In this document: positions 1 through 50,309 of the stretch, one piece after another | Position numbering within the stretch: the stretch's first letter is position 1 | Layout: each line of letters starts with the position of its first letter | From: Shigella phage Sfin-3 | Sequence record: MN296515 | Strand: one strand, 5' to 3' | DNA length: 50,309 nucleotides | Notes under the pieces: model-generated | Seen by the model: only the letters and a program-made list of their open reading frames with translations | The model's database searches: none | What the model was told of the DNA's origin: nothing | Position numbers and translations under genes: made by a program

Positions 1-161
1 GCGGCGATTCTTGGGTTGAGATTACCGCGACACCAAAAACCATCGAGGTGCACGACGATATCATCACGCTGCTATTGCATCACGGAGGATTCAAGCATAA
101 GACGGTATCAGGTGAAATCAGCATTGAGCGCGGAACGCTTGTCCGCTATGAGGTGAAATAA
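1..161 (+). CDS. hypothetical protein, C-terminal fragment (start lies upstream of window)
   Basis: Frame 3 open from window edge to TAA 159-161; stop overlaps next ATG (TAATG). Confidence 0.3.
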   Translation, partial: GDSWVEITATPKTIEVHDDIITLLLHHGGFKHKTVSGEISIERGTLVRYEVK

Positions 162-310
162 TGGCTGCATGGGTATTGATTATCTTGATGAGCACCGGGC
201 CGGATCACGTATACATGGAAAGTCAGCAAGCATGTAACAAGGCTCGGGAAGTAATTGCAGAAAACAAGCCGTTCGGATACGAAGTAAAAACAATGTGCGT
301 TAAACGATAG
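161..310 (+). CDS. hypothetical small protein (49 aa, hydrophobic N-terminus)
   Basis: ATG 161 overlaps upstream stop; TAG stop 308-310 is first triplet of promoter-module palindrome; below ORF-track size cutoff. Confidence 0.35.
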   Translation: MAAWVLIILMSTGPDHVYMESQQACNKAREVIAENKPFGYEVKTMCVKR

Positions 311-350
311 CAAGAATTGCTAAACCTTCCGCAAGGCCATTTGATATAGT
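308..350 (+). promoter_or_regulatory. composite promoter module (palindrome TAGCA-agaat-TGCTA, 22-nt spacer, -10 TATAGT)
   Basis: Palindrome 308-322; -10 345-350 inside hairpin 333-356; ATG 391. Confidence 0.55.
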
Positions 351-390
351 GGCCTTATTGAAGCACGGCAACCAATCAGAGGAATCAGCT

Positions 391-603
391 ATGGCTACAC
401 GACTCACGCAGTGGCAGATTTACGACAAGGCTTCACGCCTTCGTGAATCACTTCGAGGTCTGACACCGAACGATCGCATGGAAATCATCGGTCATGCATT
501 GCACGAACTAACGTCTCAGGACGTAATCTATCATTCGTGCGGCAATAAGTTATGGAACGTAACATTTGAGGTAAAGAAAGATGAGCAAGATTCACAAACT
601 TAA
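391..603 (+). CDS. hypothetical protein (70 aa)
   Basis: ATG 391 preceded by AACCAATCAGAGGA RBS and promoter module 308-350; track ORF 349 begins with GTG inside the promoter hairpin. Confidence 0.55.
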   Translation: MATRLTQWQIYDKASRLRESLRGLTPNDRMEIIGHALHELTSQDVIYHSCGNKLWNVTFEVKKDEQDSQT

Positions 604-868
604 GATCAATCCTGTACATTTCATTGGTGTAATGAACGGAACCAAAACGGCAGAGTTCCGCATTAATGACCGCAACTTCCAGCTTGGCGATATCCTGGAG
701 CTATGCGAGTTCGATCGTGACGAGTTTACCGGGTGGGAAGTTCACGCCAGGGTGTCCGATGTTACAGACGTGACGCCATACATCAATCGCGGGTATGACG
801 ATCAGGAATGCGACTTCACGCAATACGTGATGTTATCAATCAAACCTTACAGGAAGGTTAGACCATGA
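581..868 (+). CDS. ASCH/DUF3850-like protein
   Basis: 95 aa; N-terminal KLKINPVHF...G.KT.EFR.NDR.FQ.GD pattern resembles ASCH/PUA-like DUF3850 domains; RBS gaggtaaag. Confidence 0.55.
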   Translation: MSKIHKLKINPVHFIGVMNGTKTAEFRINDRNFQLGDILELCEFDRDEFTGWEVHARVSDVTDVTPYINRGYDDQECDFTQYVMLSIKPYRKVRP

Positions 869-1503
869 AATTTGAATGCGTATCAAGTGACGGAACGGGA
901 TTTAAGTGGGGAAAAATCTACGAAGGCGCTCGCGTCAATAACGACAGCTTCGTTGTCGTGGATGAGCACGGTAGCAATGTGAACATCATCCGTCGTCACG
1001 AATACCAAGAAATTTTCCTGCCGTATGGCGGTAGTTCAAAATATATCTTCCATCGAATCGTGGATGGTGTTAAATTTAACGACGTAATCGAAGCAATCAA
1101 CCAACTGCATAATAAAGAGGTAAAATTTATGAAATTTGAATGTATCAGTGATAACACCAAAAAATTTACTGTTGGCAAAATCTACGACGTTCCTACTGAG
1201 CACGCAAAGCACACTGTAGCGCTTACTGACGACACGGGCCGTCACCGCATTGCTACCGTAACGCATAATGGCGAAGGTCTGCGATGGAATAGCGGCAGCA
1301 CTAAGTTTGCAACGTTCGGCAAGAAGCGTAAGCGCACTTTCTGCGTTAAAGGCAAGGTTGCAGCAAACAAGATCCACAACGTCAAGCCGTCGGAAGTTGA
1401 CAGCAAGCCAGCACTTAAGTTTGAAGATAAGGCAGATTTGTCTGGTCTGGCTATCGCTCTTGTTCTCCTGGTTGCTTCGATTTCTCTGATGTTCATCATG
1501 TAA
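865..1503 (+). CDS. tail-anchored membrane protein with internal tandem repeat
   Basis: 212 aa; two ~65 aa repeats each starting MKFEC(V/I)S...GKIY; C-terminal hydrophobic helix LAIALVLLVASISLMFIM. Confidence 0.6.
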   Translation: MKFECVSSDGTGFKWGKIYEGARVNNDSFVVVDEHGSNVNIIRRHEYQEIFLPYGGSSKYIFHRIVDGVKFNDVIEAINQLHNKEVKFMKFECISDNTKKFTVGKIYDVPTEHAKHTVALTDDTGRHRIATVTHNGEGLRWNSGSTKFATFGKKRKRTFCVKGKVAANKIHNVKPSEVDSKPALKFEDKADLSGLAIALVLLVASISLMFIM

Positions 1504-1510
1504 TTTTAAC

Positions 1511-1544
1511 GGGGAATCGGCTCTGAACGGTTCCCCTTTATTTT
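1511..1544 (+). terminator. rho-independent terminator candidate
   Basis: Stem GGGGAA/TTCCCC (1511-1516 / 1531-1536) with 14-nt loop, then TTTATTTT. Confidence 0.4.
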
Positions 1545-1556
1545 GGAGAAAACACT

Positions 1557-1667
1557 ATGCCAGACTTTTCTAACTGGAATAACGAGCCGCCATCATTTCA
1601 GGAGTTGCTATTCTGCCTCTTGGTCCTGACATTATCTCTTAAGGGTGTTTTATGGCTACTATCATGA
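1557..1667 (+). CDS. hypothetical small hydrophobic peptide (36 aa)
   Basis: ATG 1557 with GGAGA RBS directly after hairpin 1511-1544; hydrophobic LLFCLLVLTLSL; overlaps next ORF. Confidence 0.3.
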   Translation: MPDFSNWNNEPPSFQELLFCLLVLTLSLKGVLWLLS

Positions 1668-1870
1668 CAGCAGAAGATGCAGCACGCGACGCAGTGGAAG
1701 GAATGCGCCCAAATACCTCCAGAATAGCACACTACTACAAATCTGAGGTGTCGGCAGTGCAATTGGTCAACGAAATTTTAAGGCTGCCACAAGTCGATTC
1801 AGCGCGCGTGGTGACGTGCTTAAAAAATTATTTTTGCATCACTATTAAAACGAATAGCACGAATTGCTAA
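1652..1870 (+). CDS. hypothetical protein (72 aa)
   Basis: Track ORF; weak AGGG RBS; TAA stop lies inside promoter-module palindrome 1855-1869. Confidence 0.35.
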   Translation: MATIMTAEDAARDAVEGMRPNTSRIAHYYKSEVSAVQLVNEILRLPQVDSARVVTCLKNYFCITIKTNSTNC

Positions 1871-1897
1871 AACCTATCAAGGGGAATGCGCTATGAT
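1855..1897 (+). promoter_or_regulatory. composite promoter module (TAGCA-cgaat-TGCTA, 22 nt, -10 TATGAT)
   Basis: Palindrome 1855-1869; -10 1892-1897 in hairpin 1881-1902; ATG 1928. Confidence 0.55.
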
Positions 1898-1927
1898 TCC
1901 CCTACACCAACAAACGAGGAAACGATA

Positions 1928-2374
1928 ATGAAACACTTAATCTGCATTGAAGCGCCTAACTATGAATACACTCTGCACGGCATTGGAATGTTCAAAGGCC
2001 ACTACATGACAGCAAGCATTTATGATGCGCATCGAGGCGATGGCGATCTAATGATTACTTCAAAAGAAGTTAATCCGTACATCATGCAGAATCTCGGGAA
2101 CAATGAGTATATGGCTTACGGATGCAACGCGGTGTACAAGCATATCAAGATCCGCAAGCGCGTAGTTCGCGCATTCAAGAAGATTGCAATTAAATACTGG
2201 AAGATGAGCAAGAAGGACGCCGGAACATGGGCGCGTAACGTTGCTGATTCATACTTCTATCGTAACGGTGAGTCGTGCTACTTTTTGATCGATGATATTC
2301 ATGACAATTACGGCGGCTCATTCAGTCAGGAAGAGTTTGATAGCTGGGCTGAATACGAGATCAGTTGCTGGTAA
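1928..2374 (+). CDS. hypothetical protein (148 aa)
   Basis: ATG 1928 with GAGGA RBS downstream of module 1855-1897; track ORF 1886 starts inside promoter hairpin. Confidence 0.6.
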   Translation: MKHLICIEAPNYEYTLHGIGMFKGHYMTASIYDAHRGDGDLMITSKEVNPYIMQNLGNNEYMAYGCNAVYKHIKIRKRVVRAFKKIAIKYWKMSKKDAGTWARNVADSYFYRNGESCYFLIDDIHDNYGGSFSQEEFDSWAEYEISCW

Positions 2375-2417
2375 TAGCACTAATTGCTAAAACTTGCTCA
2401 AGGGCATTTGATAGAAT
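2375..2417 (+). promoter_or_regulatory. composite promoter module (TAGCA-ctaat-TGCTA, 22 nt, -10 TAGAAT)
   Basis: Palindrome 2375-2389; -10 2412-2417 in hairpin 2401-2422; ATG 2458. Confidence 0.55.
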
Positions 2418-2457
2418 GCCCTTCGTTGAGTTAAGCAACCAATCATAGGAATAAATC

Positions 2458-2991
2458 ATGGATAAAATTACCATTTGGGGTCAAACTATCAACCTGTTTC
2501 TCGGCACGCGATGCGTGGCAATCTTTGACTTTGACGGAACGCTTAGTGATGGATCAAAGCGCCTTCACCTGTTGCCGACAAAGGATTTGCACTTAACTGA
2601 AAGCTGGTCTGAGTTTAACCGAGCGGCAATATTTGATAACCCAATCCAGAGCACGATTGAGGTTATGAACTCTATGTTTGCTGCCGGGTATCACGTAATA
2701 GTTTTAACCGGGCGAAGTGATGAGGTTCGTTACGCATCTGAGTTATGGCTTAAGCATCACGGTGCGAGATATGATTACTTAGTCATGCGACCGCACACAG
2801 ACAACAGGAAAGACACGGTGATGAAAGAAGAAGCGGTTCGAGCGATCGGTATTGAAAACATCCTGGCAGCTTGGGATGACTCACCGCAAATTATTCCATT
2901 ATTCCGGTCGCTTGGAATAACAACATATGCGGTAGTTGACTATGGCGATAACATTCACGATCATTTAAAATCGCACGGGGTAGAGAAATGA
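2458..2991 (+). CDS. HAD-family phosphatase, T4 Pnk 3'-phosphatase-domain-like
   Basis: 177 aa; IFDFDGTLSD (DxDGT motif), VIVLTGRSD, RKDTVMKEE align by eye to the C-terminal phosphatase domain of T4 polynucleotide kinase. Confidence 0.7.
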   Translation: MDKITIWGQTINLFLGTRCVAIFDFDGTLSDGSKRLHLLPTKDLHLTESWSEFNRAAIFDNPIQSTIEVMNSMFAAGYHVIVLTGRSDEVRYASELWLKHHGARYDYLVMRPHTDNRKDTVMKEEAVRAIGIENILAAWDDSPQIIPLFRSLGITTYAVVDYGDNIHDHLKSHGVEK

Positions 2992-3098
2992 ACCTATACG
3001 AATTTATTGCAGCACATCCGGTATTGACGGTTATCATCCTGCTAATCATCAATCACACCATCATCAATATGGCAAAATTATTTTTAGGGAGATACTAA
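2988..3098 (+). CDS. hypothetical small membrane peptide (36 aa)
   Basis: ATG overlaps upstream TGA (ATGA); hydrophobic core VLTVIILLIINHTII; not in ORF track. Confidence 0.3.
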   Translation: MNLYEFIAAHPVLTVIILLIINHTIINMAKLFLGRY

Positions 3099-3099
3099 T

Positions 3100-3672
3100 A
3101 TGAAAACAGCTATCATTTTAAACGGCGCTCCTGGAGCAGGCAAGGACACTATCGGATGCATCCTGGCTGACACTTACGATCATGTAGCTTTGCGCAGCTT
3201 CAAAGCACCAATGTTTGAGATTGCTCGGGCAATACTGGGTGAGGCTAACTACGAGTATTTCATGTTCTTGTATGAGGATCGTCGTTACAAAGAAGAGCCA
3301 GCGTCAATCCTGAACGGTAAAAGCCCTCGCCAGTTTATGATCTGGATTAGCGAGGAAGTCATCAAGCCACAGTTCGGAAATCGATTCTTCGGTATGCGAG
3401 CGGAAAGCAAGGTCAAAGAGTCATATTCTCTGTCAGTATTTACTGATGGTGGATTCAAAGATGAGGTATTGCAGATGATTGAAGGTGATATCCAGGTCAA
3501 GCTATGCCGAATCCACCGCAAAGGCTGCAACTTTGACAACGACAGTCGTGATTATATTTACCTGGAAGATATGATCGGGGTTAATGGTTATCAGGAGTGT
3601 GATTTTTTCTCTGTCGAAGGTCATCCAGAAATTACCGCTCAGCACATAGCCGCTACGTTCATCAACAAATAG
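3100..3672 (+). CDS. P-loop nucleotide kinase, dNMP kinase (T4 gp1)-like
   Basis: 190 aa; Walker A GAPGAGKDT and ILNGKSPRQ resemble T4 deoxynucleoside monophosphate kinase; TAG stop is first triplet of palindrome 3670-3684. Confidence 0.65.
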   Translation: MKTAIILNGAPGAGKDTIGCILADTYDHVALRSFKAPMFEIARAILGEANYEYFMFLYEDRRYKEEPASILNGKSPRQFMIWISEEVIKPQFGNRFFGMRAESKVKESYSLSVFTDGGFKDEVLQMIEGDIQVKLCRIHRKGCNFDNDSRDYIYLEDMIGVNGYQECDFFSVEGHPEITAQHIAATFINK

Positions 3673-3712
3673 CACGAATTGCTAAAACGTCGGTGGGGTG
3701 ATTTGATATAGT
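3670..3712 (+). promoter_or_regulatory. composite promoter module (TAGCA-cgaat-TGCTA, 22 nt, -10 TATAGT)
   Basis: Palindrome 3670-3684; -10 3707-3712; ATG 3745. Confidence 0.55.
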
Positions 3713-3744
3713 TACCTCATCGACAACGAAGAGAGAAAATCGAA

Positions 3745-3954
3745 ATGATGGTATCAACTGATAAGTTTTTCACTTGCACTAAAACTTCTGAAGTATTCGA
3801 ACTCGTTCATACTGATAACGGTGATTTCATGCATGACGGTTGCGACGTTTTCATTGAAGTGAAAGAAAGCGACTATGATGACGGAGTTTATTACAACCCG
3901 GCAGTGAACACTCAGTTTTTTACACCGATCGAAGATGAAGGAGAAGAGGCATGA
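3745..3954 (+). CDS. hypothetical protein (69 aa, acidic C-terminus)
   Basis: Track ORF; GAGAGA RBS; downstream of module 3670-3712. Confidence 0.55.
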   Translation: MMVSTDKFFTCTKTSEVFELVHTDNGDFMHDGCDVFIEVKESDYDDGVYYNPAVNTQFFTPIEDEGEEA

Positions 3955-4295
3955 TTACGATTAACCTATCAGAGAAGCAAGCTCGTGAAATCCTTGATGC
4001 GATCGGCGACCAATTGCACGTAAAAGGAGCAACTGCCGAGTTGCTCAACCAGATCGAAAAGCAACTTACTCCTGTTTCAACGAATCAAGCTGAGTTTGCA
4101 GCCTGGAAGAGCGAGCGCATCCTGCCAAATATCATCAAGGCATGGAAGCGCAAGCATAAAAAAGAAATCAATGTTGATGACTTATTTTCTGATGAATTAA
4201 GTCCTTCAAAGGTTGCTCAATATCAGTTGCGATACATGGAATCAGTTTGCAATCAGATCTTAAATGTCAACTTTTCATTCGGGAGTGGTAAATAA
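3951..4295 (+). CDS. hypothetical protein (114 aa)
   Basis: Track ORF; start overlaps upstream stop (ATGA). Confidence 0.55.
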   Translation: MITINLSEKQAREILDAIGDQLHVKGATAELLNQIEKQLTPVSTNQAEFAAWKSERILPNIIKAWKRKHKKEINVDDLFSDELSPSKVAQYQLRYMESVCNQILNVNFSFGSGK

Positions 4296-4525
4296 TGTTT
4301 GGTTTAAGTGAAGCGGAATGGAACGTGGTAAAGCGCGCGGCGAAGGAATTGAATAAATTTGTTAGCGGAATGAAGAAGGAAGATCGCAAAAACGAAAAGA
4401 TTATGATTGATGTGATCTCAACTCATCACAAAAAGGTTGAGCTACTCATCGACCGCTACAAGTTTGTATGGACCGCCGGATATATTGCAGGGCGCGTAGG
4501 TAACAAAGAGGGTGATTACGAATAA
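4295..4525 (+). CDS. hypothetical protein (76 aa)
   Basis: Track ORF; translationally coupled to neighbours. Confidence 0.5.
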   Translation: MFGLSEAEWNVVKRAAKELNKFVSGMKKEDRKNEKIMIDVISTHHKKVELLIDRYKFVWTAGYIAGRVGNKEGDYE

Positions 4526-4728
4526 TGGCTAACTTACCGAAGAAAGGCGATCAGGTTCGATGTGTTACATCACGCAATGGTGATGCTTTCTCAGCGGGAT
4601 GCTTGTATGACGTTGAAAAAGTAAGTAAAGCAAAGAGACTCGTATTTGTATACGGAGACGATGGAAATATTCATGAGATTGACTACCCGCAGGATATTAC
4701 TAAGGGCCAATTTGAAATTAATGATTGA
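4525..4728 (+). CDS. hypothetical protein (67 aa)
   Basis: Track ORF; start overlaps upstream stop. Confidence 0.5.
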   Translation: MANLPKKGDQVRCVTSRNGDAFSAGCLYDVEKVSKAKRLVFVYGDDGNIHEIDYPQDITKGQFEIND

Positions 4729-4754
4729 CCTGAATCTCTGAGCGGTGATAGTAT
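4725..4754 (+). promoter_or_regulatory. sigma70-like promoter candidate (TTGACC-18-TAGTAT)
   Basis: -35 4725-4730, -10 4749-4754; precedes 140-nt structured leader of gene 4893. Confidence 0.3.
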
Positions 4755-4892
4755 TAATCCCGTAGACAGACGAGGCGCAAATAAGCGCAACGCGTGAGAC
4801 GATTCTCACACTTCCAGCTAACAAGCTCGGTTGCATAGTGGTTAAGCAACGCCGCAGACCCGTAAGCGGCAACAATTCAAGAGGATTGCGTA

Positions 4893-5054
4893 ATGCAAAA
4901 TATCAAAAACGAATCAGTCAAAATCGAAATTAAAGTAACTCGCAACGGCAAAACAACTCTTTATAAAAAGCGGTTAAATCCTGGAGAGGCTGTTATTGGT
5001 CGCATCGATGGCGTTATGATTAAGGCGCAAGAAGATGAAGCGATTCAAAGTTAA
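4893..5054 (+). CDS. hypothetical small protein (53 aa)
   Basis: ATG 4893 with AAGAGGA RBS after 164-bp structured leader; below ORF-track cutoff. Confidence 0.45.
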   Translation: MQNIKNESVKIEIKVTRNGKTTLYKKRLNPGEAVIGRIDGVMIKAQEDEAIQS

Positions 5055-5220
5055 ATTGATCATTCGAAAGATGGGGATGTTTTGCCAATCATGCAAACAA
5101 TCTTTCGAGACTGAATTATCGGCAACCAGTCAGGCAGAAGCCATCGCGAAAGCAAAAAAACTTTCCGGCGCAAACCTTGACACTCACAAAATAAACATTG
5201 AATTAATTAAGGAGATCTAA
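5035..5220 (+). CDS. hypothetical small protein with CxxC
   Basis: Track ORF; overlaps previous ORF by 20 nt; alternative start MGMFCQSC possible. Confidence 0.4.
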   Translation: MKRFKVKLIIRKMGMFCQSCKQSFETELSATSQAEAIAKAKKLSGANLDTHKINIELIKEI

Positions 5221-5221
5221 C

Positions 5222-5449
5222 ATGGAAATTTTTTTATGGATTATCGCTGGTATCGTTATTTTTGGTGCTGGTTTATTTTCTGGCTTCGCACTTGTGGCGG
5301 CAGCAATTGCGATGGACGCGAAGGATAAAACTGGTGTATGGCTTACCTACTCACCAAAGACGGATCAATGGGAAATGACTGGCGATCTTGCTCACTGCTA
5401 CTCTAAAGCTCAGACCCACCCTAAAGGCATTAAACGACGATTATCGTGA
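5222..5449 (+). CDS. hypothetical membrane protein (75 aa)
   Basis: N-terminal hydrophobic helix IFLWIIAGIVIFGAGLFSGFALVAAAIA; followed by terminator 5460-5480. Confidence 0.5.
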   Translation: MEIFLWIIAGIVIFGAGLFSGFALVAAAIAMDAKDKTGVWLTYSPKTDQWEMTGDLAHCYSKAQTHPKGIKRRLS

Positions 5450-5459
5450 TAAATACTAA

Positions 5460-5480
5460 CCCGCTACGGCGGGTTTTTTT
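5460..5480 (+). terminator. rho-independent terminator
   Basis: CCCGC-tacg-GCGGG followed by T7; ends left early gene block. Confidence 0.65.
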
Positions 5481-5500
5481 ATGCCTGCAATATGGTAAAA

Positions 5501-5515
5501 TAGCACTAAATGTTA
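5501..5515 (+). promoter_or_regulatory. degenerate palindrome copy (TAGCA-ctaaa-TGTTA) without 22-nt-spaced -10
   Basis: Sits between terminator 5460-5480 and TerS start; only TATATT 11 nt downstream. Confidence 0.35.
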
Positions 5516-5533
5516 AACAAAGAGGGTATATTT

Positions 5534-6058
5534 ATGAGTGAACCTAAGAACGCTCCCGTAGTTCAGGGTGGTAATTTCAAAGAGCTATACAAGAAAAAGT
5601 TCGGCACTGTTCTTGCGAAGAATCGGGCCATGACGCCTGAGCAATTATTCGATCTATCAGTTAAGTATTTCGAATGGGCTGAGGACAATGCGATCAAGGC
5701 GTCTGAATCAGCCAGCTTTCAGGGTGGCGTGTACGAATCTCTTGTTCATAAGCCTCGGGTGTTCACCTGGACAGGGTATCGACTATTCATCGGTGCAAGT
5801 GAGGCAGCTATCATTAAGTGGAAGCGAGAAGAGGAATATAGCGAGGTTATGGAGTTCGTGGAATCTGTAATCAACGAGCAAAAATTCCAACTTGCCGCCA
5901 ACGGTGTTATTAACGCCTCCTTTATCGGCAAGGATCTCGGGATCGATAAGCCAGCCTCAATCAATATCGAAAACTCAGCAGCTTCAGCATCTACCTCTGT
6001 TGCCACCACTGAGGATGCAATGAAAGAGGCAGTGAACAGCATTCTTGACATGCTTTAA
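5534..6058 (+). CDS. putative terminase small subunit
   Basis: Position directly upstream of TerL; ATG 5534 with AGAGGG RBS (track ORF 5510 starts inside palindrome 5501-5515); assignment by synteny only. Confidence 0.45.
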   Translation: MSEPKNAPVVQGGNFKELYKKKFGTVLAKNRAMTPEQLFDLSVKYFEWAEDNAIKASESASFQGGVYESLVHKPRVFTWTGYRLFIGASEAAIIKWKREEEYSEVMEFVESVINEQKFQLAANGVINASFIGKDLGIDKPASINIENSAASASTSVATTEDAMKEAVNSILDML

Positions 6059-6097
6059 CGTTACGGGCGCGAAAGCGCCCATGAAGGAGATTTAATT

Positions 6098-7666
6098 ATG
6101 ATTCAATGGGAAGACCTCGACGCAACTCAGAAGTTAGCGATCAAGAAAATGAGTGAGGCGAATTTCGAAAAGATGATTAGGATCTGGTTCCAGCTTATGC
6201 AGGCTCAGCAGTTCCAGCCTAACTGGCATCACCTTTATTTATGTCACGAAGTTGAGGAAATAATTGCAGGTCGACGCGGGAACACTATCTTTAACGTCAC
6301 GCCAGGTTCGGGTAAAACCGAGGTGTTCTCAATTCACCTTCCTGTTTACGCAATGCTCAAGTGCAAGAAGGTACGAAACCTTAACGTTTCATTTGCAGAT
6401 AGCCTTGTAAAGCGTAACAGTAAGCGAGTTCGTGAGATTATCAGCAGCAAAGAGTTCCAAGAGTTGTGGCCTTGTAAGTTCGGCACATCGAAAGATGAAG
6501 AGATGCAAGTTCTTAACGAAGATGGCAAGGTCTGGTTCGAGCTAATATCCGCAGCAGCCGGAGGTCGAATCACAGGTTCGCGTGGTGGCTATATGATGCC
6601 GGGATTCTCCGGGATGGTAATGCTCGACGATATAGACAAGCCTGACGATATGTTCTCAAAGGTTAAGCGTGAGCGTACTCACATGCTATTGAAGAACACC
6701 ATACGATCCCGTCGTATGCACAACGAGACGCCGATTATCGCAATCCAGCAGCGACTGCACGCGCAGGATTCAACTTGGTTTATGATGAATGGAGGTATGG
6801 GTATTGAGTTTGACCAGATCTCGATCCCGGCACTGGTGACTGAAGAATACGGAAAGACACTTCCTGACTGGTTGCAGCCTTATTTCGAGCGCGACGTTTT
6901 GTCGTCTGAGTATGTAGAATTGGATGGTGTTAAGCATTATTCATTCTGGCCCAGCAAGGAGAGTGTTCACGACCTATTGGCTTTGCGCGAAGCGGACCAG
7001 TACACCTTTGATTCTCAGTACCAGCAGAAGCCGATCGCGCTTGGCGGCTCCGTGTTTAACTCGGAATGGTGGACTTATTACGGCAGCAGTCTTGACGCTA
7101 ACGAGCCAGATCCGGGCAAATATGATTACCGTTTCATCACTGCCGATACCGCTCAGAAGACAGGTGAACTAAACGACTACACGGTGTTTTGCTTATGGGG
7201 CAAGAAAAACGATAAGGTTTACTTTATCGACGGCATTCGCGGCAAGTGGGAAGCGCCTGATATGGAGAAACAATTTACCGCCTTCGTGAATCAGGCATGG
7301 AGGCACAATAAATCAATGGGTGTGCTTCGCAAAATCTACGTGGAAGATAAGGCGAGCGGGACGGGCTTGATTCAGAACTTAAGGAAAAAGACTCCGATCT
7401 CAATCACACCATTGCAGCGTAACAAAGATAAAGTTACCCGAGCTATGGATGCTCAGCCAGTAATTAAGGCCGGGCGCGTGGTTCTTCCAGAAGAGCACCC
7501 TATGCTTGCGGAAATCATCGCAGAACATAGCGCCTTCACTTATGATGATACTCACCCTCATGATGATATTGTCGATAACTTCATGGATGCGGCGAACATC
7601 GAATTGCTGACCATTGATGATCCTATCGAGAGAATGAAGCGACTCGCTGGGATGGTTAAGCGGTAA
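6098..7666 (+). CDS. terminase large subunit
   Basis: 522 aa; size and position before portal; ATPase then nuclease-like acidic motifs; GAAGGAGA RBS. Confidence 0.85.
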   Translation: MIQWEDLDATQKLAIKKMSEANFEKMIRIWFQLMQAQQFQPNWHHLYLCHEVEEIIAGRRGNTIFNVTPGSGKTEVFSIHLPVYAMLKCKKVRNLNVSFADSLVKRNSKRVREIISSKEFQELWPCKFGTSKDEEMQVLNEDGKVWFELISAAAGGRITGSRGGYMMPGFSGMVMLDDIDKPDDMFSKVKRERTHMLLKNTIRSRRMHNETPIIAIQQRLHAQDSTWFMMNGGMGIEFDQISIPALVTEEYGKTLPDWLQPYFERDVLSSEYVELDGVKHYSFWPSKESVHDLLALREADQYTFDSQYQQKPIALGGSVFNSEWWTYYGSSLDANEPDPGKYDYRFITADTAQKTGELNDYTVFCLWGKKNDKVYFIDGIRGKWEAPDMEKQFTAFVNQAWRHNKSMGVLRKIYVEDKASGTGLIQNLRKKTPISITPLQRNKDKVTRAMDAQPVIKAGRVVLPEEHPMLAEIIAEHSAFTYDDTHPHDDIVDNFMDAANIELLTIDDPIERMKRLAGMVKR

Positions 7667-7684
7667 TAAATGAGATATAATCAA

Positions 7685-7710
7685 GGCTGTCAATTGACGG
7701 CCTTTTTTAT
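7685..7710 (+). terminator. hairpin + T-tract between TerL and portal (attenuator candidate)
   Basis: GGCTGTCA-attg-ACGGCC stem (one G-U pair) followed by TTTTTTATT. Confidence 0.5.
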
Positions 7711-7720
7711 TGGAGGAAAC

Positions 7721-9004
7721 ATGAAAATTGTTAAGCATGATGGATATAACGATATCTTTAACGGCGGTGCGGACGGCTCACCTAAGCCATTCTTTATGTC
7801 CGACGCATCATATCACGTCGGCTCTTTCTACAACGATAACGCCACAGCAAAGAGGATTGTAGACGTAATACCTGAAGAAATGGTTACGGCTGGATTTAAA
7901 ATATCAGGCGTCAAGGATGAAAAAGAGTTCAAATCTCTGTGGGATAGTTACAAAATTGATCCTAGCTTGGTTGATGTTCTTTGCTGGGCGCGCCTATACG
8001 GTGGGGCGGCTATTGTAGCAATCATTAAAGACAACAGAATGCTAACCAGTCCAGTTAAACCTGGAGCTAAACTTGAAGGTGTGCGTGTTTACGATAGGTT
8101 CGCAATTACAATCGAAAAAAGAGTAACCAATGCGCGATCGCCTCGCTATGGTGAGCCTGAGATCTATAAGGTGTCGCCCGGTGACAATATTCAACCTTAC
8201 TTAATCCACCACACGAGAATTTTCATTGCTGATGGTGAGAGAGTTACCCCTCAGATGCGGAAGCAGAATCAGGGGTGGGGTGCTTCAGTTTTGAATAAGT
8301 CACTGATTGATGCAATCTGCGACTACGACTATTGCGAATCACTTGCGACTCAGATCCTGCGGCGTAAGCAACAGGCGGTATGGAAGGTCAAAGGTCTTGC
8401 CGAAATGTGCGATGATGACGATGCTCAGTATGCTGCGCGCCTGCGACTTGCTCAGGTTGATGACAACTCCGGAGTAGGCCGTGCGATCGGTATCGATGCT
8501 GAGACGGAAGAATACGATGTTCTAAACTCTGATATCAGCGGAGTGCCTGAGTTCTTATCGAGCAAGATGGATCGTATTGTTTCCCTTTCCGGGATTCATG
8601 AGATTATCATCAAAAATAAGAACGTAGGCGGCGTATCAGCGAGCCAAAATACAGCACTTGAGACTTTCTATAAGCTGGTAGATCGTAAGCGTGAGGAAGA
8701 TTACAGGCCTCTTCTTGAGTTCTTGCTGCCGTTCATTGTTGACGAGCAAGAGTGGTCGATCGAGTTCGAGCCTTTATCCGTTCCTAGCAAGAAAGAGGAA
8801 TCAGAGATCACGAAGAATAACGTTGAGTCGGTTACGAAAGCTATCACTGAGCAAATCATCGATCTGGAAGAAGCTCGCGACACGTTGCGATCTATTGCCC
8901 CTGAGTTCAAACTCAAGGATGGTAATAACATCAACATTCGCGAACCGGAAGAAACTACCGAACCGGAACCTGGATTAGGGGAGAAGTTAGAAGATGAAAA
9001 TTAA
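7721..9004 (+). CDS. portal protein
   Basis: 427 aa between TerL and head morphogenesis gene; ATG 7721 with GGAGGA RBS lies downstream of hairpin 7685-7710, so track start 7670 rejected. Confidence 0.75.
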   Translation: MKIVKHDGYNDIFNGGADGSPKPFFMSDASYHVGSFYNDNATAKRIVDVIPEEMVTAGFKISGVKDEKEFKSLWDSYKIDPSLVDVLCWARLYGGAAIVAIIKDNRMLTSPVKPGAKLEGVRVYDRFAITIEKRVTNARSPRYGEPEIYKVSPGDNIQPYLIHHTRIFIADGERVTPQMRKQNQGWGASVLNKSLIDAICDYDYCESLATQILRRKQQAVWKVKGLAEMCDDDDAQYAARLRLAQVDDNSGVGRAIGIDAETEEYDVLNSDISGVPEFLSSKMDRIVSLSGIHEIIIKNKNVGGVSASQNTALETFYKLVDRKREEDYRPLLEFLLPFIVDEQEWSIEFEPLSVPSKKEESEITKNNVESVTKAITEQIIDLEEARDTLRSIAPEFKLKDGNNINIREPEETTEPEPGLGEKLEDEN

Positions 9005-9755
9005 TGGCGTTGCTACTCAGTGGCGCTATCCTGAAATGAGCGAGCGCGCAATGTCGCGCTCCCTACAGGATATTGCAGCCAAACTAACTGAAAAAATGCG
9101 CGACGAATTAAAGCTGATGAAATTTGATGCTACCGACGAAGAGATAGATCAGGCAGAAAGGTCATTGCTTAATTACGTTGAATCACTCATCGCGCCGATT
9201 ATCGGTTCTCTATCATCCGTTGCGCTCACGATCTATAAATTCAACTCTAAGCAGTGGCTGCGCATCGCTCGCAATGCTGGAGGTAAGAAGAATAAAGCCG
9301 TGATGCTACTTGCCCTGATTGGTCCTACCGCTGCCGAAAGTTGGTACTCAGGACAATATAATCTGTGGCGATCGCAGGTGACTACTTCTATCAGGAAATT
9401 TGCCGCCAACATGGTTACTGATTTCACTGATAAACTTCGTGCGGCATCCGGTCAGGGTAAAAGCAAGGATTTTGTTGTTGAACTTGCTAAGGAGCGATTT
9501 GGTATTTACCGGAATTGGGCCAAAAATAGAGCATCGGGAATTGTCGGAACCTGGAACAGTAGGCTAATGCGGCAGCGCATAAAAGACGCTGGTGTCTCTT
9601 ATTATTTCTGGCGAGGGGTGATGGATTTACGCGAACGTGAAAAACATGTAAGATGGGAAGGTAAGCGTATAGCGGTAGATTCCGATCACGTATTCCCTGG
9701 TGAAGAATACAATTGCCGCTGTTGGGCTGTTCCAGACTTTTCCACAGGAGATTAA
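8994..9755 (+). CDS. head morphogenesis protein (Mu F / SPP1 gp7-like)
   Basis: 253 aa; C-terminal ...VFPGEEYNCRCWAVP typical of Mu-F-like minor head proteins; follows portal. Confidence 0.7.
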   Translation: MKINGVATQWRYPEMSERAMSRSLQDIAAKLTEKMRDELKLMKFDATDEEIDQAERSLLNYVESLIAPIIGSLSSVALTIYKFNSKQWLRIARNAGGKKNKAVMLLALIGPTAAESWYSGQYNLWRSQVTTSIRKFAANMVTDFTDKLRAASGQGKSKDFVVELAKERFGIYRNWAKNRASGIVGTWNSRLMRQRIKDAGVSYYFWRGVMDLREREKHVRWEGKRIAVDSDHVFPGEEYNCRCWAVPDFSTGD

Positions 9756-9757
9756 AA

Positions 9758-10870
9758 ATGAAGGCAAAGCAAAGATTCGATTCAGTAAAAATCAAGGCGC
9801 ACTTTGATGATAATGGTTTTTTGGTTGACCGCCCCATTGTGGCACGAATCGGCGCTCAGGTTTACAAGACTCCCCACGGCGATCGAGTTGAGTTCCGTCC
9901 GGCGTCCGAAGTTTTCAAGCAAGATTCCTTGCAAAGTTTTGCAGGCAAGCCGATCACAGTCGGTCACGTAACGGTAACCCCCCAAAATGCTAAGGACGTT
10001 GTTGTAGGATCGTGCGCTGGCGCTGGTATTGCTTCAGGTGTTGGAGTTGAAGTCCCTTTGAGCATTTACAGCGACTACGCGATCAGCAAGGCTAAAGCAA
10101 AAGAAGCTGGTGAATTATCTGTTGGCTACACGTCAGTAGATATTGATAAACCGGGATGGGGTTCAAATGAGACTGGAGAATATATCTTCGAAGAGGATAT
10201 GAAACAGGACGAAGAGCCGCCTGAAGGTTGGGTTAAATTCGATGCTGTACAGACTAATATCAAGGTCAACCATATTGCTCTGGTTTTTAAAGGTCGCGCG
10301 GGAATTGCCAAATTAAATCTTGATGCTGAGCAGGAATTCCCGTATGATAATAACGTTCAATTAACTAACGAGGACAAGCAAATGAAGAAAATTAAGATCG
10401 ACTCAGTTGATGTGGAAGTAACCGAAGATGTTGCGAACCATATCGAAAAATTAACCGCGCAGATTGCTACCATTCAGGGAAAAGCTGATGGCTTCGAAGC
10501 TGAGCGCGATGCGCTGAAGGTTAAGGTTGACTCTCTGCCTGAACTTGTGAAGGCCGAGGTAGAGAAGCAAAAAGCCGATGCCGCCGCACGCGCAGAAGTT
10601 ACCGCAGTAGCAGAAACCGCAGGCGTCAAACATGATGGTCTTGATATCAAAGACGTCAAGATTGCCGTAGTTAAAGCCATGCTTGATAAAGATGTTAGTG
10701 AAAAATCAGACGCATATATCGACGCTATGTTTGATGTTGCTAAAGATTCTGATATCATGGCTATTCAGCGTAAAGCAGTAAAAGGCGACTCTATCGAAGG
10801 CGGTAAGCCGGAAGAGAAAAACGACGCCGCGCCTGTTACGCCAAATTCACGTTTAAGCAAAGTAATGTAA
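9758..10870 (+). CDS. capsid scaffolding protein with N-terminal protease-like domain
   Basis: 370 aa; N-terminal globular domain then long Ala/Lys/Glu-rich coiled coil; located between head morphogenesis and capsid genes; ATG 9758 with ACAGGAG RBS. Confidence 0.5.
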   Translation: MKAKQRFDSVKIKAHFDDNGFLVDRPIVARIGAQVYKTPHGDRVEFRPASEVFKQDSLQSFAGKPITVGHVTVTPQNAKDVVVGSCAGAGIASGVGVEVPLSIYSDYAISKAKAKEAGELSVGYTSVDIDKPGWGSNETGEYIFEEDMKQDEEPPEGWVKFDAVQTNIKVNHIALVFKGRAGIAKLNLDAEQEFPYDNNVQLTNEDKQMKKIKIDSVDVEVTEDVANHIEKLTAQIATIQGKADGFEAERDALKVKVDSLPELVKAEVEKQKADAAARAEVTAVAETAGVKHDGLDIKDVKIAVVKAMLDKDVSEKSDAYIDAMFDVAKDSDIMAIQRKAVKGDSIEGGKPEEKNDAAPVTPNSRLSKVM

Positions 10871-10881
10871 GGGGAAATATC

Positions 10882-11358
10882 ATGGCACAAATTAATGCAT
10901 CTTATCAGCGAGATATGGCGATTGCGCTTCCGGGTATGGTTGCGGATACTTCAAAGTACAATATTGACGGCGCTTGTGTCGTTAATGAAGGTGATGTTCT
11001 TGTTGGTTCTGCCGTACAAGTTGTTCAAGCTCAGGCGGTTGATGGTCATAAGTTGGTTAAGGCTCTTACTACCGGAACAACTCCTTACGGCGTGGCAATC
11101 CGATCTCACTGGCAGACTGTTAACGCTCAAAATCAGATGATTTACGAAAATGGCGGCGCTATCAACGTGATGACTTCAGGCCGAGTATGGATGCTTTCCA
11201 AGTCCACCGAAGCACCAACTTTCGGCTCTGCCGTTAAACTTGATGTTGATGGTCAGGAAAAATCTGATGGCACGATCGAAACAGCCTGGACCTACGCTGG
11301 CGGTTGGACTAAATACAAAGATATTCAGCTTGTTGAGGTTCAGTTGCATCAACTGTAA
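10882..11358 (+). CDS. capsid-associated protein (decoration-like), paralog of next gene
   Basis: 158 aa; N-terminus ...TSKYNIDGACVVNEGDV.VGSAVQVV paralogous to the 11420 gene; followed by strong terminator. Confidence 0.45.
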   Translation: MAQINASYQRDMAIALPGMVADTSKYNIDGACVVNEGDVLVGSAVQVVQAQAVDGHKLVKALTTGTTPYGVAIRSHWQTVNAQNQMIYENGGAINVMTSGRVWMLSKSTEAPTFGSAVKLDVDGQEKSDGTIETAWTYAGGWTKYKDIQLVEVQLHQL

Positions 11359-11373
11359 TTAGCGTTTAATATG

Positions 11374-11405
11374 GGGACTATCCTTTTTTGGATAGTCCTT
11401 TTTTT
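11374..11405 (+). terminator. rho-independent terminator
   Basis: 9-bp stem GGACTATCC/GGATAGTCC with TTTTTT loop, then T8. Confidence 0.75.
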
Positions 11406-11419
11406 ATGGAGAAATCATT

Positions 11420-12187
11420 ATGGCTTACGAAAATTTAATGTTGCGCCCGGCGTGTCCGGGAAATCTTTCTGATACTTCAGCCTACAATATTGATGGCGCT
11501 TGTGTGGCTCAAGGTGACATTGAGTTCGGCGCGGCGGTTCAGGTTGTCGGCATCGTTGATGGCGTAAAAGTCGTCAAAGTACTTTCTGATGGCGGGACTC
11601 CTTACGGTATCGCTTTCCGTTCTCAATATGAACACCTGAGCGGTAAAATCTTAGACGGCGAAGTGTGCAACGTAGTTTCTCACGGTCGCATGTGGACGCT
11701 TACTTCTCTTGATGAGGCTCCCGACTTATTCTCAAAGTTGCAATTTGGATCTGGTGGCGTTGTTACTGGTGGATCTGGTTCCGCAGGTTGGACCTTCGCT
11801 GGTGGATTTGTTAAGCATGAAGACGGCTACATCATTGAGGTTCAGGTGAAACAAAATGCTTTCATCGTCCCACCGCCGCCGCCTCCAGTTGTTCTTGTTG
11901 AATCAGCTACGATCACTACCGACAAGGAAAGTCCTCAGCCGAACAATGTTACGATTCAGTGCGTAGCTAATGTTCTTCCTGTGAACGCTGATGATAAAAC
12001 TGGCAAGTGGTCAATTGACGCCACCAACATTGCTACTGTGGATCCTGACTCCGGTTTGGTTACTCCTGTAGGTGGAGAAGTCGTCGGTAATTTCAATATT
12101 ACCTGGACGGCTAATGATGCCAGCAAGACTAAGGCTACTATTGCTTATCGCGTCGAGGCAGTTCCAACTCCAGAAGATGAGGCATAA
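11420..12187 (+). CDS. capsid-associated protein with C-terminal Ig-like domain
   Basis: 255 aa; N-terminal half paralogous to 10882 gene; poly-Pro linker PPPPPP; C-terminal Big_2-like segment (VTPVGGEVVGNFNITWTA). Confidence 0.45.
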   Translation: MAYENLMLRPACPGNLSDTSAYNIDGACVAQGDIEFGAAVQVVGIVDGVKVVKVLSDGGTPYGIAFRSQYEHLSGKILDGEVCNVVSHGRMWTLTSLDEAPDLFSKLQFGSGGVVTGGSGSAGWTFAGGFVKHEDGYIIEVQVKQNAFIVPPPPPPVVLVESATITTDKESPQPNNVTIQCVANVLPVNADDKTGKWSIDATNIATVDPDSGLVTPVGGEVVGNFNITWTANDASKTKATIAYRVEAVPTPEDEA

Positions 12188-12208
12188 CACAAAAACACTT
12201 TGACGCTT

Positions 12209-12223
12209 TAACAAAAAGTGCTA
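12209..12223 (-). promoter_or_regulatory. orphan palindrome copy, antisense to late operon
   Basis: Minus-strand reading TAGCA-ctttt-TGTTA; no - strand gene downstream; adjacent to terminator 12232-12257. Confidence 0.35.
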
Positions 12224-12231
12224 TTATTGAA

Positions 12232-12257
12232 GCCGTGAACATAATCACGGCTTTTTT
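12232..12257 (+). terminator. rho-independent terminator
   Basis: 7-bp stem GCCGTGA/TCACGGC, loop acataa, then T6. Confidence 0.7.
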
Positions 12258-12278
12258 ATTAACTACGGAGAAGTAATC

Positions 12279-13238
12279 ATGACTACTAAAAAATTTGATG
12301 AAGCAGATAAAAGTAACGTTGAAATGTATCTGATCCAGGCTGGCGTAAAACAGGATGCAGCCGCAACAATGGGTATCTGGACCGCTCAGGAACTACACCG
12401 CATTAAAAGCCAGTCCTATGAAGAAGACTACCCGGTCGGCTCCGCTCTACGCGTATTCCCGGTTACAACCGATCTTTCTCCGACTGATAAGACGTTCGAA
12501 TACATGACCTTTGATAAGGTTGGCACGGCTCAGATTATCGCGGACTACACCGACGACCTGCCGCTTGTTGATGCCCTTGGTACTTCTGAGTTCGGTAAAG
12601 TGTTCCGTTTGGGTAACGCGTATCTGATCTCAATCGACGAAATCAAAGCGGGTCAGGCAACTGGTCGCCCACTGTCAACTCGTAAGGCAAGTGCGTGCCA
12701 GTTGGCTCATGATCAGCTTGTTAACCGCCTGGTGTTCAAAGGTTCCGCGCCGCACAAGATTGTGTCCGTGTTCAATCATCCGAACATCACCAAAATTACC
12801 TCCGGTAAGTGGATGGATGGCGCAACTCAGAAACCGGAAACGGCTGAAGCGGAATTGACTCAGGCGATCGAAACCATCGAGACGATTACTCGAGGCCAGC
12901 ACCGAGCTACCAACATTCTGATCCCGCCGTCCATGCGTAAGGTGCTGGCGATTCGTATGCCTGAGACTACCATGTCTTATCTGGACTATTTCAAGTCTCA
13001 GAACTCAGGTATCGAAATCGACTCTATCGCAGAGCTTGAGGATATTGACGGCGCAGGCACCAAAGGCGTACTGGTGTACGAAAAGAATCCGATGAACATG
13101 TCCATAGAGATCCCGGAAGCATTTAACATGCTGCCAGCACAACCGAAAGACTTGCACTTTAAAGTGCCTTGCACCTCTAAGTGTACTGGTCTTACAATTT
13201 ATCGCCCGATGACTATTGTCTTAATCACTGGCGTGTAA
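12279..13238 (+). CDS. major capsid protein (lambda gpE-like)
   Basis: 319 aa; position, size and flanking terminators typical of a highly expressed capsid gene; GGAGAAG RBS. Confidence 0.8.
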   Translation: MTTKKFDEADKSNVEMYLIQAGVKQDAAATMGIWTAQELHRIKSQSYEEDYPVGSALRVFPVTTDLSPTDKTFEYMTFDKVGTAQIIADYTDDLPLVDALGTSEFGKVFRLGNAYLISIDEIKAGQATGRPLSTRKASACQLAHDQLVNRLVFKGSAPHKIVSVFNHPNITKITSGKWMDGATQKPETAEAELTQAIETIETITRGQHRATNILIPPSMRKVLAIRMPETTMSYLDYFKSQNSGIEIDSIAELEDIDGAGTKGVLVYEKNPMNMSIEIPEAFNMLPAQPKDLHFKVPCTSKCTGLTIYRPMTIVLITGV

Positions 13239-13245
13239 TATTATA

Positions 13246-13273
13246 GGGGCTAACTTAGTTAGTCCCTTTTTTT
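13246..13273 (+). terminator. rho-independent terminator
   Basis: ~10-bp stem GGGGCTAACT/AGTTAGTCCC (one G-U) then T7; after major capsid gene. Confidence 0.7.
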
Positions 13274-13288
13274 ATTGGAGAAATCAAA

Positions 13289-13576
13289 ATGGCTAAAGAA
13301 AAAACTGTTGTTATCGTAAACGTTGGTGTAGCTCTTCAGATGTTCCGTCTTGAAGATGGTTCCTTTGCTAAAGTTCTTCCAGATGAAGAGGTCACGCTTC
13401 CGGCGTCCGTTCTTGATTTACCTGGTCTGCGTTGCTTAATTGCTCGCGAAGAAATCGAAGTTAAAGACGACAGTGCAACCAACCGCAAAATCCGCGCTGA
13501 AATGGCAAAGATCACTAAGCCAGATCCGTGGGATAGCAAAAGCGTTAAAGAGCTTGAGGACGGCGGCGAATATTAA
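13289..13576 (+). CDS. hypothetical structural protein (95 aa)
   Basis: Flanked by terminators 13246-13273 and 13583-13607; function unknown. Confidence 0.5.
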   Translation: MAKEKTVVIVNVGVALQMFRLEDGSFAKVLPDEEVTLPASVLDLPGLRCLIAREEIEVKDDSATNRKIRAEMAKITKPDPWDSKSVKELEDGGEY

Positions 13577-13582
13577 TCATCA

Positions 13583-13607
13583 AGGCGCTCATGTAGCGCC
13601 TTTTTTT
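13583..13607 (+). terminator. rho-independent terminator
   Basis: Stem GGCGCT/AGCGCC, loop catgt, then T7. Confidence 0.7.
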
Positions 13608-13620
13608 GTGGAGTTTGGTT

Positions 13621-14031
13621 ATGAATCAAGAAACTTTAATTTCAGTTGTTGAGCAAATGCGAAAGCTGGTCCCTGCACTTCGCAAAGTTCCAGATGAAAC
13701 TCTTTATGCATGGGTGGAAATGGCTGAGCTATTCGTATGCCAGAAGACCTTTAAAGACGCATACGTCAAAGCGCTCGCTCTTTATGCATTGCACCTTGCT
13801 TTCCTTGACGGGGCGCTAAAAGGTGAAGATGAGGATCTGGAATCGTACTCACGACGCGTTACGTCATTCTCCCTGAGCGGTGAATTTAGCCAGACTTTCG
13901 GAGAGGTTACGAAGAACCAGTCAGGAAACATGATGCTTTCGACGCCGTGGGGTAAGATGTTCGAGCAGCTTAAAGCGCGACGCCGTGGTAGATTCGCATT
14001 AATGACAGGACTCCGTGGAGGATGCCACTAA
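13621..14031 (+). CDS. putative head-tail connector protein
   Basis: Position between capsid and tail genes; ATG 13621 with GTGGAG RBS after terminator. Confidence 0.45.
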   Translation: MNQETLISVVEQMRKLVPALRKVPDETLYAWVEMAELFVCQKTFKDAYVKALALYALHLAFLDGALKGEDEDLESYSRRVTSFSLSGEFSQTFGEVTKNQSGNMMLSTPWGKMFEQLKARRRGRFALMTGLRGGCH

Positions 14032-14402
14032 TGAACTACTCACAGATTGAAAGAATGGCTCGCAAAGGCGTGGCTTTCTTCACCGATCCGTCAAGACCTA
14101 TGAGCCTGATAAAACAAGTTGAATACGGATATGATGAAAACGGATTCGAGATCCAACCGATGGAACAGGTTATTCCAATATCCGGCGCGACGCGAAGACC
14201 GAAAGCGCGTGAGATTGACGGAGAAACCATCCGCGCCTCAGATATTTTGGGGATCTTCAATAATGATCATGAAATAAACGAAGGTGACTATATAGATATT
14301 GATGGCATTCGTCATGTTGTCGTTGATGCTCGCCCGGTTCAGGCGTCACTGGAACCAGTCGCCTATCGTCCAGTATTGCGGAGGGTATCAGTCGGTGGCT
14401 AA
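14022..14402 (+). CDS. putative head-tail joining protein
   Basis: 126 aa; start overlaps upstream gene; synteny only. Confidence 0.45.
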   Translation: MPLMNYSQIERMARKGVAFFTDPSRPMSLIKQVEYGYDENGFEIQPMEQVIPISGATRRPKAREIDGETIRASDILGIFNNDHEINEGDYIDIDGIRHVVVDARPVQASLEPVAYRPVLRRVSVGG

Positions 14403-14838
14403 TTATCAGATTCGTAGATTTCAAGGCGAGATTGATGCGTGGATTAAGGCCGCTGAAAGCACGTTAGAACATGCCATTGAAATATTCGTAAGGGATGTTC
14501 ACGACGCTCTTGTTAGCCGATCCCCTGTTGATACAGGTCGATTCAAGGGTAACTGGCAGATAACTTTTAACGAAATCCCTAACCACGCATTAAACCGATA
14601 CGATAAAACTGGCGGTGTCGTCAGGGGTGAGGAACAGGCAAAAACTTATGGCATGTTCAGCCGTGGCGGCGCGATAACATCCGTTCACTTTTCAAACATG
14701 TTGATTTATGCAAACGCTCTTGAGTACGGTCATTCACAGCAAGCACCGAGCGGCGTTGTCGGCCTTGTGGCATTAAGGCTGAGATCATATATGGCTGACG
14801 CAATCAAGCAGGCAAGGAGACAGCAAAATGCACTATGA
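14395..14838 (+). CDS. putative tail completion protein (HK97 gp10-like)
   Basis: GTG 14395 with GGAGGG RBS chosen over upstream in-frame ATGs that lie deep inside previous gene; synteny. Confidence 0.4.
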   Translation: MANYQIRRFQGEIDAWIKAAESTLEHAIEIFVRDVHDALVSRSPVDTGRFKGNWQITFNEIPNHALNRYDKTGGVVRGEEQAKTYGMFSRGGAITSVHFSNMLIYANALEYGHSQQAPSGVVGLVALRLRSYMADAIKQARRQQNAL

Positions 14839-15226
14839 GTTATCAGCGGCGGCGCGAGCCGCTTTTCTATCAAAGTACAGAGACTTTCCTCACTACATGG
14901 AAAACAGAAATTTCATACCGCCGAAGGATGGCGGGATGTGGCTGAGGTTCAACTACATTGAAGGGGATACGCTTTATCTATCCATTGACAGAAAGTGTAA
15001 ATCTTACATCGCAATCGTTCAGATCGGAGTAGTGTTCCCTCCAGGATCCGGCGTTGACGAAGCAAGATTGAAAGCAAAAGAGATTGCTGATTTTTTCAAA
15101 GATGGTAAAATGCTTAACGTTGGTTATATTTTCGAGGGTGCAATCGTGCATCAAATTGTTAAACATGAAAGCGGGTGGATGATTCCGGTTCGCTTTACAG
15201 TACGAGTAGACACAAAGGAGACTTAA
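14828..15226 (+). CDS. putative tail terminator/neck protein
   Basis: 132 aa; immediately upstream of tail tube gene. Confidence 0.45.
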   Translation: MHYELSAAARAAFLSKYRDFPHYMENRNFIPPKDGGMWLRFNYIEGDTLYLSIDRKCKSYIAIVQIGVVFPPGSGVDEARLKAKEIADFFKDGKMLNVGYIFEGAIVHQIVKHESGWMIPVRFTVRVDTKET

Positions 15227-15228
15227 TT

Positions 15229-15897
15229 ATGCACTTACCAAATGGCGCGCAAATTTTCGTGGAAACCTCTCGCGGAGAAGAGATTGAGGCAACCGCTATT
15301 ACTAACGCAGAAAATCCTGTTGCTACAGTTGCATCTAAGGGCGACTTAGTAAAAGGCGATTACGTTATTGTAACTCAGTCAACCTGGGCCAAGATGGTCA
15401 GTCGAGTGCTAATTGTTACTGACGCTCAGGAAACAAGCATCACTCTCGCTGGGATTGACACCTCTGATACTCTTGTTTTCCCGGCTGGCGGTACGATGAG
15501 CTTTGCAAAAATTACTGGCTGGACTGAGATTCCTTGTGTACAGGAGATTGGTAAGGACGGCGGCGAGCAGCAGTATTATACTTATCAGTGCTTGTCCGAC
15601 GATAAAGAACAGCAGATCCCAACGTTTAAATCTGCGATCTCGCTAACTTACACATTCGCGCACGAATTTGATAACCCGATCTACCCTATTCTGCGTAAGC
15701 TGGATTCTTCTGGTCAGGTAACTGCGGTTCGGATGTATGTTCCAAAAGCGAACGAGATGCGCATGTGGGCTGGTATCTTGTCTTTTAACGACATTCCATC
15801 TACGCAAGTAAACGAAATGGAAACGGTACAACTCGCCGTATCACTGAAGGGTGATTTCACTTTCGTTTCATCCGCTCTGGCATCACCTGGTGCCTAA
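15229..15897 (+). CDS. major tail (tube) protein
   Basis: 222 aa; AAGGAG RBS; position before chaperone/tape-measure genes; followed by terminator. Confidence 0.6.
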   Translation: MHLPNGAQIFVETSRGEEIEATAITNAENPVATVASKGDLVKGDYVIVTQSTWAKMVSRVLIVTDAQETSITLAGIDTSDTLVFPAGGTMSFAKITGWTEIPCVQEIGKDGGEQQYYTYQCLSDDKEQQIPTFKSAISLTYTFAHEFDNPIYPILRKLDSSGQVTAVRMYVPKANEMRMWAGILSFNDIPSTQVNEMETVQLAVSLKGDFTFVSSALASPGA

Positions 15898-15909
15898 ATC
15901 ATATCCACA

Positions 15910-15934
15910 GGGGGCTTGCGCCCCCTTATTCATT
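15910..15934 (+). terminator. rho-independent terminator candidate
   Basis: GGGGGC-ttgc-GCCCCC followed by TTATTCATTT (interrupted T-tract); after tail tube gene. Confidence 0.5.
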
Positions 15935-15973
15935 TCTGTAAAATCATCGTATCAAGTTTGCACTATTCTCTTT

Positions 15974-15988
15974 TAACAAAAAGTGCCA
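15974..15988 (-). promoter_or_regulatory. orphan palindrome copy, antisense to late operon
   Basis: Minus-strand reading TGGCA-ctttt-TGTTA between tail tube and chaperone genes; 22 nt then TACGAT on minus strand. Confidence 0.35.
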
Positions 15989-16010
15989 TTAACCAATCAG
16001 GAGAAATATC

Positions 16011-16328
16011 ATGGCTAAATTTAATTTCGTTCTTGGTCAACTTCCAGACTTCAAACTTCCAGTCACCTTCACCATGCCTAACGGTGAAGATGCAACGATC
16101 ATTTTCACTGTACGCCACCTTTCCAGTAAAGAAGTTCAGGATATGTATGCCAACCAGGGAGAAATGAACGACAGCGAGTTCATTACCAAGATCGCGTCAG
16201 GATGGAACCTTGAAGAAGAATTTAACGAAGAAAATGCGCGAAAACTGGTTCAGTATTATCCTTCAGCAGCGTACAACCTGACAGCAACTTACATCAAGGC
16301 TCTCGCCGGACACCGCGCAAAAAACTAA
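16011..16328 (+). CDS. tail assembly chaperone (lambda gpG-like)
   Basis: 105 aa immediately upstream of tape measure; ends at slippery heptamer A-AAA-AAC. Confidence 0.7.
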   Translation: MAKFNFVLGQLPDFKLPVTFTMPNGEDATIIFTVRHLSSKEVQDMYANQGEMNDSEFITKIASGWNLEEEFNEENARKLVQYYPSAAYNLTATYIKALAGHRAKN

Positions 16329-16645
16329 AAAGGGCGGTCTATCTGTTATATCAGAAGCCGCCAACAGAGGAACAATTGCGATCGGTTGGTTTAAGTCTTT
16401 CCGACTATGAAGACGAGGAACCTGAAACGATAATTGGCGACGCTGAAATGGTGAAGGCTTGGAATGTTTTTACATCAATGCTCACTCAGTGGAGAAGTTC
16501 AGGCGCTGGCGCTTATGGTCTTGACTATAATGTTTTGCCTATGTTGTTTAAAATCTATAAAATAGAAGATGAAGAACTGGCATTGCAGGACGTTAGGATC
16601 ATGGAAGCGAAAGCGCTTGAAATGATTGCTAAGCAGAATAACTAA
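16011..16645 (+). CDS. tail assembly chaperone, -1 frameshift fusion product (lambda gpGT-like)
   Basis: -1 frame is open from slippery site 16319-16325 to TAA 16643-16645; frame phase of downstream ORF matches a -1 shift. Confidence 0.55.
16319..16325 (+). other. -1 programmed ribosomal frameshift slippery heptamer A-AAA-AAC
   Basis: Zero-frame codons GCA-AAA-AAC-TAA; -1 frame stays open for 107 codons to 16645. Confidence 0.6.
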
Positions 16646-16647
16646 GC

Positions 16648-16665
16648 CGCCGTCTGGCGTTTTTT
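16648..16665 (+). terminator. weak terminator candidate
   Basis: 4-bp stem CGCC/GGCG then T6, just upstream of tape measure gene. Confidence 0.3.
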
Positions 16666-16683
16666 GTATATAAGGGGGGTTAT

Positions 16684-19557
16684 ATGGTTGATAAGGTAGC
16701 AGGTCTATCGCTTGACGTTGATGTGTCGACAGTGCAGCGCGCCGTCAAGTCATTGAAAGAGTTTTCAAAAGCTAACGACCAAGCCGCTGACTCTATGGGG
16801 TCTTTAATCAATGAGGCCGAGGTTGCAAAACAGAAGGCTAAAGAACACGCTGAGCAACTTAAGCGCCAGCGCAAAGAGTACGAGGCTGTAGAAAAGGCAA
16901 TCGATCCTACAGTATCAAAAATGGAAAGGCTGAAGATTGCATCTCAGCAGCTTGATAAACTCTGGCAAAAGGGTGTTGTTCCAGATGAAACATTTTTCCG
17001 TTTGGGTGAAATGCTGGACATGCAAAATGCAAAACTTGCTCGCAGCCGAGCCATGCTTACTGAAGAGGGGCAGGCAGCATTGCAGGAAGCGAAAGCAAAA
17101 GAGCAGGCAGCAGCGAAAAACAAAGCGTTCATGGATTCCCTGAACAGTCAGGTTAACGCTATTGGCAAAACTCACGCAGAGTTAATGGAACTGAAAGCGG
17201 CTCAGCTTGGACTATCAAATGAAGCAGCGCCACTGATCGCAAAACTGAAAGAGCAGGGTCGAGCCATGAATGCCGCAGGTATTAGCGCGGGGCAATATAG
17301 GCAGGCAATGCGAATGCTTCCTGCACAGATTACCGACGTCGTTACATCTCTTGCGTCCGGTATGCCAGTTTGGATGGTTGCCATCCAGCAAGGCGGTCAA
17401 ATCAAGGACTCGTTCGGCGGGATCGGGAATACGTTTAAGGTATTGCTCAGCTATATTAATCCGGTCACAGTTGGTGTTGGTGTTCTTGTCGGCTCTTTAG
17501 GTCTTCTTGCGAAAGCTGGTTATGACTCTTACAAGTCAATAACTGATATGCAGAAGGCTCTTGTTGAGACTGGAGGTTATGCAGGAGTCACGGCTGAAGA
17601 ACTTGATTCTGTTGCTAAAAAGGTGTCTCAGACGAGCAATTCAACAATTTCAAGCATTCGTGAGATTGTTACTGAACTTGCCAGTACGGGGAAGTATACG
17701 CGAGAGCAGATTCAGAACATCACAAAGGCTACCGCTGAGTGGTCGACAGCAACCGGTAAATCAGCAAGTAAAATCATCGCTGAGTTCGATAAAATCGCAA
17801 GCGATCCTGTAAAGGGTCTGGCTAAACTTAACGAGCAATACAACTTTTTAGAAAAAGGGCAACTGACATATATCGATACGCTAAGCCGCACTAAGGGTGA
17901 AACAGAGGCAGTGTCTGAAGCCACGAAATTATTCGCCGATGTAATGGAAAAACGAATGAAGTCGATCGCTGATAATGCTACCCCTCTGGAAAAAATGTGG
18001 AACGATATTAAGCAGTGGGCCTCTGATGCGTGGGGGTGGGTTGGGGATCATACTCTCGGAGCATTAAACCTGATTATTGACGTAGTTCAGGGTACGGTAA
18101 TTCAGGTAAAAATGATTCTGGCGAAGGGTGATGAGTACATCTCAAACTTTATAGCCTCTGCAATTAAGGCTACGCAGTCTCTGCCTGGAATGAGTGATTT
18201 CGGCGCTGATGTACTGAAGGAGCAGGAGAACATCGTAAAAAGTTCTCGCGACAACTACGATCAGTTGGCTTCAGAGCTTGATGCCATCAACGCTCGTGTA
18301 GAAAAAGGCGAGATGGGATACATTGAAGCAATGAGGCAGCGTCGCACTCTTGAAAAGCAGTACAGCGAGGAAACTAAGGAAGCAATAAGGAAAGAAGCAG
18401 AAGAGATCGAGAAGCGAAACCGAGAACGAAATAAGCAGTCGAAAATTGTACGCTCACCGACAGAGCAATTCGACAAGGAGTTAATTTCACTCAAGGCTCA
18501 ACTTAAGGTATTGCAGGAGCACAAGGAGATCGGGCAAAAACTTTCCGCACAGAGAAAAGCGCTGTTTACGACCGAGGCAACGATTGCTGTTCTTCGTGAA
18601 GCCAGTTCTAAGCGTCAGTTGTCTGCGGAAGAAAAAGCGTTGCTGGCAAGTCAGGAGAGAGTTATTGAGCTTGCAAAACAGAAGGCCGAGATTGGCGATC
18701 AGATTGTTAAGCAACAACAGTTGAATGATCTTACCGATAAATCTCTGAAGTTTGTCAATGAGATGACGGCGGCGACAGAACAGCTTAACGCGTCACGCGG
18801 TCTTAGCACGCGCGAGATGGAACGACAAGCGGAACTGGCTAAAATAACCACTGATTACATCAACTCTGGAGGTAGTGAGGGAGACGAAAAACTCCAGAAC
18901 ATGATTAAGGCGCAAAATGATTACTATGCTGCGGAAGATGCCAAGCGCGCTGACTGGTTAGCTGGTGCTGAAAGCGCATTTGCAGATTACGGCGATTCTG
19001 CAATGGATATGTACGGCAACGTGTATGATATCGCGTCAAGTTCACTTAACGGAATGAGTGATATGATGACCCAATTCCTGACTACAGGTAAGGCAAACTT
19101 TGAGGACTTTGCGAAAAACATCATTAGCATGATTATAAAGATGATTGCTCAGATGGTAATCTTCAATACGATCTCAGGCATGATGGGCGGTAAGACGTGG
19201 AGCTTTGCTGGAGTGGCGTCGTCTGGTGCTTCTGCGGCATCACAGGCAACCCCTACGCCTGCCGCCTCCGGTTTTAGGTCTTTATCATCTGGCGTTGCTG
19301 TTACCTCGCTTGCTGCCGCAGCTGGTAGTGTGGCAACATCTGGATTTAACGCATCTAAAGCAGCGCCGAAGGCAGTAAACCAATCAGCAGGTGGGACGGT
19401 CGTTGACGTTAGGGGCATGGAGGTTAAAGTTGACAATGGTTCAGATCCGAGAGGAATTTCTCAGGGCGTAGAGATGATGTTCAAAAAAATGATTCGCGAG
19501 TCTTGTTCGCAGGGCGGTGAGGTTTACAATTACATTCAGGAGAAAACGGGAGGCTAA
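16684..19557 (+). CDS. tail tape measure protein
   Basis: 957 aa; coiled-coil-rich N-terminal two thirds, hydrophobic segment, Gly/Ala/Ser-rich C-terminus; classic position. Confidence 0.9.
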
Positions 19558-19559
19558 TA

Positions 19560-19913
19560 ATGGCGGCACTTGATACTTTCAGTTGGTGTACGCAGGTTCA
19601 AGGTGGCGGTGGCTCCCTTACCACTACCAACAATGACAGATCCATACAGTTTGGAAACGGCTACATGCAGCTTGCATCATCTGGATTTAACACCACTCGA
19701 CGCGAGTATTCGGTTGTCTACGCTGGGGAGGATTTCATGGCTGTTTACAACTTCTGCGATTCTCACCGCATTAAACCGTTCGCATGGACGCCGCCGGACG
19801 GAAAGATCGGGATATGGGTTGTTAAGCCTAACAGCCTGGGCGCGAAGCCAGTATCACGCGACGTGATGGAGATTAACGTCACGTTTATGGAGCAGTTTAC
19901 ATCTATGGATTAA
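19560..19913 (+). CDS. minor tail protein (lambda gpM-like)
   Basis: 117 aa directly after tape measure; synteny with lambda-like M-L-K-I-J module. Confidence 0.65.
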   Translation: MAALDTFSWCTQVQGGGGSLTTTNNDRSIQFGNGYMQLASSGFNTTRREYSVVYAGEDFMAVYNFCDSHRIKPFAWTPPDGKIGIWVVKPNSLGAKPVSRDVMEINVTFMEQFTSMD

Positions 19914-19929
19914 CGCCACATAACAAAAG

Positions 19930-19951
19930 CCCGCCTTGCGCGGGTTTTTTT
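19930..19951 (+). terminator. rho-independent terminator
   Basis: CCCGC-cttgc-GCGGG then T7; same hairpin sequence as 22108-22130. Confidence 0.65.
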
Positions 19952-19992
19952 GTAGCTGTAGAATGGTTGCAGGTAAACAAGAGGAAAAATCA

Positions 19993-20775
19993 ATGAGCGA
20001 AAACAAAAAACTTTATGATGAAGAAAGCGGAAGAAGCCTGTTTCACAACTGCCTACAATCACTATATCCGGGAGAGATAATCACTCTCATCGAAGTTGAT
20101 GGTAGTAAGTTCGGCGCTCAGGTGTACCGATTCCACGGTGAGAATATCCAGTACACTCCAGAAGAAATCATGCAGGCCCAGCAAACTGGAACGCTACCGC
20201 CGAAGGAAATTACATTCCGTGGCGAGAAATACGGGGCGCGACCTTTCGGTATATCCGGGATCTCATTTGACAGTTCAGGCAAGGCAACAAAACCGCAGTT
20301 GACGGTGGCGAACATTGATAGCAGAGTATCTGCAATGATTCGATCATATAACGGATTGATGCAAGCTAAGGTGACAATCTGGATCACTCAAAAGGACTTA
20401 ATTCAACCTGACGGCTCAATAGCTGACGGCGCTTACCGCAAACTGGTATACTATATCGAACGCCCGAGCTATGTCGATAAGAGCGTCGCCCGATTCGATC
20501 TCACGTCTCCGTATGATATGGATGGCATCATGATCCCGTCTCGACTAACGCAAAGCGTTTGCTATTGGGCGCAGCGGGGATGGTATAAAACCGGGAAAGG
20601 CTGCGGATACAACGGGCAAAACGGTTATTTTGACAAAGACAATAATCCGGTAGACGATCCTGCTTTGGATTTCTGCCCAGGTACGGTAACGGCCTGCCGC
20701 CTTCGATTCGGCGCAAACAATGAACTGGATTTTGGCGGCTGCGCGGTTGCTTCACTACAGAGGAAAAATCAATGA
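19993..20775 (+). CDS. minor tail protein (lambda gpL-like)
   Basis: ATG 19993 with GAGGAAAAA RBS; C-terminal Cys cluster (CGYNG...CPG...CRLRF...GGC) resembles gpL. Confidence 0.7.
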   Translation: MSENKKLYDEESGRSLFHNCLQSLYPGEIITLIEVDGSKFGAQVYRFHGENIQYTPEEIMQAQQTGTLPPKEITFRGEKYGARPFGISGISFDSSGKATKPQLTVANIDSRVSAMIRSYNGLMQAKVTIWITQKDLIQPDGSIADGAYRKLVYYIERPSYVDKSVARFDLTSPYDMDGIMIPSRLTQSVCYWAQRGWYKTGKGCGYNGQNGYFDKDNNPVDDPALDFCPGTVTACRLRFGANNELDFGGCAVASLQRKNQ

Positions 20776-21506
20776 TTAATGCAAAAATTAAACTTGAAAT
20801 CATGACTCACGCTCAAGAAGAATACCCCCGCGAATGCTGCGGGGTAGTTACCCAAAAAGGACGCGTGCAAAAATACCATCGCATTGATAACGTGCATCGC
20901 GATCCTGAGAATCATTTCATGATGGACGCAGTGCAATACGCATGTATTGAGGATGACGCAGACTCAACCACGATTGCGATCGTTCACAGCCACACAGGAG
21001 ACGGGGCTACAACTCTTCCCAGTGCGCACGATACATGCATGTGCAACGAGATGGAAGTTACATGGATTATTGTTAGCGTACCGGAAGGAGATATGCGATT
21101 TGTTAAGCCTGAGAAATTACCTCTGATTGGTCGACCGTGGTCGTTAGGATCATTTGACTGTTACGGGCTAGTAATGGCGTGGCACAAAGAGCACGGCGTA
21201 GAGTTACGCGATCGCCGATTGAATTTTGAATGGTGGAAACCTGAGTACGGAATTAATCTCTATCAGGATTATTACAAGCAAGATGGATTCGTTGAGATTC
21301 CAGATCAGAATAACCCATCATTCGGGGATATGGTAATCATGCAGATAGGGCAAAATGTTCCAGTATGGAACCACGCAGGGATTTACCTGGGTGATAATCA
21401 GATCTTGCATCACGCCTTTGGCAAACTTTCGCGACGTGATATCTATTCCGGCTGGTATCAGGATCATACTGTTTTAATTGTTCGCCATAAGGATCTTAAA
21501 TTATGA
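20772..21506 (+). CDS. tail assembly protein (lambda gpK-like, JAB/MPN + NlpC/P60)
   Basis: 244 aa; N-terminal ...CCGV...HSH..GD (MPN-like) and C-terminal Cys/His papain-like region. Confidence 0.7.
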   Translation: MINAKIKLEIMTHAQEEYPRECCGVVTQKGRVQKYHRIDNVHRDPENHFMMDAVQYACIEDDADSTTIAIVHSHTGDGATTLPSAHDTCMCNEMEVTWIIVSVPEGDMRFVKPEKLPLIGRPWSLGSFDCYGLVMAWHKEHGVELRDRRLNFEWWKPEYGINLYQDYYKQDGFVEIPDQNNPSFGDMVIMQIGQNVPVWNHAGIYLGDNQILHHAFGKLSRRDIYSGWYQDHTVLIVRHKDLKL

Positions 21507-22096
21507 ATGATGTAAAAGTAATCAAATTATCCGGTTCACTTGGAAGGCGCTTCGGCGTCTTTCACAGATTCGCCGTTGACTCTTACCCGGAAGCTATCCG
21601 GGCGCTATCCAGTCAGGTGGATGGATTCAAAGAATATATGCAAAGTGAGGTCGGATCACGTAGCAAGTTTGCAATATTTGTGGATGGCGTTAACGTTGGA
21701 CACCATGAAGAGGAAAAATTCAAGTGTGCCAAAGAGATAAGGATTGTCCCGATCCCGACTGGTTCTAAGTCAGGCGGTCTATTCCAGGTTGTATTGGGTG
21801 CGGCAATAATGGTTGCTGCGTTCTATACTGGCGGCGCATCTCTGGCGTTAATGGGAACAATGTCCTCGTCTCTGTTTATGATGGGCGGCGCTATGGTGCT
21901 GGGCGGCGTGATGCAGATGATTTCACCGCAGCCTGGAGGCGCAAATTTTGAGGTTCAGTCAAGCAAGAATAAACCTTCGTACGCGTTCGGTGGTGCTGTC
22001 AATACTACGGCGCGGGATACCCTCTCCCGGTCCCGTATGGATATCGCGCCGGAGGTGGCGCAACTTTCTCAGCAGGTTCTTATGCCGAGGATATGA
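21503..22096 (+). CDS. tail assembly protein (lambda gpI-like)
   Basis: 197 aa; C-terminal Gly/Ala/Met-rich hydrophobic segment typical of gpI; followed by terminator 22108-22130. Confidence 0.65.
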   Translation: MNDVKVIKLSGSLGRRFGVFHRFAVDSYPEAIRALSSQVDGFKEYMQSEVGSRSKFAIFVDGVNVGHHEEEKFKCAKEIRIVPIPTGSKSGGLFQVVLGAAIMVAAFYTGGASLALMGTMSSSLFMMGGAMVLGGVMQMISPQPGGANFEVQSSKNKPSYAFGGAVNTTARDTLSRSRMDIAPEVAQLSQQVLMPRI

Positions 22097-22107
22097 GTTA
22101 AAATTAA

Positions 22108-22130
22108 CCCGCCTTGCGCGGGTTTTTTTT
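22108..22130 (+). terminator. rho-independent terminator
   Basis: CCCGC-cttgc-GCGGG then T8; just before tail tip gene. Confidence 0.65.
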
Positions 22131-22178
22131 CGCCTGTATAATGAGTCCACCGATAAATAGCACAAAAAGGTAAACATC

Positions 22179-25100
22179 ATGATTCAAAAAGTGATAAGCG
22201 GATCTAAAGGTGGGTCACAGAAGCCTCATAACCCGGTTGAGATGGAGGACAATCTAATCTCAATCAACAAAATCAAGATCCTGTTAGCTGTATCTGATGG
22301 TGAAATTGACGAAACATTCAGCCTAAAGCAGTTGATGTTTAACTCAGTTCCGGTGCAAAACGAGGATGGATCGTTCAACTTCGAAGGGGTGAAGGCAGAG
22401 TTCAGGTCGGGGACGCAGACTCAGGAATATATCAAGGGAATGGAAGATAGCTCTAGTGAGGTAACTGTGAATCGTGAGGTTACTACCGATAATCCATACA
22501 CGATCTCAGTAACCAACAAAACGCTGTCGGCAATCCGTATCAAAATGTTCATGCCTCGCGGCGTACGAATTGAAAATAACGGTGATAAAAATGGCGTAAG
22601 AGTTGAGTATGAGGTGCAACAAGCTGTTGATGGCGGCTCGTTTGAGACGGTGCTCACCGATGTAATCGAAGGCAAAACAATGTCAGGTTACGATCGAAGC
22701 CGTCGCGTAAACCTTCCGAACTTCAACAATCAGGTAATATTCAGAGTTGTTCGAAAGACTCCAGACTCTAACGACTCTAACGTTGTTGATGCGATCCAGG
22801 TAAAGAGTTATGCCGAGGTGATTGATGCCAAATTCCGTTACCCTCTGACAGGTCTTCTTTTCGTCGAGTTCGACTCGAAGATGTTCCCAAACCAGTTACC
22901 TACGATCTCAATTCGTAAGCGCTGGAAGATTGTAAACGTTCCATCAAACTACGATCCGGAATCACGAACCTACAACGGCAATTGGGATGGGACTTTCAAG
23001 AAGGCGTGGACTAACAACCCGGCATGGGTTCTATACGACCTGATGATTAATCAGCGCTACGGGCTGGATCAGAAGGAGCTTGGAATCTCCGTCGATAAAT
23101 GGGCGCTCTATGAGGCGGCGCAATATTGCGACCAGATGGTTCCAGACGGGAAAGGTGGTACGGAGCCTCGCTACCTTTGCGACGTGATAATTCAGTCACA
23201 GACTGATGCGTACAAGGTGATTCGAGATATTTGCTCAATATTCCGTGGTATGAGCTTCTGGAATGGTGAAAGCATCTCGGTAATCATCGACAGACCGCGT
23301 GAGCCTGCGTACATCTTCACTAACGACAACGTTGTTAATGGTGACTTCTCCTATACGTTCGCAAGCGAAAAGAGTATGTACACGACGTGTAACGTGATGT
23401 TTGACGACGAGCAAAACATGTATCAGCAGGACGTTGAGCCAGTATTCGATCGTGAGGCTACTCTACGGTTCGGGAACAACGTAACGAGCATTACAGCGAT
23501 CGGCTGCACACGTCGAAGTGAGGCCAACCGACGCGGGAGATGGATTCTGAAAACTAACCTCCGCAGCACTACGGTAAACTTCGCTACCGGGCTTGAAGGT
23601 ATGATCCCGACAATAGGTGATGTTGTGGCAATAGCCGACAACTTCTGGTCAAGCAACTTGACTATGAACCTATCAGGGCGCTTGCTTGAAGTGTCTGGAA
23701 GCCAGATTTTCTTGCCGTTCCGTGTGGATGCGCGCGCAGGTGACTTTATTATCGTAAATAAGCCCGACGGCAAGCCCGTGAAGCGCACAATCTCAAGTGT
23801 TAGTGCGGATGGTAAGACTATAGAGGTTAACATTGGCTTTGGCTTTCCTGTGAAGCCTAACGCGGTATTCGCTATCGACCGCACCGACATTGCGCTACAA
23901 CAGTACGTCGTGACAAAAATCGATAAGGGCGATGATGACGAGGAATTTACCTACAAAATCACGGCGGTGGAGTACGATCCTAACAAGTACGACGAGATTG
24001 ATTACGGAGTTAACATCGACGACCGACCGACGAGCATCGTTGAACCAGATCAGATCCCTAGACCGGAAAACGTGCAAGTGTCCTCAGAGTCGAGAATCGT
24101 CCAGGGGATGAGCGTAGAAACGATGATTGTTAGCTGGGATAAAGTGCCGTACGCAGTTTTCTATGACGTACAGTGGAGAAAGGATAACGGCAACTGGCAA
24201 AACGTTCCGCAGACAGCAAACAAAGAGGTTTACGTTGAGGGTATTTACGCTGGCAACTATCAGGTTCGCGTTCGCTCCGTAGCTGGTTCCGGTACGACTT
24301 CAGGATGGTCAAATATCGTAGCTGCGACGCTGACGGGCAAACAAGGTGAGCCGGGTCGACCGATTAACCTCACAGCTACGGATGATGTTGTTTTTGGTAT
24401 CCGTACAAAATGGGGGTTCTCTGATGGTTCTGGAGATACGGCCTATACAGAGTTGCAACAGTCACCGGATGGAACGGTTGACAATGCGAGTTTACTCTCT
24501 CTGATCCCGTATCCGCAGCATGAGTATTATCATTCACCGATGCCGGGCGGGAATATTGTGTGGTATCGGGTAAGGACGGTTGATAGGATCGGTAACGTGT
24601 CTCAGTGGACTGATTTTGTCAGAGGTATGGCATCAACAAACGTTGACGATATCATCGGAGAGATTTCTGTCGATATAGAAAACTCGCCGGGCTACAAGTG
24701 GCTTGTTGATAACGCAACAGACAACGCGGCGCAGAACGCAGCTAACGCAGAGGCAGCAATAGAAAACGCGCTCGCCAATGACAAAGACGCGATCTACATG
24801 AAGAAGGAGAACGGAAAACGAAAAGCTGAGTACACGAAATCACTGAAACTTATTGCTGATGAGACGCAGGCACGAGTGACGGCGATCGAGCAATTGAAGG
24901 CAAGTTTTGGAGATCAGATTAGCGCAAGCAACAGCGAATTGCGTGAGGTTATCGCAACCGAGACTGAAGCACTATCGCGTGAGATTGATCAGCTTAAGGC
25001 TCAGATTGGTGACGATATTCAGGCAAGTTTGACTGATATCAGAGAGGCTATAGCAAACGAGGCTGAGGCGAGAACGCAAGCTGACTTGTCATTAAGCGCG

Positions 25101-25598
25101 AGGCTTGGGGATAATGAGGCGGCACTTTCTCAAAAACTTGATTCGTGGAGTAATGCGGATTCGACTGGTGCAATGTACGGCGTCAAGCTGGGTCTGAAGT
25201 ATAACGGCCAAGAATACAGTGCTGGTATGGCTATGTCTCTTATTGGTTCAGGTGCTGCGGTTAAGGCGCAAATTCTATTCGAGGCGTCACGATTTGCAAT
25301 CATGACAGGGATGAACGGTCAGACTCAGTATCCTTTCGTTGTTGAAGGTAATCAGGTGATTCTTAATAGCGCCATCATTAAGAACGGATTCATCACGAAT
25401 GCGATGATTGGAAACTTCATTCAGTCGAATAACTATGTCTTTAACCAGTCCGGATGGAGGCTTGACAAGGGTGGAACATTCGAAAACTACGGAAGTGACG
25501 GTGAGGGTGCAATGAAGCAAACTAATACCACAATATCTGTTAGGGATGCGAGTGGTCGCCTGAGGGTTCAGATTGGCAGGTTGACTGGTTCATGGTAA
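22179..25598 (+). CDS. tail tip / host specificity protein (lambda gpJ-like)
   Basis: 1139 aa; fibronectin-III-like repeats; C-terminal coiled coil and receptor-binding region; classic position. Confidence 0.85.
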   Translation: MIQKVISGSKGGSQKPHNPVEMEDNLISINKIKILLAVSDGEIDETFSLKQLMFNSVPVQNEDGSFNFEGVKAEFRSGTQTQEYIKGMEDSSSEVTVNREVTTDNPYTISVTNKTLSAIRIKMFMPRGVRIENNGDKNGVRVEYEVQQAVDGGSFETVLTDVIEGKTMSGYDRSRRVNLPNFNNQVIFRVVRKTPDSNDSNVVDAIQVKSYAEVIDAKFRYPLTGLLFVEFDSKMFPNQLPTISIRKRWKIVNVPSNYDPESRTYNGNWDGTFKKAWTNNPAWVLYDLMINQRYGLDQKELGISVDKWALYEAAQYCDQMVPDGKGGTEPRYLCDVIIQSQTDAYKVIRDICSIFRGMSFWNGESISVIIDRPREPAYIFTNDNVVNGDFSYTFASEKSMYTTCNVMFDDEQNMYQQDVEPVFDREATLRFGNNVTSITAIGCTRRSEANRRGRWILKTNLRSTTVNFATGLEGMIPTIGDVVAIADNFWSSNLTMNLSGRLLEVSGSQIFLPFRVDARAGDFIIVNKPDGKPVKRTISSVSADGKTIEVNIGFGFPVKPNAVFAIDRTDIALQQYVVTKIDKGDDDEEFTYKITAVEYDPNKYDEIDYGVNIDDRPTSIVEPDQIPRPENVQVSSESRIVQGMSVETMIVSWDKVPYAVFYDVQWRKDNGNWQNVPQTANKEVYVEGIYAGNYQVRVRSVAGSGTTSGWSNIVAATLTGKQGEPGRPINLTATDDVVFGIRTKWGFSDGSGDTAYTELQQSPDGTVDNASLLSLIPYPQHEYYHSPMPGGNIVWYRVRTVDRIGNVSQWTDFVRGMASTNVDDIIGEISVDIENSPGYKWLVDNATDNAAQNAANAEAAIENALANDKDAIYMKKENGKRKAEYTKSLKLIADETQARVTAIEQLKASFGDQISASNSELREVIATETEALSREIDQLKAQIGDDIQASLTDIREAIANEAEARTQADLSLSARLGDNEAALSQKLDSWSNADSTGAMYGVKLGLKYNGQEYSAGMAMSLIGSGAAVKAQILFEASRFAIMTGMNGQTQYPFVVEGNQVILNSAIIKNGFITNAMIGNFIQSNNYVFNQSGWRLDKGGTFENYGSDGEGAMKQTNTTISVRDASGRLRVQIGRLTGSW

Positions 25599-25604
25599 TA
25601 TCAA

Positions 25605-25630
25605 GGGCATCGAGAGATGCCCTTTTCTTT
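25605..25630 (+). terminator. rho-independent terminator
   Basis: 7-bp stem GGGCATC/GATGCCC, loop gaga, then TTTTCTTTT. Confidence 0.65.
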
Positions 25631-25643
25631 TGGAGGATTTATT

Positions 25644-25949
25644 ATGGCGTACGGTATATCAACTTGGGACGCAAATGGCGTTTATAATAACTATGGAATT
25701 AAGCCTGTTACGGTTGTTGGTTGGAACTTTTTGTCAGCAGGACAGAATTCAGCATCGTTCAGCTATCAAGTTCCTCCTGGTATGCATGTGAACTACGTTA
25801 TAAGCCTTGACGATGGCGCCATTAGTGGGCCTGGCAGGAAAATTATTGCTAGCGGTAATACGATAACAGTAACGCCAACAAACTCACCTGGGCCAAACGT
25901 GTACCCATCATCAAACTGCTACTTAATAGCATATCTGGAGAATGATTAA
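25644..25949 (+). CDS. hypothetical protein downstream of J, paralog of next gene
   Basis: ATG 25644 with GGAGGA RBS after terminator; N-terminus MAYGISTWDANG similar to MSYGAFIDVNGN of next gene. Confidence 0.45.
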   Translation: MAYGISTWDANGVYNNYGIKPVTVVGWNFLSAGQNSASFSYQVPPGMHVNYVISLDDGAISGPGRKIIASGNTITVTPTNSPGPNVYPSSNCYLIAYLEND

Positions 25950-26638
25950 TGTCATACGGTGCTTTTATAGATGTAAACGGAAACCCATTCATAACCCCGT
26001 TATCCACGCCATTCGCCTTATATGCGAGAGGGGAAATTCAATCAGTAAATGTTAGTGGTTCACAGGTTGCGGAGAGATATGTTCGGATACCTACAGGTGT
26101 TCCGGTTATAGCTTTTTGCAAAACAACAAACACGCAGCAGGGGACCGCGCTTTCAGCCTTTACTTTCAGAGACGGACCCAATGTTGGAACTGTTTACATA
26201 AGGGGGACAAATCCAGCAAACCAATCATACACGCTAACATACTACATATTTGCCATATTTGAGCAGTCACTACCGAGCTGGGGTATGGCAATATGGGATT
26301 CGTCAGGAAAGCTAGTGCTGACAAATGAGACAAAAGTCCTTAGTGATTTGGTTACAATTGGCACACCTGGATACGCTGGCGGTGGATTAAACATAGACAC
26401 AACACTCAGCGGAAGCTACGCAGTTGTCCCAACCATACTTGGCAACTATCAAATTGTTATCGGCACACTTCCAACTGGGCAACCCATAATAGGAAACTCA
26501 ACAGCAGGAAGTTCATGCAGGTACAACGGGAGCGCGACGAGAATAAATGCAGCAGCAACCACTGCGACGGGTCAGATAATGAACACCACTAACAATGGAA
26601 ATATCATAACAGCAATCAACACGTCAGCATACGACTAA
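25949..26638 (+). CDS. hypothetical protein downstream of J (Gly/Thr/Asn-rich)
   Basis: 229 aa; start overlaps upstream stop; followed by terminator. Confidence 0.5.
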   Translation: MSYGAFIDVNGNPFITPLSTPFALYARGEIQSVNVSGSQVAERYVRIPTGVPVIAFCKTTNTQQGTALSAFTFRDGPNVGTVYIRGTNPANQSYTLTYYIFAIFEQSLPSWGMAIWDSSGKLVLTNETKVLSDLVTIGTPGYAGGGLNIDTTLSGSYAVVPTILGNYQIVIGTLPTGQPIIGNSTAGSSCRYNGSATRINAAATTATGQIMNTTNNGNIITAINTSAYD

Positions 26639-26661
26639 GCCCCTTCCGGGGCTTTTCTTTT
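26639..26661 (+). terminator. rho-independent terminator at end of late operon
   Basis: GCCCC-ttcc-GGGGC then TTTTCTTTT; overlaps cor stop codon on the other strand. Confidence 0.6.
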
Positions 26662-26887
26662 ACATCGAGCAATCGTGAGACTTGAAGTTATTCTCTGATA
26701 CGTAATGGAATGAGAATGGATACCCAGCACGTAACAGCATCTCCTCTCCGCGCATCTTAGAGCCAAAAACGTAAACCGAGTACTCCGCGCCGCCTGATTC
26801 ATAAACTGCCGTACAAGTGCGCTCAGGCATTGATGAACAACCAGTCAGGATGAATGCCGCAGCAATAATGGTGATTAACTTTTTCAT
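26660..26887 (-). CDS. cor: Cor-like outer-membrane lipoprotein (FhuA-blocking superinfection exclusion)
   Basis: 75 aa; signal peptide plus lipobox LTGC; size, lipoprotein nature and position after tail genes match Cor of T1/phi80-type phages; own sigma70-like promoter. Confidence 0.65.
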   Translation of the reverse strand: MKKLITIIAAAFILTGCSSMPERTCTAVYESGGAEYSVYVFGSKMRGEEMLLRAGYPFSFHYVSENNFKSHDCSM

Positions 26888-26916
26888 TTGTATGTCCTCG
26901 TCGTTAGTGTGATTGC

Positions 26917-26945
26917 ATTGTATGTCGCATTTACTTTTATTGCAA
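26917..26945 (-). promoter_or_regulatory. sigma70-like promoter for cor (TTGCAA-17-TACAAT)
   Basis: Minus-strand -35 at 26940-26945 and -10 at 26917-26922; 30 nt upstream of cor ATG. Confidence 0.5.
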
Positions 26946-27353
26946 TAGAGCGATTACAATTTTTCGTGTAACAAGTGTCTATTTTTGTAACCGGAGCGGG
27001 TGTTACAAAATCCACCCCATACGACCGCAGAAGGATATGATAAAAACTCTATATAATATATATAGATAGATAATATTTAATTTTAGCTTTATATATATAA
27101 TTATTGTTGTGTAACAGTTGTCTATCGTGTAACTGGTGATTTGATTGATTCGTCAAATTTCTATCATATATGTTCAAAATTTAATCAATATGGATTCTAC
27201 TTGTAGCTATCTCTGTATTTCTAAGAAAAAGCGGTTACAAGTATTACACAGTAGACATCACATAAAAATAGACTTAAGTCATTGATTCCGTTAATGCTGG
27301 TTGTAACTTGAGCGATATAGACACGCTATTACACACCAATTACATGTATCCGA

Positions 27354-27381
27354 TTGACTAAACGCTGTTAATGGCTATAAT
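27354..27381 (+). promoter_or_regulatory. sigma70-like promoter for exonuclease/Erf/SSB operon (TTGACT-16-TATAAT)
   Basis: -35 27354-27359, -10 27376-27381; 32 nt upstream of ATG 27413. Confidence 0.55.
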
Positions 27382-27412
27382 GGATTCATCGTAAACGAGG
27401 GAGATAAACGAA

Positions 27413-28477
27413 ATGTTCCAGGTATTCACATCAAGTCAGCTTTCTAATGACGAGTATCATAGCAACGAAGGTTGGGCGGCAGAGTATGTAAGCGGTTCTA
27501 GCCTTGCAGAAATTTATCAGACTTGCCCGGCTAACTGGCGATTCAAGAAGAACGAGACTACTAAAGCGCTGGAGTTCGGCACTCAGTCGCACACTAACTT
27601 TGAGAGTCGAGATCTGTTTACTGCAACGTATGCGCGTTGTCCTGCTCCGTCAGAGTTTAAGGATCTGATTACTTCGCAGGCAGCACTGGCAGCAAAATTA
27701 AAATCTTTTGGCCTGAAAGGTACATCCGGTAAGCAGTACCCTGACCTCATCAAAATGATGGTTGATTGCGGTGAAGATCTCAATGTTCAATATCTTATTG
27801 AACTGATTGCTGAAGCTGAGGCGCGCGCTGAAGGAAAGCAACTGGTTGACGCTGATAAATATGATGCCTGTATGAAGATGAGGGCCATTCTTGAGCAAAA
27901 TCCCGATCATGAAGCGTGCATCAATAGCGAAACTGCGCAGCGTGAGATCTCAATTTTCGGTGAGATATCCGGCGTCAAGGTTAAGGTTCGACTTGACCAT
28001 TTGGACTACAAAGAGAATGTTCCAGGTCGTGTGCTGACTGGTTATGATGAGAATGGCGATCCGGTATTTGAAGACGTGATTTTTCCTGAAGCTCTGATTA
28101 TCACTGACTTCAAAACCACGATGAGCGCCAACCCGTTAGAGTTCCCGAGACTGGCATACAATCACGGGTATTATCTTAAAATGGCCTTACAGCATGACCT
28201 ATTGCGGCGTGCAATTCAGGCTGGAGCATTTGAAGGAAACTTCCCGGAAGATATTCCGATCGTAGTTCGATTGCTGGCACAGGAGAAAAAGGAACCTTAC
28301 ATTGCCCTTGCTTACCGCATGACTATGGAGCAAATCAGAATAGGTCGCAATCAGTATATTAGCGTGGTCCACACTTATAAGGCTTGCTCTGAGATGGACG
28401 TTTGGCCAGGATATGCTGGCGACGCAAGCGAGATCGAACTTGAAACGCCGTCATGGGTACGATATCAAAACAAGTAA
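27413..28477 (+). CDS. PD-(D/E)XK exonuclease (RecE/Cas4-like recombination nuclease)
   Basis: 354 aa; VRLDHL ... IITDFKTT (D...D/E-x-K core); first gene of exo/annealase/SSB operon. Confidence 0.55.
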   Translation: MFQVFTSSQLSNDEYHSNEGWAAEYVSGSSLAEIYQTCPANWRFKKNETTKALEFGTQSHTNFESRDLFTATYARCPAPSEFKDLITSQAALAAKLKSFGLKGTSGKQYPDLIKMMVDCGEDLNVQYLIELIAEAEARAEGKQLVDADKYDACMKMRAILEQNPDHEACINSETAQREISIFGEISGVKVKVRLDHLDYKENVPGRVLTGYDENGDPVFEDVIFPEALIITDFKTTMSANPLEFPRLAYNHGYYLKMALQHDLLRRAIQAGAFEGNFPEDIPIVVRLLAQEKKEPYIALAYRMTMEQIRIGRNQYISVVHTYKACSEMDVWPGYAGDASEIELETPSWVRYQNK

Positions 28478-28551
28478 ACGGCACAAATAGCTAAACAAAT
28501 AATTAATGAGGTGTTATAATGCACCTCATACACCAATCAGGAGAAGTTAAG

Positions 28552-29199
28552 ATGCAATTATCACCGGAAACAAACGAAATCCTCCCAGCACTGTTTAATG
28601 CTCGCAATAAATTCGCGAAGGCAAAGAAGGACGCTAAAAACAATCACCTGAAGAACTCATACGCAACTCTTGATGCGATGATGGCGGCAGTTAGCCCAGC
28701 GTTAACCGATAACGATATCATGATCCTGCAATCAATGCTGGATACCAGTACAGAAACGACTTTCCATCTTGAAACTATGCTGATTCACAAATCAGGGCAG
28801 TGGGCCAAATTCTTCATGATGATGCCGATTGCAAAACGCGATCCTCAAGGTGTAGGTTCCGCAATGACTTATGCTCGACGCTACTCTCTCGCTGCGGCGC
28901 TTGGTATTAGTCAGAGTGACGACGATGCGCAGCTTGCAGTGAAATCCGTCAAGGACTGGAAAAAAGAACTTGATGCGTGCGAAGATATCGAATCACTGAA
29001 GGATGTATGGGCCAGCGCCTACCGTCAGACTGACACGGCAAGCAAGTCAATCATTCAGGATCACTACAACGCACTTAAGGCTAAGTTTGAGATCGGTAAA
29101 GCTCGTGGTATTCGCCCGGCGCAACCGGAACAGAAAAAACAGGTTGAAGCAACTAGCGCGAAGCCTGTACAATCTCAATCAATCACCAACTTTGAATAA
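28552..29199 (+). CDS. single-strand annealing protein (Erf/Rad52-like)
   Basis: ATG 28552 with ACCAATCAGGAG RBS; position between exonuclease and SSB; call is by context. Confidence 0.5.
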   Translation: MQLSPETNEILPALFNARNKFAKAKKDAKNNHLKNSYATLDAMMAAVSPALTDNDIMILQSMLDTSTETTFHLETMLIHKSGQWAKFFMMMPIAKRDPQGVGSAMTYARRYSLAAALGISQSDDDAQLAVKSVKDWKKELDACEDIESLKDVWASAYRQTDTASKSIIQDHYNALKAKFEIGKARGIRPAQPEQKKQVEATSAKPVQSQSITNFE

Positions 29200-29245
29200 C
29201 AATACGGGCGGCTTCGGTCGCCCATAAATTTTAGGAGAGAAAATC

Positions 29246-29659
29246 ATGCATATTATTACTGGCGAGATCCGAAAAGAACCTAAGATTCTTGAACGTAACG
29301 GCGGGAATACTTATATAATCGAACTGGCAGAGAGCTACAAGCCTCGAGATGGAGATCGAGAATACACCAACTACACATTCTTTTTTAGCGACGGTGGAAA
29401 GCCTGGCCTTGCTGACTGGTATCGTGAAGCGTTCCAGGTTGGTCGCGTCGTATCAGTATCATGCGAGACGTTGAAGATCTCATCACGTGAACACAATGGA
29501 ACGGTTTACAATTCATTGCAGGCCGCTGACTTCCCGAAGTTGGTATTTAGTCAACGAGGACAAAGCAATCAACAACGATCACCGCAGCAACAACAGCGAA
29601 CACAATCACAACCACAGCCAAATCCTCAATCAACTTTCGATGATGATATCCCGTTCTAA
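29246..29659 (+). CDS. ssb: single-stranded DNA-binding protein
   Basis: 137 aa; OB-fold-like N-terminus, Gln/Pro-rich linker, canonical SSB C-terminal tail DDDIPF. Confidence 0.85.
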   Translation: MHIITGEIRKEPKILERNGGNTYIIELAESYKPRDGDREYTNYTFFFSDGGKPGLADWYREAFQVGRVVSVSCETLKISSREHNGTVYNSLQAADFPKLVFSQRGQSNQQRSPQQQQRTQSQPQPNPQSTFDDDIPF

Positions 29660-29660
29660 C

Positions 29661-29694
29661 AAAAATCCCCGCATTGCGGGGATTTTATCATTTG
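29661..29694. terminator. bidirectional terminator between convergent ssb and tail fibre genes
   Basis: TCCCCGC-att-GCGGGGA flanked by A5 upstream and T-rich downstream. Confidence 0.65.
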
Positions 29695-31472
29695 GACTTC
29701 AACATTTTTATCTCTTCTTGTAACTCTTCAACTTTCTTTATTGTATCCTGTAAAGCTCTCATAGTGTCAAGCAATAAAGGAGTTGTATCAAGCTCAAGCC
29801 TTTCAACTTTTGGCCCGTTTAGCTCGTGGCTCTCATACATCCTTCTCTTAACATATAGATTGTCGATCTCTTCTATCTCCTGAGCTATAACACCTCGCCT
29901 TACCCTTTCTTGCTCATCATCGTTAAAGATAAAGTTCCTAAATCTCATTGATTTTATGTTGTTGTATGCAATGCTTGATTCATCATCCTTTATGCTGTGC
30001 TTTATATTTCTGTCAGATGCCGGAATCTGTTGGAAACTTCCAGCCCCTTGCTGTCCAACGTAAGATATTTGCCCTGAAGCCATAAACCTGAAATGCATTT
30101 GCAAACCAATATTGCCTTCCCCATCCCTATCTTGAGCGCCTACTGATATTTGTGCCCTGGGCCATTCAGGATTGCCCGTAGTCATCATGCCAAAAGCTAC
30201 GCCGCCAACATACCCTTGACCCCTTGTATCACACGATCCAGAAATAAGTGATTGATAGTTTTCAGCGCCACTATCGGCGGTGTAAGCATTACCCTGGAAG
30301 CATGAAGCAGACCACATCTGGTTATAACCCATAGTTGTTTTCTGGCATAAAAACTGATTGGCTCTGAATCTATTATTAGTCTCGAAGTAGTTTGGTCCCT
30401 CATAAAATAATAAAGTCCCAGCATAACCATTATCGCTATGTTCTTTTCTGACGTAAATCCCTGGCGAGGATATTCCATCAGGTGACATAATCATCAATGA
30501 TGACAACATGGACTGACTACCCCAGTTAGAACCGTTCCATGAGTTCCTTCCTGCACCTATAGCCCCCGTGGTGTTAATAGTAAGAAAGTTAGCAGCATCA
30601 TTTTCACCTAACCCAATATTTTTTCTTGACTCTTTTTTATCCTCAAGACCAGCCAAGTTTCCATCCTTAGTTAAAAGATTTTCAGCATTGATGCTGTTAG
30701 CTGCGTCTTTAGCTTCTTGAGCACTTACCGCAGCAGCATCTTTTGAGCTTACCGCTTCGTCACGTGCTGCCTGAGCGTCGTTTTTTGCAGAGGTAGCCGT
30801 TTGTGCTGCCGTTTGAGCGTCATTAACGTAACCTGACAGATCGCCTTTCGCGTCATTAATTGCCTGAATCGCCGCCGCTTCTTCTGAGTCAATGTGAGTG
30901 ATGGATGAATTTTCTTTTTGCTGCACATCGGTTATAGCCTGATCCTTAGCCGCATTGATGCTACCGACAGCACCGTCAACAATCTGTTGCGTCTGATTCT
31001 TGATTGAGTTAGTTTCATCGCGTGCAGCGTTGGCTGCGTCACGCGCTAATTCAGCCTGATTTTGCGCAGCTTGAGAATCAGATTTCGCCTGATTCACATC
31101 AGCAACTATTTGCTCAAGTTTATTCATATCAAGCTGATTTATCAGATCTATAGCTGCCGCGATCTCAGTCTCTTTGCTTTGATAGTATCGAAGCGTCTCA
31201 GCAACGTTTTGAGCTAATCCGTTAACAGTCAACGAATCGTTAAGCAGGATCACATACTTACCGTCAGCGGCAGTCTGACCATCCGTAGAGATAGCCTTTA
31301 ATTCTGTATCACTAACGATATCGCTAATCACAGCCAGCTTAATTGGTTGCTCAAGGAACACGATAGTTGCACCTACGCGAATAAGAGCAAGCTGATCTTT
31401 CCATTTTGTATCGGTTCCGTGAACCGTTCCGTCTGCATCCATTGATGCAGTACCGCGTCTGTATAAAGCCAT
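29688..31472 (-). CDS. tail fibre protein with C-terminal intramolecular chaperone (peptidase S74-like) domain
   Basis: 594 aa; central Ala/Gln/Asp-rich coiled coil; C-terminal SDRNIK...RRGVIAQEIEEI...LDT pattern of auto-cleaving chaperone domains. Confidence 0.75.
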   Translation of the reverse strand: MALYRRGTASMDADGTVHGTDTKWKDQLALIRVGATIVFLEQPIKLAVISDIVSDTELKAISTDGQTAADGKYVILLNDSLTVNGLAQNVAETLRYYQSKETEIAAAIDLINQLDMNKLEQIVADVNQAKSDSQAAQNQAELARDAANAARDETNSIKNQTQQIVDGAVGSINAAKDQAITDVQQKENSSITHIDSEEAAAIQAINDAKGDLSGYVNDAQTAAQTATSAKNDAQAARDEAVSSKDAAAVSAQEAKDAANSINAENLLTKDGNLAGLEDKKESRKNIGLGENDAANFLTINTTGAIGAGRNSWNGSNWGSQSMLSSLMIMSPDGISSPGIYVRKEHSDNGYAGTLLFYEGPNYFETNNRFRANQFLCQKTTMGYNQMWSASCFQGNAYTADSGAENYQSLISGSCDTRGQGYVGGVAFGMMTTGNPEWPRAQISVGAQDRDGEGNIGLQMHFRFMASGQISYVGQQGAGSFQQIPASDRNIKHSIKDDESSIAYNNIKSMRFRNFIFNDDEQERVRRGVIAQEIEEIDNLYVKRRMYESHELNGPKVERLELDTTPLLLDTMRALQDTIKKVEELQEEIKMLKSK

Positions 31473-31493
31473 AGCGTAAACTCCTTAAGTAAA

Positions 31494-31508
31494 TAGCACG
31501 AATTGCTA
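31494..31508. promoter_or_regulatory. palindrome copy in operator position at tail-fibre promoter
   Basis: TAGCA-cgaat-TGCTA lies between the predicted TSS of the - strand sigma70-like promoter (31516-31544) and the tail-fibre RBS. Confidence 0.45.
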
Positions 31509-31515
31509 AACACAG

Positions 31516-31544
31516 ATTTTATCATTGTGCTATTGGTCTTGCAA
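31516..31544 (-). promoter_or_regulatory. sigma70-like promoter for tail fibre gene (TTGCAA-17-TAAAAT)
   Basis: Minus-strand -35 31539-31544, -10 31516-31521; palindrome 31494-31508 begins at predicted TSS. Confidence 0.5.
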
Positions 31545-31550
31545 CGGGCA

Positions 31551-31574
31551 ATAAAAAACCGCCCGAAGGCGGTT
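31551..31574 (-). terminator. minus-strand terminator after primase gene
   Basis: Minus-strand reading AACCGCC-ttcg-GGCGGTT followed by T6. Confidence 0.6.
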
Positions 31575-32508
31575 ATAGTAGGTCACTTGCTGAGAATAAC
31601 TTAGCTTGCATTCCTGAACGGTATCCTCCAGGATTCGGGATGATTATTTTTAATTGCCGGTCGTCAGCCATGTATAAAGTCTCCTTATCTGAAGGTTCGC
31701 ACGCCACTCTTACCTCGCGATCTCCTTTGTATCTGTACGCAACCATTTCGAGATTTTCAGGAGTGAAGCAGGCCCACACCTCTTGCTTTGTGTGAAATGC
31801 AATATGCTGAGCATCAATCCAATTAAGGCATAAGTAGATCGCTTTTTCAGTTTTACCAGTCACGGCAACCGAGCAACTTGTGTATTTCTTAGCGTAAAAT
31901 GACTCCCTTCCTTCCTCATCAATAATCAAAATATTGCAAAATTCATCATCAAGACCGTCCTCGTGTACAAGTTGACATGGTATGGTGTGAAATACGCTCT
32001 CGCCGCCATCCTCGCGACGTTTTACGCCAACGTCGAATGATTCGGTTGGTAGCGACTCAAACATGCTTAGAGGCGTGTTTACGCGCTTCTCTGTACGCTC
32101 CATGACTTTCATCACTGCCTCATGGTCTGCCATCATGACGTTTACGCCAGCTACCGGAGTGCGGCGCGCTTTCTTATTTGCCTTGACAATGTACTCCTGC
32201 GGAACTTTTCCGAGGAATCTCCCCAAGATGTTTATGCATTCGCTGTACGGCATACCAGTTAATTTCATCAACCAACCGATCCCGGAGTCATTGCCGCATG
32301 AGTTACAGATCGCACCGCCGTCTCCCGGAGTGTTTAGGTTGTCAGTCCAGCGAAAACGGTCTTTGCCGCCGCAGTTAGGGCAAGGCTGGTGCTTCTTGTT
32401 GAATACCTCGTTCGGTAATCCGCAGACGGACTGGAACGCATCGCGCCATAACCCCTTCATATACGGCAATACGTCCTCTTTCTGAAACATCATAAATTCT
32501 TCGTTCAC
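31573..32508 (-). CDS. DNA primase (zinc-ribbon + TOPRIM-like)
   Basis: 311 aa; CPNCGGKDRFRW...CNSCG zinc ribbon then acidic IIDEEG / EDGLDDEF motifs; GTG start 32508 with GGAG RBS (ATG 32493 alternative). Confidence 0.6.
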   Translation of the reverse strand: MNEEFMMFQKEDVLPYMKGLWRDAFQSVCGLPNEVFNKKHQPCPNCGGKDRFRWTDNLNTPGDGGAICNSCGNDSGIGWLMKLTGMPYSECINILGRFLGKVPQEYIVKANKKARRTPVAGVNVMMADHEAVMKVMERTEKRVNTPLSMFESLPTESFDVGVKRREDGGESVFHTIPCQLVHEDGLDDEFCNILIIDEEGRESFYAKKYTSCSVAVTGKTEKAIYLCLNWIDAQHIAFHTKQEVWACFTPENLEMVAYRYKGDREVRVACEPSDKETLYMADDRQLKIIIPNPGGYRSGMQAKLFSASDLL

Positions 32509-32521
32509 TTCCAGATCTCCA

Positions 32522-32559
32522 AATAAAAAACGCGTAGAAGGATGTTAACCCGCTACGCG
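32522..32559 (-). terminator. minus-strand terminator candidate after Cro-like gene
   Basis: 7-bp stem ACGCGTAG/CTACGCGT with 15-nt loop followed by T7 on minus strand. Confidence 0.45.
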
Positions 32560-32568
32560 TCGTTTGTT

Positions 32569-33021
32569 TTAACTAAAAATGCTATTGGTCGTTCCGATAT
32601 CTTCCTTCTTGACAACTCGCATAAACTTCTTGTTTTTGCAGCGCTTCTCAAGGCACTTGCCGTTCCCATCAAACTTCAGATCGAATCGCAGCCATGCGGC
32701 CCGAAATCCTTTGCAACCCTGTCGGCGATAAGCACGATGCGCCGCTTCAGCGCCTTGCCAGGAAATCATATTTCGATCCTTCCACCCTTGAACCGTCTGG
32801 TTGCTAACTTTCAGAGCCTTTGCGCAAGCCGCCGGACCACCATAATATTCAATAAGAGCATCCAATCGCGCTCTCAGTCCTGCGCGCGTTTCTTCTTTAT
32901 GGATATAAAATCCGCAGCGCTGGCGAGGCTTTTTATCTTTACCGCGTCGTGTTCCGTTGTTACCATTGATGTGACGTTTATCGATTTCACCAGTAGACTC
33001 TGCGATACGCTTCATATTCAT
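32569..33021 (-). CDS. Cro/YdaS-like HTH DNA-binding protein
   Basis: ATG 33021 with GGAGA RBS (track start 33093 would overlap the promoter); central ...ACAKALKVSNQTVQGW...RFDL resembles YdaS/Cro-type HTH; basic N-terminus. Confidence 0.5.
   Translation of the reverse strand: MNMKRIAESTGEIDKRHINGNNGTRRGKDKKPRQRCGFYIHKEETRAGLRARLDALIEYYGGPAACAKALKVSNQTVQGWKDRNMISWQGAEAAHRAYRRQGCKGFRAAWLRFDLKFDGNGKCLEKRCKNKKFMRVVKKEDIGTTNSIFS
32570..32584 (-). promoter_or_regulatory. degenerate palindrome copy (TAGCA-ttttt-AGTTA) at 3' end of Cro-like gene
   Basis: Encodes the C-terminal NSIFS* of the Cro-like protein; followed on minus strand by terminator 32522-32559. Confidence 0.3.
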
Positions 33022-33034
33022 ATTAATTCTCCTG

Positions 33035-33077
33035 TAGCACTTTTTGCTAAAAACGTTTACTGTATGCCGTGTATTAT
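33035..33077 (+). promoter_or_regulatory. composite promoter module for helicase operon (TAGCA-ctttt-TGCTA, 22 nt, -10 TATTAT)
   Basis: Palindrome 33035-33049; -10 33072-33077; GTG 33116; palindrome is also in the 5' leader of the divergent Cro-like gene. Confidence 0.55.
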
Positions 33078-33101
33078 ATCGTAAACGATACAACGATTCA
33101 A
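33073..33101 (-). promoter_or_regulatory. sigma70-like promoter for Cro-like gene (TTGAAT-17-TATAAT)
   Basis: Minus-strand -35 33096-33101, -10 33073-33078; its -10 overlaps the + strand -10 (33072-33077) of the helicase promoter. Confidence 0.55.
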
Positions 33102-33115
33102 AGGATTAAATAGCC

Positions 33116-35134
33116 GTGACAATTAACATCAAAAAGCAAATCGCATTACTTGGCGATGACTATATAAAACGCACTCAAGAACGATTCACTGTTGGTGAGG
33201 TCGTTCCGTATCCGTACCAGGTTGTTGCTTATGCTGAGATCGCAAAACGCCTATCAAATTATGAGCATCCATTCTTTGTTAAAGCGTCAGTATCGGCGGG
33301 TAAGACCATCATTTTTGCTATGGTTGCAAAGCAGTGTCAAAAAATGGGCTTGAAAATGCTTGTGCTGGCACGCCAGGGTGAGATTGTCGATCAGGATAGT
33401 GAAGAGATCGACAATTTCGGGGTGACTAACTCTATATTCTCAGCGTCACTTGGAATCAAGTCTTGCTACTTCCCGATCGTGGTAGGCTCTGAGGGTACTG
33501 TTGCAAATGGTTTAAATAATGAGCTAGCTGATTTTGTCCCTCACGTAATCGGGATAGATGAATGTCACCAGGTGGATTGGGAAGACCTTGCACAAGCCAT
33601 AGATGGCAAGGAAACGATGGAACAGATGCGGGAAGAGAAGGGAAAAATCATTATGAATGGGGAGGTTCCTCTGATTGGTAATGATGGGAAGCCTCTACTT
33701 GGAACTAAGCGAAGCCAATACACGATCGTAATCATGGAAATGATGCGCCGCTGCAAAGAAACTCACGGTCACGACCTCAGAATATTTGGTATGACTGGAT
33801 CTGAATTTCGTGGCGTAGTTCCTATTCTTGTTGAGAATCCAAAGGCGTTAGGCTTCTGGCGTGAGCGCGTTACTGATATAGACACCAACTACCTTATTGA
33901 GTTTGGCTCAGTTGTTCCTACTATATTCGGCTCGACGGACGGAGTTCACTACGATCTTGATAAATTTAAGGCATCAAGCGAGGATGGGGTACAGGACTTT
34001 ACAGAGAAAGATATGAAGGCAATGGAAGATGAGATCCTTCATGATAAATCTCTTACTCAGCGAATCATGCAAATGGTTGCTAAAAAGGCTGAAGAGCGTA
34101 ACGCAGTCCTGATTACATGCGCCGGGGTGCGTCACTGCAAAGAGGCGGCAGCGGCACTACCGCATGGAAGCACATATGCAATTATTACTGGCGACACAGA
34201 CACTAAAACGCGCAAGAAGATTCTTGATGATGTGAGGGCAGGGAAAATTAAATACACCTTTCAGGTCATGGCGCTAACTACTGGCGTTAACGTTCCAAAC
34301 TGGGATTTCAGTGTAATACTTCGCAAGATAGGATCTCTCACCTTGCTGATTCAGCTTTTGGGTAGGGGTATGCGACTTCTTAAATCATGGCAGGTTGCTG
34401 AAGGGATGGTTAAGCAAGACCATCTTGTATGGGATTTCGCAGGCACGATGGATGAGTTGGGGCAGCTTTATTTCGATCCTATACTTGAGCAGGCTCAGTT
34501 CCAGAAGCGATTTGAGAACGGAAAAGACCCGAAAAAGTGTCCGAAATGTGGTTGCGTAAATAGCTTCTACGCTCGCCGATGCGTTAACGTTATCGACGGT
34601 GAACGCTGTGATCATTTCTGGACTTCTCAGATTTGCGAGGACCAGGTTGATGAACGTACCGGGAAAATTCTTGTTAAAGGGTGCGGTGCCGAGAATGACG
34701 TTGTTGCCCGAGTCTGTCGCTGTTGCGATGTTTCTCTTGTTGATCCTAACCTTAAGTTATCCGGTAAGGCGTACACTAAGAATGACTGGTACGAGGTCAA
34801 GAATTTTGAAGTTACGTTAACCAAAAACCAAAAGGGTGTGATATACAAATACACACTTATTAACGACGATGGTGATGAGTTCAAGGCGTATGAAAAATTC
34901 TTCCCTGAGTCAGACTCTAAGATTTGCGGTACGCTATGGAAAACGAAAGGAGTATTGCCTCACGTATCAGATCCTAAAATGCGTCGCTACTTTATCGGAA
35001 TGAAGAACGCTATCAAGATCGTGCAATACGCTCATCATATAGCGCATCCGGTACGCGTTACTCATAGACGCAACCAGAAGAAAGAAGATATTATTTTACG
35101 CAAAGATTTTGGTATGGAGGATATCCCGGAATGA
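33116..35134 (+). CDS. SF2 DNA helicase (DExH box) with C-terminal zinc fingers
   Basis: 672 aa; Q-motif PYPYQ, Walker A SAGKT, DECH box; C-terminal CPKCGC...C...C clusters; GTG start after module 33035-33077. Confidence 0.8.
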   Translation: MTINIKKQIALLGDDYIKRTQERFTVGEVVPYPYQVVAYAEIAKRLSNYEHPFFVKASVSAGKTIIFAMVAKQCQKMGLKMLVLARQGEIVDQDSEEIDNFGVTNSIFSASLGIKSCYFPIVVGSEGTVANGLNNELADFVPHVIGIDECHQVDWEDLAQAIDGKETMEQMREEKGKIIMNGEVPLIGNDGKPLLGTKRSQYTIVIMEMMRRCKETHGHDLRIFGMTGSEFRGVVPILVENPKALGFWRERVTDIDTNYLIEFGSVVPTIFGSTDGVHYDLDKFKASSEDGVQDFTEKDMKAMEDEILHDKSLTQRIMQMVAKKAEERNAVLITCAGVRHCKEAAAALPHGSTYAIITGDTDTKTRKKILDDVRAGKIKYTFQVMALTTGVNVPNWDFSVILRKIGSLTLLIQLLGRGMRLLKSWQVAEGMVKQDHLVWDFAGTMDELGQLYFDPILEQAQFQKRFENGKDPKKCPKCGCVNSFYARRCVNVIDGERCDHFWTSQICEDQVDERTGKILVKGCGAENDVVARVCRCCDVSLVDPNLKLSGKAYTKNDWYEVKNFEVTLTKNQKGVIYKYTLINDDGDEFKAYEKFFPESDSKICGTLWKTKGVLPHVSDPKMRRYFIGMKNAIKIVQYAHHIAHPVRVTHRRNQKKEDIILRKDFGMEDIPE

Positions 35135-35547
35135 TTACAGATAAAGGCGATTACTTAGAGTTTTACGAGCGAGATCCTAGCGACACGCGAAAGGAGGACG
35201 CTCATCAAGTAGACTGCGTGTCCTGGTTGAAATACAATTTTCCTCAGCTTCTATTTTGGCACACAGTTAACGAAGGTGAAAAAACAATCACTTCGGCACT
35301 TAGGGATGAGCAGGCTGGATTACTTAAAGGCGTATCAGACTTTGTTATTCTGATTGGTATAAACTCACGTTACCCGTTCGCAGCTATCGAACTCAAGCGG
35401 GTTAATAAGTCCGGCAAAGGAAAGGCATCACCAGTCAGCGATAAGCAAAGGGAGTTTCTCAAAAAGGTTCGGGATCGCGGTGGATTCTCTGCCGTTGCAT
35501 ACGGATTTGAGCAATTCAAGCTGGCAATATACGATTTAACGAAATAG
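35131..35547 (+). CDS. VRR-NUC domain nuclease
   Basis: 138 aa; GVSDFVI...ELKRVNKSGKGKASPVSDKQREF pattern of VRR-NUC (PD-(D/E)XK) domains. Confidence 0.7.
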   Translation: MITDKGDYLEFYERDPSDTRKEDAHQVDCVSWLKYNFPQLLFWHTVNEGEKTITSALRDEQAGLLKGVSDFVILIGINSRYPFAAIELKRVNKSGKGKASPVSDKQREFLKKVRDRGGFSAVAYGFEQFKLAIYDLTK

Positions 35548-35587
35548 CACTTTTTGCTAAACATGCCGGAATGGATTCTGGCATTAT
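35545..35587 (+). promoter_or_regulatory. composite promoter module (TAGCA-ctttt-TGCTA, 22 nt, -10 CATTAT)
   Basis: Palindrome 35545-35559; -10 35582-35587; ATG 35615 (dam). Confidence 0.5.
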
Positions 35588-35614
35588 TATCTCACTGAAA
35601 CGAGAGGATTAAAA

Positions 35615-36328
35615 ATGAAAGACTTTAATGATATCGAAACCATTGATTTTGCTGAAACTGGTTGCTCATTTACTCGCGAAGCAATAGCATCAGGCGGTTA
35701 TTATCAGGCATTGAAAACGCCAACCTGCAAAGAGATTTCAGGACGTCGATACAAGGGAACCAATACACCTGACGCAGTTCGTGATTTATGGTCAACCCCA
35801 CGCGAGGTTATCGCATATCTTGAGGGGCGCTACGGAAAATACGATCTCGACGCTGCGGCAAGCGAAGAAAATAAAGTTTGCGAGAAGTTTTATTCTCAGG
35901 AAACAAACTGCTTAAAACGTTGGTGGGGTAAAAATAAGCACGTATGGTTAAATCCTCCTTACAGTCGACCTGATATATTCGTCAAGAAGGCGATCGAGCA
36001 AATGGAGCACAACAATCAGATTGATATTCTGTTGCCTGCCGATAATTCCACAGCGTGGTTTACTGAGGCGCGACAGAACGCGGCTGAAATCATCTGGATT
36101 GAAGCTGATTTGACTGAGGATATTGACGGCAATGAATACGCACGATCCGGTCGTCTGGCTTTCATATCAGGTGAAACTGGAAAAGCCGTAGACGGCAACA
36201 ACAAAGGTTCGGTTATTTTTATTATGCGCGAACTTAAAGAAGGTGAGACGCAACAGACTCACTACATCCCAATCACAAGCATTTGCCCTTCGGTGAAAAA
36301 CAAGCGCGCAAAAGTGAGGAAAGTATGA
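35615..36328 (+). CDS. dam: DNA N6-adenine methyltransferase (phage Dam family)
   Basis: 237 aa; ...WSTPREV...YDLDAAAS...WLNPPYS (NPPY catalytic motif) typical of phage N6A-methylase family. Confidence 0.8.
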   Translation: MKDFNDIETIDFAETGCSFTREAIASGGYYQALKTPTCKEISGRRYKGTNTPDAVRDLWSTPREVIAYLEGRYGKYDLDAAASEENKVCEKFYSQETNCLKRWWGKNKHVWLNPPYSRPDIFVKKAIEQMEHNNQIDILLPADNSTAWFTEARQNAAEIIWIEADLTEDIDGNEYARSGRLAFISGETGKAVDGNNKGSVIFIMRELKEGETQQTHYIPITSICPSVKNKRAKVRKV

Positions 36329-36576
36329 TGAACGATAAAATGATTCCGGTTAAGTTAACTGATCAAGGTTTATGGCTGCTTTATCGAGCTACCTGCTGCG
36401 AAATTATGGAGCGAAACGGATTGACTCAGGATGTTATTGGTTGCGATCTGTGGGAGTTCACTAGTTCTCTTGATATGTCTTTCGATGAGATAAAAAATGA
36501 ACACATAGAGAATTGGCCTTCAATCATACAGAAAGACGTGGAAGAACTTAAAGCTTATACAATCGTAAAGCACTAA
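36325..36576 (+). CDS. hypothetical protein (83 aa)
   Basis: ATG 36325 overlaps dam stop (ATGA), RBS GTGAGGAAAG; TAA stop inside palindrome 36568-36582. Confidence 0.55.
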   Translation: MMNDKMIPVKLTDQGLWLLYRATCCEIMERNGLTQDVIGCDLWEFTSSLDMSFDEIKNEHIENWPSIIQKDVEELKAYTIVKH

Positions 36577-36610
36577 TTGCTAAAACTACCCGGCGAAAGT
36601 CGGGTATAGT
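36568..36610 (+). promoter_or_regulatory. composite promoter module (AAGCA-ctaat-TGCTA, 22 nt, -10 TATAGT)
   Basis: Palindrome 36568-36582; hairpin 36588-36605; -10 36605-36610; ATG 36643. Confidence 0.55.
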
Positions 36611-36642
36611 TATTTCATCAAAACGAAATGAGGAATAAGAAG

Positions 36643-36852
36643 ATGGCACGCATTAACGCAAACTTTTTCAATATCGCTCAGCAGTCTGCAAAAATGGCTG
36701 TTCATATCACTGACAAGCAAGGCGGCAATTTTGATTGGGATATTGCTATGAACTTCCTTAAAATGGCTTACTATCGCTGCTCAGTCAAAGATGTTGAGTA
36801 TTTTATTGAAAGCGTGGAGAAATTAACCAATGTTGATAAAAAAACAAGGTAA
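36643..36852 (+). CDS. hypothetical protein (69 aa)
   Basis: ATG 36643 with GAGGAATAAGAAG RBS after module 36568-36610. Confidence 0.55.
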   Translation: MARINANFFNIAQQSAKMAVHITDKQGGNFDWDIAMNFLKMAYYRCSVKDVEYFIESVEKLTNVDKKTR

Positions 36853-37102
36853 ACGCGAGGTTTGGGAGCACGCGAAGGAGTGCGGGATCTCAGGTGATAT
36901 AGCACTAATAGCCAAATATTTCGATATAAAGGATGTTAGCATTATCTCAAATGGCAAGATTTCATTTATGGAAGATATGCCGAGAAAAATGCATAGAGTG
37001 CCAGCCACCCCATCACTTGAATTTTATCGTGAAGAAGGAAAGAGAATTGAGCGAGAACGAAAAACAGCAAAGAACAATAAGTCTTCCAGGATTAAACATT
37101 AA
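36830..37102 (+). CDS. hypothetical protein (90 aa)
   Basis: Track ORF; overlaps both neighbours; see finding on possible recoding/overlap. Confidence 0.4.
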   Translation: MLIKKQGKREVWEHAKECGISGDIALIAKYFDIKDVSIISNGKISFMEDMPRKMHRVPATPSLEFYREEGKRIERERKTAKNNKSSRIKH

Positions 37103-37334
37103 CGAAGACGATTACCAGACCATATGGATCGGAAAGAAGCAGGTTAAGAAAATACCTTTCTCTGATTGGTTGCCTCCTGACTTCGCAAACGTGCTGTGTA
37201 CCATAGGGATCGATCAGGAGTTGCATATAGGTTATTACTCACCTGGTAGAAACAGTATGATGCTTGAGGTTGACGGAAAGCTGGTTGAGTTTAAATCGTC
37301 AGATCTAGGATTCTGGTTAAAGGCTGTGGCATGA
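37047..37334 (+). CDS. hypothetical protein (putative, TTG start)
   Basis: Protein-like frame (…WIGKKQVKKIPFSDWLPPDF…) opens after GAAGGAAAGAGA RBS; start codon uncertain; overlaps previous ORF by 56 nt. Confidence 0.3.
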   Translation: MSENEKQQRTISLPGLNINEDDYQTIWIGKKQVKKIPFSDWLPPDFANVLCTIGIDQELHIGYYSPGRNSMMLEVDGKLVEFKSSDLGFWLKAVA

Positions 37335-37412
37335 ATCTTTATTTTGCTGTAGTATTAACACCGCTAATTTCATTTTCAGTAATGTATTTCATTATCATGT
37401 AAGGATTAAAAT

Positions 37413-38564
37413 ATGTCACAAGCTAAAATCACTACCGAGCAACTTATCGAAGAGCGCATGAGCGGCCTTACACTTCGCGAGATTGCGGAAAAGTACGGTA
37501 TGCACATCCGCACTGTTGAAGCTCGTCACGCAAAACTTGCAAAGGAAGGTCACTTCCACGGTAACGAGCATGTTGCTAAGAACGTACCGGAAGGATTCAT
37601 GGTAAAAGGCACATCAACGATGATTCGCGGCGATGGGACCGAGGTAGTGCGATGGGTTAAGACCGATCAGGACCGTGAGAAGATTGCGGCAATGATGGAA
37701 GCAGCGCGTATTGCATTCTGTGAAGACTTGCCGCGAGCAAAACCAACTGAGCTACTCACATCGCAAGGGCTTACAACCGCTATTGGCAAGCTGGCACTCT
37801 ACCCGGTGTTCGATCTTCACATTGGCGCGCTTGCTCACAAGCATGAATGCGGAGAGAACTACTCTACAGACGTAGCGGAAAAAGTGCTGAATGACTTCTT
37901 TAACTACGCGATCGATATTGCCCCGAACGCAGAGAAGGCTGTTCTGTTAATCGGCGGCGACTTCCTTCACTCAGACGGTCTTGATGCTGTTACCCCGGCA
38001 AGCGGTCACGTTCTGGATCAGGATTCACGATATGCGAAATTGGTGCATGTGGCTATTCGATCGGTGCGACGAGCTATCGACAAAATGCTGACTAAACACA
38101 AAGAGGTCGAAGTTCAGGTTATCGAAGGGAACCACGACCAGGCCGGAATGATTTGGCTACGCGCTGCAATGGCTGCATACTATGAGGACGAGCCGCGAGT
38201 ATTCGTTGACGTTAGTCCTATGATTCTGCATAAGACCCGCTGGGGAAATACCTTGTTGGGATACACTCACGGTCACACGATGAAAAAGGCAGACACGCGA
38301 CTTGCAGCGATGGCGGCAGACTTCCGTGCAGACTTCGGTGAAAGCAAATACGTGTATACTCACAGTGGACACTGGCACCATCAAACAATCACAGAACACT
38401 CGTTAGGTATTGATGAGGTTCACGGGCAGTTAGGCGCGAAAGATGCATACGCCGCGCGAGGCGGGTGGCGCTCATATCGCCAGGCGGCGGTAATCGTTTA
38501 CGATAAACAGTTTGGTGAAATCGGTCGATTCATCTATCGTCCAGAAATGACAGGATCGCACTAA
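37413..38564 (+). CDS. HTH domain fused to calcineurin-like metallophosphoesterase
   Basis: 383 aa; N-terminal LTLREIAEKYGMHIRTVE (sigma-region-4/LuxR-like HTH); then DLH, GDFLHSDG, GNHD, GHTM, GHWHH phosphoesterase motifs. Confidence 0.65.
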   Translation: MSQAKITTEQLIEERMSGLTLREIAEKYGMHIRTVEARHAKLAKEGHFHGNEHVAKNVPEGFMVKGTSTMIRGDGTEVVRWVKTDQDREKIAAMMEAARIAFCEDLPRAKPTELLTSQGLTTAIGKLALYPVFDLHIGALAHKHECGENYSTDVAEKVLNDFFNYAIDIAPNAEKAVLLIGGDFLHSDGLDAVTPASGHVLDQDSRYAKLVHVAIRSVRRAIDKMLTKHKEVEVQVIEGNHDQAGMIWLRAAMAAYYEDEPRVFVDVSPMILHKTRWGNTLLGYTHGHTMKKADTRLAAMAADFRADFGESKYVYTHSGHWHHQTITEHSLGIDEVHGQLGAKDAYAARGGWRSYRQAAVIVYDKQFGEIGRFIYRPEMTGSH

Positions 38565-38598
38565 TTGCTAAAAATACCCGAATGGACTCGGGTATAGT
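38556..38598 (+). promoter_or_regulatory. composite promoter module (TCGCA-ctaat-TGCTA, 22 nt, -10 TATAGT)
   Basis: Palindrome 38556-38570; hairpin 38575-38594; -10 38593-38598; ATG 38628. Confidence 0.55.
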
Positions 38599-38627
38599 AG
38601 ACACATAGAAAATAAAGAGGACATATC

Positions 38628-38804
38628 ATGAAACGAGTTAAGTGCATCCGAAATGATTCCAAAACGCTTCCATTCCGCGTAAATCAGATCTATAGTGTTG
38701 GTTATGATTTCGGAGGTGGATTGTTTGAGATTTACGATGGTAGAGGTTCAACAATCCAAGCTCCTCTGAACGGTCATTACCTGGAATTTATTGAGCTAGA
38801 TTAA
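38628..38804 (+). CDS. hypothetical small protein (58 aa)
   Basis: ATG 38628 with AAAGAGG RBS after module 38556-38598; followed by terminator 38827-38856; below ORF-track cutoff. Confidence 0.45.
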   Translation: MKRVKCIRNDSKTLPFRVNQIYSVGYDFGGGLFEIYDGRGSTIQAPLNGHYLEFIELD

Positions 38805-38826
38805 CAATATCATTCATAACCTTACG

Positions 38827-38856
38827 GGCTGGCATGGTTTACATGCTGGCCTTTTT
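38827..38856 (+). terminator. rho-independent terminator before lysis cassette
   Basis: 10-bp stem GGCUGGCAUG/CAUGCUGGCC (two G-U pairs), loop guuua, then T5. Confidence 0.55.
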
Positions 38857-38859
38857 GCG

Positions 38860-38888
38860 TTGTATCAAGTAAATTTGAAGGTTAAAAT
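38860..38888 (+). promoter_or_regulatory. sigma70-like promoter for lysis cassette (TTGTAT-17-TAAAAT)
   Basis: -35 38860-38865, -10 38883-38888; follows terminator 38827-38856; 35 nt upstream of holin ATG. Confidence 0.5.
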
Positions 38889-38922
38889 CAACTCACTTGT
38901 TCAAAAAATATATGGTGAGATT

Positions 38923-39138
38923 ATGAAAGAATTTTTAACAGCGGCTACGTCCAGCACGGGCGGCGCTTCACTGGTAGGGGCGGCGACAGGGCAACTTTAT
39001 ATTGCTGGCGCTACATTCATTTGCTTTCTGCTTTTTGGTGCATGGGGCGCATACTGGAAGTATCGTGATAGTAAGGCAATTCAGGAAGCGTTAAACGATG
39101 GCGATCTAAATAAGGCGCTTAAGATTAGGGGGAGATAA
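38923..39138 (+). CDS. holin (single TMD, possible pinholin)
   Basis: ATG 38923 with GGTGAG RBS downstream of promoter 38860-38888 (track start 38860 lies inside the promoter); one [22 protein letters not shown]; precedes endolysin. Confidence 0.6.
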
Positions 39139-39626
39139 TGAGTTTAAAAAATAACGTTATAGGCGCATCGATAGGGGCCGCTTTGACGTTGACGCCTACT
39201 CTACTGGAACGAATCGAAGGTATAGAGTACGAGGTGTATTACGATATCGCCGGAGTACCTACCGTATGCAGCGGAATAACCGGGCCGGACGTCATACCTG
39301 GTAAGAAATACACTAAGCGAGAATGCGATGCATTACTGATAAAACATATCGGCGTCGCTCAGCGATACGTTGACAAGAAGGTTAAGGTTGAAATTCCGGT
39401 AACGATGCGCGCCTCACTCTACAGCTTTACTTTCAACGTTGGTACTGGCGCATTCGGATCTTCTACAATGCTTAAGCTAATCAATCAGAGTAAGCACAAG
39501 GAGGCGTGCAATCAGTTATGGCGATGGGTATACTACTACAATCCAAAAACCAAAAAGCGCGAAGTGTCTAGAGGACTCAAGAACCGACGCGCTGAAGAAT
39601 ACGCGTATTGCGTTAAGGAATTATGA
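39138..39626 (+). CDS. SAR endolysin (T4-lysozyme-like muramidase, GH24-like)
   Basis: 162 aa; Gly/Ala-rich N-terminal signal-anchor [17 protein letters not shown]; catalytic E-x8-D-x5-T ([16 protein letters not shown]). Confidence 0.85.
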
Positions 39627-40027
39627 TGAAACTGAAGAAAACGTGCATTGCGATTGCGGTGGCTGTTGGCGTTATTTCTCTATCCGGTTGCTCGACGGCA
39701 TCTGCTCTGAGCGGTTTAATTGGATCTAAACCGGAAGTTACGGCGCAGATTGGAGAGGAGAACACAAAGCAATTAGCAGGAGTAACCGCAAAATCCGAAG
39801 ATAAGCGAGATGTTAAAGTTGAGAAGTCCAATGTAGGAAAGGTTGACTCTTCCGTGAAAAAATCAATTGAAGTGTCAACCATTAAGGCCAACACAGTTAA
39901 CGCTGAAAGCATCACAGTCACTAAGCCTGGTAATTGGTACGACGCAATAGTTGTATGCACTCTCGTTTTAATTGGTCTGTTGATGGTTTATTTTTCACTT
40001 CGTAAGGACGGAAAAAAGGAGGCCTAG
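39623..40027 (+). CDS. unimolecular spanin (lipoprotein with C-terminal TMD)
   Basis: 134 aa; signal peptide with lipobox LSGC and C-terminal [20 protein letters not shown]; architecture of T1 gp11-type u-spanin. Confidence 0.65.
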
Positions 40028-40041
40028 CCTCCTTTTCTTTT
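40012..40041. terminator. bidirectional terminator between convergent spanin gene and - strand early arm
   Basis: AGGAGG-cctag-CCTCCT flanked by A5 and T-rich runs; spanin stop codon lies in the loop. Confidence 0.6.
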
Positions 40042-40255
40042 ATGCGTCTTCCCACATATAACTCTCGTTTGTGAGTTTTGCGTATTCGCGAACCTCAATC
40101 TCGCAGGTTTCGCCGTACATCTCAGCGACCTTCTTCTCGTTCGCTACCGCCGTTTCTTCAGTCCATCCATCAGCATTGCTGTAAAGTGTAGGAATCTCAC
40201 TGCTAGTGCCGTTAGAGTGGTTGTAAACGCGAACTACTAAAAATTTGTTAGCCAT
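40040..40255 (-). CDS. hypothetical protein (71 aa)
   Basis: Track ORF; AAGGAAAAC RBS; module 40293-40335 upstream. Confidence 0.55.
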   Translation of the reverse strand: MANKFLVVRVYNHSNGTSSEIPTLYSNADGWTEETAVANEKKVAEMYGETCEIEVREYAKLTNESYMWEDA

Positions 40256-40292
40256 GATGTTTTCCTTCAGGTCGTTTCATTTCGATGAAACA

Positions 40293-40335
40293 AATATACC
40301 CGATACGAGATCGGGTGTTTTAACAAAAAGTGCTA
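40293..40335 (-). promoter_or_regulatory. composite promoter module, minus strand (TAGCA-ctttt-TGTTA, 22 nt, -10 TATATT)
   Basis: Palindrome 40321-40335; hairpin 40298-40316; -10 40293-40298; ATG 40255. Confidence 0.5.
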
Positions 40336-40444
40336 TTTGTACCTTTTCACATGAAGGAGCAACTCCCCATCCTGATTGCAAAGGTTGTGTTCGCTGTCAT
40401 TGTTGGCCCTCATTGAAGTAAGTAACAGGCTGAGTAACCCCTGT

Positions 40445-40852
40445 TCAAATTCTTCCTTTGTAAGCTGGAGTCTTGCGCACAATTCGACGTTCCGATCTAT
40501 CAATGTTTCTACGTTCGCCAAACAAATCCTCATCACTCATCTCTCCAATATGCATCATTTCCCATGTATACCGATTGTTGTAACCATCAATACACATCAG
40601 CTTCATCATTACCGGGCGCTTAATCTTTCCCTTGCACCAGTAAACACCATCCTTGCGATCCAAGTAACCCTCAGTTACGCAACGAGAGCAAAACTCCTTA
40701 GATAGCGCACTTGTAAATTCACGGTGAGTCATTCCAGCAGCCTTAGCAAATCGCTCACTTTCCTTGTGGGCGTATATAAATTTCGCTATGTGCTGTCGGG
40801 TGTATTTGTCGTAACCTTCGCAGAACCTGAACAGATCTAAAAGAAGCAGCAT
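40445..40852 (-). CDS. hypothetical protein (135 aa, Cys-rich), operon partner of P-loop ATPase
   Basis: Track ORF; start 4 nt after stop of upstream ATPase gene. Confidence 0.55.
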   Translation of the reverse strand: MLLLLDLFRFCEGYDKYTRQHIAKFIYAHKESERFAKAAGMTHREFTSALSKEFCSRCVTEGYLDRKDGVYWCKGKIKRPVMMKLMCIDGYNNRYTWEMMHIGEMSDEDLFGERRNIDRSERRIVRKTPAYKGRI

Positions 40853-40856
40853 ATCA

Positions 40857-42425
40857 TTAACCCATCAGTCTAGGATTGATGAAAACAATATCATCAATGC
40901 GGCAAGTGTAGTTCATCTCTTCGAGCGTGATCAGCAGGCTATCGATTCGCTCAGATACTTTCTGTTGACCGTTGAACGGAGTAACGTTCCGGCACTTTGC
41001 AACGATGCTATGAATAGGAGCGCGCCCTTTATTCTTCTTTGCGATCTCAGTGATAACATCAATCAGCTTACGAGATTCAGCCTCATCACCAGCATACCCG
41101 GCAGCGCTGGCAGACGACAGATAAGTCCTGGAAAGCTCATTGAAGATCATGATTGCTTCCTGCATTGTTTCAAGGTCAATCTCACGGTTGGAACGGTTCG
41201 GTGATTCACCCTCCCAATTCTTGATCGTGTGGAGAACTGAAGCAATACGCAAGGCGTGCTTATCGAACTTGCCGAGATGACCGCGTAGCATTGAGTGAGA
41301 GTATTTCCCACCTGCGGCGAAATCCGGTTCCATCGCCTGACGCGAAAGGTTTAATTCACGCATAGCATTACGGCTTACAGAAAGAACAACGTTTTCCTCC
41401 TTCATAATGTTGTGCACGAGTCGATAATATTTACTCACCAATCCTCGATCGACTTCCTTATACAGTGCATCACCATTTTCATCGCAAAGGATACGAGTGC
41501 CTAAAAGAGGTTCCTCACGAACAAGAAGGAAGCGCTCAGATACGCCGATTCCTCGTTGGCCTGCGTCCATGATACCCTTGATTGTTTCATCCTGCGCAAT
41601 AACGCAGATGGAACCGACCGGGCAAAGGGACAAGTTGTTATCCTGGTTGGAACGCGCTACCTCCATATGGTTTTTATCCCACGCCTTAAGGATAAGCTCA
41701 CTATTTGATTTCTTGTCTGAACCACCATAAGTCAGGCCGAGCAATGTATTGATTGCTGTCGCCTCATCAGAGATTACGGAGAAATGACCTTGAACAGCGG
41801 CTACCTTCGCAAGACCTTCAGGTGTAGGATCTGATACCGCGAAAACAATATCAGCCATCTTCTTGATCTTCTCTTCCAGTTTTTCCTTGTCCTCGTACAG
41901 CGCCGCCGTCGTGTTACCCTTCGGGTCGTTTTTAATTTCCTTCTCGACCTGACGTAGCTGACTGGTTAAACGGATACGTTCCTTTTTTCGCTCTTCATTC
42001 AGTCGCTGAATCTCTGCGCGCATAGGCGTAATCGCTGCGGAGTTAATCGCAGATTTACCTGTTGAAGGTGGCTGGCTGATTACCATGTAAAGAGCGGTAG
42101 GTTGTTCTTCTCCGTGATATTGCACCCAAAACTTCCCGAGCATCGCGGCTGAGATGCACCCAATGAAATGAGCGTACGCAGACGAAACAGGGAACTGTAC
42201 AGACTCGGCCTTTGCTTTTGCATATTCGAATACCAGGTTATCGCCACCTAACGAAATCAGAGGGAACTTATCGTTGCCGCTATTGATATCGATCGGATCT
42301 TGCCAAAATGAAACTGAGTCACCATAGCTGTTTTCACGAATTGCGATTGCCACCGGATTAACTCCAGTGCTATTGGCGATCTCAATAATCTGTTGGTAAT
42401 TCAGTTTTGGCTTAATATTAAACAT
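40857..42425 (-). CDS. P-loop NTPase (Walker A/B), putative replication/helicase-like ATPase
   Basis: ATG 42425 with AAGGAG RBS (track TTG 42488 is inside promoter hairpin); Walker A QPPSTGKSA, Walker B FSVISDEA; 522 aa. Confidence 0.6.
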   Translation of the reverse strand: MFNIKPKLNYQQIIEIANSTGVNPVAIAIRENSYGDSVSFWQDPIDINSGNDKFPLISLGGDNLVFEYAKAKAESVQFPVSSAYAHFIGCISAAMLGKFWVQYHGEEQPTALYMVISQPPSTGKSAINSAAITPMRAEIQRLNEERKKERIRLTSQLRQVEKEIKNDPKGNTTAALYEDKEKLEEKIKKMADIVFAVSDPTPEGLAKVAAVQGHFSVISDEATAINTLLGLTYGGSDKKSNSELILKAWDKNHMEVARSNQDNNLSLCPVGSICVIAQDETIKGIMDAGQRGIGVSERFLLVREEPLLGTRILCDENGDALYKEVDRGLVSKYYRLVHNIMKEENVVLSVSRNAMRELNLSRQAMEPDFAAGGKYSHSMLRGHLGKFDKHALRIASVLHTIKNWEGESPNRSNREIDLETMQEAIMIFNELSRTYLSSASAAGYAGDEAESRKLIDVITEIAKKNKGRAPIHSIVAKCRNVTPFNGQQKVSERIDSLLITLEEMNYTCRIDDIVFINPRLMG

Positions 42426-42454
42426 CACAATAAACTCCTTAGTTGACGGTGTAA

Positions 42455-42497
42455 ATGATACACCGCCAATGGTATACGCTTTTTGCAAAAAGTGCTA
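42455..42497 (-). promoter_or_regulatory. composite promoter module, minus strand (TAGCA-ctttt-TGCAA, 22 nt, -10 TATCAT)
   Basis: Palindrome 42483-42497; -10 42455-42460 inside hairpin 42448-42464; ATG 42425. Confidence 0.5.
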
Positions 42498-42501
42498 TTG
42501 G

Positions 42502-42918
42502 TTATAAGTATTTGGCCTCAAAGGTTGTGCCGTCTGCGATACTAAAACCAACCTCTTCGCGAAACAAGGTCCATCGACAACCATCTTCATCAAAGATGTA
42601 ACCAGCTACGCCACCGAGAGCGCGACCGCTTTCAACCTGGTAACGCTTGCCAACTTTGAATGATTTTTTCATTGGGTTGCGATGGTCAAGCCCGGTGCAC
42701 TTGAGCGTCTTTGTTTTCAACTCAGTGAACTTCGCGAAGAAGATTTCATCAGATCCGTGAATCTGTAATTCATCATGCTTTTCAAGTTTTAAATACTTGC
42801 CGCATTTTAACTTGATTTCACGAGTGCCATCATAGCGCTCACGACCCTTGTATAGGTTGTTTACTTCAAATCCTGTGATTTTATCTGTGTAAGTGCATTT
42901 CAGTTTGATGGATTTCAT
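42502..42918 (-). CDS. hypothetical protein (138 aa)
   Basis: Track ORF; AACCAATCAGGAG RBS; module 42955-42997 upstream. Confidence 0.55.
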   Translation of the reverse strand: MKSIKLKCTYTDKITGFEVNNLYKGRERYDGTREIKLKCGKYLKLEKHDELQIHGSDEIFFAKFTELKTKTLKCTGLDHRNPMKKSFKVGKRYQVESGRALGGVAGYIFDEDGCRWTLFREEVGFSIADGTTFEAKYL

Positions 42919-42954
42919 TTCGTTAACTCCTGATTGGTTATCTTGAATAAGGTC

Positions 42955-42997
42955 ACTTTATCAAATGACCTTACGGCAATATTAACAAATCGTGCTA
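42955..42997 (-). promoter_or_regulatory. composite promoter module, minus strand (TAGCA-cgatt-TGTTA, 22 nt, -10 TAAAGT)
   Basis: Palindrome 42983-42997; -10 42955-42960 inside hairpin 42950-42972; ATG 42918. Confidence 0.5.
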
Positions 42998-42998
42998 T

Positions 42999-43208
42999 TT
43001 ACCAGGGAATATAATCGTCGTCGTCTTCATTAATATCATCACTAGGTAATTCAAAGTTAGGATCGTATTCGCTTTCAGCATCCATATCCATATCGCCAAG
43101 AGCCTCATCAAGTGTTATTTCTTTATATGCAACCTTGATGCACCATTCGGCACTAAGTCCAGCATCAAGCGCTGCAAAATAACGGGTCCAAAAATTATCC
43201 TGCTCCAT
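42999..43208 (-). CDS. small acidic protein with SSB-C-terminus-like tail
   Basis: 69 aa; C-terminus ...INEDDDDYIPW resembles the SSB tip DDDIPF; GGAG RBS. Confidence 0.55.
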   Translation of the reverse strand: MEQDNFWTRYFAALDAGLSAEWCIKVAYKEITLDEALGDMDMDAESEYDPNFELPSDDINEDDDDYIPW

Positions 43209-43211
43209 TAA

Positions 43212-43436
43212 TTAACTCCATGAATTAATATAAATTGAGCTTGCTTCAAGCGTAGCACGAACATCGGCATCTGTTGCATTTACTAAGCGCGAGCCTGGCG
43301 TGCTGCCGATAACGTTATTACCGTTACGAGTCTTAGTTACCGTCATTGAAATAAAGCCGGAAGACTTATCCATTTTGATAACTACACGGCCTTTCGCGTT
43401 CAGGTGCTTGATGATATTCTCAACTTTAATGCTCAT
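43212..43436 (-). CDS. hypothetical protein (74 aa)
   Basis: Track ORF; module 43469-43512 upstream. Confidence 0.55.
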   Translation of the reverse strand: MSIKVENIIKHLNAKGRVVIKMDKSSGFISMTVTKTRNGNNVIGSTPGSRLVNATDADVRATLEASSIYINSWS

Positions 43437-43468
43437 TTTTAATTCCTTTGTTTGTTTGATGTGGGAGT

Positions 43469-43512
43469 AATATACCTTACTCCCTGATGATTGTCTTTAG
43501 CTATTCGTGCTA
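43469..43512 (-). promoter_or_regulatory. composite promoter module, minus strand (TAGCA-cgaat-AGCTA, 23 nt, -10 TATATT)
   Basis: Palindrome 43498-43512; -10 43469-43474 in hairpin 43463-43484; ATG 43436. Confidence 0.45.
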
Positions 43513-43656
43513 TCAGTACTCAGAAATTACTTTGCACTCTTTGATTGTGCCGCCTAGAACTACTTTCTGCATCATTGCTTTTTGTTGGCTATCGTAAACG
43601 CGAACATTTTTTACGCTGTTAAATTTGCCAGTATAGAAAGTGTGAATATAAATCAT
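43513..43656 (-). CDS. hypothetical small protein (47 aa)
   Basis: ATG overlaps upstream TGA; TGA stop abuts palindrome 43498-43512; below ORF-track cutoff. Confidence 0.3.
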   Translation of the reverse strand: MIYIHTFYTGKFNSVKNVRVYDSQQKAMMQKVVLGGTIKECKVISEY

Positions 43657-43973
43657 TTTTTACCGTCCCAAGTTTGATACGCCGTCACCAGGTTGATGCT
43701 ATGATCGAACTCATCAATGCTTAGCGATCCGATTCGAACCAATTCTTTTTCATGCTTGATATCAATCATCCTGCCATATGGATGACCTGGAACGTATTTG
43801 AACAGTCGCTTGCTGTCGGCAATGTCGGCATTGATCCCGTAGAATCTACCTACCGCCGCCTTCACGCGCTCCATGATATTTTTTTCGTGAATTGCCGCCG
43901 CGTTATTCAGTGCCGCAACCGTGCTTCCGTTAATCTTCGGTGACTTCGTTGTGATTTTGTAAGTGTGGTTCAT
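43653..43973 (-). CDS. hypothetical protein (106 aa)
   Basis: Track ORF. Confidence 0.55.
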   Translation of the reverse strand: MNHTYKITTKSPKINGSTVAALNNAAAIHEKNIMERVKAAVGRFYGINADIADSKRLFKYVPGHPYGRMIDIKHEKELVRIGSLSIDEFDHSINLVTAYQTWDGKK

Positions 43974-43990
43974 TACTCCCCCTTAACCAT

Positions 43991-44191
43991 TCAGGATAGC
44001 TTTCGCGCTTCATCAATGATAACAGGTTCGAGGCGCTCAAGTCGAACGCGGAACGTGTTCATAAATCCCTCGTTGTTCTTCAATAATTCGAAGGCATCCG
44101 TAGCTTCAATTGCGCTATTTCCCATGTAGGCAACTACTCTCTTTTGCGTCTTGCGTGAGATCGCAACCACGCGGTAGATATTATCACTCAT
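43991..44191 (-). CDS. hypothetical protein (66 aa)
   Basis: ATG 44191 with AAGGGGG RBS; overlaps stop of upstream gene. Confidence 0.5.
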   Translation of the reverse strand: MSDNIYRVVAISRKTQKRVVAYMGNSAIEATDAFELLKNNEGFMNTFRVRLERLEPVIIDEARKLS

Positions 44192-44555
44192 ACAATGCCC
44201 CCTTAACACGATCCGCAATGCAGGAGTTTACAGTGATTGAGTAGTTAGCCACGCCCCATAATGCAATATTGCCAAGCTCGGTACGCATTGATGGATTGTT
44301 AAGCTGGATTATTGTCTCTCCAGTATCATTATCAATAAAGCGAGACACGCCTAAATGGTCCACCACGCGGGTTACTCGGTTCACGCACTCCATTGCATCA
44401 CTTACACCGTAATAAGCGCTTAGAGCGGCTCTCACTGCCTTCTCTTGCTTGTTGTAAATCTTGCGAGCAATGTTCTCGATCGCTACGTTCTCTTTCTCGT
44501 CAGTCTGGATTGCTGTGCTTGCTGAGAAGTCAAGGTCTACGAATTGTTTAAACAT
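44184..44555 (-). CDS. hypothetical protein (123 aa)
   Basis: ATG 44555 with AGAGGG RBS (track start 44579 is TTG overlapping upstream gene). Confidence 0.5.
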   Translation of the reverse strand: MFKQFVDLDFSASTAIQTDEKENVAIENIARKIYNKQEKAVRAALSAYYGVSDAMECVNRVTRVVDHLGVSRFIDNDTGETIIQLNNPSMRTELGNIALWGVANYSITVNSCIADRVKGALYE

Positions 44556-44559
44556 GTAA

Positions 44560-44790
44560 TCACCCTCTAAAACTATCAATTGTATCGTTGATGTATTTCA
44601 CTTGCGCCTCTACGTCAGACGTGGCTATATACTGGAATGTATCGTAATCTTCCCAAAGGTCGACAAGCTCAACCTTTGTATGATGCTCTTTTAATCCACC
44701 CATGTGACCGTAATGTGTGCGGTAGACGATGAATCCCTCATCATTGGCGCGCTGGATTGCTTTCTTCAATCCGGGGTGTTTAATTGCCAT
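44560..44790 (-). CDS. hypothetical protein (76 aa)
   Basis: ATG 44790 with AACCAATCAGGAG RBS; track GTG start 44823 overlaps the -10 at 44822-44827. Confidence 0.55.
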   Translation of the reverse strand: MAIKHPGLKKAIQRANDEGFIVYRTHYGHMGGLKEHHTKVELVDLWEDYDTFQYIATSDVEAQVKYINDTIDSFRG

Positions 44791-44821
44791 CTTATCAATC
44801 TCCTGATTGGTTGGTGTGTTC

Positions 44822-44864
44822 ACTATACCCCGATTCCCTTCGAGGCGTTTAGCAAAAAGTGCTA
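44822..44864 (-). promoter_or_regulatory. composite promoter module, minus strand (TAGCA-ctttt-TGCTA, 22 nt, -10 TATAGT)
   Basis: Palindrome 44850-44864; -10 44822-44827; ATG 44790. Confidence 0.55.
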
Positions 44865-44865
44865 T

Positions 44866-45051
44866 TTAGAATTTTACATCTTCAACAAGCTCAACCATTT
44901 TGTAACCCAAGCGATAAGAGTCGCCGAACAACAACAGACCCATAAATTCATCGTTGGTTATTGACTCCTTGCCAACAGTTTTAAGCTCTCCGTTGTGAAT
45001 CACGGTATCGCCTATCTTGATCTCTGATTTATGAACTAATTTTGTTTTCAT
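44866..45051 (-). CDS. hypothetical protein (61 aa)
   Basis: Track ORF. Confidence 0.5.
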   Translation of the reverse strand: MKTKLVHKSEIKIGDTVIHNGELKTVGKESITNDEFMGLLLFGDSYRLGYKMVELVEDVKF

Positions 45052-45066
45052 TTTCTGACCCGTTAA

Positions 45067-45252
45067 TTAGAAGAAAGATACGTAGTTTGCAATACCTTTA
45101 GCGTCGTCGTTAGGCATTGCTTTGATAGCCAGGTCATAACCAGCCTCGACCTTCTGCTTTGCTGACTCTTCGTTGTATCCCCAAATAACCAGGATCTTAA
45201 CTACGTTTTCTTTGCTCAGGACTTTAAGGTCTTTAGTGATGCGAAGTGCCAT
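45067..45252 (-). CDS. hypothetical protein (61 aa)
   Basis: Track ORF; GAGGAAAAAC RBS; module 45287-45329 upstream. Confidence 0.5.
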   Translation of the reverse strand: MALRITKDLKVLSKENVVKILVIWGYNEESAKQKVEAGYDLAIKAMPNDDAKGIANYVSFF

Positions 45253-45286
45253 TTTTGTTTTTCCTCAATCTCGTTTCGATGAGGTA

Positions 45287-45329
45287 ATTATGCCAAATCA
45301 CACCGATCGAGTTTTAACAAAAAGTGCTA
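45287..45329 (-). promoter_or_regulatory. composite promoter module, minus strand (TAGCA-ctttt-TGTTA, 22 nt, -10 CATAAT)
   Basis: Palindrome 45315-45329; -10 45287-45292; ATG 45252. Confidence 0.5.
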
Positions 45330-46018
45330 TCCGCGATAGCTTTAAAAAATCCCCTGGGCGACAGGGATCGTATCAACTTAGTTTTGGCAGATTTGCCGCC
45401 CAGCTTGTTTTGCTGTGCAGAGTACCCGTCAGGCAGGTTTACAGGTTTTCTCTCGGGCATGACAAAATCGCCAGAGGTCCAAAGACAAGTTTTCTTCGGA
45501 TAAGCATCGCGCGGCGCAATATACATCGGGAACCAGGGATGTGAGTCATTCTCAGGAAGATAGCCGCCATACTCCCAGGGATTGAAGGAGTGATTTGGTT
45601 TTCTCCACGCAGACGACAGGACGCTCACCGGATTCTCAATGATGTAAGTCACGCCCAGGCTATCTCCAATGTTCGCAGCAATCCGGGCGGTGGCGACAGC
45701 TTTCTCCTGGAACAACGGATCACGTTCACGCTTGCTGGCAAAGTGGCGAGCACCACTAACAGCCAGGTCAGTGCACGGCGGGAAGGCTATAATGAAATCC
45801 GGCTTGCCATACACGCCAGCTATAGCATCACGCTCAAACGCTGCGTCAATGAACACGTTCACATACTCAATGTTCGGATGCTCCACTCGGGCATTGTACT
45901 TTGCATAATCCCCGTGATCGGCTCCGTCAAAGTTGAAGCACATCACCTTGTGACCTTGCTTAGCCAGTTCATGACCTGCAAGGCCGGAACCGTCGAATAG
46001 CGACCAAATCAACTTCAT
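45314..46018 (-). CDS. small DNA (cytosine-5)-methyltransferase-like protein
   Basis: 234 aa; motif I SLFDGSG, motif IV FPPC (catalytic Cys), motif VI ENP in canonical order; shorter than typical C5-MTases. Confidence 0.55.
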   Translation of the reverse strand: MKLIWSLFDGSGLAGHELAKQGHKVMCFNFDGADHGDYAKYNARVEHPNIEYVNVFIDAAFERDAIAGVYGKPDFIIAFPPCTDLAVSGARHFASKRERDPLFQEKAVATARIAANIGDSLGVTYIIENPVSVLSSAWRKPNHSFNPWEYGGYLPENDSHPWFPMYIAPRDAYPKKTCLWTSGDFVMPERKPVNLPDGYSAQQNKLGGKSAKTKLIRSLSPRGFFKAIADSTFC

Positions 46019-46158
46019 TTTGCGATCTCCTTTTTGTAGTGATTCAGCTTGTCGATGATTGACTTCGACTTGTTGGCTAGCGCCATGTCAGAGAACAGAG
46101 CCACGCGATAGATGTGTTCGTAACGATTAATGGCCGCGTTGATGTTTGCAATATTCAT
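46015..46158 (-). CDS. hypothetical small protein (47 aa)
   Basis: ATG 46158 with CAACCAATCAGAGGA RBS; track GTG start 46197 would overlap the -10; stop overlaps next ATG. Confidence 0.45.
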   Translation of the reverse strand: MNIANINAAINRYEHIYRVALFSDMALANKSKSIIDKLNHYKKEIAK

Positions 46159-46188
46159 GTCGATTCCTCTGATTGGTTGATGTGATGA

Positions 46189-46233
46189 ATCATACACTGC
46201 CAGCCTGACCAGGTCGTTAGCAAAAAATGCTAT
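46189..46233 (-). promoter_or_regulatory. composite promoter module, minus strand (perfect TAGCA-ttttt-TGCTA, 24 nt, -10 TATGAT)
   Basis: Palindrome 46219-46233; -10 46189-46194; ATG 46158. Confidence 0.5.
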
Positions 46234-46433
46234 TCCAATAGTTGCTCATTATTCCACCAGTAATGGAATATCTGGAATAATTGCGATCCCGATTGATCTC
46301 GAATGATGAAATGTGATTGTTGCATGATGTGCAACTGTTGATGTGATTGTTGCTTGGAATGCAATGATTGTGAGAGGGAGGATTTAGTGTTACCCGGTTC
46401 GCCTGGTAGTCATCTCCATTTTTAGCAAAACGT

Positions 46434-46448
46434 GCTATCGATTACACT
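46434..46448 (-). promoter_or_regulatory. palindrome copy (TAGCA-cgttt-TGCTA) without evident -10
   Basis: Minus-strand orientation in intergenic region B; no TATAAT-like hexamer at 22-24 nt. Confidence 0.35.
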
Positions 46449-46754
46449 TTAACTTGTCACGACTGTAATATTTGTCTAGAATCGCACTTGTGACAAAATT
46501 ACGCACTGTGACGCATAACAATAGACATGTAGATATATGTATATATATAATATATATAGTGTTTTTTTATTTATATATATAGATAATCATATTGTAATGG
46601 TTGTGTATAGCCGTCTTACATTGTCTAGCGTACTGTTGGCATATTTCTATCTGCATGTTTATATATACAGTACTTTTTTGAGAGCCATATATTTCTATAT
46701 GGACCCTAGACAGCTAGACAAATGTTACACAGCTTAAAATTGGCTCGCAGGCAT

Positions 46755-46783
46755 TGACAGCCCTACATTGCGCCGTCACAATG
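46755..46783 (+). promoter_or_regulatory. weak sigma70-like promoter candidate (TTGACA-17-CACAAT)
   Basis: -35 46755-46760 perfect, -10 46778-46783 poor; in AT-rich region B upstream of gene 46842. Confidence 0.3.
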
Positions 46784-46841
46784 GCAATTGTTGACATGTT
46801 ATGACAACATTTACACATCAATAGACAAATAAGGATGAATT

Positions 46842-47357
46842 ATGAGCAATACCAATCAGGAATTAAAAATCACCGATATGATTCGACTAACCTGCGATGC
46901 AATGTACCGCGACAAAGGCATGACCGAGTTCTCTTTCGTGGCTGATGATATGGCCATCGAGGCCGCGCGATTCTACTTCCGTGGCCAGGAGGTAAGCGAT
47001 GCCGATCTTGAATCTGCCGCTGCCGGATGGGTGGACCAGAACCAGGGGGAGGTAGAGAAGAGATTCAAGTCCGCTTTCATTACTCCGATCATTACCCGGC
47101 ACTTTTGCAAGTACGGCAAGGTGGCAAAGGTGAAGGTAGGCCGGAATGACGCGGCAATCACAATGATAACCGTTATCGTTACAGACGAAGAGGTTCCAGT
47201 GAAGAAACGCCGTAGCCGGAAAAAAGTTAGCCTGGCCGACTGCCTGGATTCGTTTGATGTTGATGTTAGCAAGCTATCCGATAGCGAGTTAATGGTTCGT
47301 GATGTGAATGAGATCGTGCGCCAGATGAAAGCGCATATTGAAAAGTGTGGACTGTAA
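46842..47357 (+). CDS. hypothetical protein (171 aa)
   Basis: Track ORF; first gene after AT-rich region B; AAGGATGAA RBS. Confidence 0.6.
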   Translation: MSNTNQELKITDMIRLTCDAMYRDKGMTEFSFVADDMAIEAARFYFRGQEVSDADLESAAAGWVDQNQGEVEKRFKSAFITPIITRHFCKYGKVAKVKVGRNDAAITMITVIVTDEEVPVKKRRSRKKVSLADCLDSFDVDVSKLSDSELMVRDVNEIVRQMKAHIEKCGL

Positions 47358-47372
47358 CGCTGATAGGTGAAA

Positions 47373-47415
47373 TAGCACTTTTTGTTAAAGCTCGGTCGAG
47401 CGGATCGGGTATTAT
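47373..47415 (+). promoter_or_regulatory. composite promoter module (TAGCA-ctttt-TGTTA, 22 nt, -10 TATTAT)
   Basis: Palindrome 47373-47387; -10 47410-47415; ATG 47448. Confidence 0.55.
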
Positions 47416-47447
47416 CTTTTCATCGACACGATACAGAGGAAACGAAG

Positions 47448-47642
47448 ATGGAAACGCAAATTGACGTAGTGGTTGTTCAGCGGGACTCAACTCATGAAAA
47501 GGGTCTTTTCAAGAAAGGAACCGAAATCACGATCGACCTTGAGGATATGGTTGCGTATCACTCGGGCCTTACCTGGAACGTGGTGCGCGTAGGGAGCGAC
47601 TACAAACTCAAAGGCTTTAACACTTACTTTGCGGAGGCTTAA
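47448..47642 (+). CDS. hypothetical protein (64 aa)
   Basis: ATG 47448 with CAGAGGAAACGAAG RBS after module 47373-47415. Confidence 0.5.
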   Translation: METQIDVVVVQRDSTHEKGLFKKGTEITIDLEDMVAYHSGLTWNVVRVGSDYKLKGFNTYFAEA

Positions 47643-47644
47643 TC

Positions 47645-48115
47645 ATGGCGACAATTACCGTATTTCTTGCTAAAGATGAACTTGACGATGAAATGTCATT
47701 CTTCGCATTCGAGCACAAAACCGGATCGCACTGGCACACTTACAGCCATTACACGGTTATCTCAATCGAAGCGTACGACGGCGAACTGCTCACTGATAAA
47801 CTGAGTAATTTCATTGAAGCCGTTAAAGCTAGCGGCGGCTGCGAGTGGAAGGAAGATCACGAAGTTATGCGAATGCTTGAGATGGTCAATCCGGTTCGAC
47901 TTGAGTCTTTCGAGCTTGATTCTGACGTGAGCATTAAGGTGAGAAAGCCGGGTGAGTTGTTGCCGGGGATGCGTGTGCTGACTGGTTACTCAGGTCGTAA
48001 AGTGTGGCGAACCATATCGAAGATTCGCCAGCGTTCGGCAACATGCTATAGCGTATTCTTTGATGACGGCTGGAATGAGGTTGCTGGTAGTAACGTGAAG
48101 TATCTTACCAAATAG
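47645..48115 (+). CDS. hypothetical protein (156 aa)
   Basis: Track ORF; TAG stop is first triplet of palindrome 48113-48127. Confidence 0.55.
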   Translation: MATITVFLAKDELDDEMSFFAFEHKTGSHWHTYSHYTVISIEAYDGELLTDKLSNFIEAVKASGGCEWKEDHEVMRMLEMVNPVRLESFELDSDVSIKVRKPGELLPGMRVLTGYSGRKVWRTISKIRQRSATCYSVFFDDGWNEVAGSNVKYLTK

Positions 48116-48155
48116 CACGAATTGTTAAAACAGGATCGGGGTATCTTGCTATAGT
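48113..48155 (+). promoter_or_regulatory. composite promoter module (TAGCA-cgaat-TGTTA, 22 nt, -10 TATAGT)
   Basis: Palindrome 48113-48127; -10 48150-48155 inside hairpin 48138-48161; ATG 48194. Confidence 0.55.
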
Positions 48156-48193
48156 TACCCCATCAAAACGAGATACCAATCAGAGGATTCACC

Positions 48194-48424
48194 ATGTCAA
48201 TCGTCAAGAACCAACAAGCCATCGACTCAACCAGCCACAACCGCTTTGCTATTTTCATCACATCTATAGGTCGCCGATTTGCAGTTAAGGCCGCGCCTGG
48301 TGGATACAAAACATACATGGAGGATAACGGGAAATGGGTGTGGTGCGAAAACCTAGCCAACTTCCTGGTATGGAACGCAGACCTGCAAGGATTCGATGAT
48401 ATCAGCACTTTAATTGAGGAGTAA
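48194..48424 (+). CDS. hypothetical protein (76 aa)
   Basis: Track ORF; ACCAATCAGAGGA RBS; module 48113-48155 upstream. Confidence 0.5.
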   Translation: MSIVKNQQAIDSTSHNRFAIFITSIGRRFAVKAAPGGYKTYMEDNGKWVWCENLANFLVWNADLQGFDDISTLIEE

Positions 48425-48430
48425 ATAATA

Positions 48431-48658
48431 ATGCCACGTTACAGTAACCTAACCAAACTAGTCCGCGTCAACGGGCATATGATCCCGGCTAAATCTACTC
48501 ACTGCGCGAAAGGCGCAAAGCACGGATTATATTTCAAGTGGCGCGGTCAATGGAACTTCACGGCGGTGAGCAATTTTTACATGCGAGTTCCAGGTGATGA
48601 CCCGCAATCGGTAGTAGAAAACTCAATAGGTGACAACAAGATCGAGGTGCTAAAATGA
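48431..48658 (+). CDS. hypothetical protein (75 aa)
   Basis: Track ORF. Confidence 0.5.
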   Translation: MPRYSNLTKLVRVNGHMIPAKSTHCAKGAKHGLYFKWRGQWNFTAVSNFYMRVPGDDPQSVVENSIGDNKIEVLK

Positions 48659-48765
48659 ACTTCAATACAATAGCTCTATGGTCTGCCGTCTGGTTCTTCT
48701 GCATGGGTCACGTTATGGTCGGCATCGTGGTAATGCTTCCCCTGTGTGCGGGGGCGTTCGAATGA
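48655..48765 (+). CDS. hypothetical small membrane peptide (36 aa)
   Basis: ATG overlaps upstream TGA; hydrophobic ALWSAVWFFCMGHVMVGIVVMLPL; below ORF-track cutoff. Confidence 0.35.
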   Translation: MNFNTIALWSAVWFFCMGHVMVGIVVMLPLCAGAFE

Positions 48766-48935
48766 TGCGAATATTGATTTGCATGATGGCGGCTGTCGCC
48801 CTGGCTATCCTGGTAGTGTCCGGCTGCGGCGAGGTCAAAGAGCGATGCCATGAAACCGGGAGCCAGGCTACTACTTTCGTGATGGTTGGCAATGTTTTGC
48901 TACCAATCACATCAAATGAGATCACTTGCGAATAG
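48762..48935 (+). CDS. putative small lipoprotein (57 aa)
   Basis: ATG 48762 overlaps upstream stop (ATGATG); signal peptide with lipobox VVSGC; track ORF 48678 has a longer unsupported N-terminus. Confidence 0.45.
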   Translation: MMRILICMMAAVALAILVVSGCGEVKERCHETGSQATTFVMVGNVLLPITSNEITCE

Positions 48936-48944
48936 GATTTAACA

Positions 48945-49136
48945 ATGGCTGATTTTATGCACCAAATGATTGCAGTATTCAAAGGTAGTGAGGACCAGGA
49001 AGTGAAAGAGTGCTTTACCGTTGACAAGCCTTATAGTGCGTCGCTAACCAGCTTCGGTAACGTCTCATTGCTTGATGATAATGGCGACCCCTGGGTATTC
49101 GACGAAGATACTGATTGCTTCGAAATTAAAGAATAG
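48945..49136 (+). CDS. hypothetical protein (63 aa)
   Basis: Track ORF; TAG stop is first triplet of palindrome 49134-49148. Confidence 0.5.
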   Translation: MADFMHQMIAVFKGSEDQEVKECFTVDKPYSASLTSFGNVSLLDDNGDPWVFDEDTDCFEIKE

Positions 49137-49176
49137 CACTTTTTGTTAAAACTCAATTCCGGGGTTGCGATATAGT
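49134..49176 (+). promoter_or_regulatory. composite promoter module (TAGCA-ctttt-TGTTA, 22 nt, -10 TATAGT)
   Basis: Palindrome 49134-49148; -10 49171-49176 inside hairpin 49161-49182; ATG 49207. Confidence 0.55.
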
Positions 49177-49206
49177 AACCCCATCGATAACGAACGAGGA
49201 TTTATC

Positions 49207-49413
49207 ATGAAACTGCGGTGCATTGAATCAAATCAAATTAACTACTCAGAAGGCTTCGAATATGTCGCTCAAATCGATAGCTTTACAAACAAAAGCGGAG
49301 AGGTTATTGATGTGGTTCATGGAGTGTATACGTGGTTCTACTTTGACAAGAAAGCGCTAACAGCAACTAAGCACAATGGCGATGTGGTGGCTAAATTTAA
49401 ACGTGAACAATGA
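49207..49413 (+). CDS. hypothetical protein (68 aa)
   Basis: ATG 49207 with GAGGA RBS after module 49134-49176. Confidence 0.5.
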   Translation: MKLRCIESNQINYSEGFEYVAQIDSFTNKSGEVIDVVHGVYTWFYFDKKALTATKHNGDVVAKFKREQ

Positions 49414-49424
49414 GGATTGAAATC

Positions 49425-49913
49425 ATGAAAATTAAATTACTTTGCACTGGCGGTTACAAGGGCTTTACTCGCGACCTGGAATCTGACCCTATTATCGTTG
49501 ACGCCGTGAAGTGCGATGATAGCACGGGCGGCTACCGCGTAAAGGTCGATGACCTGGTTAAAGCTGGCGTGTACGATCTCGATTACGGCCTATCGGTTAG
49601 TCCAGTATTTGGCCCGGCTGACTTCAACGAGAATGACGGAACGATGTTCTTTTTTGAATGGGAAGTTCAGGCAAACATCAAGCCGCGAAAGGTTCGGCTT
49701 CTAAACAATGGCGGGTATCCTATGCGCCCTGGTTATGAGAATCGCACGTTCCCGGTTATTGTTGACTTTGAGGAAATTACCAGCACCCTGGCTTACGTTG
49801 GCAATGAACAACTCAATGCTGTAGGTTTTTGGGGTGGGATGAATAAAGAGTCACTTTGCTTCTTCCATCGCGACTCCGAACCGTTCTCTATTGAGTGCGA
49901 GCTAGTCTACTAA
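49425..49913 (+). CDS. hypothetical protein (162 aa)
   Basis: ATG 49425 with TGAGGATTGAAATC RBS (49410 alternative). Confidence 0.55.
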   Translation: MKIKLLCTGGYKGFTRDLESDPIIVDAVKCDDSTGGYRVKVDDLVKAGVYDLDYGLSVSPVFGPADFNENDGTMFFFEWEVQANIKPRKVRLLNNGGYPMRPGYENRTFPVIVDFEEITSTLAYVGNEQLNAVGFWGGMNKESLCFFHRDSEPFSIECELVY

Positions 49914-49954
49914 GCACGAATTGTTAAAAGTGGATTCGTCCTGACTGGTACAAT
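49912..49954 (+). promoter_or_regulatory. composite promoter module (AAGCA-cgaat-TGTTA, 22 nt, -10 TACAAT)
   Basis: Palindrome 49912-49926; -10 49949-49954; ATG 49985. Confidence 0.5.
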
Positions 49955-49984
49955 CCCCACATCGACCACTAAGAGGAAATCATT

Positions 49985-50309
49985 ATGTTGAAATTAAACG
50001 AGATTAAATTCCCTGTAGTTTTTAACACTATTAGCTGCGGTAAAATAACCTGCCATAGCAAAGAACGCGCGACAGACTCGTCACTTAATGAGTGTCACCC
50101 GTCGATTGTTTGCAATCTTATTGATTTGCACAACAAGCATAACCCCAACAATATTTCATCTCTTCCTTATTATGTTGAGTATGTTAGTTCTGGCTGGAAG
50201 ACTGGTCGAGCCATCTTTCACGCGGCAAAGCCAGAAATCAAGCCGATGCTACAATGCACTCAAATCGAGAACATGCCACTTAGCGCAACGCTAAAAGGTG
50301 TCCAGATTA
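49985..50309 (+). CDS. hypothetical protein, N-terminal fragment (runs off window end)
   Basis: ATG 49985 with AAGAGGAAA RBS after module 49912-49954; frame open to window end; track ORF 50088-50294 in another frame judged spurious. Confidence 0.45.
   Translation, partial: MLKLNEIKFPVVFNTISCGKITCHSKERATDSSLNECHPSIVCNLIDLHNKHNPNNISSLPYYVEYVSSGWKTGRAIFHAAKPEIKPMLQCTQIENMPLSATLKGVQI

Follow-up and report, generated by a model that had tools for sequence, protein, structure and literature searches.

The 50,309-nucleotide stretch of Shigella phage Sfin-3 (MN296515) analysed here, called the window, belongs to a T1-like phage (Tunavirus, Drexlerviridae) and is about 98% identical to Shigella phage phi2457T. 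About 20 of its genes are preceded by a compact cassette, in which a 21-nt repeat and a -10 box enclose a short hairpin, and the question is what a hairpin would do at such a place. A preliminary description of this DNA had proposed that the stems are selected for structure and not for sequence, and that they act either as DNA cruciforms aiding promoter melting or as RNA hairpins in read-through transcripts.

The 21-nt repeat and the predicted promoter

The repeat, aaATAGCACnnnTTGnTAAAA, has 25 copies in the window with at most 2 mismatches, as found by a search with the form TAGCACnnnTTGnnAAAA that allowed up to 2 mismatches. It corresponds to the TLS-type 21-nt repeat of Drexlerviridae, being intergenic and oriented along the direction of transcription, and its TAG is often the stop codon of the upstream gene. 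The copies at 12223(-), 15988(-) and 31494(+) oppose the local direction of transcription. The TLS genome paper reported a 21-nt intergenic direct repeat in TLS, T1, Rtp and Rogue1, posed its function as an unanswered question and suggested stoperators, enhancer sites or UP elements; the words "hairpin" and "stem-loop" are both absent from its text (PMC11447400). Compared with that account of the repeat, a -10 at a fixed 22 nt and an embedded covarying hairpin are added here.

In the window modules, a sigma-70-type -10 hexamer lies exactly 22 nt after TTGnTA, and this fixed distance bears out the 22-nt spacer that had been described. Among the 156 orthologous module groups of T1-like phages, the -10 was at the fixed position in 136, and a leader and a GGAG-type Shine-Dalgarno sequence then follow. 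The information profile of the hexamer is sigma-70-like, with T-12, A-11 and T-7 conserved together with the G of an upstream TG. A TGn extension is frequent, and a conserved C-A at the predicted -1/+1 was present in 88 of the 136 groups. As no -35 element at the normal 16-18 nt spacing was found in the modules scanned, promoter recognition would have to be provided by the repeat, which lies at about -49 to -31 and may act through contacts with RNA polymerase or through a phage factor. The class II promoters, defined below, have neither a -35 nor a TG motif, and this makeup points to a possibly new recognition mechanism. A sigma-54 promoter was considered and rejected. Its consensus is TGGCAC-N5-TTGC, with GG-N10-GC spacing, and the repeat, read as TAGCAC-N3-TTGC, is 2 bp short in spacing and has AG for GG.

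Hairpins in the modules

All ten hairpins of the preliminary description proved to be present as inverted repeats exactly where it had placed them. A perfect Watson-Crick stem of at least 6 bp within the 42 nt after the repeat motif was found in 11 of the 25 window modules compared with 5.8% of random window segments, and the mean minimum free energy of these 42 nt was -10.8 kcal/mol in the modules against -5.8 kcal/mol in the random segments. When G:U pairs and bulges were allowed, 15 window modules formed hairpins and 3-4 more formed bulged ones, that is, most of the about 20 modules bearing a -10, as had been claimed. RNA folding of 14 window hairpins gave -9.3 to -20.9 kcal/mol, with z-scores of -3.0 to -5.9 relative to dinucleotide shuffles. 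Hairpins were found in 115 of the 156 orthologous groups compared with about 26% of shuffles. The 339 unique T1-like modules outside the window had a mean z of -2.4, with z below -2 in 60%, while 94 chance motif matches in unrelated viral contigs, taken as the control, had a mean z of -0.3 and z below -2 in 7%. Rfam at the gathering score gave 0 matches in the window.

The hairpin starts 0-8 nt past the repeat and is bounded precisely by the repeat and +1. In class I, the majority (65 of the 115 hairpins), it surrounds the -10, with the end of its 3' arm at -1; in class II, it fills the spacer and abuts the -10. The 3' ends are bimodal, falling at -1 in 40 of the 156 groups and in the first -10 bases in 29, which agrees with the wrapping or abutting position originally noted. 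GNRA tetraloops account for 10 of the 35 four-base loops, and GNRA or UUCG tetraloops are common in class II.

Class I is represented in the window by the module at 308-357 (+; motif 308-326), where the hairpin at 333-356 (AAGGCCA/TGGCCTT; z -3.4) wraps the extended -10 TGATATAGT (hexamer 345-350) ahead of a predicted +1 at about 357. It is also seen at 1855-1904 (+; motif 1855-1873, hairpin 1880-1903, -10 TATGAT at 1892-1897, z -3.3), at 2375-2424 (+; motif 2375-2393, hairpin 2400-2423, -10 TAGAAT with TG at 2412-2417, z -3.7), at 42948-42997 (-; motif 42979-42997, hairpin 42948-42973, -10 TAAAGT with TG at 42955-42960, z -5.8) and at 43463-43512 (-; motif 43494-43512, hairpin 43463-43484 of GGGAGTAA/TTACTCCC, z -5.9). 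The modules at 48113-48162 (+; motif 48113-48131, hairpin 48138-48161, -10 TATAGT with TG at 48150-48155, z -3.0) and 49134-49183 (+; motif 49134-49152, hairpin 49161-49182, -10 TATAGT at 49171-49176, z -4.0) are of the same class.

Class II hairpins occur at 35545-35594 (+; motif 35545-35563, hairpin 35564-35583, -10 CATTAT at 35582-35587, z -3.7), at 36568-36617 (+; motif 36568-36586, hairpin 36587-36606 with a GAAA tetraloop, -10 TATAGT at 36605-36610, z -4.1), at 38556-38605 (+; motif 38556-38574, hairpin 38575-38594, -10 TATAGT at 38593-38598, z -3.5), at 40286-40335 (-; motif 40317-40335, hairpin 40298-40316, -10 TATATT at 40293-40298, z -3.2) and at 44815-44864 (-; motif 44846-44864, hairpin 44828-44845 with G:U pairing, -10 TATAGT at 44822-44827). 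The module at 47373-47422 (+; motif 47373-47391) has a class II-type hairpin at 47390-47410 and the -10 TATTAT at 47410-47415.

Longer or irregular stems wrap the -10 in further modules: a 15-pair hairpin with four G:U pairs at 3689-3724 (module 3670-3724, +; motif 3670-3688, -10 TATAGT at 3707-3712, z -5.9), an 11-pair hairpin at 42443-42469 (module 42443-42497, -; motif 42479-42497, -10 TATCAT at 42455-42460, z -5.1) and a bulged, G:U-rich hairpin in the module at 45280-45329 (-; motif 45311-45329, -10 CATAAT at 45287-45292). In the module at 32525-32584 (-; motif 32566-32584), the hairpin is followed by T6 and forms a canonical intrinsic terminator (z -4.1), while its loop holds TAACAT at the -10 position and its orthologous group covaries. 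The module at 33035-33093 (+; motif 33035-33053, -10 TATTAT at 33072-33077), the first of the rightward helicase operon, has only a weak long-loop hairpin. That at 49912-49961 (+; motif 49912-49930, -10 TACAAT at 49949-49954) likewise has a weak long-loop hairpin, GGATT/AATCC, and the stem of its relatives is 7 bp, GGGGATT/AATCCCC.

Hairpins were found in 81% of the modules whose motif coincides with the end of a co-directional ORF and in 53% otherwise, a modest contrast in which the class lacking an ORF includes tiny genes. No hairpin is present in the module that opens the leftward operon, and in the Rogunavirus AHS24 many modules have weak hairpins only.

Selection on the stems and candidate functions

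Permuting the 3' arms among modules reduced pairing in the observed registers from 35 to 10.3 +/- 2.9. In a family picked by its loop only, paired cells reached 95.1% and the covariation score 0.532, against 78.3% and 0.213 in 500 shuffles, with 0 of 500 as high for either measure. Both sides were altered in 6 of the 7 stem pairs, and slid controls gave 34-50% pairing against 95%. Divergence was lowest in the stems (5.4%), intermediate in the loops (7.6%) and highest in the flanks (10.6%). It is the diverged copies, both paralogous and orthologous, that supply the covariation signal; the compensatory-change check that had been proposed gave little in close orthologues, where pairing survives 4 double changes and is lost in 4 others. 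The arm permutation and the covariation test thus uphold the part of the earlier interpretation that placed selection on structure over sequence; the cruciform part is not supported, given the asymmetry between strands.

Among internal mismatch-type pairs, G:T occurred 56 times and A:C 7 times, when arm composition predicts 56% G:T (p = 2e-8). The sense fold was 1.57 kcal/mol better than the antisense fold (p = 4e-8), sense beating antisense in 104 groups and antisense beating sense in 52. The preference for G:T over A:C and the better sense fold indicate that selection acted on one strand and not on a cruciform. Both features fit the RNA hairpin in a read-through transcript that had been the other suggestion, and the selected strand is most likely to be that of read-through RNA. 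The G:T asymmetry is equally compatible with a hairpin in the non-template DNA strand.

With confidence a little above even, we regard each module as a composite gene-boundary cassette, in which the stem-loop most likely serves as a transcript-boundary element in read-through RNA. It fits tightly into the space from the repeat to the predicted start and is selected, on this reading, as a single-stranded, sense-strand structure. As its 3' arm reaches no further than -1, the hairpin should be missing from transcripts of the module's own predicted promoter, and only RNA that continues from the upstream gene would contain it. Where a U-rich tail is present, namely in class II, with the -10 as the tail, and in a few canonical cases, it may cause attenuation or termination; elsewhere it may be a 3'-end or processing barrier insulating neighbouring cistrons. 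In phage AHS24, one class II hairpin carries the depositors' annotation of a rho-independent terminator that overlaps a promoter. Of this picture, the anatomy, the excess over chance, the covariation and the strand asymmetry are shown by the sequences, and promoter activity, start site and RNA-level function are inferred. Our literature search returned no mapped transcript ends or start sites for any T1-like phage. RNase III processing was rejected, as its sites need about 20 bp or more of double-stranded RNA, which may be interrupted, and the stems here, of 6-11 pairs with one of 15, are too short.

It is unlikely that the hairpins simply end the upstream genes as ordinary rho-independent terminators, overlapping the next promoter only because intergenic space is short. 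They do resemble intrinsic terminators in being G+C-rich stem-loops just past a stop codon, and the 32584(-) module, a stem plus T6, is a textbook case. In class II, where the -10 comes next and makes the tail T-rich, the 8 nt after the last G-C pair hold 3.4 T, with 4 or more in 41%. A terminator-like scan picks out four class II hairpins, and UUAUUG is the tail in the AAGGCC...GGCCTTATTG family. On the other hand, class I has 1.98 T in these 8 nt, which equals the background, with 4 or more in 23%; the loops are long (6-12 nt); the scan hits were not enriched over shuffles; and the clear terminators of the window (1511-1536, 5458-5475, 38826-38852 and 40014-40036) differ in having real T-runs. 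Since most hairpins lack a U-tract, canonical termination is not their general function, and the intrinsic terminator is a description that suits the 32584(-) module and some class II hairpins.

We consider it improbable that the structure is a hairpin of the non-template DNA strand, formed in opening, replication or recombination, which modulates the promoter, for example by offering the -10 as single-stranded DNA. The strand asymmetry says only that the sense strand is selected, the position is confined precisely between the repeat and +1, and GCGAAAGC-type loops are very stable in DNA also. However, regions 2 and 1.2 of sigma-70 bind the T at -7 and the discriminator as unpaired bases, and class I stems pair both, so pairing would inhibit. 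Moreover, the 5' arm lies in DNA that is still duplex in the open complex, G:T is tolerated almost like a regular pair (56 against 800 Watson-Crick), which is typical of RNA, and the leftward operon begins with the module devoid of a hairpin.

A bolder version of the transcript-boundary reading, to which we give a similarly small chance, is that termination and re-initiation are linked in the cassette. The hairpin, with the end of its 3' arm exactly at -1 of the next promoter, would free or trim the RNA from upstream while the polymerase is already positioned on that promoter, and the same polymerase would restart at +1 by means of the 21-nt repeat, perhaps with a phage Cro-like HTH protein. 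If so, the genome would be expressed as a tiled row of short transcripts, each stabilised on its own, and the promoters would form a factor-dependent class without a -35 and, in class II, without an extended -10.

Very unlikely is a reading in which the 21-nt repeat alone forms a phage-specific promoter, with the hairpin as a stabilising 5'-terminal stem-loop, as in T7 class III transcripts. The length and conservation of the repeat are like those of single-subunit RNA polymerase promoters, it is oriented along transcription apart from the three copies named above, and the hairpins begin directly or within a few nucleotides after it. However, the fixed-distance -10 with TG and the C-A at -1/+1 would be left unexplained, and the TLS authors found no RNA polymerase or sigma gene in T1-like genomes (PMC11447400).

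There is slightly less still to be said for the inverted repeats being functionless by-products of recombination or duplication between cassettes. The same hairpin families recur before different genes, and one gene has different hairpins in different phages. Of the homology breakpoints against five relatives, 11 of 51 fall in module spans, which make up 4.2% of the window (p = 8e-6, the expectation being the module share of the whole window, uncontrolled for intergenic location). Shuffling, however, cannot yield double changes that preserve pairing, slower evolution of stems or the bias of G:T over A:C. Least credible of all is the cruciform that would assist promoter melting, for although many stems are perfect 6-9 bp inverted repeats, both strands would need to pair, against the G:T excess and the more stable sense strand, and 6-8 bp stems with 6-12 nt loops extrude poorly.

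Comparison with known systems

The promoters of the phage N4 virion RNA polymerase and the single-stranded DNA promoters of the Frpo type also combine a promoter with a hairpin of variable stem sequence. They need a dedicated RNA polymerase or single-stranded DNA and have short, defined loops, whereas here the signature is that of sigma-70 and the T at -7 would be masked by pairing. T4 MotA middle promoters are alike in having a -10 and a phage-specific upstream box containing TGCT, with no -35. The two boxes differ in position: that of MotA has its centre near -30 and stands 11-13 bp from the -10, and the one here is 22 nt away.

For the transcript-boundary cassette, the closest known kind is the promoter-early stem-loops (PeSLs) of T4-like myoviruses (Arbiol et al. 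2010, PMC2839356; Comeau et al. 2014, PMC4122927), of which one stem-loop was experimentally shown to terminate (PMC2839356; PMC4122927). Like a PeSL, each cassette here recurs between genes and joins an A/T-rich upstream part and a host-type promoter, here a predicted one, to a Shine-Dalgarno sequence and a start codon. In both systems, the stem-loop lies between an upstream promoter box and the -10, as in class II, or overlaps the -10, as in class I. Either kind is found ahead of small genes without a known function, at places where relatives differ in gene content. Modular shuffling, which characterises PeSLs, is seen here in the breakpoint enrichment in modules and in the hairpin families swapped between genes. 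The present cassettes differ in that they belong to a Drexlerviridae siphovirus and are known from sequence alone, that the -35 at N17 is replaced by the 21-nt repeat 22 nt from the -10, and that there are two discrete hairpin registers, one ending exactly at -1, with most hairpins lacking a U-tract. The anatomy makes the question of the 21-nt repeat testable, as the repeat would form the upstream part of a promoter cassette whose 22-nt spacing is non-canonical. It would also extend the PeSL idea, of promoter and transcript-boundary cassettes marking gene shuffling, to an unrelated and very common phage family, which includes coliphages and Klebsiella phages used in therapy and engineering, and for engineering the modules may offer natural insulated expression units.

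The 21-nt repeat and the predicted promoters that follow it

The first 8 kb of the window matched 309 phage records in total, with 98% identity to Shigella phage phi2457T, whose record is classified as Drexlerviridae, Tunavirinae, Tunavirus. The promoter modules of the window contain TAGCACnnnTTGnTAAAA, which is aaATAGCACnnnTTGnTAAAA, the direct repeat of 21 nt that was reported from phage TLS and is also recorded for T1, Rtp and Rogue1 (PMC11447400). The TLS paper gives no more than three canonical sigma-70 promoters for that phage and lists what the repeat does among its open questions; its text contains no mention of hairpins or stem-loops (PMC11447400).

There are 25 copies of the repeat in the window at two or fewer mismatches. 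Five complete Tunavirus genomes and 120 IMG/VR stretches from an exact repeat scan provided a wider sample of 339 unique T1-like modules, with 94 chance matches in unrelated contigs as a natural control, and the modules were clustered by downstream gene into 156 orthologous groups. The repeat opens with TAG (of TAGCAC), and in 66 of the 111 ORF-following module groups this triplet serves the upstream co-directional ORF as its stop codon (for example 308-310, 2375-2377 and 48113-48115 in the window); in another 24 groups the upstream stop ended 0-1 nt before it. Since the repeat so often ends the preceding gene, the promoter spacer is the sole non-coding room for a hairpin outside the next 5' UTR. 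Hairpins were commoner where a co-directional ORF ended at the repeat, a modest contrast (81% vs 53%).

When the columns were aligned on the repeat, the -10 hexamer was found exactly 22 nt after TTGnTA. Its conservation peaks at T-12, A-11 and T-7, together with the G of the upstream TG. About 7 nt beyond the -10 there is a conserved C-A, followed by a leader similar to ATCGAAACGA and then a Shine-Dalgarno sequence. No -35-like hexamer was found 16-18 nt upstream of the -10 (best match 2-3 of 6), and a simple sigma-70 scan did not call the module promoters. The leader after the predicted start, from about +1 to +11 of most modules, is conserved in non-orthologous modules and across phages, and reads C-A-TCGAAACGA, often followed by AACCAATCAGGAG (for example window 48162-48172, 49183-49193 and 45270-45280).

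Sigma-54 promoters follow the pattern TGGCAC-N5-TTGC, and the repeat resembles them, for example TGGCACTTTTTGTT at 15970-15988 (-). This reading of TAGCAC-N3-TTGC was dropped because the spacing is wrong, with a spacer 2 bp shorter, and AG usually stands in place of GG. The repeat also reads as a partial palindrome, TAGCA-N5-TGCTA, with its centre near -42. The ORF at 32569-33093 (-) gave a weak Cro/YdaS-like HTH match (E = 7e-5, under Pfam's cut-off), and its orthologues in ADB-2, EF3-1 and AHS24 are annotated as 'transcriptional regulator'; its product is a candidate for the factor acting on the repeat.

The copy at 5501-5519 (+), directly after the bidirectional terminator at 5458-5475 and 15 nt ahead of the terminase small-subunit start codon, has no -10 and no hairpin, and may be a stand-alone repeat that perhaps serves for binding. 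At 46437(-), where the leftward operon has its first repeat, a -10 and a hairpin are likewise lacking. The non-coding divergent control region at 46420-46830 is rich in (TA)n repeats and holds the best canonical sigma-70 matches of the window (46454-46482; 46522-46551, 11 of 12; 46754-46782). These matches probably represent immediate-early promoters, in which they differ from the repeat-type modules. The copies at 15937-15988 (-) and 12205-12223 (-) are oriented against late structural genes. That at 15988 (-), kept in 7 relatives (orthologous group 6), has an extended -10 (TTGATACGAT) directed at a G+C-rich hairpin, GGGGGCGCAAGCCCCC, and may yield a short antisense transcript. Within 31494-31580 (+) a plus-strand copy lies between two minus-strand genes with the usual -10 position empty; about 45 nt past this repeat there is a bidirectional terminator hairpin, AACCGCCCGAAGGCGGTT, and then TATAGT. 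The small ORF at 581-868 (+) matches DUF3850 (PF12961, E = 7e-16) and is annotated in relatives as 'RNA-binding protein' or ASCH-like.

Hairpin registers and selection on pairing

The preliminary description had cited ten inverted repeats, and all ten intervals indeed hold the sequences reported for them. It had also placed the hairpin around or against the -10, which agreed with our results, as the 3' ends are bimodal and define two classes. In class I (65 groups) the -10 is wrapped, with the discriminator forming the 3' arm, whose last base is -1. In class II (39 groups) the hairpin fills the spacer, typically as (T)ACCCG...CGGGTA, with the 3' arm up against the -10; the TG motif occurred in only 4 of 37 class II promoters. 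The repeat subtypes (GAA, TTT, TAA) did not predict the hairpin class. Four-base loops were GNRA in 10 of 35 cases. The spacer hairpins of the Rogunavirus phage AHS24 are short (4-5 bp) with a common AAGGAT loop, for example CGCAAGGATGCG (modules at 15106, 33017, 33702 and 44512), so hairpin strength varies between genera.

Folded as RNA, 14 window hairpins had free energies between -9.3 and -20.9 kcal/mol and z-scores between -3.0 and -5.9. Within the 42 nt downstream of the repeat, 11 of 25 window modules had a perfect stem of 6 bp or more, vs 5.8% of random window segments, and the mean MFE was -10.8 vs -5.8 kcal/mol. The fold z-score averaged -2.4 in the T1-like modules (60% below -2) and -0.3 in the control matches (7% below -2). 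With one representative per group, hairpins were found in 115 of the 156 groups, while about 40 were expected from shuffles. No matching family was found in Rfam.

The earlier proposal that selection acts on structure holds by two approaches. First, 3' arms were permuted among all modules with the columns kept, and modules with at least 5 consecutive pairs were counted per register. The main class I register (i+j = 35) gave 35 against 10.3 +/- 2.9 after permutation, the second class I register (i+j = 37) 19 against 7.1, and the class II register (i+j = 19) 15 against 5.8; control registers showed no excess pairing. Second, since gaps appeared in every row when 133 module representatives were aligned with MAFFT, pairs were counted in a 29-sequence family picked by its loop alone (TTTGnTAnAnT), whose alignment is gap-free. 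Here 95.1% of cells were paired vs 78.3% in shuffles, and the covariation score was 0.532 vs 0.213 (each 0/500), whereas sliding the partners by 1-3 columns left only 34-50% paired. Both sides had changed at 6 of 7 pairs, one of which shows GC, CG, UA, GU, UG and AU.

Several groups have entirely different hairpins ahead of one gene in different phages. The change rate among close orthologues rises from stems (5.4%) through loops (7.6%) to flanks (10.6%). Among orthologues with 70% identity or more, pairing survived 21 single changes and was broken by 31; of the double changes, 4 kept it and 4 broke it, too few events to weigh either way.

The pairing strand and the possible role of the hairpin

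A hairpin finder treating G:T and A:C alike was used for the strand test. The ratio of internal G:T to A:C pairs was 124 to 14 over the full set of modules and 56 to 7 over group representatives; in shuffles it is about 1:1, and 56% G:T would be expected from arm composition (p = 2e-8). The sense fold was better than the antisense by 1.57 kcal/mol, in 104 groups vs 52 (p = 4e-8), and the control matches showed no such asymmetry. The sense strand is thus the one that folds, more probably in RNA than in non-template DNA. Of the two molecules proposed earlier, RNA is favoured, and the DNA cruciform is rejected by the same evidence, since it requires pairing on both strands.

As the 3' arm extends no further than -1 of the predicted start site, a transcript started at the module itself would not include the hairpin, and only RNA reading through from the upstream gene would carry it. 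No start-site or transcriptome data for T1-like phages were found in the searched literature.

The module at 32584(-) is a textbook terminator with T6. Four class II hairpins passed a loose scan for terminators because their tail is supplied by the T-rich -10, and in AHS24 the depositors labelled one class II hairpin a rho-independent terminator that overlaps a promoter. Scan hits were not above shuffles, and the terminators annotated in AHS24 lie mostly in the late region and overlap only one module. The T content of class I tails equals the background, which rules out canonical termination as the general role. From the sequence, the best reading is that the hairpin is a transcript-boundary stem-loop in read-through RNA. 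Where a U-rich tail is present it would attenuate; elsewhere it would insulate the cistrons by forming a 3'-end or processing barrier.

Comparison with the early stem-loop cassettes of T4-like phages

With the module anatomy, part of a question that is explicitly open for T1-like phages receives a concrete answer that can be tested. The closest described system is the promoter-early stem-loop (PeSL) cassette of T4-like phages. One PeSL stem-loop acted as a terminator when assayed with a reporter, and modular shuffling takes place through the cassettes (PMC2839356; PMC4122927). The window modules are similar in that they are enriched in homology breakpoints: 11 of 51 against five relatives fell inside modules, which are 4.2% of the window (p = 8e-6, with the whole window and not intergenic DNA as the null). 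Unlike the PeSLs, the modules belong to another phage family, have no -35 but a 21-nt repeat at 22-nt spacing, keep their hairpins in two fixed registers, and are mostly without a U-tract.

Follow-up and report, generated by a model that had tools for sequence, protein, structure and literature searches.

A recurrent CCAATCA box adjoins the ribosome-binding site of leading cistrons in T1-like phages

Results

A strand-specific box abuts the Shine-Dalgarno sequence

We confirmed that CCAATCA is a genuine, recurrent and strand-specific element adjoining the ribosome-binding site (RBS) of leading cistrons in the 50,309-nucleotide stretch analyzed here (Shigella phage Sfin-3, MN296515; hereafter the window). 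The phage is T1-like, belongs to Tunavirus and shares 97% identity with Shigella phage phi2457T. The window contains 22 copies of CCAATCA, where dinucleotide shuffles gave 8.06 ± 2.5 (0/100 shuffles reached 22), and the 12-mer with up to two mismatches was found 16 times where 3.7 copies were expected. When positions -27 to -6 of 81 gene starts were taken as the search region, the motif was present at eight of them, compared with 0.18–0.28 expected (Poisson P = 8e-10). A preliminary description had listed eight start regions sharing this string, and all eight were recovered, 0–3 nt from the coordinates first given (Table 1). At 8/8 sites CCAATCA stands immediately 5' of GGAG, GAGGA or TAGGA, so that it abuts the Shine-Dalgarno (SD) sequence, with 11–13 nt between its end and the ATG, and it lies without exception on the sense strand of the downstream gene.

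Table 1. Positions of the eight motif sites, the genes that they precede and the features upstream of them (window coordinates).
Motif + SD	Span	Strand	CCAATCA	Gene	Upstream features
AACCAATCAGAGGA	370..383	+	372-378	391-603, ATG 391, 70 aa	repeat 307-325; -10 TATAGT 345-350; -10 to motif 21 nt
AACCAATCATAGGA (weak SD, TAGGA)	2437..2450	+	2439-2445	polynucleotide kinase, 2458-2991, ATG 2458	repeat 2374-2392; -10 TAGAAT 2412-2417
AACCAATCAGGAG	15991..16003	+	15993-15999	tail assembly chaperone (Phage_TAC_4), 16011-16328, ATG 16011	terminator 15909-15926; antisense repeat copy 15971-15989 (minus strand) abutting the motif unit
CACCAATCAGGAG	28531..28543	+	28533-28539	Erf recombinase (ERF), 28552-29199, ATG 28552	degenerate repeat 28480-28495; TGTTATAAT, -10 at 28515-28520
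TACCAATCAGAGGA	48174..48187	+	48176-48182	48194-48424, ATG 48194, 76 aa	repeat 48112-48130; -10 TATAGT 48150-48155
AACCAATCAGAGGA	46165..46178	-	46170-46176	46015-46158, ATG 46158, 47 aa	repeat 46215-46233; -10 TATGAT 46189-46194
AACCAATCAGGAG	44800..44812	-	44804-44810	44560-44790, ATG 44790, 76 aa	repeat 44847-44865; -10 TATAGT 44822-44827; -10 to motif 11 nt
AACCAATCAGGAG	42927..42939	-	42931-42937	42502-42918, ATG 42918, 138 aa, phrog_2684	repeat 42980-42998; -10 TAAAGT 42955-42960

The genes concerned are a mix of apparently early genes and one late tail gene, and include the leading genes of the methyltransferase operon (46015-46158) and the helicase operon (42502-42918). The genes for the major capsid and major tail proteins, expected to be the most highly expressed, were without the motif. 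At the polynucleotide kinase gene, the SD is GAGGA in phage T1 and TAGGA in the window, and the leader of gene 48194-48424 also bears CATCAAAACGA. Upstream of the Erf gene the degenerate repeat reads GGCACAAATAGCTAAA, 21 nt, TATAAT, with the -10 placed within a hairpin (28507-28513/28522-28528). No clear promoter of its own was seen for the 15993 site in the window phage, where a terminator precedes it.

Leading cistrons and the promoter cassette

The proposal that the motif marks the first genes of transcription units held up: the upstream intergenic gap was at least 60 nt at 8/8 motif genes, and the motif occurred on 8/42 genes with such a gap vs 0/39 with a shorter one (P = 0.0056). Seven of the eight are preceded by a copy or degenerate copy of the Drexlerviridae repeat ATAGCAC-N3-TTGNTAAAA, six of the sites lie ~45–55 nt downstream of this repeat, and the motif was found on 6/16 genes behind the repeat vs 2/65 others (P = 5e-4). 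The repeat forms the 5' half of a cassette that combines terminator and promoter and has its -10 exactly 22 nt further downstream; this spacing was fixed in 83/134 cassette copies, a hairpin was found in 73% of cassettes vs 12.5% of shuffles, and ~17–21 copies are present in the window.

The excerpts of the phage TLS re-annotation available to us describe the same cassette, as a Drexlerviridae direct repeat, aaATAGCACnnnTTGnTAAAA. TLS is said to have 21 copies of it, each about 76 nt ahead of a start codon, and it occurs in T1, Rtp and Rogue1 as well; stoperator, enhancer-binding site and UP element are proposed there as roles, with no choice made among them (PMC11447400). Neither CCAATCA nor an RBS-adjacent motif is mentioned in those excerpts. 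As the motif is missing from most repeat-driven leaders and present in some others that lack a canonical repeat, it is an element separate from the repeat.

With cassette-type promoters preceding 7/8 sites, and with one leader class in which the motif starts 11–13 nt past the -10 (about +5/+6), the motif might act on DNA or transcription, as an initial-transcribed or promoter-escape signal, a promoter-proximal pause or the site of a DNA-binding protein. However, the interval between -10 and motif ranges from 7 to about 35 nt whereas the motif-SD-ATG spacing is fixed, so the geometry of the motif is tied to the RBS and not to the promoter. Against this role there are also the Tunavirus tail-chaperone copy, which has no recognizable upstream promoter, the erf copy, which in one lineage directly follows a hairpin, and the motif itself, which is without dyad symmetry and unlike a -10 element. 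We regard a DNA-level function as distinctly improbable; the motif appears to act on RNA.

Pairing, structure and accessibility

The preliminary description had also held that pairing with the anti-SD does not explain CCAATCA, and indeed only its final A can pair with the 16S tail. In RNAduplex calculations with the 16S 3' tail (…GAUCACCUCCUUA-3'), the motif plus GGAG gave -7.4 kcal/mol, compared with -6.4 for GGAG alone and -6.6 when the 5' part was scrambled; the motif plus GAGGA gave -6.0 against -5.7 for GAGGA alone, and a consensus SD -21.2 kcal/mol. As the motif adds at most 1 kcal/mol to 16S 3'-tail pairing, an extended SD was ruled out. In a broader form of the idea, the motif would extend rRNA base pairing as a longer SD or as an enhancer of the T7 epsilon type. 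A 7-nt complement does exist (ACCAAUC : GAUUGGU, rrsH 16S nt 1019-1025, -10.2 kcal/mol), and just 2/100 shuffled motifs paired equally well anywhere in 16S. With 1542 possible positions, though, a 7-mer match is not unusual, and it falls in what we take to be a helix that varies between rrn operons, on the subunit head and away from the mRNA exit; together with the small gain at the 3' tail, this makes rRNA pairing very improbable as the explanation.

Two further suggestions of that description fell away. Were the motif the 3' arm of a hairpin in the leader, it should be paired, but P_unpaired was 0.68–0.95 at seven predicted leaders and 0.30 at one. The minimum free energies of the predicted 5' leaders of the eight sites were not below those of shuffles, and an Rfam search over the whole window gave 0 matches at the gathering threshold. 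A leader hairpin or riboswitch-like RNA was rejected, with the motif predicted to be unpaired in 7/8 leaders. As to pairing with some conserved phage RNA, the sole long anti-motif (33667-33678) codes for PLIG in the helicase and shows no conservation beyond Tunavirus.

Predicted RBS accessibility in 22 contexts had a mean percentile of 0.54 relative to random 7-mers (P = 0.58) and 0.60 relative to composition-matched shuffles (P = 0.20). Since nothing is gained over random 7-mers, the plain version in which the motif is an unstructured spacer fails. SD strength did not differ between genes with and without the motif, so nothing suggests that the motif makes up for weak SDs. An A/U-rich S1-binding enhancer was rejected, as CCAAUCA (3 C, 3 A, 1 U) is unstructured yet not U-rich. 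U-rich pre-SD tracts do occur in the window genome, where they are terminator tails before late genes (TTTTTAT).

Conservation across Drexlerviridae

A lack of enrichment in related genomes was one part of what the preliminary description would have taken as grounds for dismissing the motif; enrichment was seen in Tunavirus, in TLS and in the genome of one Webervirus. The commonest 7-mer directly before SD cores was ACCAATC(A) in the window, Sfin-1, T1, TLS and KLPN4, the last being the one Webervirus genome in which this was so. Several copies per genome were present in Tunavirus, Webervirus and Tempevirinae and 0–2 in Braunvirinae, and the motif was nearly absent from Rtp-like phages. At the tail chaperone gene it is kept in Tunavirus, Webervirus and a third lineage, among which the proteins are about 47–50% identical and the leader flanks unalignable; TLS-like phages have the one-mismatch variant CCACTCA at this leader, and the motif is deleted there in several Tempevirinae-like lineages. 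Upstream of erf it is kept in four lineages. The chance of a 7/7 match in neutral sequence is ~6e-5 per lineage, and within lineages 2/35 columns were variable in the motif vs 24/100 in the 5' flank (P = 0.023). These comparisons reveal the signature of selective constraint on the motif in several related phage groups. The gene orthologous to 391 occupies an internal position in Sfin-1, where its SD and spacer are unchanged and CCAATCA is missing; the motif thus goes with the leading position and not with the gene.

Such constraint bears on whether the motif could be a functionless leader relic, spread through cassette duplication or recombination, as with PeSL in T4-like phages, and kept by its linkage to the SD. 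The motif does move along with repeated promoter-leader cassettes. One cassette, through GAGGAATCAGCTATG, stands before different genes at window 372 and Sfin-1 11864, and AGGAATCAGCTATG reappears before the internal Sfin-1 copy, which suggests deletion or exchange within short repeats. A promoter is likewise common to window 46233(-) and T1 48751(-), with the 3' part of the leader and the gene differing. Judged from these two comparisons, recombination may have taken place at T1-like cassettes. On the other hand, the unit of 12–13 nt has unrelated flanks on both sides among 23 contexts across the family, so the shared tracts are too short for spread by homologous exchange. Its exact retention in different subfamilies, upstream of orthologous genes with leaders in which change has otherwise reached saturation, and its lower variability than the flanks within lineages also argue against a relic, which we consider improbable.

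PeSL have been described as sigma70-like boxes with N17 spacing and a stem-loop, with no RBS-adjacent box (PMC4122927). The motif likewise lies within intergenic repeats in which a promoter is joined to a stem-loop, and in the two cases above close relatives differ in gene content at a T1-like cassette. The T1-like cassette departs from PeSL in its rigid 22-nt spacing and in an upstream repeat peculiar to the family.

Discussion

Our preferred reading, which we hold tentatively, is that the motif is a sequence-specific translation-initiation element read upon 30S binding. (A)ACCAATCA would be a cis-acting element in the translation initiation region of the mRNA, at about -19 to -13 from the AUG and directly 5' of a short SD (GGAG or GAGGA), carried by cistrons that come first after a promoter or terminator in Drexlerviridae. 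It would be recognized as sequence, not structure, during binding of the 30S subunit, and would set the translation efficiency of the 5'-proximal cistron; the simplest candidates for its recognition are ribosomal protein S1 and the 30S platform side. On this reading the effect would fall on translation and the reader would be the ribosome itself. Reading by the host ribosome does, however, make two observations unexpected: the near-absence from Rtp-like phages of E. coli and the deletion from the tail-chaperone leader in Tempevirinae-like lineages.

Known enhancers upstream of the SD include the T7 gene 10 epsilon, A/U-rich S1-binding sequences and CA-rich sequences. The motif resembles them in being short, single-stranded, on the sense strand and directly 5' of the SD in phage leaders; these enhancers act, or are proposed to act, at 30S binding, a role that is putative for the motif. 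It is unlike them in being C/A-rich, neither U-rich nor epsilon-like, in having no convincing rRNA complementarity and in occurring at 5–8 cistrons per genome rather than one.

It is also possible, if rather doubtful, that motif and SD together form the operator of a phage or host RNA-binding translational repressor or site-specific endoribonuclease, a functional analogue of T4 RegA or RegB with a small regulon of leading cistrons. Such a regulator would account for sequence conservation that pairing, structure and accessibility leave unexplained and for the restriction to a subset (8/42) of the genes with long upstream gaps. Gain or loss of a phage factor would fit the near all-or-none distribution among lineages, which window genes 3100-3672, 43212-43436 and, less cleanly, 42999-43208 match. 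This co-distribution is, however, a single phylogenetic contrast, and among these three genes is that of a dNMP kinase. When 47 window proteins were scanned against Pfam and six against PHROGs, none matched RegA, RegB, another RNase or an RNA-binding repressor family, which counts against a regulator of recognizable type; most small proteins had no Pfam family match at all. The sole RNA-binding-like protein (581-868, DUF3850) is missing from motif-bearing T1, and having early and late genes together would be awkward for a temporal shut-off.

T4 RegB requires only GGAG in a suitable context, and the AUG falls within the sites of T4 RegA, which are AU-rich. Like RegB targets and RegA operators, the motif adjoins the SD in a subset of phage cistrons; those sites mark cistrons for common post-transcriptional control, and an equivalent marking by the motif is putative. 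It differs from them in that its conserved part lies 5' of the SD and that homologues of RegA and RegB were not found among the window proteins scanned. A family-specific 'address label' is conceivable but unlikely, whether for a Drexlerviridae or enterobacterial RNA-binding factor (a small phage protein that selectively boosts, represses or cleaves the first cistrons of 5–8 transcription units) or for a new sequence-specific 30S contact 5' of the SD; if true, a classic model phage would have another recognition code in addition to the SD.

The CCAATCA box itself has no earlier description, although the wider kind of element is already known. Drexlerviridae (T1-like phages) are an abundant group that serves in phage therapy and in research on defense systems and includes notorious laboratory contaminants. 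A literature search found no transcriptome, ribosome-profiling or translation study of T1-like phages. A short, selectively maintained mark of first cistrons offers a cheap and concrete experimental handle on their post-transcriptional control: if the ribosome reads it, a portable translation element for enterobacteria would be gained, and if a phage factor does, a new post-transcriptional regulator would be revealed. The surrounding cassette, in which a terminator hairpin is embedded and the promoter spacer is rigidly 22 nt long, is perhaps the bigger lead on how T1 transcription is organized.

Motif sites and their enrichment

The window represents the complete or near-complete genome of a T1-like siphophage in the genus Tunavirus (Drexlerviridae). 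Its first 12 kb share 97% identity with Shigella phage phi2457T, 96.5% with the Sfin phages and about 91% with ADB-2 and JMPW1. The right end again matches this group, and the gene order is that of Sfin-1 and T1.

The heptamer CCAATCA, hereafter the motif, occurs 22 times in the window against 8.06 ± 2.5 expected from dinucleotide shuffles, and the 12-mer CCAATCAGAGGA occurs 16 times with up to two mismatches (3.7 expected). Eight copies of CCAATCA adjoin the 5' side of a Shine-Dalgarno (SD) core (GGAG, GAGGA and, once, TAGGA), where only 0.18–0.28 would be expected among 81 gene starts (P about 8e-10). At all eight the end of CCAATCA stands 11–13 nt 5' of the ATG start codon of a real gene. 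All eight sites named in the preliminary description were present, its coordinates being off by 0–3 nt, and their assignment to the first genes of transcription units was upheld, as the motif was found at 8 of the 42 genes preceded by a gap of 60 nt or more and at none of 39 tightly packed genes (P = 0.0056). Because two As usually stand 5' of the motif, the full unit can be written as (A)ACCAATCA + G(A)GGA.

Positions of the motif, the direct repeat and associated features (window coordinates unless another phage is named)
Feature	Position	Strand	Remark
Motif, 5' C	372, 2439, 15993, 28533, 48176	+	SD-adjacent
Motif, 5' C	46176, 44810, 42937	-	SD-adjacent
Repeat, TTG position	317, 1864, 2384, 3679, 31503, 33044, 35554, 36577, 38565, 47382, 48122, 49143, 49921	+	
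Repeat, TTG position	46428, 46223, 45320, 44855, 42988, 40326, 15979, 12214	-	
Antisense repeat	12206-12224, 15971-15989; T1 15086, 18850; TLS 15042; A123 27980	-	
Cassette hairpin	333-339/350-356; 2400-2406/2417-2423; 28507-28513/28522-28528; 36597-36616; 47390-47410	+	examples
Cassette hairpin	40298-40316	-	example
CATCGA(A/C)AACGA	3725-3737, 47414-47425, 49187-49198	+	examples
CATCGA(A/C)AACGA	45266-45276, 40270-40281	-	examples
Late gene start behind terminator	11373-11419, 12229-12278, 13245-13288, 13582-13620, 25603-25643		examples

Promoter-terminator cassettes around the motif

Six motif sites lie 45–55 nt 3' of a copy of the Drexlerviridae direct repeat, ATAGCAC-N3-TTGNTAAAA, which in the form (A)ATAGCAC-N3-TTG[CT]TAA(A) has about 17–21 copies in the window. 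The erf site is found behind a degenerate repeat (GGCACAAATAGCTAAA, 21 nt) with TATAAT inside a hairpin, and that of the tail assembly chaperone gene (TAC, 16011-16328) behind a terminator, abutting an antisense repeat copy. The repeat has already been published for TLS, T1, Rtp and Rogue1, with 21 copies in TLS about 76 nt 5' of start codons; the available text of that paper proposes no definite function and mentions neither the 22-nt −10 spacing nor the hairpin described here (PMC11447400).

Among 134 unique repeat copies from ten complete genomes, 83 carried a strong −10-like hexamer (TATAGT, CATAAT or TATTAT) exactly 22 nt past TTGNTA and 13 more had one within 1 nt of that offset, other offsets yielding almost none. 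Half of the copies had a TG extended −10, and none of the 134 had a −35-like hexamer at canonical spacing. Repeat and −10 together resemble a class of promoter peculiar to the family, the spacer of which exceeds what sigma70 accepts. The repeat itself is an imperfect palindrome (TAGCA-N5-TGCTA), as expected of a candidate binding site for a dimeric protein.

A GC-containing hairpin was present in 73% of the 106 copies with a −10 at that offset, compared to 12.5% of shuffles. In one form it fills the 22-nt spacer and abuts the −10, which doubles as the terminator U-tract; in the other the −10 is enclosed within the hairpin. Compensatory changes and G-T wobbles make the stems differ among copies, 16 distinct 7-bp versions being seen, which suggests that structure is selected, perhaps as RNA in transcripts that read through. 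Given the −10 at a fixed offset and the hairpin, the repeats appear to be cassettes that combine a terminator with a promoter, much as the PeSLs do in T4-like phages (PMC4122927), and with their rigid 22-nt spacer they may be a more consequential lead than the motif.

Across the whole family, ACCAATCA(G) preceded the SD in 17–20 of 128 unique cassette leaders and CATCGAAACGA stood at the predicted +1, some 7 nt past the −10, in 26–29. This second leader motif, also written CATCGA(A/C)AACGA, starts at the predicted transcription start and is commoner than CCAATCA; in these leaders its AACGA is often found right against the SD.

Antisense copies of the repeat occur at conserved positions inside the rightward late-gene block, and the one at 15989 directly adjoins the TAC ribosome-binding site in many lineages. 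They may serve as antisense promoters, as roadblocks or as binding sites. A divergent control region was also seen at 33022-33115. Here TTGAAT-17-TATAAT (33101..33073, minus strand), a promoter close to the sigma70 consensus, would drive a conserved HTH regulator gene (32569-33021, minus strand; phrog_2856), and the predicted transcript crosses the plus-strand repeat copy at 33034-33052 that would drive the helicase operon. This layout would suit autoregulation, if the HTH protein binds the repeat.

The motif and the leading position

Comparison with Sfin-1 indicates that the motif goes with the leading position, not with a particular gene. The Sfin-1 orthologue of the window gene at 391-603 (+), which encodes 70 aa, is an internal cistron that has the same AGGAATCAGCTATG without CCAATCA, and in Sfin-1 the cassette that bears the motif, its SD and spacer unchanged, precedes a different gene. 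The 14–15 nt string (G)AGGAATCAGCTATG (window 379-393) occurs twice in Sfin-1, at the cassette-proximal gene (around 11864, minus strand) and at the internal gene; in the window the cassette is joined straight to the gene that is internal in Sfin-1. The window arrangement looks as if intervening genes had been lost by recombination between these two short direct repeats.

Conservation across lineages

In an unbiased count of 7-mers ending 0–2 nt before SD cores, ACCAATC(A) ranked top in the window, and the enrichment extended to related genomes, where it also led in Sfin-1, T1, TLS and Webervirus KLPN4. It was rare in Rtp, and one Veterinaerplatzvirus genome lacked it.

Leaders were compared at 80 IMG/VR loci for TAC and 80 for Erf. 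The TAC leader reads AACCAATCAGGAG in Tunavirus, Webervirus and a third lineage. The TAC proteins of the three share only about 47–50% identity, and the sequence 5' of the motif is unrelated (the antisense repeat in Tunavirus versus a terminator and TGTGCATAAT promoter in Webervirus). Variants were AACCACTCAGGAG in TLS-like phages and a decayed CAATAAGAGGA in Rtp-like phages, whilst several Tempevirinae-like lineages have a TAC leader without the motif, the antisense repeat touching the SD directly. Natural variants of the heptamer include CCACTCA and CTAATCA. Four lineages, each with its own upstream context, have the motif in the erf leader (gene at 28552-29199). When columns were compared within lineages, 2 of 35 in the motif were variable versus 24 of 100 in a 5' flank of 20 nt (P = 0.023 by Fisher's test), a conservative comparison because the flank includes the −10. 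There were 23 motif contexts in all, with flanks unrelated on both sides. This retention across lineages and contexts, with low variation within lineages, makes neutral persistence appear very unlikely; that the motif is a relic or hitch-hiker was ranked among the lower readings, as unlikely.

When IMG/VR was scanned more widely for AACCAATCAGGAG-N4-10-ATG, the matches beyond T1-like contigs were a recurrent one in coding sequence (…PPTNQEVA…), judged LexA/CI-like from its translation, and scattered single ones consistent with chance.

Pairing and structure

The preliminary description held that only GAGG/GGAG pairs with the anti-SD, and calculation agreed: the motif adds at most 1 kcal/mol to the duplex with the 16S 3' tail, and extended anti-SD pairing was rejected. 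Elsewhere in 16S rRNA (E. coli rrsH) only one 7-mer complements the motif, GAUUGGU at nt 1019–1025, which pairs with ACCAAUC. This match, in a variable helix that differs between rrn operons, was judged to be chance, and pairing with rRNA is a highly improbable basis for the motif.

That CCAATCA is one strand of a leader hairpin was rejected, and complementarity to a conserved phage RNA was not supported. When leaders were folded from the predicted transcription start site, the motif was predicted unpaired in 7 of 8, and the leaders were no more stable than shuffles. The sole long antisense match, at 33667-33678 (+), complements CCAATCAGAGGA perfectly and falls within the helicase gene (codons for PLIG); it was judged chance because T1 differs there synonymously and other subfamilies lack the complement. 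Neither an Rfam match nor a tRNA gene was found in the window.

A structure-avoiding spacer was rejected, as in silico replacement by random or composition-matched 7-mers left SD/AUG accessibility no lower, and so was compensation for weak SDs, those beside the motif being as strong as the others. By-eye comparison with consensus sequences gave no fit to CsrA, Hfq (ARN repeats), RNase E, IHF, sigma54 or lambda boxA.

Possible modes of action

The motif keeps a fixed distance to the SD and ATG, lies at a variable distance from the −10 (7 to about 35 nt) and is strictly on the sense strand. Together with its predicted single-stranded state, these features favour an element that acts in the RNA, within the translation initiation region, and is recognised as sequence; a DNA-level role appears quite unlikely. 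We tentatively rank first, by a small margin, that the motif would be read directly as the 30S subunit binds, serving as an enhancer or a standby contact, because this needs no extra component and tolerates apparently early genes together with a late tail gene.

Ranked only just below it, and possible though doubtful, is that the motif is an operator for a repressor or nuclease. This would fit its presence on only a subset of first cistrons and a lineage distribution that tends to all-or-none, but domain search among 47 proteins found no RegA, RegB or other RNA-binding candidate. The leads from phyletic profiling, which rests on a single contrast, were weak: motif-rich lineages are matched in distribution only by a dNMP kinase and two small uncharacterised proteins, one at 43212-43436 and a less clean case at 42999-43208. 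A DUF3850/ASCH-like protein (581-868) was rejected as reader since it is absent from T1.

The motif is probably best filed as a family-specific addition to the known class of RBS-adjacent cis elements. No literature match to it was found in a phage context, the T1 and Rtp genome papers being outside the search, so that prior mention is possible; the literature searched also offered no T1-like transcriptomics. The observation itself is solid and cheap to test.

Other observations

Several late genes start right behind an intrinsic terminator, with the T-tract running into the SD (TTTTTAT-GGAG), and TTTTTAT ranks second among pre-SD 7-mers in Drexlerviridae. With the SD right against the T-tract, such genes rely on read-through of the terminator, and the U-rich tails could double as S1-binding sites. 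The small early protein at 47448-47642 (+) matched Pfam PF25180, 'Phage antiviral trigger protein Gp54' (E = 5e-36). This protein, an established trigger of bacterial defence, has no connection with the motif.

What the first reader, a model, noticed from the sequence alone, without database searches (positions are those of the whole stretch)
865..1503. Tail-anchored membrane protein built from a tandem duplication
The 212-aa protein has two ~65-aa repeats, both beginning MKFEC(V/I)S and containing GKIY, followed by a basic linker and a single C-terminal TMD. An internal duplication displayed on the membrane suggests a bivalent binding module facing cytoplasm or periplasm, a typical build for host-takeover or exclusion factors. 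It is followed by a terminator-like hairpin (1511-1544).
Basis: seen in the sequence. Interest (0 to 1): 0.35.

Follow-up and report, generated by a model that had tools for sequence, protein, structure and literature searches.

The report
Tail-anchored phage protein, duplicated SH3-like domain

Summary
The window is a whole T1-like phage (Tunavirus). ORF 865-1503 (212 aa, phrog_10580) has two copies of a ~66-aa all-beta domain (aa 1-66 and 89-154). They share 25% identity, and profile-profile comparison gives E 2.9e-10. A short helix links the copies. A basic, disordered tether follows (net +7), then one hydrophobic helix that ends the protein. A real terminator-type hairpin follows the gene.

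The domain is a sub-threshold relative of Pfam DUF7244/DUF6501, reported to be in the SH3 clan. Elsewhere it occurs as soluble single copies or tandem arrays. Only the Drexlerviridae orthologues found here carry the tail anchor.

Repeat 2 plus the anchor is the conserved core (dN/dS 0.04). It stands alone in other genera, and in T1 and Chapo, which lost repeat 1 by independent deletions. Repeat 1 evolves faster (0.16).

An invariant Shine-Dalgarno sequence and ATG at codon 89 sit in a roughly ninefold trough of synonymous change. This suggests a nested 124-aa isoform.

My best reading is a cytoplasm-facing, membrane-tethered binding module. Its partner and role are unknown. This is a modest new variant of a known kind, and only moderately interesting.

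The parts
308..324 (+). Copy of the T1-like intergenic direct repeat (TAGCAnnAATTGCTAAA), followed by a hairpin. It marks the start of the three-gene unit that ends with this gene.
   Evidence: The window has 17 copies against 0.21 expected by chance. A 21-nt repeat with the consensus aaATAGCACnnnTTGnTAAAA, of unsettled function, is described for phage TLS in PMC11447400. The same element directly precedes the single-domain orthologues in IME347, BrunoManser, SRT8 and T1.
581..868 (+). Upstream gene for a DUF3850/ASCH-like protein. Its TGA stop overlaps the ATG of the focal gene (ATGA).
   Evidence: Pfam DUF3850 E 6.8e-16. phrog_986 'RNA-binding protein'. The overlap is read directly from the sequence.
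865..1503 (+). CDS of the 212-aa tail-anchored protein (23.8 kDa, pI 9.3). It is the orthologue of phi2457T gp14.
   Evidence: phrog_10580 E 1e-133. The ORF is intact in 56 of 69 phage records. Overall dN/dS is 0.16.
865..1062 (+). Repeat 1 (aa 1-66), an all-beta domain. It evolves faster than repeat 2 and is dispensable in T1 and Chapo.
   Evidence: hhalign against repeat 2 E 2.9e-10. AF2 strands E2-66, with 10-residue block mean pLDDT 80-87 over aa 1-40 and 64-70 over aa 41-66. dN/dS 0.16. Deletions are seen.
1063..1128 (+). Inter-repeat segment (aa 67-88, helix 71-81). It doubles as the leader and ribosome-binding region for the internal start.
   Evidence: AF2 helix H71-81. dS is 0.05 here against ~0.47 in the rest of the gene. 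Only 5 of 22 third positions vary against 128 of 190 elsewhere, Fisher p 8.5e-5.
1117..1131 (+). Internal Shine-Dalgarno GAGG (1117-1120), an 8-nt spacer, and in-frame ATG (1129-1131, codon 89). This is the predicted start of a 124-aa, 13.7-kDa isoform.
   Evidence: Invariant in 13 two-repeat genomes, in the most divergent lineage and in DELF2. The T1 record annotates this RBS and start for ORF68. The local RNA is 74% A+T with dG -2.6, against a gene mean of -8.0. It is the only internal in-frame ATG with a Shine-Dalgarno sequence.
1129..1326 (+). Repeat 2 (aa 89-154), the conserved core domain. It is a six-stranded small beta barrel distantly related to DUF7244/DUF6501.
   Evidence: dN/dS 0.043. 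The domain-only AF2 model has pLDDT 91 and pTM 0.76. Its profile matches a bona fide DUF7244 protein, T1 ST14, at 67% probability, E 5e-5.
1327..1437 (+). Basic, disordered tether (aa 155-191, pI 9.8).
   Evidence: AF2 pLDDT is below 50 over aa 151-191. Net charge is +7 over aa 153-191. Length and sequence vary among orthologues.
1438..1500 (+). C-terminal transmembrane helix (aa 192-212), the tail anchor. The stop codon is at 1501-1503.
   Evidence: Kyte-Doolittle maximum 2.68. AF2 helix 186-211. Every orthologue has a hydrophobic helix 0-5 residues from its C-terminus despite sequence turnover.
1511..1544 (+). Intrinsic-terminator-type hairpin (GGGGAATCG...CGGTTCCCC) followed by TTTATTTT.
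   Evidence: The T1 record annotates it as a terminator. The stem is conserved across genera, but the U-tract is present only in Tunavirus.
1557..1667 (+). Conserved downstream mini-ORF of 36 aa encoding a single-pass membrane peptide (motifs HWNEPP and LKGVLW). It is a possible partner.
   Evidence: It is the same as T1 ORF67, annotated 'single TM'. It is conserved in IME347 and BrunoManser. In metagenomic T1-like contig L024 its start overlaps the end of the tail-anchored gene.

Best explanation
The gene encodes a C-tail-anchored inner-membrane protein of a T1-like phage.

Shown by sequence and comparison:
- Two diverged copies of a ~66-aa six-stranded beta domain, joined by a short helix.
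- A ~35-residue disordered basic tether.
- One transmembrane helix that ends the polypeptide.
- The domain is a sub-threshold relative of the phage DUF7244/DUF6501 domains, which are reported to belong to the SH3 clan.

Inferred:
- There is no signal peptide, and the basic residues lie on the N-terminal side of the helix. So the helix should insert after translation, as in E. coli tail-anchored proteins that use YidC. That leaves both domains in the cytoplasm on a flexible leash at the membrane surface (N-in, C-out).
- Repeat 2 plus tether plus anchor is the ancestral and functional core. Repeat 1 is a later Tunavirus-specific duplication that is under purifying selection but dispensable.
- The gene most likely yields two nested products. 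One is the 212-aa form from ATG 865, translationally coupled to the upstream ASCH-like gene. The other is a 124-aa form from the conserved internal Shine-Dalgarno sequence and ATG at 1129.

Proposed mechanism, with low certainty: a membrane-tethered adaptor. A conserved basic face (GRxRx5HxGx3R) of the SH3-like barrel would bind a cytoplasmic or membrane-proximal ligand, either an acidic protein segment, nucleic acid or anionic lipid. The protein possibly acts together with the conserved 36-aa membrane peptide encoded just downstream. It is a non-essential accessory function.

My confidence by step is about 0.85 for the architecture, 0.7 for the cytoplasmic orientation, 0.55 for the internal isoform and 0.3 for the adaptor role.
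For: Repeat:
- establish the two copies as homologous.

Fold:
- The full-length AF2 model shows two beta domains, helix 71-81, a disordered stretch 151-191 and helix 186-211.
- The domain-only model has pLDDT 91.

Tail anchor:
- There is a single hydrophobic segment at the extreme C-terminus.
- This holds in all orthologues from Badaguanvirus, Sertoctavirus and a metagenomic T1-like lineage, although the helix sequences differ.
- Basic residues directly precede the helix (KKPWYRRKEN, ESKRERITK) in those orthologues.
- The T1 record predicts N-in, C-out.
- YidC-dependent insertion of a C-tail-anchored E. coli protein, TssL, is described in PMC3426401 (listed, title and abstract only).

Domain family:
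- An exhaustive profile search found 51 relatives. Most are soluble single copies or tandem arrays with the pattern MKVKCI..LTxGKxYeV..iiDDxG.
- Some of those pass the Pfam cut-offs for DUF7244 or DUF6501.
- DUF7244 is placed in the SH3 clan according to PMC13164509.

Core versus accessory repeat:
- dN/dS is 0.043 for repeat 2 and 0.16 for repeat 1.
- T1 and Chapo lost repeat 1 by different deletions and kept the rest intact.

Internal start:
- It sits in a synonymous-site trough, Fisher p 8.5e-5.
- The Shine-Dalgarno sequence and ATG are invariant, including in the 58%-identical lineage.
- It is the annotated RBS and start of T1 ORF68.
- The initiation region is A+T-rich and unstructured.
Against: - No experiment or annotated homologue bears on function. 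Pfam, PHROGs, NCBIfam and PADLOC gave nothing functional.
- The sequence search of solved structures gave nothing below E 0.14.
- Foldseek found no significant solved structure. The best E-values were 0.07 and 0.3, with TM at most 0.46. The SH3-like fold is therefore suggestive only.
- In the window protein the 19 residues just before the helix are about neutral. The strongly basic stretch lies 20-40 residues upstream, so the positive-inside argument rests partly on the orthologues.
- The synonymous trough spans about 45 codons, wider than a ribosome-binding site needs. It could reflect an RNA structure, an internal promoter or a recent recombinational sweep instead.
- A natural chimera (P0057) joins a lipoprotein-like signal peptide to the same tether and helix. 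If that protein is functional, the tether would lie in the periplasm.
Confidence: 0.5

Rival explanations
1. The functional product is essentially the 124-aa protein (repeat 2 plus anchor) made from the internal start. Repeat 1 is a dispensable, slowly decaying 5' extension produced when a duplicated upstream copy read through into the ancestral gene's leader. On this view the '212-aa bivalent protein' matters little.
For: - T1 and Chapo lack repeat 1 yet keep the internal Shine-Dalgarno sequence, the ATG and the rest of the gene.
- All other genera have only one domain, preceded by the intergenic repeat unit.
- Repeat 1 has a 3.6-fold higher dN/dS.
- In DELF2 the first start codon is GTG.
- The segment just upstream of the internal ATG shows nucleotide-level constraint. 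It also resembles the leader found upstream of the T1 gene.
Against: - Repeat 1 is still under clear purifying selection (dN/dS 0.16).
- The 212-aa frame is open in 56 of 69 records.
- AF2 models the first half of repeat 1 with block mean pLDDT 80-87, above that of repeat 2 in the same model, falling to 64-70 over aa 41-66.
- Its ATG overlaps the stop of the upstream gene, a classic coupling arrangement.
Confidence: 0.2
2. The hydrophobic tail, not the soluble domains, is the effector. Alone or with the downstream 36-aa membrane peptide it perturbs the inner membrane or a membrane complex. Examples would be blocking DNA entry of superinfecting phage, or tuning lysis timing. The domains would act as regulators.
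For: - The pairing with a small single-pass membrane ORF is conserved across genera, and the two genes overlap in one lineage.
- The helices are rich in small residues (Gly, Ala, Ser) in all orthologues.
- T1-like phages are known to encode membrane-acting exclusion functions such as Cor.
Against: - The helix and tether are the least conserved parts (dN/dS 0.27-0.30), while repeat 2 is nearly invariant. That points to the domain as the specific element.
- At most 5 residues would reach the periplasm.
- There is no similarity to known exclusion or holin families.
Confidence: 0.12
3. The domains face the periplasm (N-out), where SH3-like modules could bind peptidoglycan or a receptor. PMC13164509 proposes peptidoglycan binding for the stand-alone DUF7244 protein next to the lysis genes.
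For: - PMC13164509 compares the related stand-alone DUF7244 protein with cell-wall-binding SH3 domains.
- The chimera P0057 places the same tether behind a lipoprotein-like signal peptide.
Against: - There is no N-terminal signal peptide and no second hydrophobic segment.
- A 190-residue N-terminal portion with a +7 tether cannot be translocated by a C-terminal helix under known rules.
- Basic residues flank the N-terminal side of the helix in the orthologues.
- The T1 annotation predicts N-in.
Confidence: 0.05

Closest known systems
Phage T1 ORF68 (CPTT1_010, YP_003876), with the single-domain orthologues IME347 gp15 and SRT8 gp48 / BrunoManser bas12_0070
   Same: They are orthologous and lie in the same gene order. 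T1 ORF68 is 85% identical to aa 89-212, and all end in a C-terminal membrane helix. In T1 the same terminator follows, and in T1, IME347 and BrunoManser the same downstream mini-ORF follows. T1 ORF68 is annotated 'single TM, N-in C-out'.
   Different: They carry one domain, not two. T1 reached that state secondarily, by a ~730-bp deletion that also removed the ASCH-like gene. All are 'hypothetical protein'.
Pfam DUF7244 (PF23896; reported in the SH3 clan), for example T1 ST14 and its window orthologue at 38628-38804, the 'stand-alone SH3' next to the lysis genes (PMC13164509)
   Same: It shares the sequence pattern K-C-(I/V)...F/L-T-x-G-K-x-Y...D-D-x-G and a small beta-barrel prediction. Profile-profile comparison gives 67% probability, E 5e-5. 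It occurs in the same phages.
   Different: The focal protein scores 13.6 bits against the 27-bit cut-off. Its domain is longer (66 against 57 aa) and has an extra conserved GRxRx5HxGx3R segment. It is duplicated and membrane-anchored. It lies in the left-arm accessory region, not beside the lysis genes.
Pfam DUF6501 (PF20111) and soluble tandem arrays of the same domain (2-6 copies) in phage and metagenome proteins
   Same: The exhaustive profile search recovers them. Several pass the DUF6501 and/or DUF7244 cut-offs. Tandem duplication of this domain is therefore a recurrent theme.
   Different: None of those relatives has a membrane anchor. The tail-anchored proteins themselves stay below the DUF6501 cut-off.
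Bacterial C-tail-anchored inner-membrane proteins (for example TssL, which YidC inserts; PMC3426401)
   Same: The build is the same: a cytoplasmic N-terminal domain, a single helix at the extreme C-terminus and no signal peptide.
   Different: There is no sequence or domain relationship. Neither insertion route nor orientation has been tested here.
Genes with two in-frame starts, such as the dual-start holins discussed for TLS and T1 (PMC11447400)
   Same: A conserved in-frame internal ATG with its own Shine-Dalgarno sequence is predicted to give a long and a short product that share a membrane helix.
   Different: Here the long form adds a whole 88-residue domain and linker rather than one to a few residues. 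No evidence links the gene to lysis.

Membership tests
Tail-anchored (C-tail-anchored) membrane protein | A single transmembrane helix at or very near the C-terminus | tested here: met
   There is only one hydrophobic segment, aa ~186-212, and no residue follows it. The same holds in 14 orthologues, 0-5 residues from the end.
Tail-anchored (C-tail-anchored) membrane protein | No N-terminal signal peptide and no other membrane segment | tested here: met
   In the Kyte-Doolittle scan, no 19-residue window above 1.0 starts before residue 184.
Tail-anchored (C-tail-anchored) membrane protein | N-terminal domain in the cytoplasm, with post-translational insertion | not testable with these tools
   This is inferred only, from the basic residues before the helix and from the T1 annotation.
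Pfam DUF7244 (SH3 clan) | Score at or above the gathering cut-off of 27 bits | tested here: not met
   The window protein scores 13.6 bits. The best full-length tail-anchored orthologue scanned scores 21.4 bits. The best member of domain alignment A3 reaches E 7.3e-5. T1 ST14 scores 99.8 bits as a positive control.
Pfam DUF7244 (SH3 clan) | Profile-level homology to a bona fide member | tested here: inconclusive
   hhalign of alignment A4 against T1 ST14 gives 67% probability, E 5e-5, 40 columns. Intermediate relatives such as P0075 pass the cut-off at 36.9 bits.
Pfam DUF6501 | Score at or above the gathering cut-off of 23.8 bits | tested here: not met
   Tail-anchored orthologues score about 13 bits. 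The remote relatives P0060, P0061, P0068 and P0102 pass.
SH3-like small beta-barrel fold | Significant structural match to solved SH3-like domains | tested here: inconclusive
   The model is of high confidence (pLDDT 91). The best Foldseek E-value is 0.3. SH3 domains and the SH3-like domain of Pif1 appear at TM 0.40-0.46. Tudor, KOW and SH3 domains appear among the full-length model's hits.
PHROG phrog_10580 (unknown function) | Full-length profile match | tested here: met
   E 1e-133 over 1-212 of 212 positions. Single-domain orthologues match positions 89-209.
Rho-independent terminator | A G+C-rich stem-loop directly followed by a U-tract | tested here: met
   9-pair stem, 6 G-C pairs, TTTATTTT, dG -16.9. 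It is conserved in Tunavirus, but in other genera the U-tract is missing.
Gene with a nested in-frame second start | A conserved internal Shine-Dalgarno sequence and start codon, with evidence of constraint | tested here: met
   The T1 record annotates the same site as the RBS and start of ORF68.
Gene with a nested in-frame second start | Both products detected | not testable with these tools
   This needs immunoblots or initiation-site ribosome profiling.

The most novel reading that the evidence does not exclude
The gene is a two-output module. An invariant internal translation-initiation region is embedded in the linker codons. It makes a one-domain anchor protein alongside the two-domain form. 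The ratio of long to short form, or mixed oligomers of the two, would set the activity of a membrane-tethered SH3-like adaptor. That adaptor would work with the adjacent 36-aa membrane peptide on a host inner-membrane target. This would be a previously unrecognised host-interaction device of T1-like phages.
Probability: 0.2. Interest if true: 0.5.

Novelty: new variant of a known kind. Interest (0 to 1): 0.3.

Why it matters
About half of the genes in T1-like phages have no assigned function. This one belongs to a very widespread but unstudied small phage domain (DUF7244/DUF6501-like). It is the only form of that domain found here that is fixed to the membrane, which gives an experimental handle for localisation and partner capture.

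The T1 and Chapo deletions are ready-made natural mutants. The strong synonymous constraint around codon 89 is a concrete, cheaply testable prediction of a nested isoform. None of this overturns current understanding. The value is in annotation, and as a tractable entry point into the function of the domain family.

Tried and rejected
- A word-index homologue search with the 66-aa repeat alone returned no candidates. That search was wasted.
- Sequence search of solved structures found only chance-level hits, E at least 0.14.
- Two Foldseek searches against the PDB found nothing significant.
- NCBIfam and PADLOC had no hits for the gene or its neighbours.
- A Pfam scan of multi-domain remote relatives, looking for informative fusions, found none.
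- The 2174-aa hit P0058 is a false lead. Its repeats are PPC pre-peptidase domains that mimic the Y...DD.G pattern.
- Literature searches found no functional data on this gene. They covered T1 genome papers, tail-anchored phage proteins, Tunavirus early genes and the DUF names. The useful finds were the SH3-clan statement for DUF7244 and the description of the 21-nt repeat.
- I considered an internal sigma-70 promoter in the constrained segment. The consensus scan found none there, and only a weak extended -10 can be read by eye.
- I considered a SAR-like or holin-like helix. I rejected it because the helix is strongly hydrophobic (2.68) and C-terminal.
- I considered whether the ORF is two mis-merged genes. 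I rejected that because no stop codon separates the halves in the 13 two-repeat genomes examined.
Full report
**What the window is.** The 50.3-kb window is a complete T1-like phage genome (Drexlerviridae, Tunavirus). Bases 500-2000 are 89-93% identical to Shigella phage phi2457T, IME18, Shfl1 and about 50 others. The focal ORF is phi2457T gp14, annotated 'hypothetical protein'. It is a full-length member of phrog_10580, function unknown (E 1e-133).

**Checking the observation.**
- ORF 865-1503 encodes 212 aa.
- BLASTP of aa 1-88 against aa 89-212 aligns only the first 20 residues (11 of 20 identical, E 5e-6).
- With family information the repeat is clear. hhalign of the two halves' profiles gives 96.8% probability, E 2.9e-10 over 39 columns.
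- Each repeat's HMM finds the other, at 1.5e-6 and 4.4e-4.
- A joint alignment of both repeats with single-domain relatives extends over ~66 residues. M1, K2, C5, F13, Y19, D34 and G37 are invariant and H46 is nearly so. The two copies are 25% identical.
- The only hydrophobic segment is the last ~21-26 residues. The Kyte-Doolittle 19-residue maximum is 2.68, nothing follows the segment, and the preceding 39 residues carry net charge +7.
- The hairpin at 1511-1536 plus TTTATTTT is a good intrinsic-terminator match. The T1 record annotates it as one.

**Structure.**
- AlphaFold2 on the full protein with a shallow alignment has mean pLDDT 60.5. It gives two small all-beta domains (strands 2-66 and 88-150), a helix at 71-81, a disordered stretch at 151-191 and a helix at 186-211.
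- I assembled 54 diverse domain sequences from the exhaustive search. With that alignment the repeat 2 domain alone models at pLDDT 91 and pTM 0.76 as a six-stranded barrel.
- Foldseek finds no significant solved structure, with best E-values of 0.07 and 0.3. The hit lists are dominated by SH3 domains, the SH3-like domain of Pif1, and Tudor, KOW and Rpp29-type barrels, at TM 0.40-0.46.
- Against predicted viral structures, the hits are uncharacterised phage proteins. They include 63-75-aa single-domain proteins at TM 0.7-0.8.

**What the domain is.**
- The window protein gives only a sub-threshold Pfam hit to DUF7244, at 13.6 bits against a 27-bit cut-off. Seven of 14 family domains hit DUF7244 weakly and three hit DUF6501.
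- An exhaustive profile search of 1.84 billion representatives found 51 proteins at E of 1e-3 or better.
- Apart from one false lead (PPC repeats in P0058), these share the pattern MKVKCI..(L/F)TxGKxYeV...y.iiDDxG....F. They are single copies or tandem arrays of 2-6 copies. Several pass the Pfam cut-offs for DUF7244 and/or DUF6501.
- T1 ST14 is the 'stand-alone SH3' that lies beside the lysis genes. It is a bona fide DUF7244 protein at 99.8 bits. It matches the domain profile at 67% probability, E 5e-5.
- PMC13164509 reports that InterPro places DUF7244 in the SH3 clan.
- The repeats are therefore divergent members of a widespread small phage beta-barrel superfamily of unknown function. Tandem duplication of this domain is common.
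- The window has at least one more member, the ST14 orthologue at 38628-38804. A probable third is ORF 4525-4728.

**The tail anchor is what is special.**
- None of the remote relatives has a membrane segment at the C-terminus.
- All Drexlerviridae orthologues do, 0-5 residues from the end, although the helix sequences differ.
- These orthologues have one domain. They are IME347 gp15 at 126 aa (Badaguanvirus), SRT8 and BrunoManser at 104 aa (Sertoctavirus), a metagenomic T1-like lineage at 145 aa, and T1 ORF68 at 124 aa. They lie in the same gene order.
- Basic residues precede the helix (for example KKPWYRRKEN), and there is no signal peptide.
- N-in, C-out is therefore the expected orientation, as the T1 record also predicts.
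- This remains an inference. In the window protein itself the immediate flank is about neutral, and the strongly basic stretch lies further upstream.

**History of the duplication.**
- In the other genera the single-domain gene is preceded by the intergenic direct-repeat unit: TAGCACnAATTGCTAAAA, a hairpin, then a leader.
- In Tunavirus, repeat 1 occupies that position. Its ATG overlaps the stop codon of the ASCH-like gene (ATGA).
- T1 lacks the ASCH-like gene, the gene before it and repeat 1. The junction lies within ~25 nt upstream of the internal ATG, between two similar short sequences (GAAGCAnnnCAACCAA at about 362-376 and 1090-1104). Because the other genera keep the ASCH-like gene, T1 is the derived deletion.
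- Phage Chapo lost codons 1-58 by a different deletion.
- Both phages keep repeat 2, the tether and the helix intact.

**Selection.** These values come from 13 two-repeat genomes (Nei-Gojobori method).

| Region | dN/dS |
|---|---|
| Repeat 1 | 0.16 |
| Repeat 2 | 0.043 |
| Tether | 0.30 |
| Helix | 0.27 |

All parts are coding and constrained, and repeat 2 is by far the most constrained. Codons 67-88 stand out. Their dS is 0.05 against ~0.47 elsewhere.

**A probable nested isoform.**
- Third-position diversity shows a trough from about codon 56 to 100, with its minimum at codons 76-90. Only 5 of 22 third positions vary there against 128 of 190 elsewhere (Fisher p 8.5e-5).
- The trough is centred on GAGG (1117-1120), an 8-nt spacer and ATG 1129.
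- This Shine-Dalgarno sequence and ATG are invariant in all 13 genomes. They are also conserved in DELF2, whose first start is GTG, and in the 58%-identical P0037 lineage.
- The T1 record annotates this site as the RBS and start of ORF68.
- The surrounding 50 nt are 74% A+T and nearly unstructured, with dG -2.6 against a gene mean of -8.0. It is the only internal in-frame ATG with a Shine-Dalgarno sequence.
- I therefore think a 124-aa isoform is made alongside the 212-aa protein. This is untested. The trough is wider than a ribosome-binding site needs, so an RNA element or a promoter is not excluded.

**Context.**
- The gene closes a three-gene unit that runs from the direct repeat at 308 through ORF 391-603, the ASCH-like gene and this gene to the terminator. 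This fits the 'transcripton' picture summarised in PMC11447400.
- A 36-aa single-pass membrane ORF (1557-1667) lies immediately downstream. It is conserved across genera, and in one lineage its start overlaps the end of the tail-anchored gene. That makes it a candidate partner.
- Further downstream lie two conserved unknown ORFs, polynucleotide kinase/phosphatase and a P-loop kinase-like gene.

**Function.**
- No library or paper gives a function.
- The best-supported mechanism is structural: a cytoplasm-facing, membrane-tethered SH3-like binding module on a flexible basic leash.
- The residues conserved specifically in the anchored family (GRxRx5HxGx3R in repeat 2) suggest a basic binding face.
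- The rival explanations are that the short isoform is the real product, that the helix and mini-ORF are the effector, and that the domains face the periplasm. They are weighed in their own sections.

**Verdict.** The gene family is already catalogued as hypothetical, and the T1 record already notes the membrane segment. Three things are new: the domain assignment, the duplication history with its two natural deletions, and the evidence for a nested start. This is a new variant of a known kind, of moderate interest.

Noticed in passing
window 308-324, 1855-1871, 2375-2391, 3670-3686, 31494-31510 and 12 more sites: The direct repeat TAGCAnnAATTGCTAAA occurs 17 times against 0.21 expected by chance. 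At the copies examined in the sequence read (308, 1855, 2375) it lies between genes and in the direction of transcription. At the two copies read in full (308, 1855) a hairpin follows whose loop or stem holds a -10-like hexamer about 22 nt after TTGCTA. PMC11447400 describes the same 21-nt repeat in phage TLS and leaves its function open (stoperator, enhancer or UP element).
   Followed up: partly
window 1557-1667 (+): A 36-aa single-pass membrane mini-ORF (MPDFSNWNNEPP...LKGVLWLLS) starts 12 nt after the terminator T-run and has its own GGAG. Its product is identical to that of T1 ORF67. It is conserved in Badaguanvirus and Sertoctavirus, and many records leave it unannotated. It overlaps the next ORF (1652-1870) by 16 nt.
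   Followed up: partly
window 1511-1536 compared with L004, L006 and L007 downstream of the orthologues: The hairpin stem GGGGAAT...(G/A)TTCCCC after the gene is conserved across genera, but only Tunavirus has the U-tract. A near-identical stem (AGGGGAAT...ATTCCCCT) sits in the repeat unit at window ~1876-1899. The hairpin may therefore have a role beyond termination.
   Followed up: partly
window 38628-38804 (+) and 4525-4728 (+): There are two further small proteins of the same beta-barrel superfamily. One is the orthologue of T1 ST14, a bona fide DUF7244 protein that PMC13164509 calls the 'stand-alone SH3' of the lysis region. The other is a 67-aa ORF (phrog_4927) that matches the repeat profile weakly (HMM E 0.008; hhalign E 8e-4).
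   Followed up: partly
window ~362-376 and ~1090-1104; T1 locus L003 1520-1540: Two similar short sequences (GAAGCAnnnCAACCAA) lie ~730 bp apart. They flank exactly the segment missing from phage T1: two genes plus repeat 1. This suggests that the T1 reference strain is a microhomology-mediated deletion derivative.
   Followed up: partly
L029 1895-2312 (metagenomic T1-like contig, protein P0057): This is a natural chimera. A foreign cassette replaces both repeats. It encodes a small membrane protein and a lipoprotein-like signal peptide (MMRILICMMAAVAITILVVSGC...). It is fused in frame at TKFATFGKK to the tether and tail helix.
   Followed up: partly
window 581-868 (+): A DUF3850/ASCH-like ('RNA-binding') gene is translationally coupled to the focal gene. 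It is present in the other genera but deleted in T1. It lies in a block with polynucleotide kinase/phosphatase (2458-2991) and a P-loop kinase-like ORF (3100-3672).
   Followed up: no

What the first reader, a model, noticed from the sequence alone, without database searches (positions are those of the whole stretch)
2458..3672. Split polynucleotide-kinase-like pair: T4 Pnk-type phosphatase domain and a dNMP-kinase-like P-loop kinase as adjacent genes
Gene 2458-2991 matches the C-terminal 3'-phosphatase domain of T4 Pnk motif by motif (IFDFDGTLS, VIVLTGRSD, RKDTVMKEE). Gene 3100-3672 is a P-loop kinase closer in motifs to T4 gp1 dNMP kinase (GAPGAGKDT, ILNGKSPRQ) than to the Pnk kinase domain. 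They are separated by a 36-aa membrane peptide ORF and the second has its own RBS. The pair could rebuild an end-healing activity (defence against tRNA or DNA-nicking attack) from separate parts, or be a nucleotide-pool salvage pair (5'-nucleotidase plus dNMP kinase).
Basis: partly seen in the sequence, partly recalled or inferred. Interest (0 to 1): 0.45.

Follow-up and report, generated by a model that had tools for sequence, protein, structure and literature searches.

The report
Phage deoxynucleotide phosphatase-kinase gene pair
Two neighbouring genes of a T1-like phage encode a Pnk-type phosphatase and a deoxynucleotide (dNMP) kinase that handle DNA building blocks rather than repairing broken nucleic acid ends, and the pair is already annotated, with close relatives of the kinase already tested.

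Summary
ORFs 2458-2991, 2988-3098 and 3100-3672 exist with the quoted motifs. The window is a complete Tunavirus genome, about 98% identical to Shigella phage Sfin-1/4, where the pair is already annotated.

No ligase is encoded, so "split Pnkp for end-healing" is not supported. The nucleotide-pool reading is supported.

The pair recurs in three phage groups. It is often preceded by an exonuclease gene and is rarely fused into one protein.

The phosphatase substrate remains open. It is closer to the T4 Pnk 3'-phosphatase, but shares a PHROG family with the T5 Dmp 5'-dNMPase. Rao1 carries the same phosphatase yet stays Kongming-sensitive.

This is a known kind of module and of low interest.

The parts
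2374..2423 (+). Conserved promoter-like intergenic element upstream of the phosphatase. It comprises atAGCACtAATTGCTAAAAC (12-mer at 2382-2393) and a -10-like TAGAAT at 2412-2417. The -10-like hexamer's last two bases overlap the right arm of the inverted repeat 2400-2407 / 2416-2423.
   Evidence: The exact 12-mer occurs 4 times, with near copies 5 more times, always just upstream of + strand ORFs and with a fixed 22-nt distance to a TATAGT-like hexamer. Its function was not tested.
2458..2991 (+). Stand-alone HAD phosphomonoesterase of the T4 Pnk phosphatase clade (177 aa). Catalytic set: D24, D26, R35, T84, R86, D119, K123, D140, D141.
2988..3098 (+). 36-codon hydrophobic peptide gene, specific to part of Tunavirus and not part of the conserved module.
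   Evidence: Found in 10 related loci, with 17 synonymous versus 6 non-synonymous codon changes. No hit in T1, where a 164-aa HNH endonuclease ORF fills the gap. Other genera have 0-2.2 kb of other small genes, or none.
3086..3091 (+). Shine-Dalgarno AGGGAG of the kinase gene, 8 nt before the ATG.
   Evidence: Read directly from the sequence.
3100..3672 (+). Compact DNK-family deoxynucleoside monophosphate kinase (190 aa). Conserved residues: P-loop G14 K15 D16, then R77, D116, E122, R140.
3670..3712 (+). Next copy of the promoter-like element (12-mer 3677-3688, TATAGT 3707-3712). It begins at the kinase stop codon and marks the end of the unit.
37413..38564 (+). phrog_704 'DNA repair exonuclease' (383 aa). 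It is unlinked to the pair in this genome, but lies immediately upstream of the phosphatase-kinase pair in many other phages.
   Evidence: tblastn and PHROG hits. It is adjacent to the pair in 31 of 80 related contigs, in Rao1 gp56-57-58 and in Kagunavirus.

Best explanation
The phosphatase gene, the small peptide gene and the kinase gene form one transcription unit of a T1-like phage. The unit processes deoxynucleotides. It is not a Pnkp split in two.

The kinase is a compact member of the phage DNK family (T4 gp1 / T5 Dnk). It uses ATP to convert dNMPs, largely from host DNA breakdown, into dNDPs. Host Ndk then makes dNTPs for phage replication. This activity is shown for a 42%-identical homologue from a T1-like phage and is inferred here.

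The phosphatase is a stand-alone HAD phosphomonoesterase with every catalytic residue of the T4 Pnk phosphatase. I infer that it removes a phosphate from DNA-breakdown products. The most likely targets are 3'-phosphates on 3'-dNMPs, pdNp or 3'-P oligonucleotides. Removing them would let exonuclease and the kinase carry the material on to dNDPs, placing the phosphatase upstream of the kinase in salvage. The substrate assignment is the weakest step.

For: The residues G14-K15-D16, R77, D116 and E122 are invariant across T1-, T5-, Vibrio- and T4-type DNKs. Both the window kinase and T5 Dnk hit phrog_139.

The window kinase is 41.5% identical to Rao1 R1DNK, which phosphorylates dAMP, dGMP, dCMP and dTMP. 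R1DNK's K15A mutant is inactive in vivo, and its deletion lowers dATP.

In other phages the kinase sits among nucleotide and replication genes. In Vequintavirus these are ThyX, RNR and an NT5C-type nucleotidase. In Chaseviridae they are dUTPase and DNA ligase.

The phosphatase-then-kinase order on one strand is found in 72 of 80 related viral contigs. It is also found in Autographiviridae (Aeromonas phage ST21) and in Kagunavirus.

An exonuclease gene lies directly upstream in 31 of 80 contigs and in Rao1.

Natural phosphatase(N)-kinase(C) fusions exist in two lineages only 37% identical to each other.

Copies of the promoter-like element bracket the unit. No ligase is present.
Against: No enzyme assay exists for any T1-type phosphatase.

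The only biochemically characterised member I identified in its PHROG family (phrog_415) is T5 Dmp, a 5'-dNMPase. That would act against the kinase, not upstream of it.

No T1 nuclease that leaves 3'-phosphates is known.

Deleting dnk in Rao1 had no measurable fitness cost in the laboratory, so salvage through this kinase is not critical there.

In this genome the exonuclease gene is not linked to the pair.
Confidence: 0.55

Rival explanations
1. Dmp/Dnk-type pair. The phosphatase is a 5'-dNMP phosphatase like T5 Dmp. It trims or rebalances the dNMP pool, and in doing so offsets the liability of carrying a DNK, which nucleotide-sensing defences such as Kongming exploit to make dITP.
For: T5 Dmp has the same DxDGT nucleophile (D22). 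It hits phrog_415 at 1e-56 over its full length, the same family as the window phosphatase. hhalign of the T1-type profile against a Dmp alignment gives probability 89%, E 2e-6, and the two share the long loop after motif I that T4 Pnk lacks. Dmp is a proven anti-Kongming factor, and Dmp and DNK are reported to co-occur. In Vequintavirus a non-homologous NT5C-type deoxynucleotidase sits next to the DNK. That suggests convergent pairing of a mononucleotide phosphatase with a DNK.
Against: A T1-type HMM scores T4 Pnk at 37 bits but Dmp proteins at 13 bits or less. Pfam HAD_PNKP does not detect T5 Dmp. No named Dmp appears in the top 50 BFVD fold matches. Rao1 carries the same phosphatase (gp57, 58% identical) directly before its DNK. 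Yet it is sensitive to Kongming and its dAMP rises 2-3 fold during infection. A 5'-dNMPase fused to a dNMP kinase would compete for its own substrate.
Confidence: 0.27
2. Split polynucleotide kinase-phosphatase. The phosphatase heals 3'-P or 2',3'-cyclic-P ends and the adjacent kinase phosphorylates 5'-OH ends of nicked DNA or cleaved tRNA. This would counter nuclease-based defence.
For: The phosphatase is the closest structural and sequence relative of the T4 Pnk and Pnkp1 healing phosphatases. The two activities are sometimes fused in one polypeptide. A metallophosphoesterase or exonuclease gene is often adjacent.
Against: The kinase is of the DNK type, and a homologue acts on mononucleotides. 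The similarity to T4 Pnk kinase is limited to the 26-residue P-loop stretch. No ligase is present to seal healed ends. I also recall that host RtcB needs the 3'-P that this enzyme would remove; this is from general knowledge, not tested here. The domain order is opposite to that of Pnkp.
Confidence: 0.06
3. The two genes are neighbours by descent only and work in unrelated processes.
For: Each occurs without the other. The phosphatase occurs alone in P1 (Pap) and in Pbunavirus. The kinase occurs without a PNKP-type phosphatase within the 4 kb fetched on either side in Chaseviridae and Saclayvirus. The gap between the two genes varies from 0 to 2.2 kb and takes up unrelated insertions.
Against: Adjacency in the same order recurs in three unrelated phage groups, and the genes are fused in two diverged lineages.
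Confidence: 0.08

Closest known systems
R1DNK (gp58) of Escherichia phage Rao1, and the DNKs of phages KarlJaspers (Bas06) and vB_KpnS-VAC2 (Zeng et al., bioRxiv 10.1101/2024.12.20.629578)
   Same: Same compact kinase subfamily of about 185-200 aa. They are 41.5-46% identical to the window kinase over the full length and share the catalytic K15. Rao1 has the same genomic module: exonuclease gp56, phosphatase gp57, DNK gp58. R1DNK phosphorylates all four dNMPs and triggers Kongming.
   Different: They come from other genera. In the window the exonuclease is unlinked, and a 36-codon peptide gene sits between the two genes.
T4 gp1 and T5 Dnk deoxynucleoside monophosphate kinases (Pfam DNMK PF21448, PDB 1DEK)
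   Different: The window protein is about 50-60 residues shorter, because it lacks the long insert in the NMP-binding region. It gives no Pfam DNMK hit even at E <= 1. An HMM built from the T1-type family scores T5 Dnk at only 18.6 bits.
T4 polynucleotide kinase-phosphatase (PseT), C-terminal 3'-phosphatase domain; Capnocytophaga Pnkp1
   Different: The window protein is stand-alone, with no fused AAA_33-type 5'-kinase. It has about 15 extra, highly conserved residues after motif I (RLHLLPxxDLHLTESWSEFN). It has a conserved C-terminal tail that is predicted to be disordered. The genome has no partner ligase.
T5 Dmp deoxynucleoside 5'-monophosphatase
   Same: Same PHROG family, phrog_415. It has the DxDGT nucleophile, HR after motif I, a T-x-R motif II, KDxVxK and a DD motif IV. 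In T5, dmp lies about 0.85 kb from the gene for the predicted metallophosphatase A1, which drives host DNA degradation, and the phage also encodes a Dnk.
   Different: The relationship is only remote: hhalign probability 89% over the N-terminal half and an HMM score of 13 bits or less. Dmp is longer, with extra inserts. In T5, dmp and dnk are about 21 kb apart in different expression classes.

Membership tests
DNK / dNMP kinase family (T4 gp1, T5 Dnk; phrog_139; Pfam DNMK) | P-loop ending in GKD/T | tested here: met
   G9-APGA-G14-K15-D16-T17. G14, K15 and D16 are invariant in 28 homologues and across T4, T5 and Vibrio DNKs.
DNK / dNMP kinase family (T4 gp1, T5 Dnk; phrog_139; Pfam DNMK) | Fold closest to the gp1 structure | tested here: met
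DNK / dNMP kinase family (T4 gp1, T5 Dnk; phrog_139; Pfam DNMK) | Conserved NMP-site and lid residues (Arg of the SPR/SVR motif, Asp of xDGGF/xDVRF, following Glu, RxG) | tested here: met
   R77, D116 and E122 are invariant; R140 and G142 are conserved in at least 90% of 12 DNKs from 5 or more phage groups. Their roles are assigned by analogy only.
DNK / dNMP kinase family (T4 gp1, T5 Dnk; phrog_139; Pfam DNMK) | Match to the curated family profile | tested here: inconclusive
   phrog_139 matches at 6e-46, but Pfam DNMK PF21448 gives no hit at E <= 1, whereas T4 gp1 scores 3e-107 and T5 Dnk 4e-11. hhalign to T5 Dnk gives 95.5%, over the N-terminal 46 columns only.
DNK / dNMP kinase family (T4 gp1, T5 Dnk; phrog_139; Pfam DNMK) | ATP-dependent phosphorylation of dNMPs | not testable with these tools
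   Shown for R1DNK, which is 41.5% identical. Inferred for the window protein.
T4-type polynucleotide kinase-phosphatase (Pnkp) end-healing system | HAD 3'-phosphatase domain with DxDGT and the essential Arg/Asp set | tested here: met
   D24, D26, R35, R86, D119, D140 and D141 align with T4 D165, D167, R176, R213, D254, D277 and D278. Pfam HAD_PNKP scores above its cut-off.
T4-type polynucleotide kinase-phosphatase (Pnkp) end-healing system | 5'-OH polynucleotide kinase domain of the Pnk type in the same protein | tested here: not met
T4-type polynucleotide kinase-phosphatase (Pnkp) end-healing system | Partner RNA or DNA ligase encoded by the same genome | tested here: not met
   None is annotated in the 78 genes of phage phiL, about 90% identical over the region compared. 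tblastn of T4 Rnl1 and of two other phage ligases against the window gives E > 0.1. The sensitivity of this test is limited.
T4-type polynucleotide kinase-phosphatase (Pnkp) end-healing system | 3'-phosphatase / 2',3'-cyclic phosphodiesterase activity on polynucleotide ends | not testable with these tools
T5 Dmp-type deoxynucleoside 5'-monophosphatase | Membership of the same sequence family as Dmp | tested here: inconclusive
   Both hit phrog_415 strongly, and hhalign gives 89% over the N-terminal half. However, the T1-type HMM gives VPG01 Dmp only 13 bits and does not report T5 Dmp at all. BLASTP gives E 0.012 at best, in a database of 11 proteins.
T5 Dmp-type deoxynucleoside 5'-monophosphatase | Depletes dAMP in vivo / protects against Kongming | not testable with these tools
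   There is indirect evidence against. Rao1 encodes the orthologue gp57, yet it is Kongming-sensitive and its dAMP rises after infection.

The most novel reading that the evidence does not exclude
The Pnk-clade phosphatase and the DNK kinase are a dedicated two-step unit, in many phages a three-step unit with the phrog_704 exonuclease, and occasionally a single fused protein. The unit would convert 3'-phosphorylated host-DNA debris into dNDPs. That would give a Pnk-type 3'-phosphatase a role in nucleotide salvage rather than in end repair. Alternatively, the phosphatase is a built-in antidote that lets a phage carry a DNK without setting off nucleotide-sensing immunity other than the one Kongming allele tested so far.
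Probability: 0.3. Interest if true: 0.5.

Novelty: already known. Interest (0 to 1): 0.22.

Why it matters
The result is mainly a clean-up. Across more than a thousand T1-like and other phage genomes the upstream gene is labelled "polynucleotide kinase" although it has no kinase domain. The downstream gene is often labelled "hypothetical" although tested homologues are dNMP kinases and known triggers of the Kongming defence.

The useful open point is the phosphatase. It lies between two characterised enzymes with opposite specificities, the T4 Pnk 3'-phosphatase and the T5 Dmp 5'-dNMPase. It is genetically tied to the kinase and is sometimes fused to it. A simple substrate assay on Rao1 gp57 would settle whether T1-like phages recycle 3'-phosphorylated DNA debris or tune their dNMP pool or evade immunity.

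Tried and rejected
1. Direct sequence searches of the kinase against solved structures, with a single sequence and with a 28-sequence profile, found only generic P-loop matches and missed 1DEK. The fold search was needed.

2. I asked whether the Pbunavirus "3'-phosphatase, 5'-polynucleotide kinase" (338 aa) is a phosphatase-DNK fusion. It is not. Its C-terminal domain has no P-loop, gives a weak DUF6378 hit, and shows no similarity to the kinase profile.

3. I asked whether the T5 nuclease A1 and the T1-type exonuclease are the same family. They are not: phrog_1745 versus phrog_704, with no Pfam hits. The T5 parallel is therefore only an analogy.

4. I looked for T5 Dmp among the viral fold matches of the phosphatase model. 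It was not seen by name in the top 50.

5. NCBIfam has no model for either protein.

6. Literature searches for anti-defence roles of T1-like "PNK", for follow-ups on anti-Kongming factors and for T1 host-DNA degradation found nothing beyond the Kongming preprint and the KanT1 paper. The retron Eco2 paper mentions PNK only as a laboratory reagent.

7. The consensus sigma-70 and terminator scan around the locus was no better than shuffled sequence.

Full report
**What the window is.** The 2.5 kb around the finding is 98.3-98.4% identical to Shigella phages Sfin-1/2/4/5/6 and phi2457T. It is about 90% identical to many other Tunavirus genomes. The window is therefore a complete T1-like (Drexlerviridae) genome. 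In those records the upstream gene is called "3'-phosphatase, 5'-polynucleotide kinase" or "polynucleotide kinase". The downstream gene is called "hypothetical protein" or, in pharokka-style annotations, "deoxynucleoside monophosphate kinase". A 2026 paper on T1-like phage KanT1 already notes that these two genes often follow the "DNA repair exonuclease" gene in Drexlerviridae. It suggests they extend the replication module by enhancing nucleotide supply (PMC13164509).

**The observation.** The three + strand ORFs are exactly as described. The phosphatase stop overlaps the start of the 36-codon ORF (ATGA). That ORF ends one base before the kinase ATG, which has an AGGGAG Shine-Dalgarno 8 nt upstream. 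All quoted peptide motifs are present.

**The phosphatase.**
- It matches Pfam HAD_PNKP (7e-17, above the gathering score) and phrog_415 (1e-65).
- A profile of 24 homologues aligns with T4 Pnk residues 150-296 at 97% probability.
- Every residue I recall as essential for the T4 3'-phosphatase has a counterpart that is invariant or nearly invariant in the family. The window residues are D24, D26, R35, T84, R86, D119, K123, D140 and D141. They match T4 D165, D167, R176, S211, R213, D254, K258, D277 and D278.
- It differs from T4 Pnk in three ways. It is a single domain. It has about 15 extra, almost invariant residues after motif I (RLHLLPxxDLHLTESWSEFN). It has a conserved C-terminal tail that is predicted to be disordered.

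**The kinase.**
- It has no Pfam family, and Pfam DNMK is not hit. It does hit phrog_139 (6e-46).
- Sequence searches against PDB failed.
- hhalign links it to T5 Dnk at 95.5%.
- A joint alignment of T1-, T5-, Vibrio- and T4-type DNKs shows G14, K15, D16, R77, D116 and E122 invariant. The T1-type protein is a compact version lacking a 50-60 residue insert.
The true gp1 counterpart of SPRQFMIWISE is WSVRRLMQALGTD.

**Experimental anchor from the literature.** The Kongming preprint (Zeng et al., bioRxiv 10.1101/2024.12.20.629578) isolated escape mutants of Escherichia phage Rao1. They mapped to gp58, a DNK.
- R1DNK phosphorylates dAMP, dGMP and dCMP, and less well dTMP.
- K15A abolishes its in vivo effect.
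- Deletion of dnk lowers dATP moderately, with no obvious fitness cost.
- The sequences given in the supplement show that R1DNK is 41.5% identical to the window kinase over its full length. The DNKs of KarlJaspers (Bas06) and Klebsiella phage VAC2 are 46% identical. Both also trigger Kongming.
- Rao1 is itself a 44-kb T1-like phage. Its gp56, gp57 and gp58 are the phrog_704 exonuclease, a "polynucleotide kinase" 58% identical to the window phosphatase, and the DNK.

The kinase function is thus essentially established by homology.

**Context and linkage.**
- Among 80 viral contigs carrying the kinase, 72 have the phosphatase upstream on the same strand. The gap ranges from 0 to about 2.2 kb. 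At least one of the eight exceptions sits at a contig end.
- In T1 itself the gap holds an HNH homing endonuclease. In other genera it holds assorted small genes.
- The 36-codon ORF is confined to part of Tunavirus but evolves like a coding sequence.
- In 31 of the 80 contigs the phrog_704 exonuclease lies directly before the pair. In this window it is far away, at 37413-38564.
- The same phosphatase-kinase pair occurs with overlapping stop and start in Aeromonas phage ST21 (Autographiviridae). There it sits inside the DNA polymerase / exonuclease module and is preceded by a different metallophosphoesterase.
- In Kagunavirus the pair follows the exonuclease.
- Elsewhere the kinase occurs without this phosphatase but among nucleotide genes. 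In Vequintavirus it is followed by an NT5C-family deoxynucleotidase and lies near ThyX and RNR. In Chaseviridae it sits between DNA ligase and dUTPase.
- The phosphatase also occurs alone, as P1 Pap and the Pbunavirus protein.
- A search of 1.8 billion representative proteins found 5150 relatives of the kinase. Two of the longest of the 150 best-scoring hits listed are natural fusions, with HAD_PNKP at the N-terminus and DNK at the C-terminus (P0219, 403 aa; P0231, 461 aa). They are 37% identical to each other and share a linker motif. A third fusion is 74% identical to P0219. One lies on a 60-kb phage contig.
- Copies of a conserved promoter-like element bracket the unit at 2382 and 3677.

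**No sealing enzyme.** No ligase is annotated in a close relative. tblastn with three phage ligases finds nothing in the window.

**What the phosphatase acts on.** Two characterised relatives point in opposite directions.
- T5 Dmp is a 5'-dNMPase and a proven anti-Kongming factor. It is a HAD enzyme with the same DxDGT nucleophile. It hits phrog_415 at 1e-56 and aligns to the T1-type profile at 89% probability, including the long loop after motif I.
- The T1-type protein is nevertheless much nearer to T4 Pnk. An HMM of the T1-type family scores T4 Pnk at 37 bits, VPG01 Dmp at 13 bits, and does not report T5 Dmp. Pfam HAD_PNKP does not see T5 Dmp. Dmp is not named among the top 50 viral fold matches.
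- Rao1 carries the orthologous phosphatase, yet it is sensitive to Kongming and accumulates dAMP. This argues against an efficient dAMP 5'-phosphatase.
- The gene order exonuclease, phosphatase, kinase, together with the fusions, fits enzymes acting in sequence better than enzymes competing for one substrate.

I therefore favour a 3'-phosphomonoesterase acting on DNA-breakdown products upstream of the kinase. This is an inference, not a result. The Dmp-like alternative keeps about a quarter of the probability.

**Verdict.** Its end-healing interpretation is not supported, and its nucleotide-pool alternative is supported. The pair is a known, widely annotated module whose kinase has been characterised in a sister phage. 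What remains unknown is the substrate of the stand-alone Pnk-clade phosphatase.

Noticed in passing
window 315-326, 1862-1873, 2382-2393, 3677-3688, 31501-31512, 36575-36586, 38563-38574, 48120-48131, 49919-49930 (+ strand): A conserved intergenic element, (a)tAGCAC(g/t)AATTGCTAAAAC, is followed at a fixed 22 nt from TTGCTA by a TATAGT-like hexamer. At most copies examined that hexamer lies within or overlaps an inverted repeat (e.g. 2400-2407 / 2416-2423). Where checked (2372-2377, 3670-3672), the stop codon of the preceding gene lies inside the element. It looks like a phage promoter or regulatory site with non-canonical spacing plus a hairpin.
   Followed up: partly
L006 5464-5958 (phage T1) and L004 5503-5997: In T1 itself a 164-aa HNH (AP2-type) homing endonuclease ORF fills the gap between the phosphatase and kinase genes, and no homologue of the 36-codon ORF is detected there. 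In other genera up to 2.2 kb of small accessory genes are inserted at the same spot.
   Followed up: partly
window 2947-2988 (phosphatase residues 164-177): The C-terminal tail (DNIHDHLKSHGVEK) is nearly invariant across genera but is predicted to be disordered (pLDDT below 50). A related D-L-x-x-G-V stretch precedes the linker in the natural fusion proteins. It may be a docking motif.
   Followed up: no
P0219 (L097 6001-7212), P0231, P0351: These are natural single-chain fusions of a HAD_PNKP phosphatase (N-terminal) with a DNK-type kinase (C-terminal). They come from two lineages only 37% identical to each other, and one lies on a 60.8-kb phage contig.
   Followed up: partly
L095 124-858 (T5 dmp): T5 Dmp, the classical deoxynucleoside 5'-monophosphatase, is a HAD enzyme (WDLDGT, D22). 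It falls in phrog_415, whose label is 'polynucleotide kinase'. That label, and the GenBank names derived from it, are misleading for stand-alone phosphatases.
   Followed up: yes
L086 4992-6193 (Escherichia phage Mangalyan, Vequintavirus): The DNK homologue is immediately followed by an NT5C-family HAD deoxynucleotidase and lies close to ThyX and ribonucleotide reductase. This is an analogous kinase-phosphatase pairing with a non-homologous phosphatase.
   Followed up: partly
L091 3977-4993 (Pseudomonas phage chunk, Pbunavirus): The protein annotated '3'-phosphatase, 5'-polynucleotide kinase' has the HAD_PNKP domain, an acidic low-complexity linker and a C-terminal helical domain with a weak DUF6378 match and no P-loop. 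It sits between thymidylate synthase and the Pol III subunit genes.
   Followed up: partly
L085 3482-4456 (Aeromonas phage ST21) and L090 3486-4049 (phage XY1): Additional metallophosphoesterase genes sit directly before the phosphatase-kinase pair. In ST21 this is a phrog_221 protein. In XY1 it is a truncated second copy of the exonuclease C-terminal region.
   Followed up: no
L001 4065-4472 (phage phiL) versus window 2458-2991: In phiL and several relatives the phosphatase is annotated as a 135-aa protein, and there is a 78-nt longer gap before the small ORF, which then starts with GTG. This may be a start-site or frame difference in annotation.
   Followed up: no
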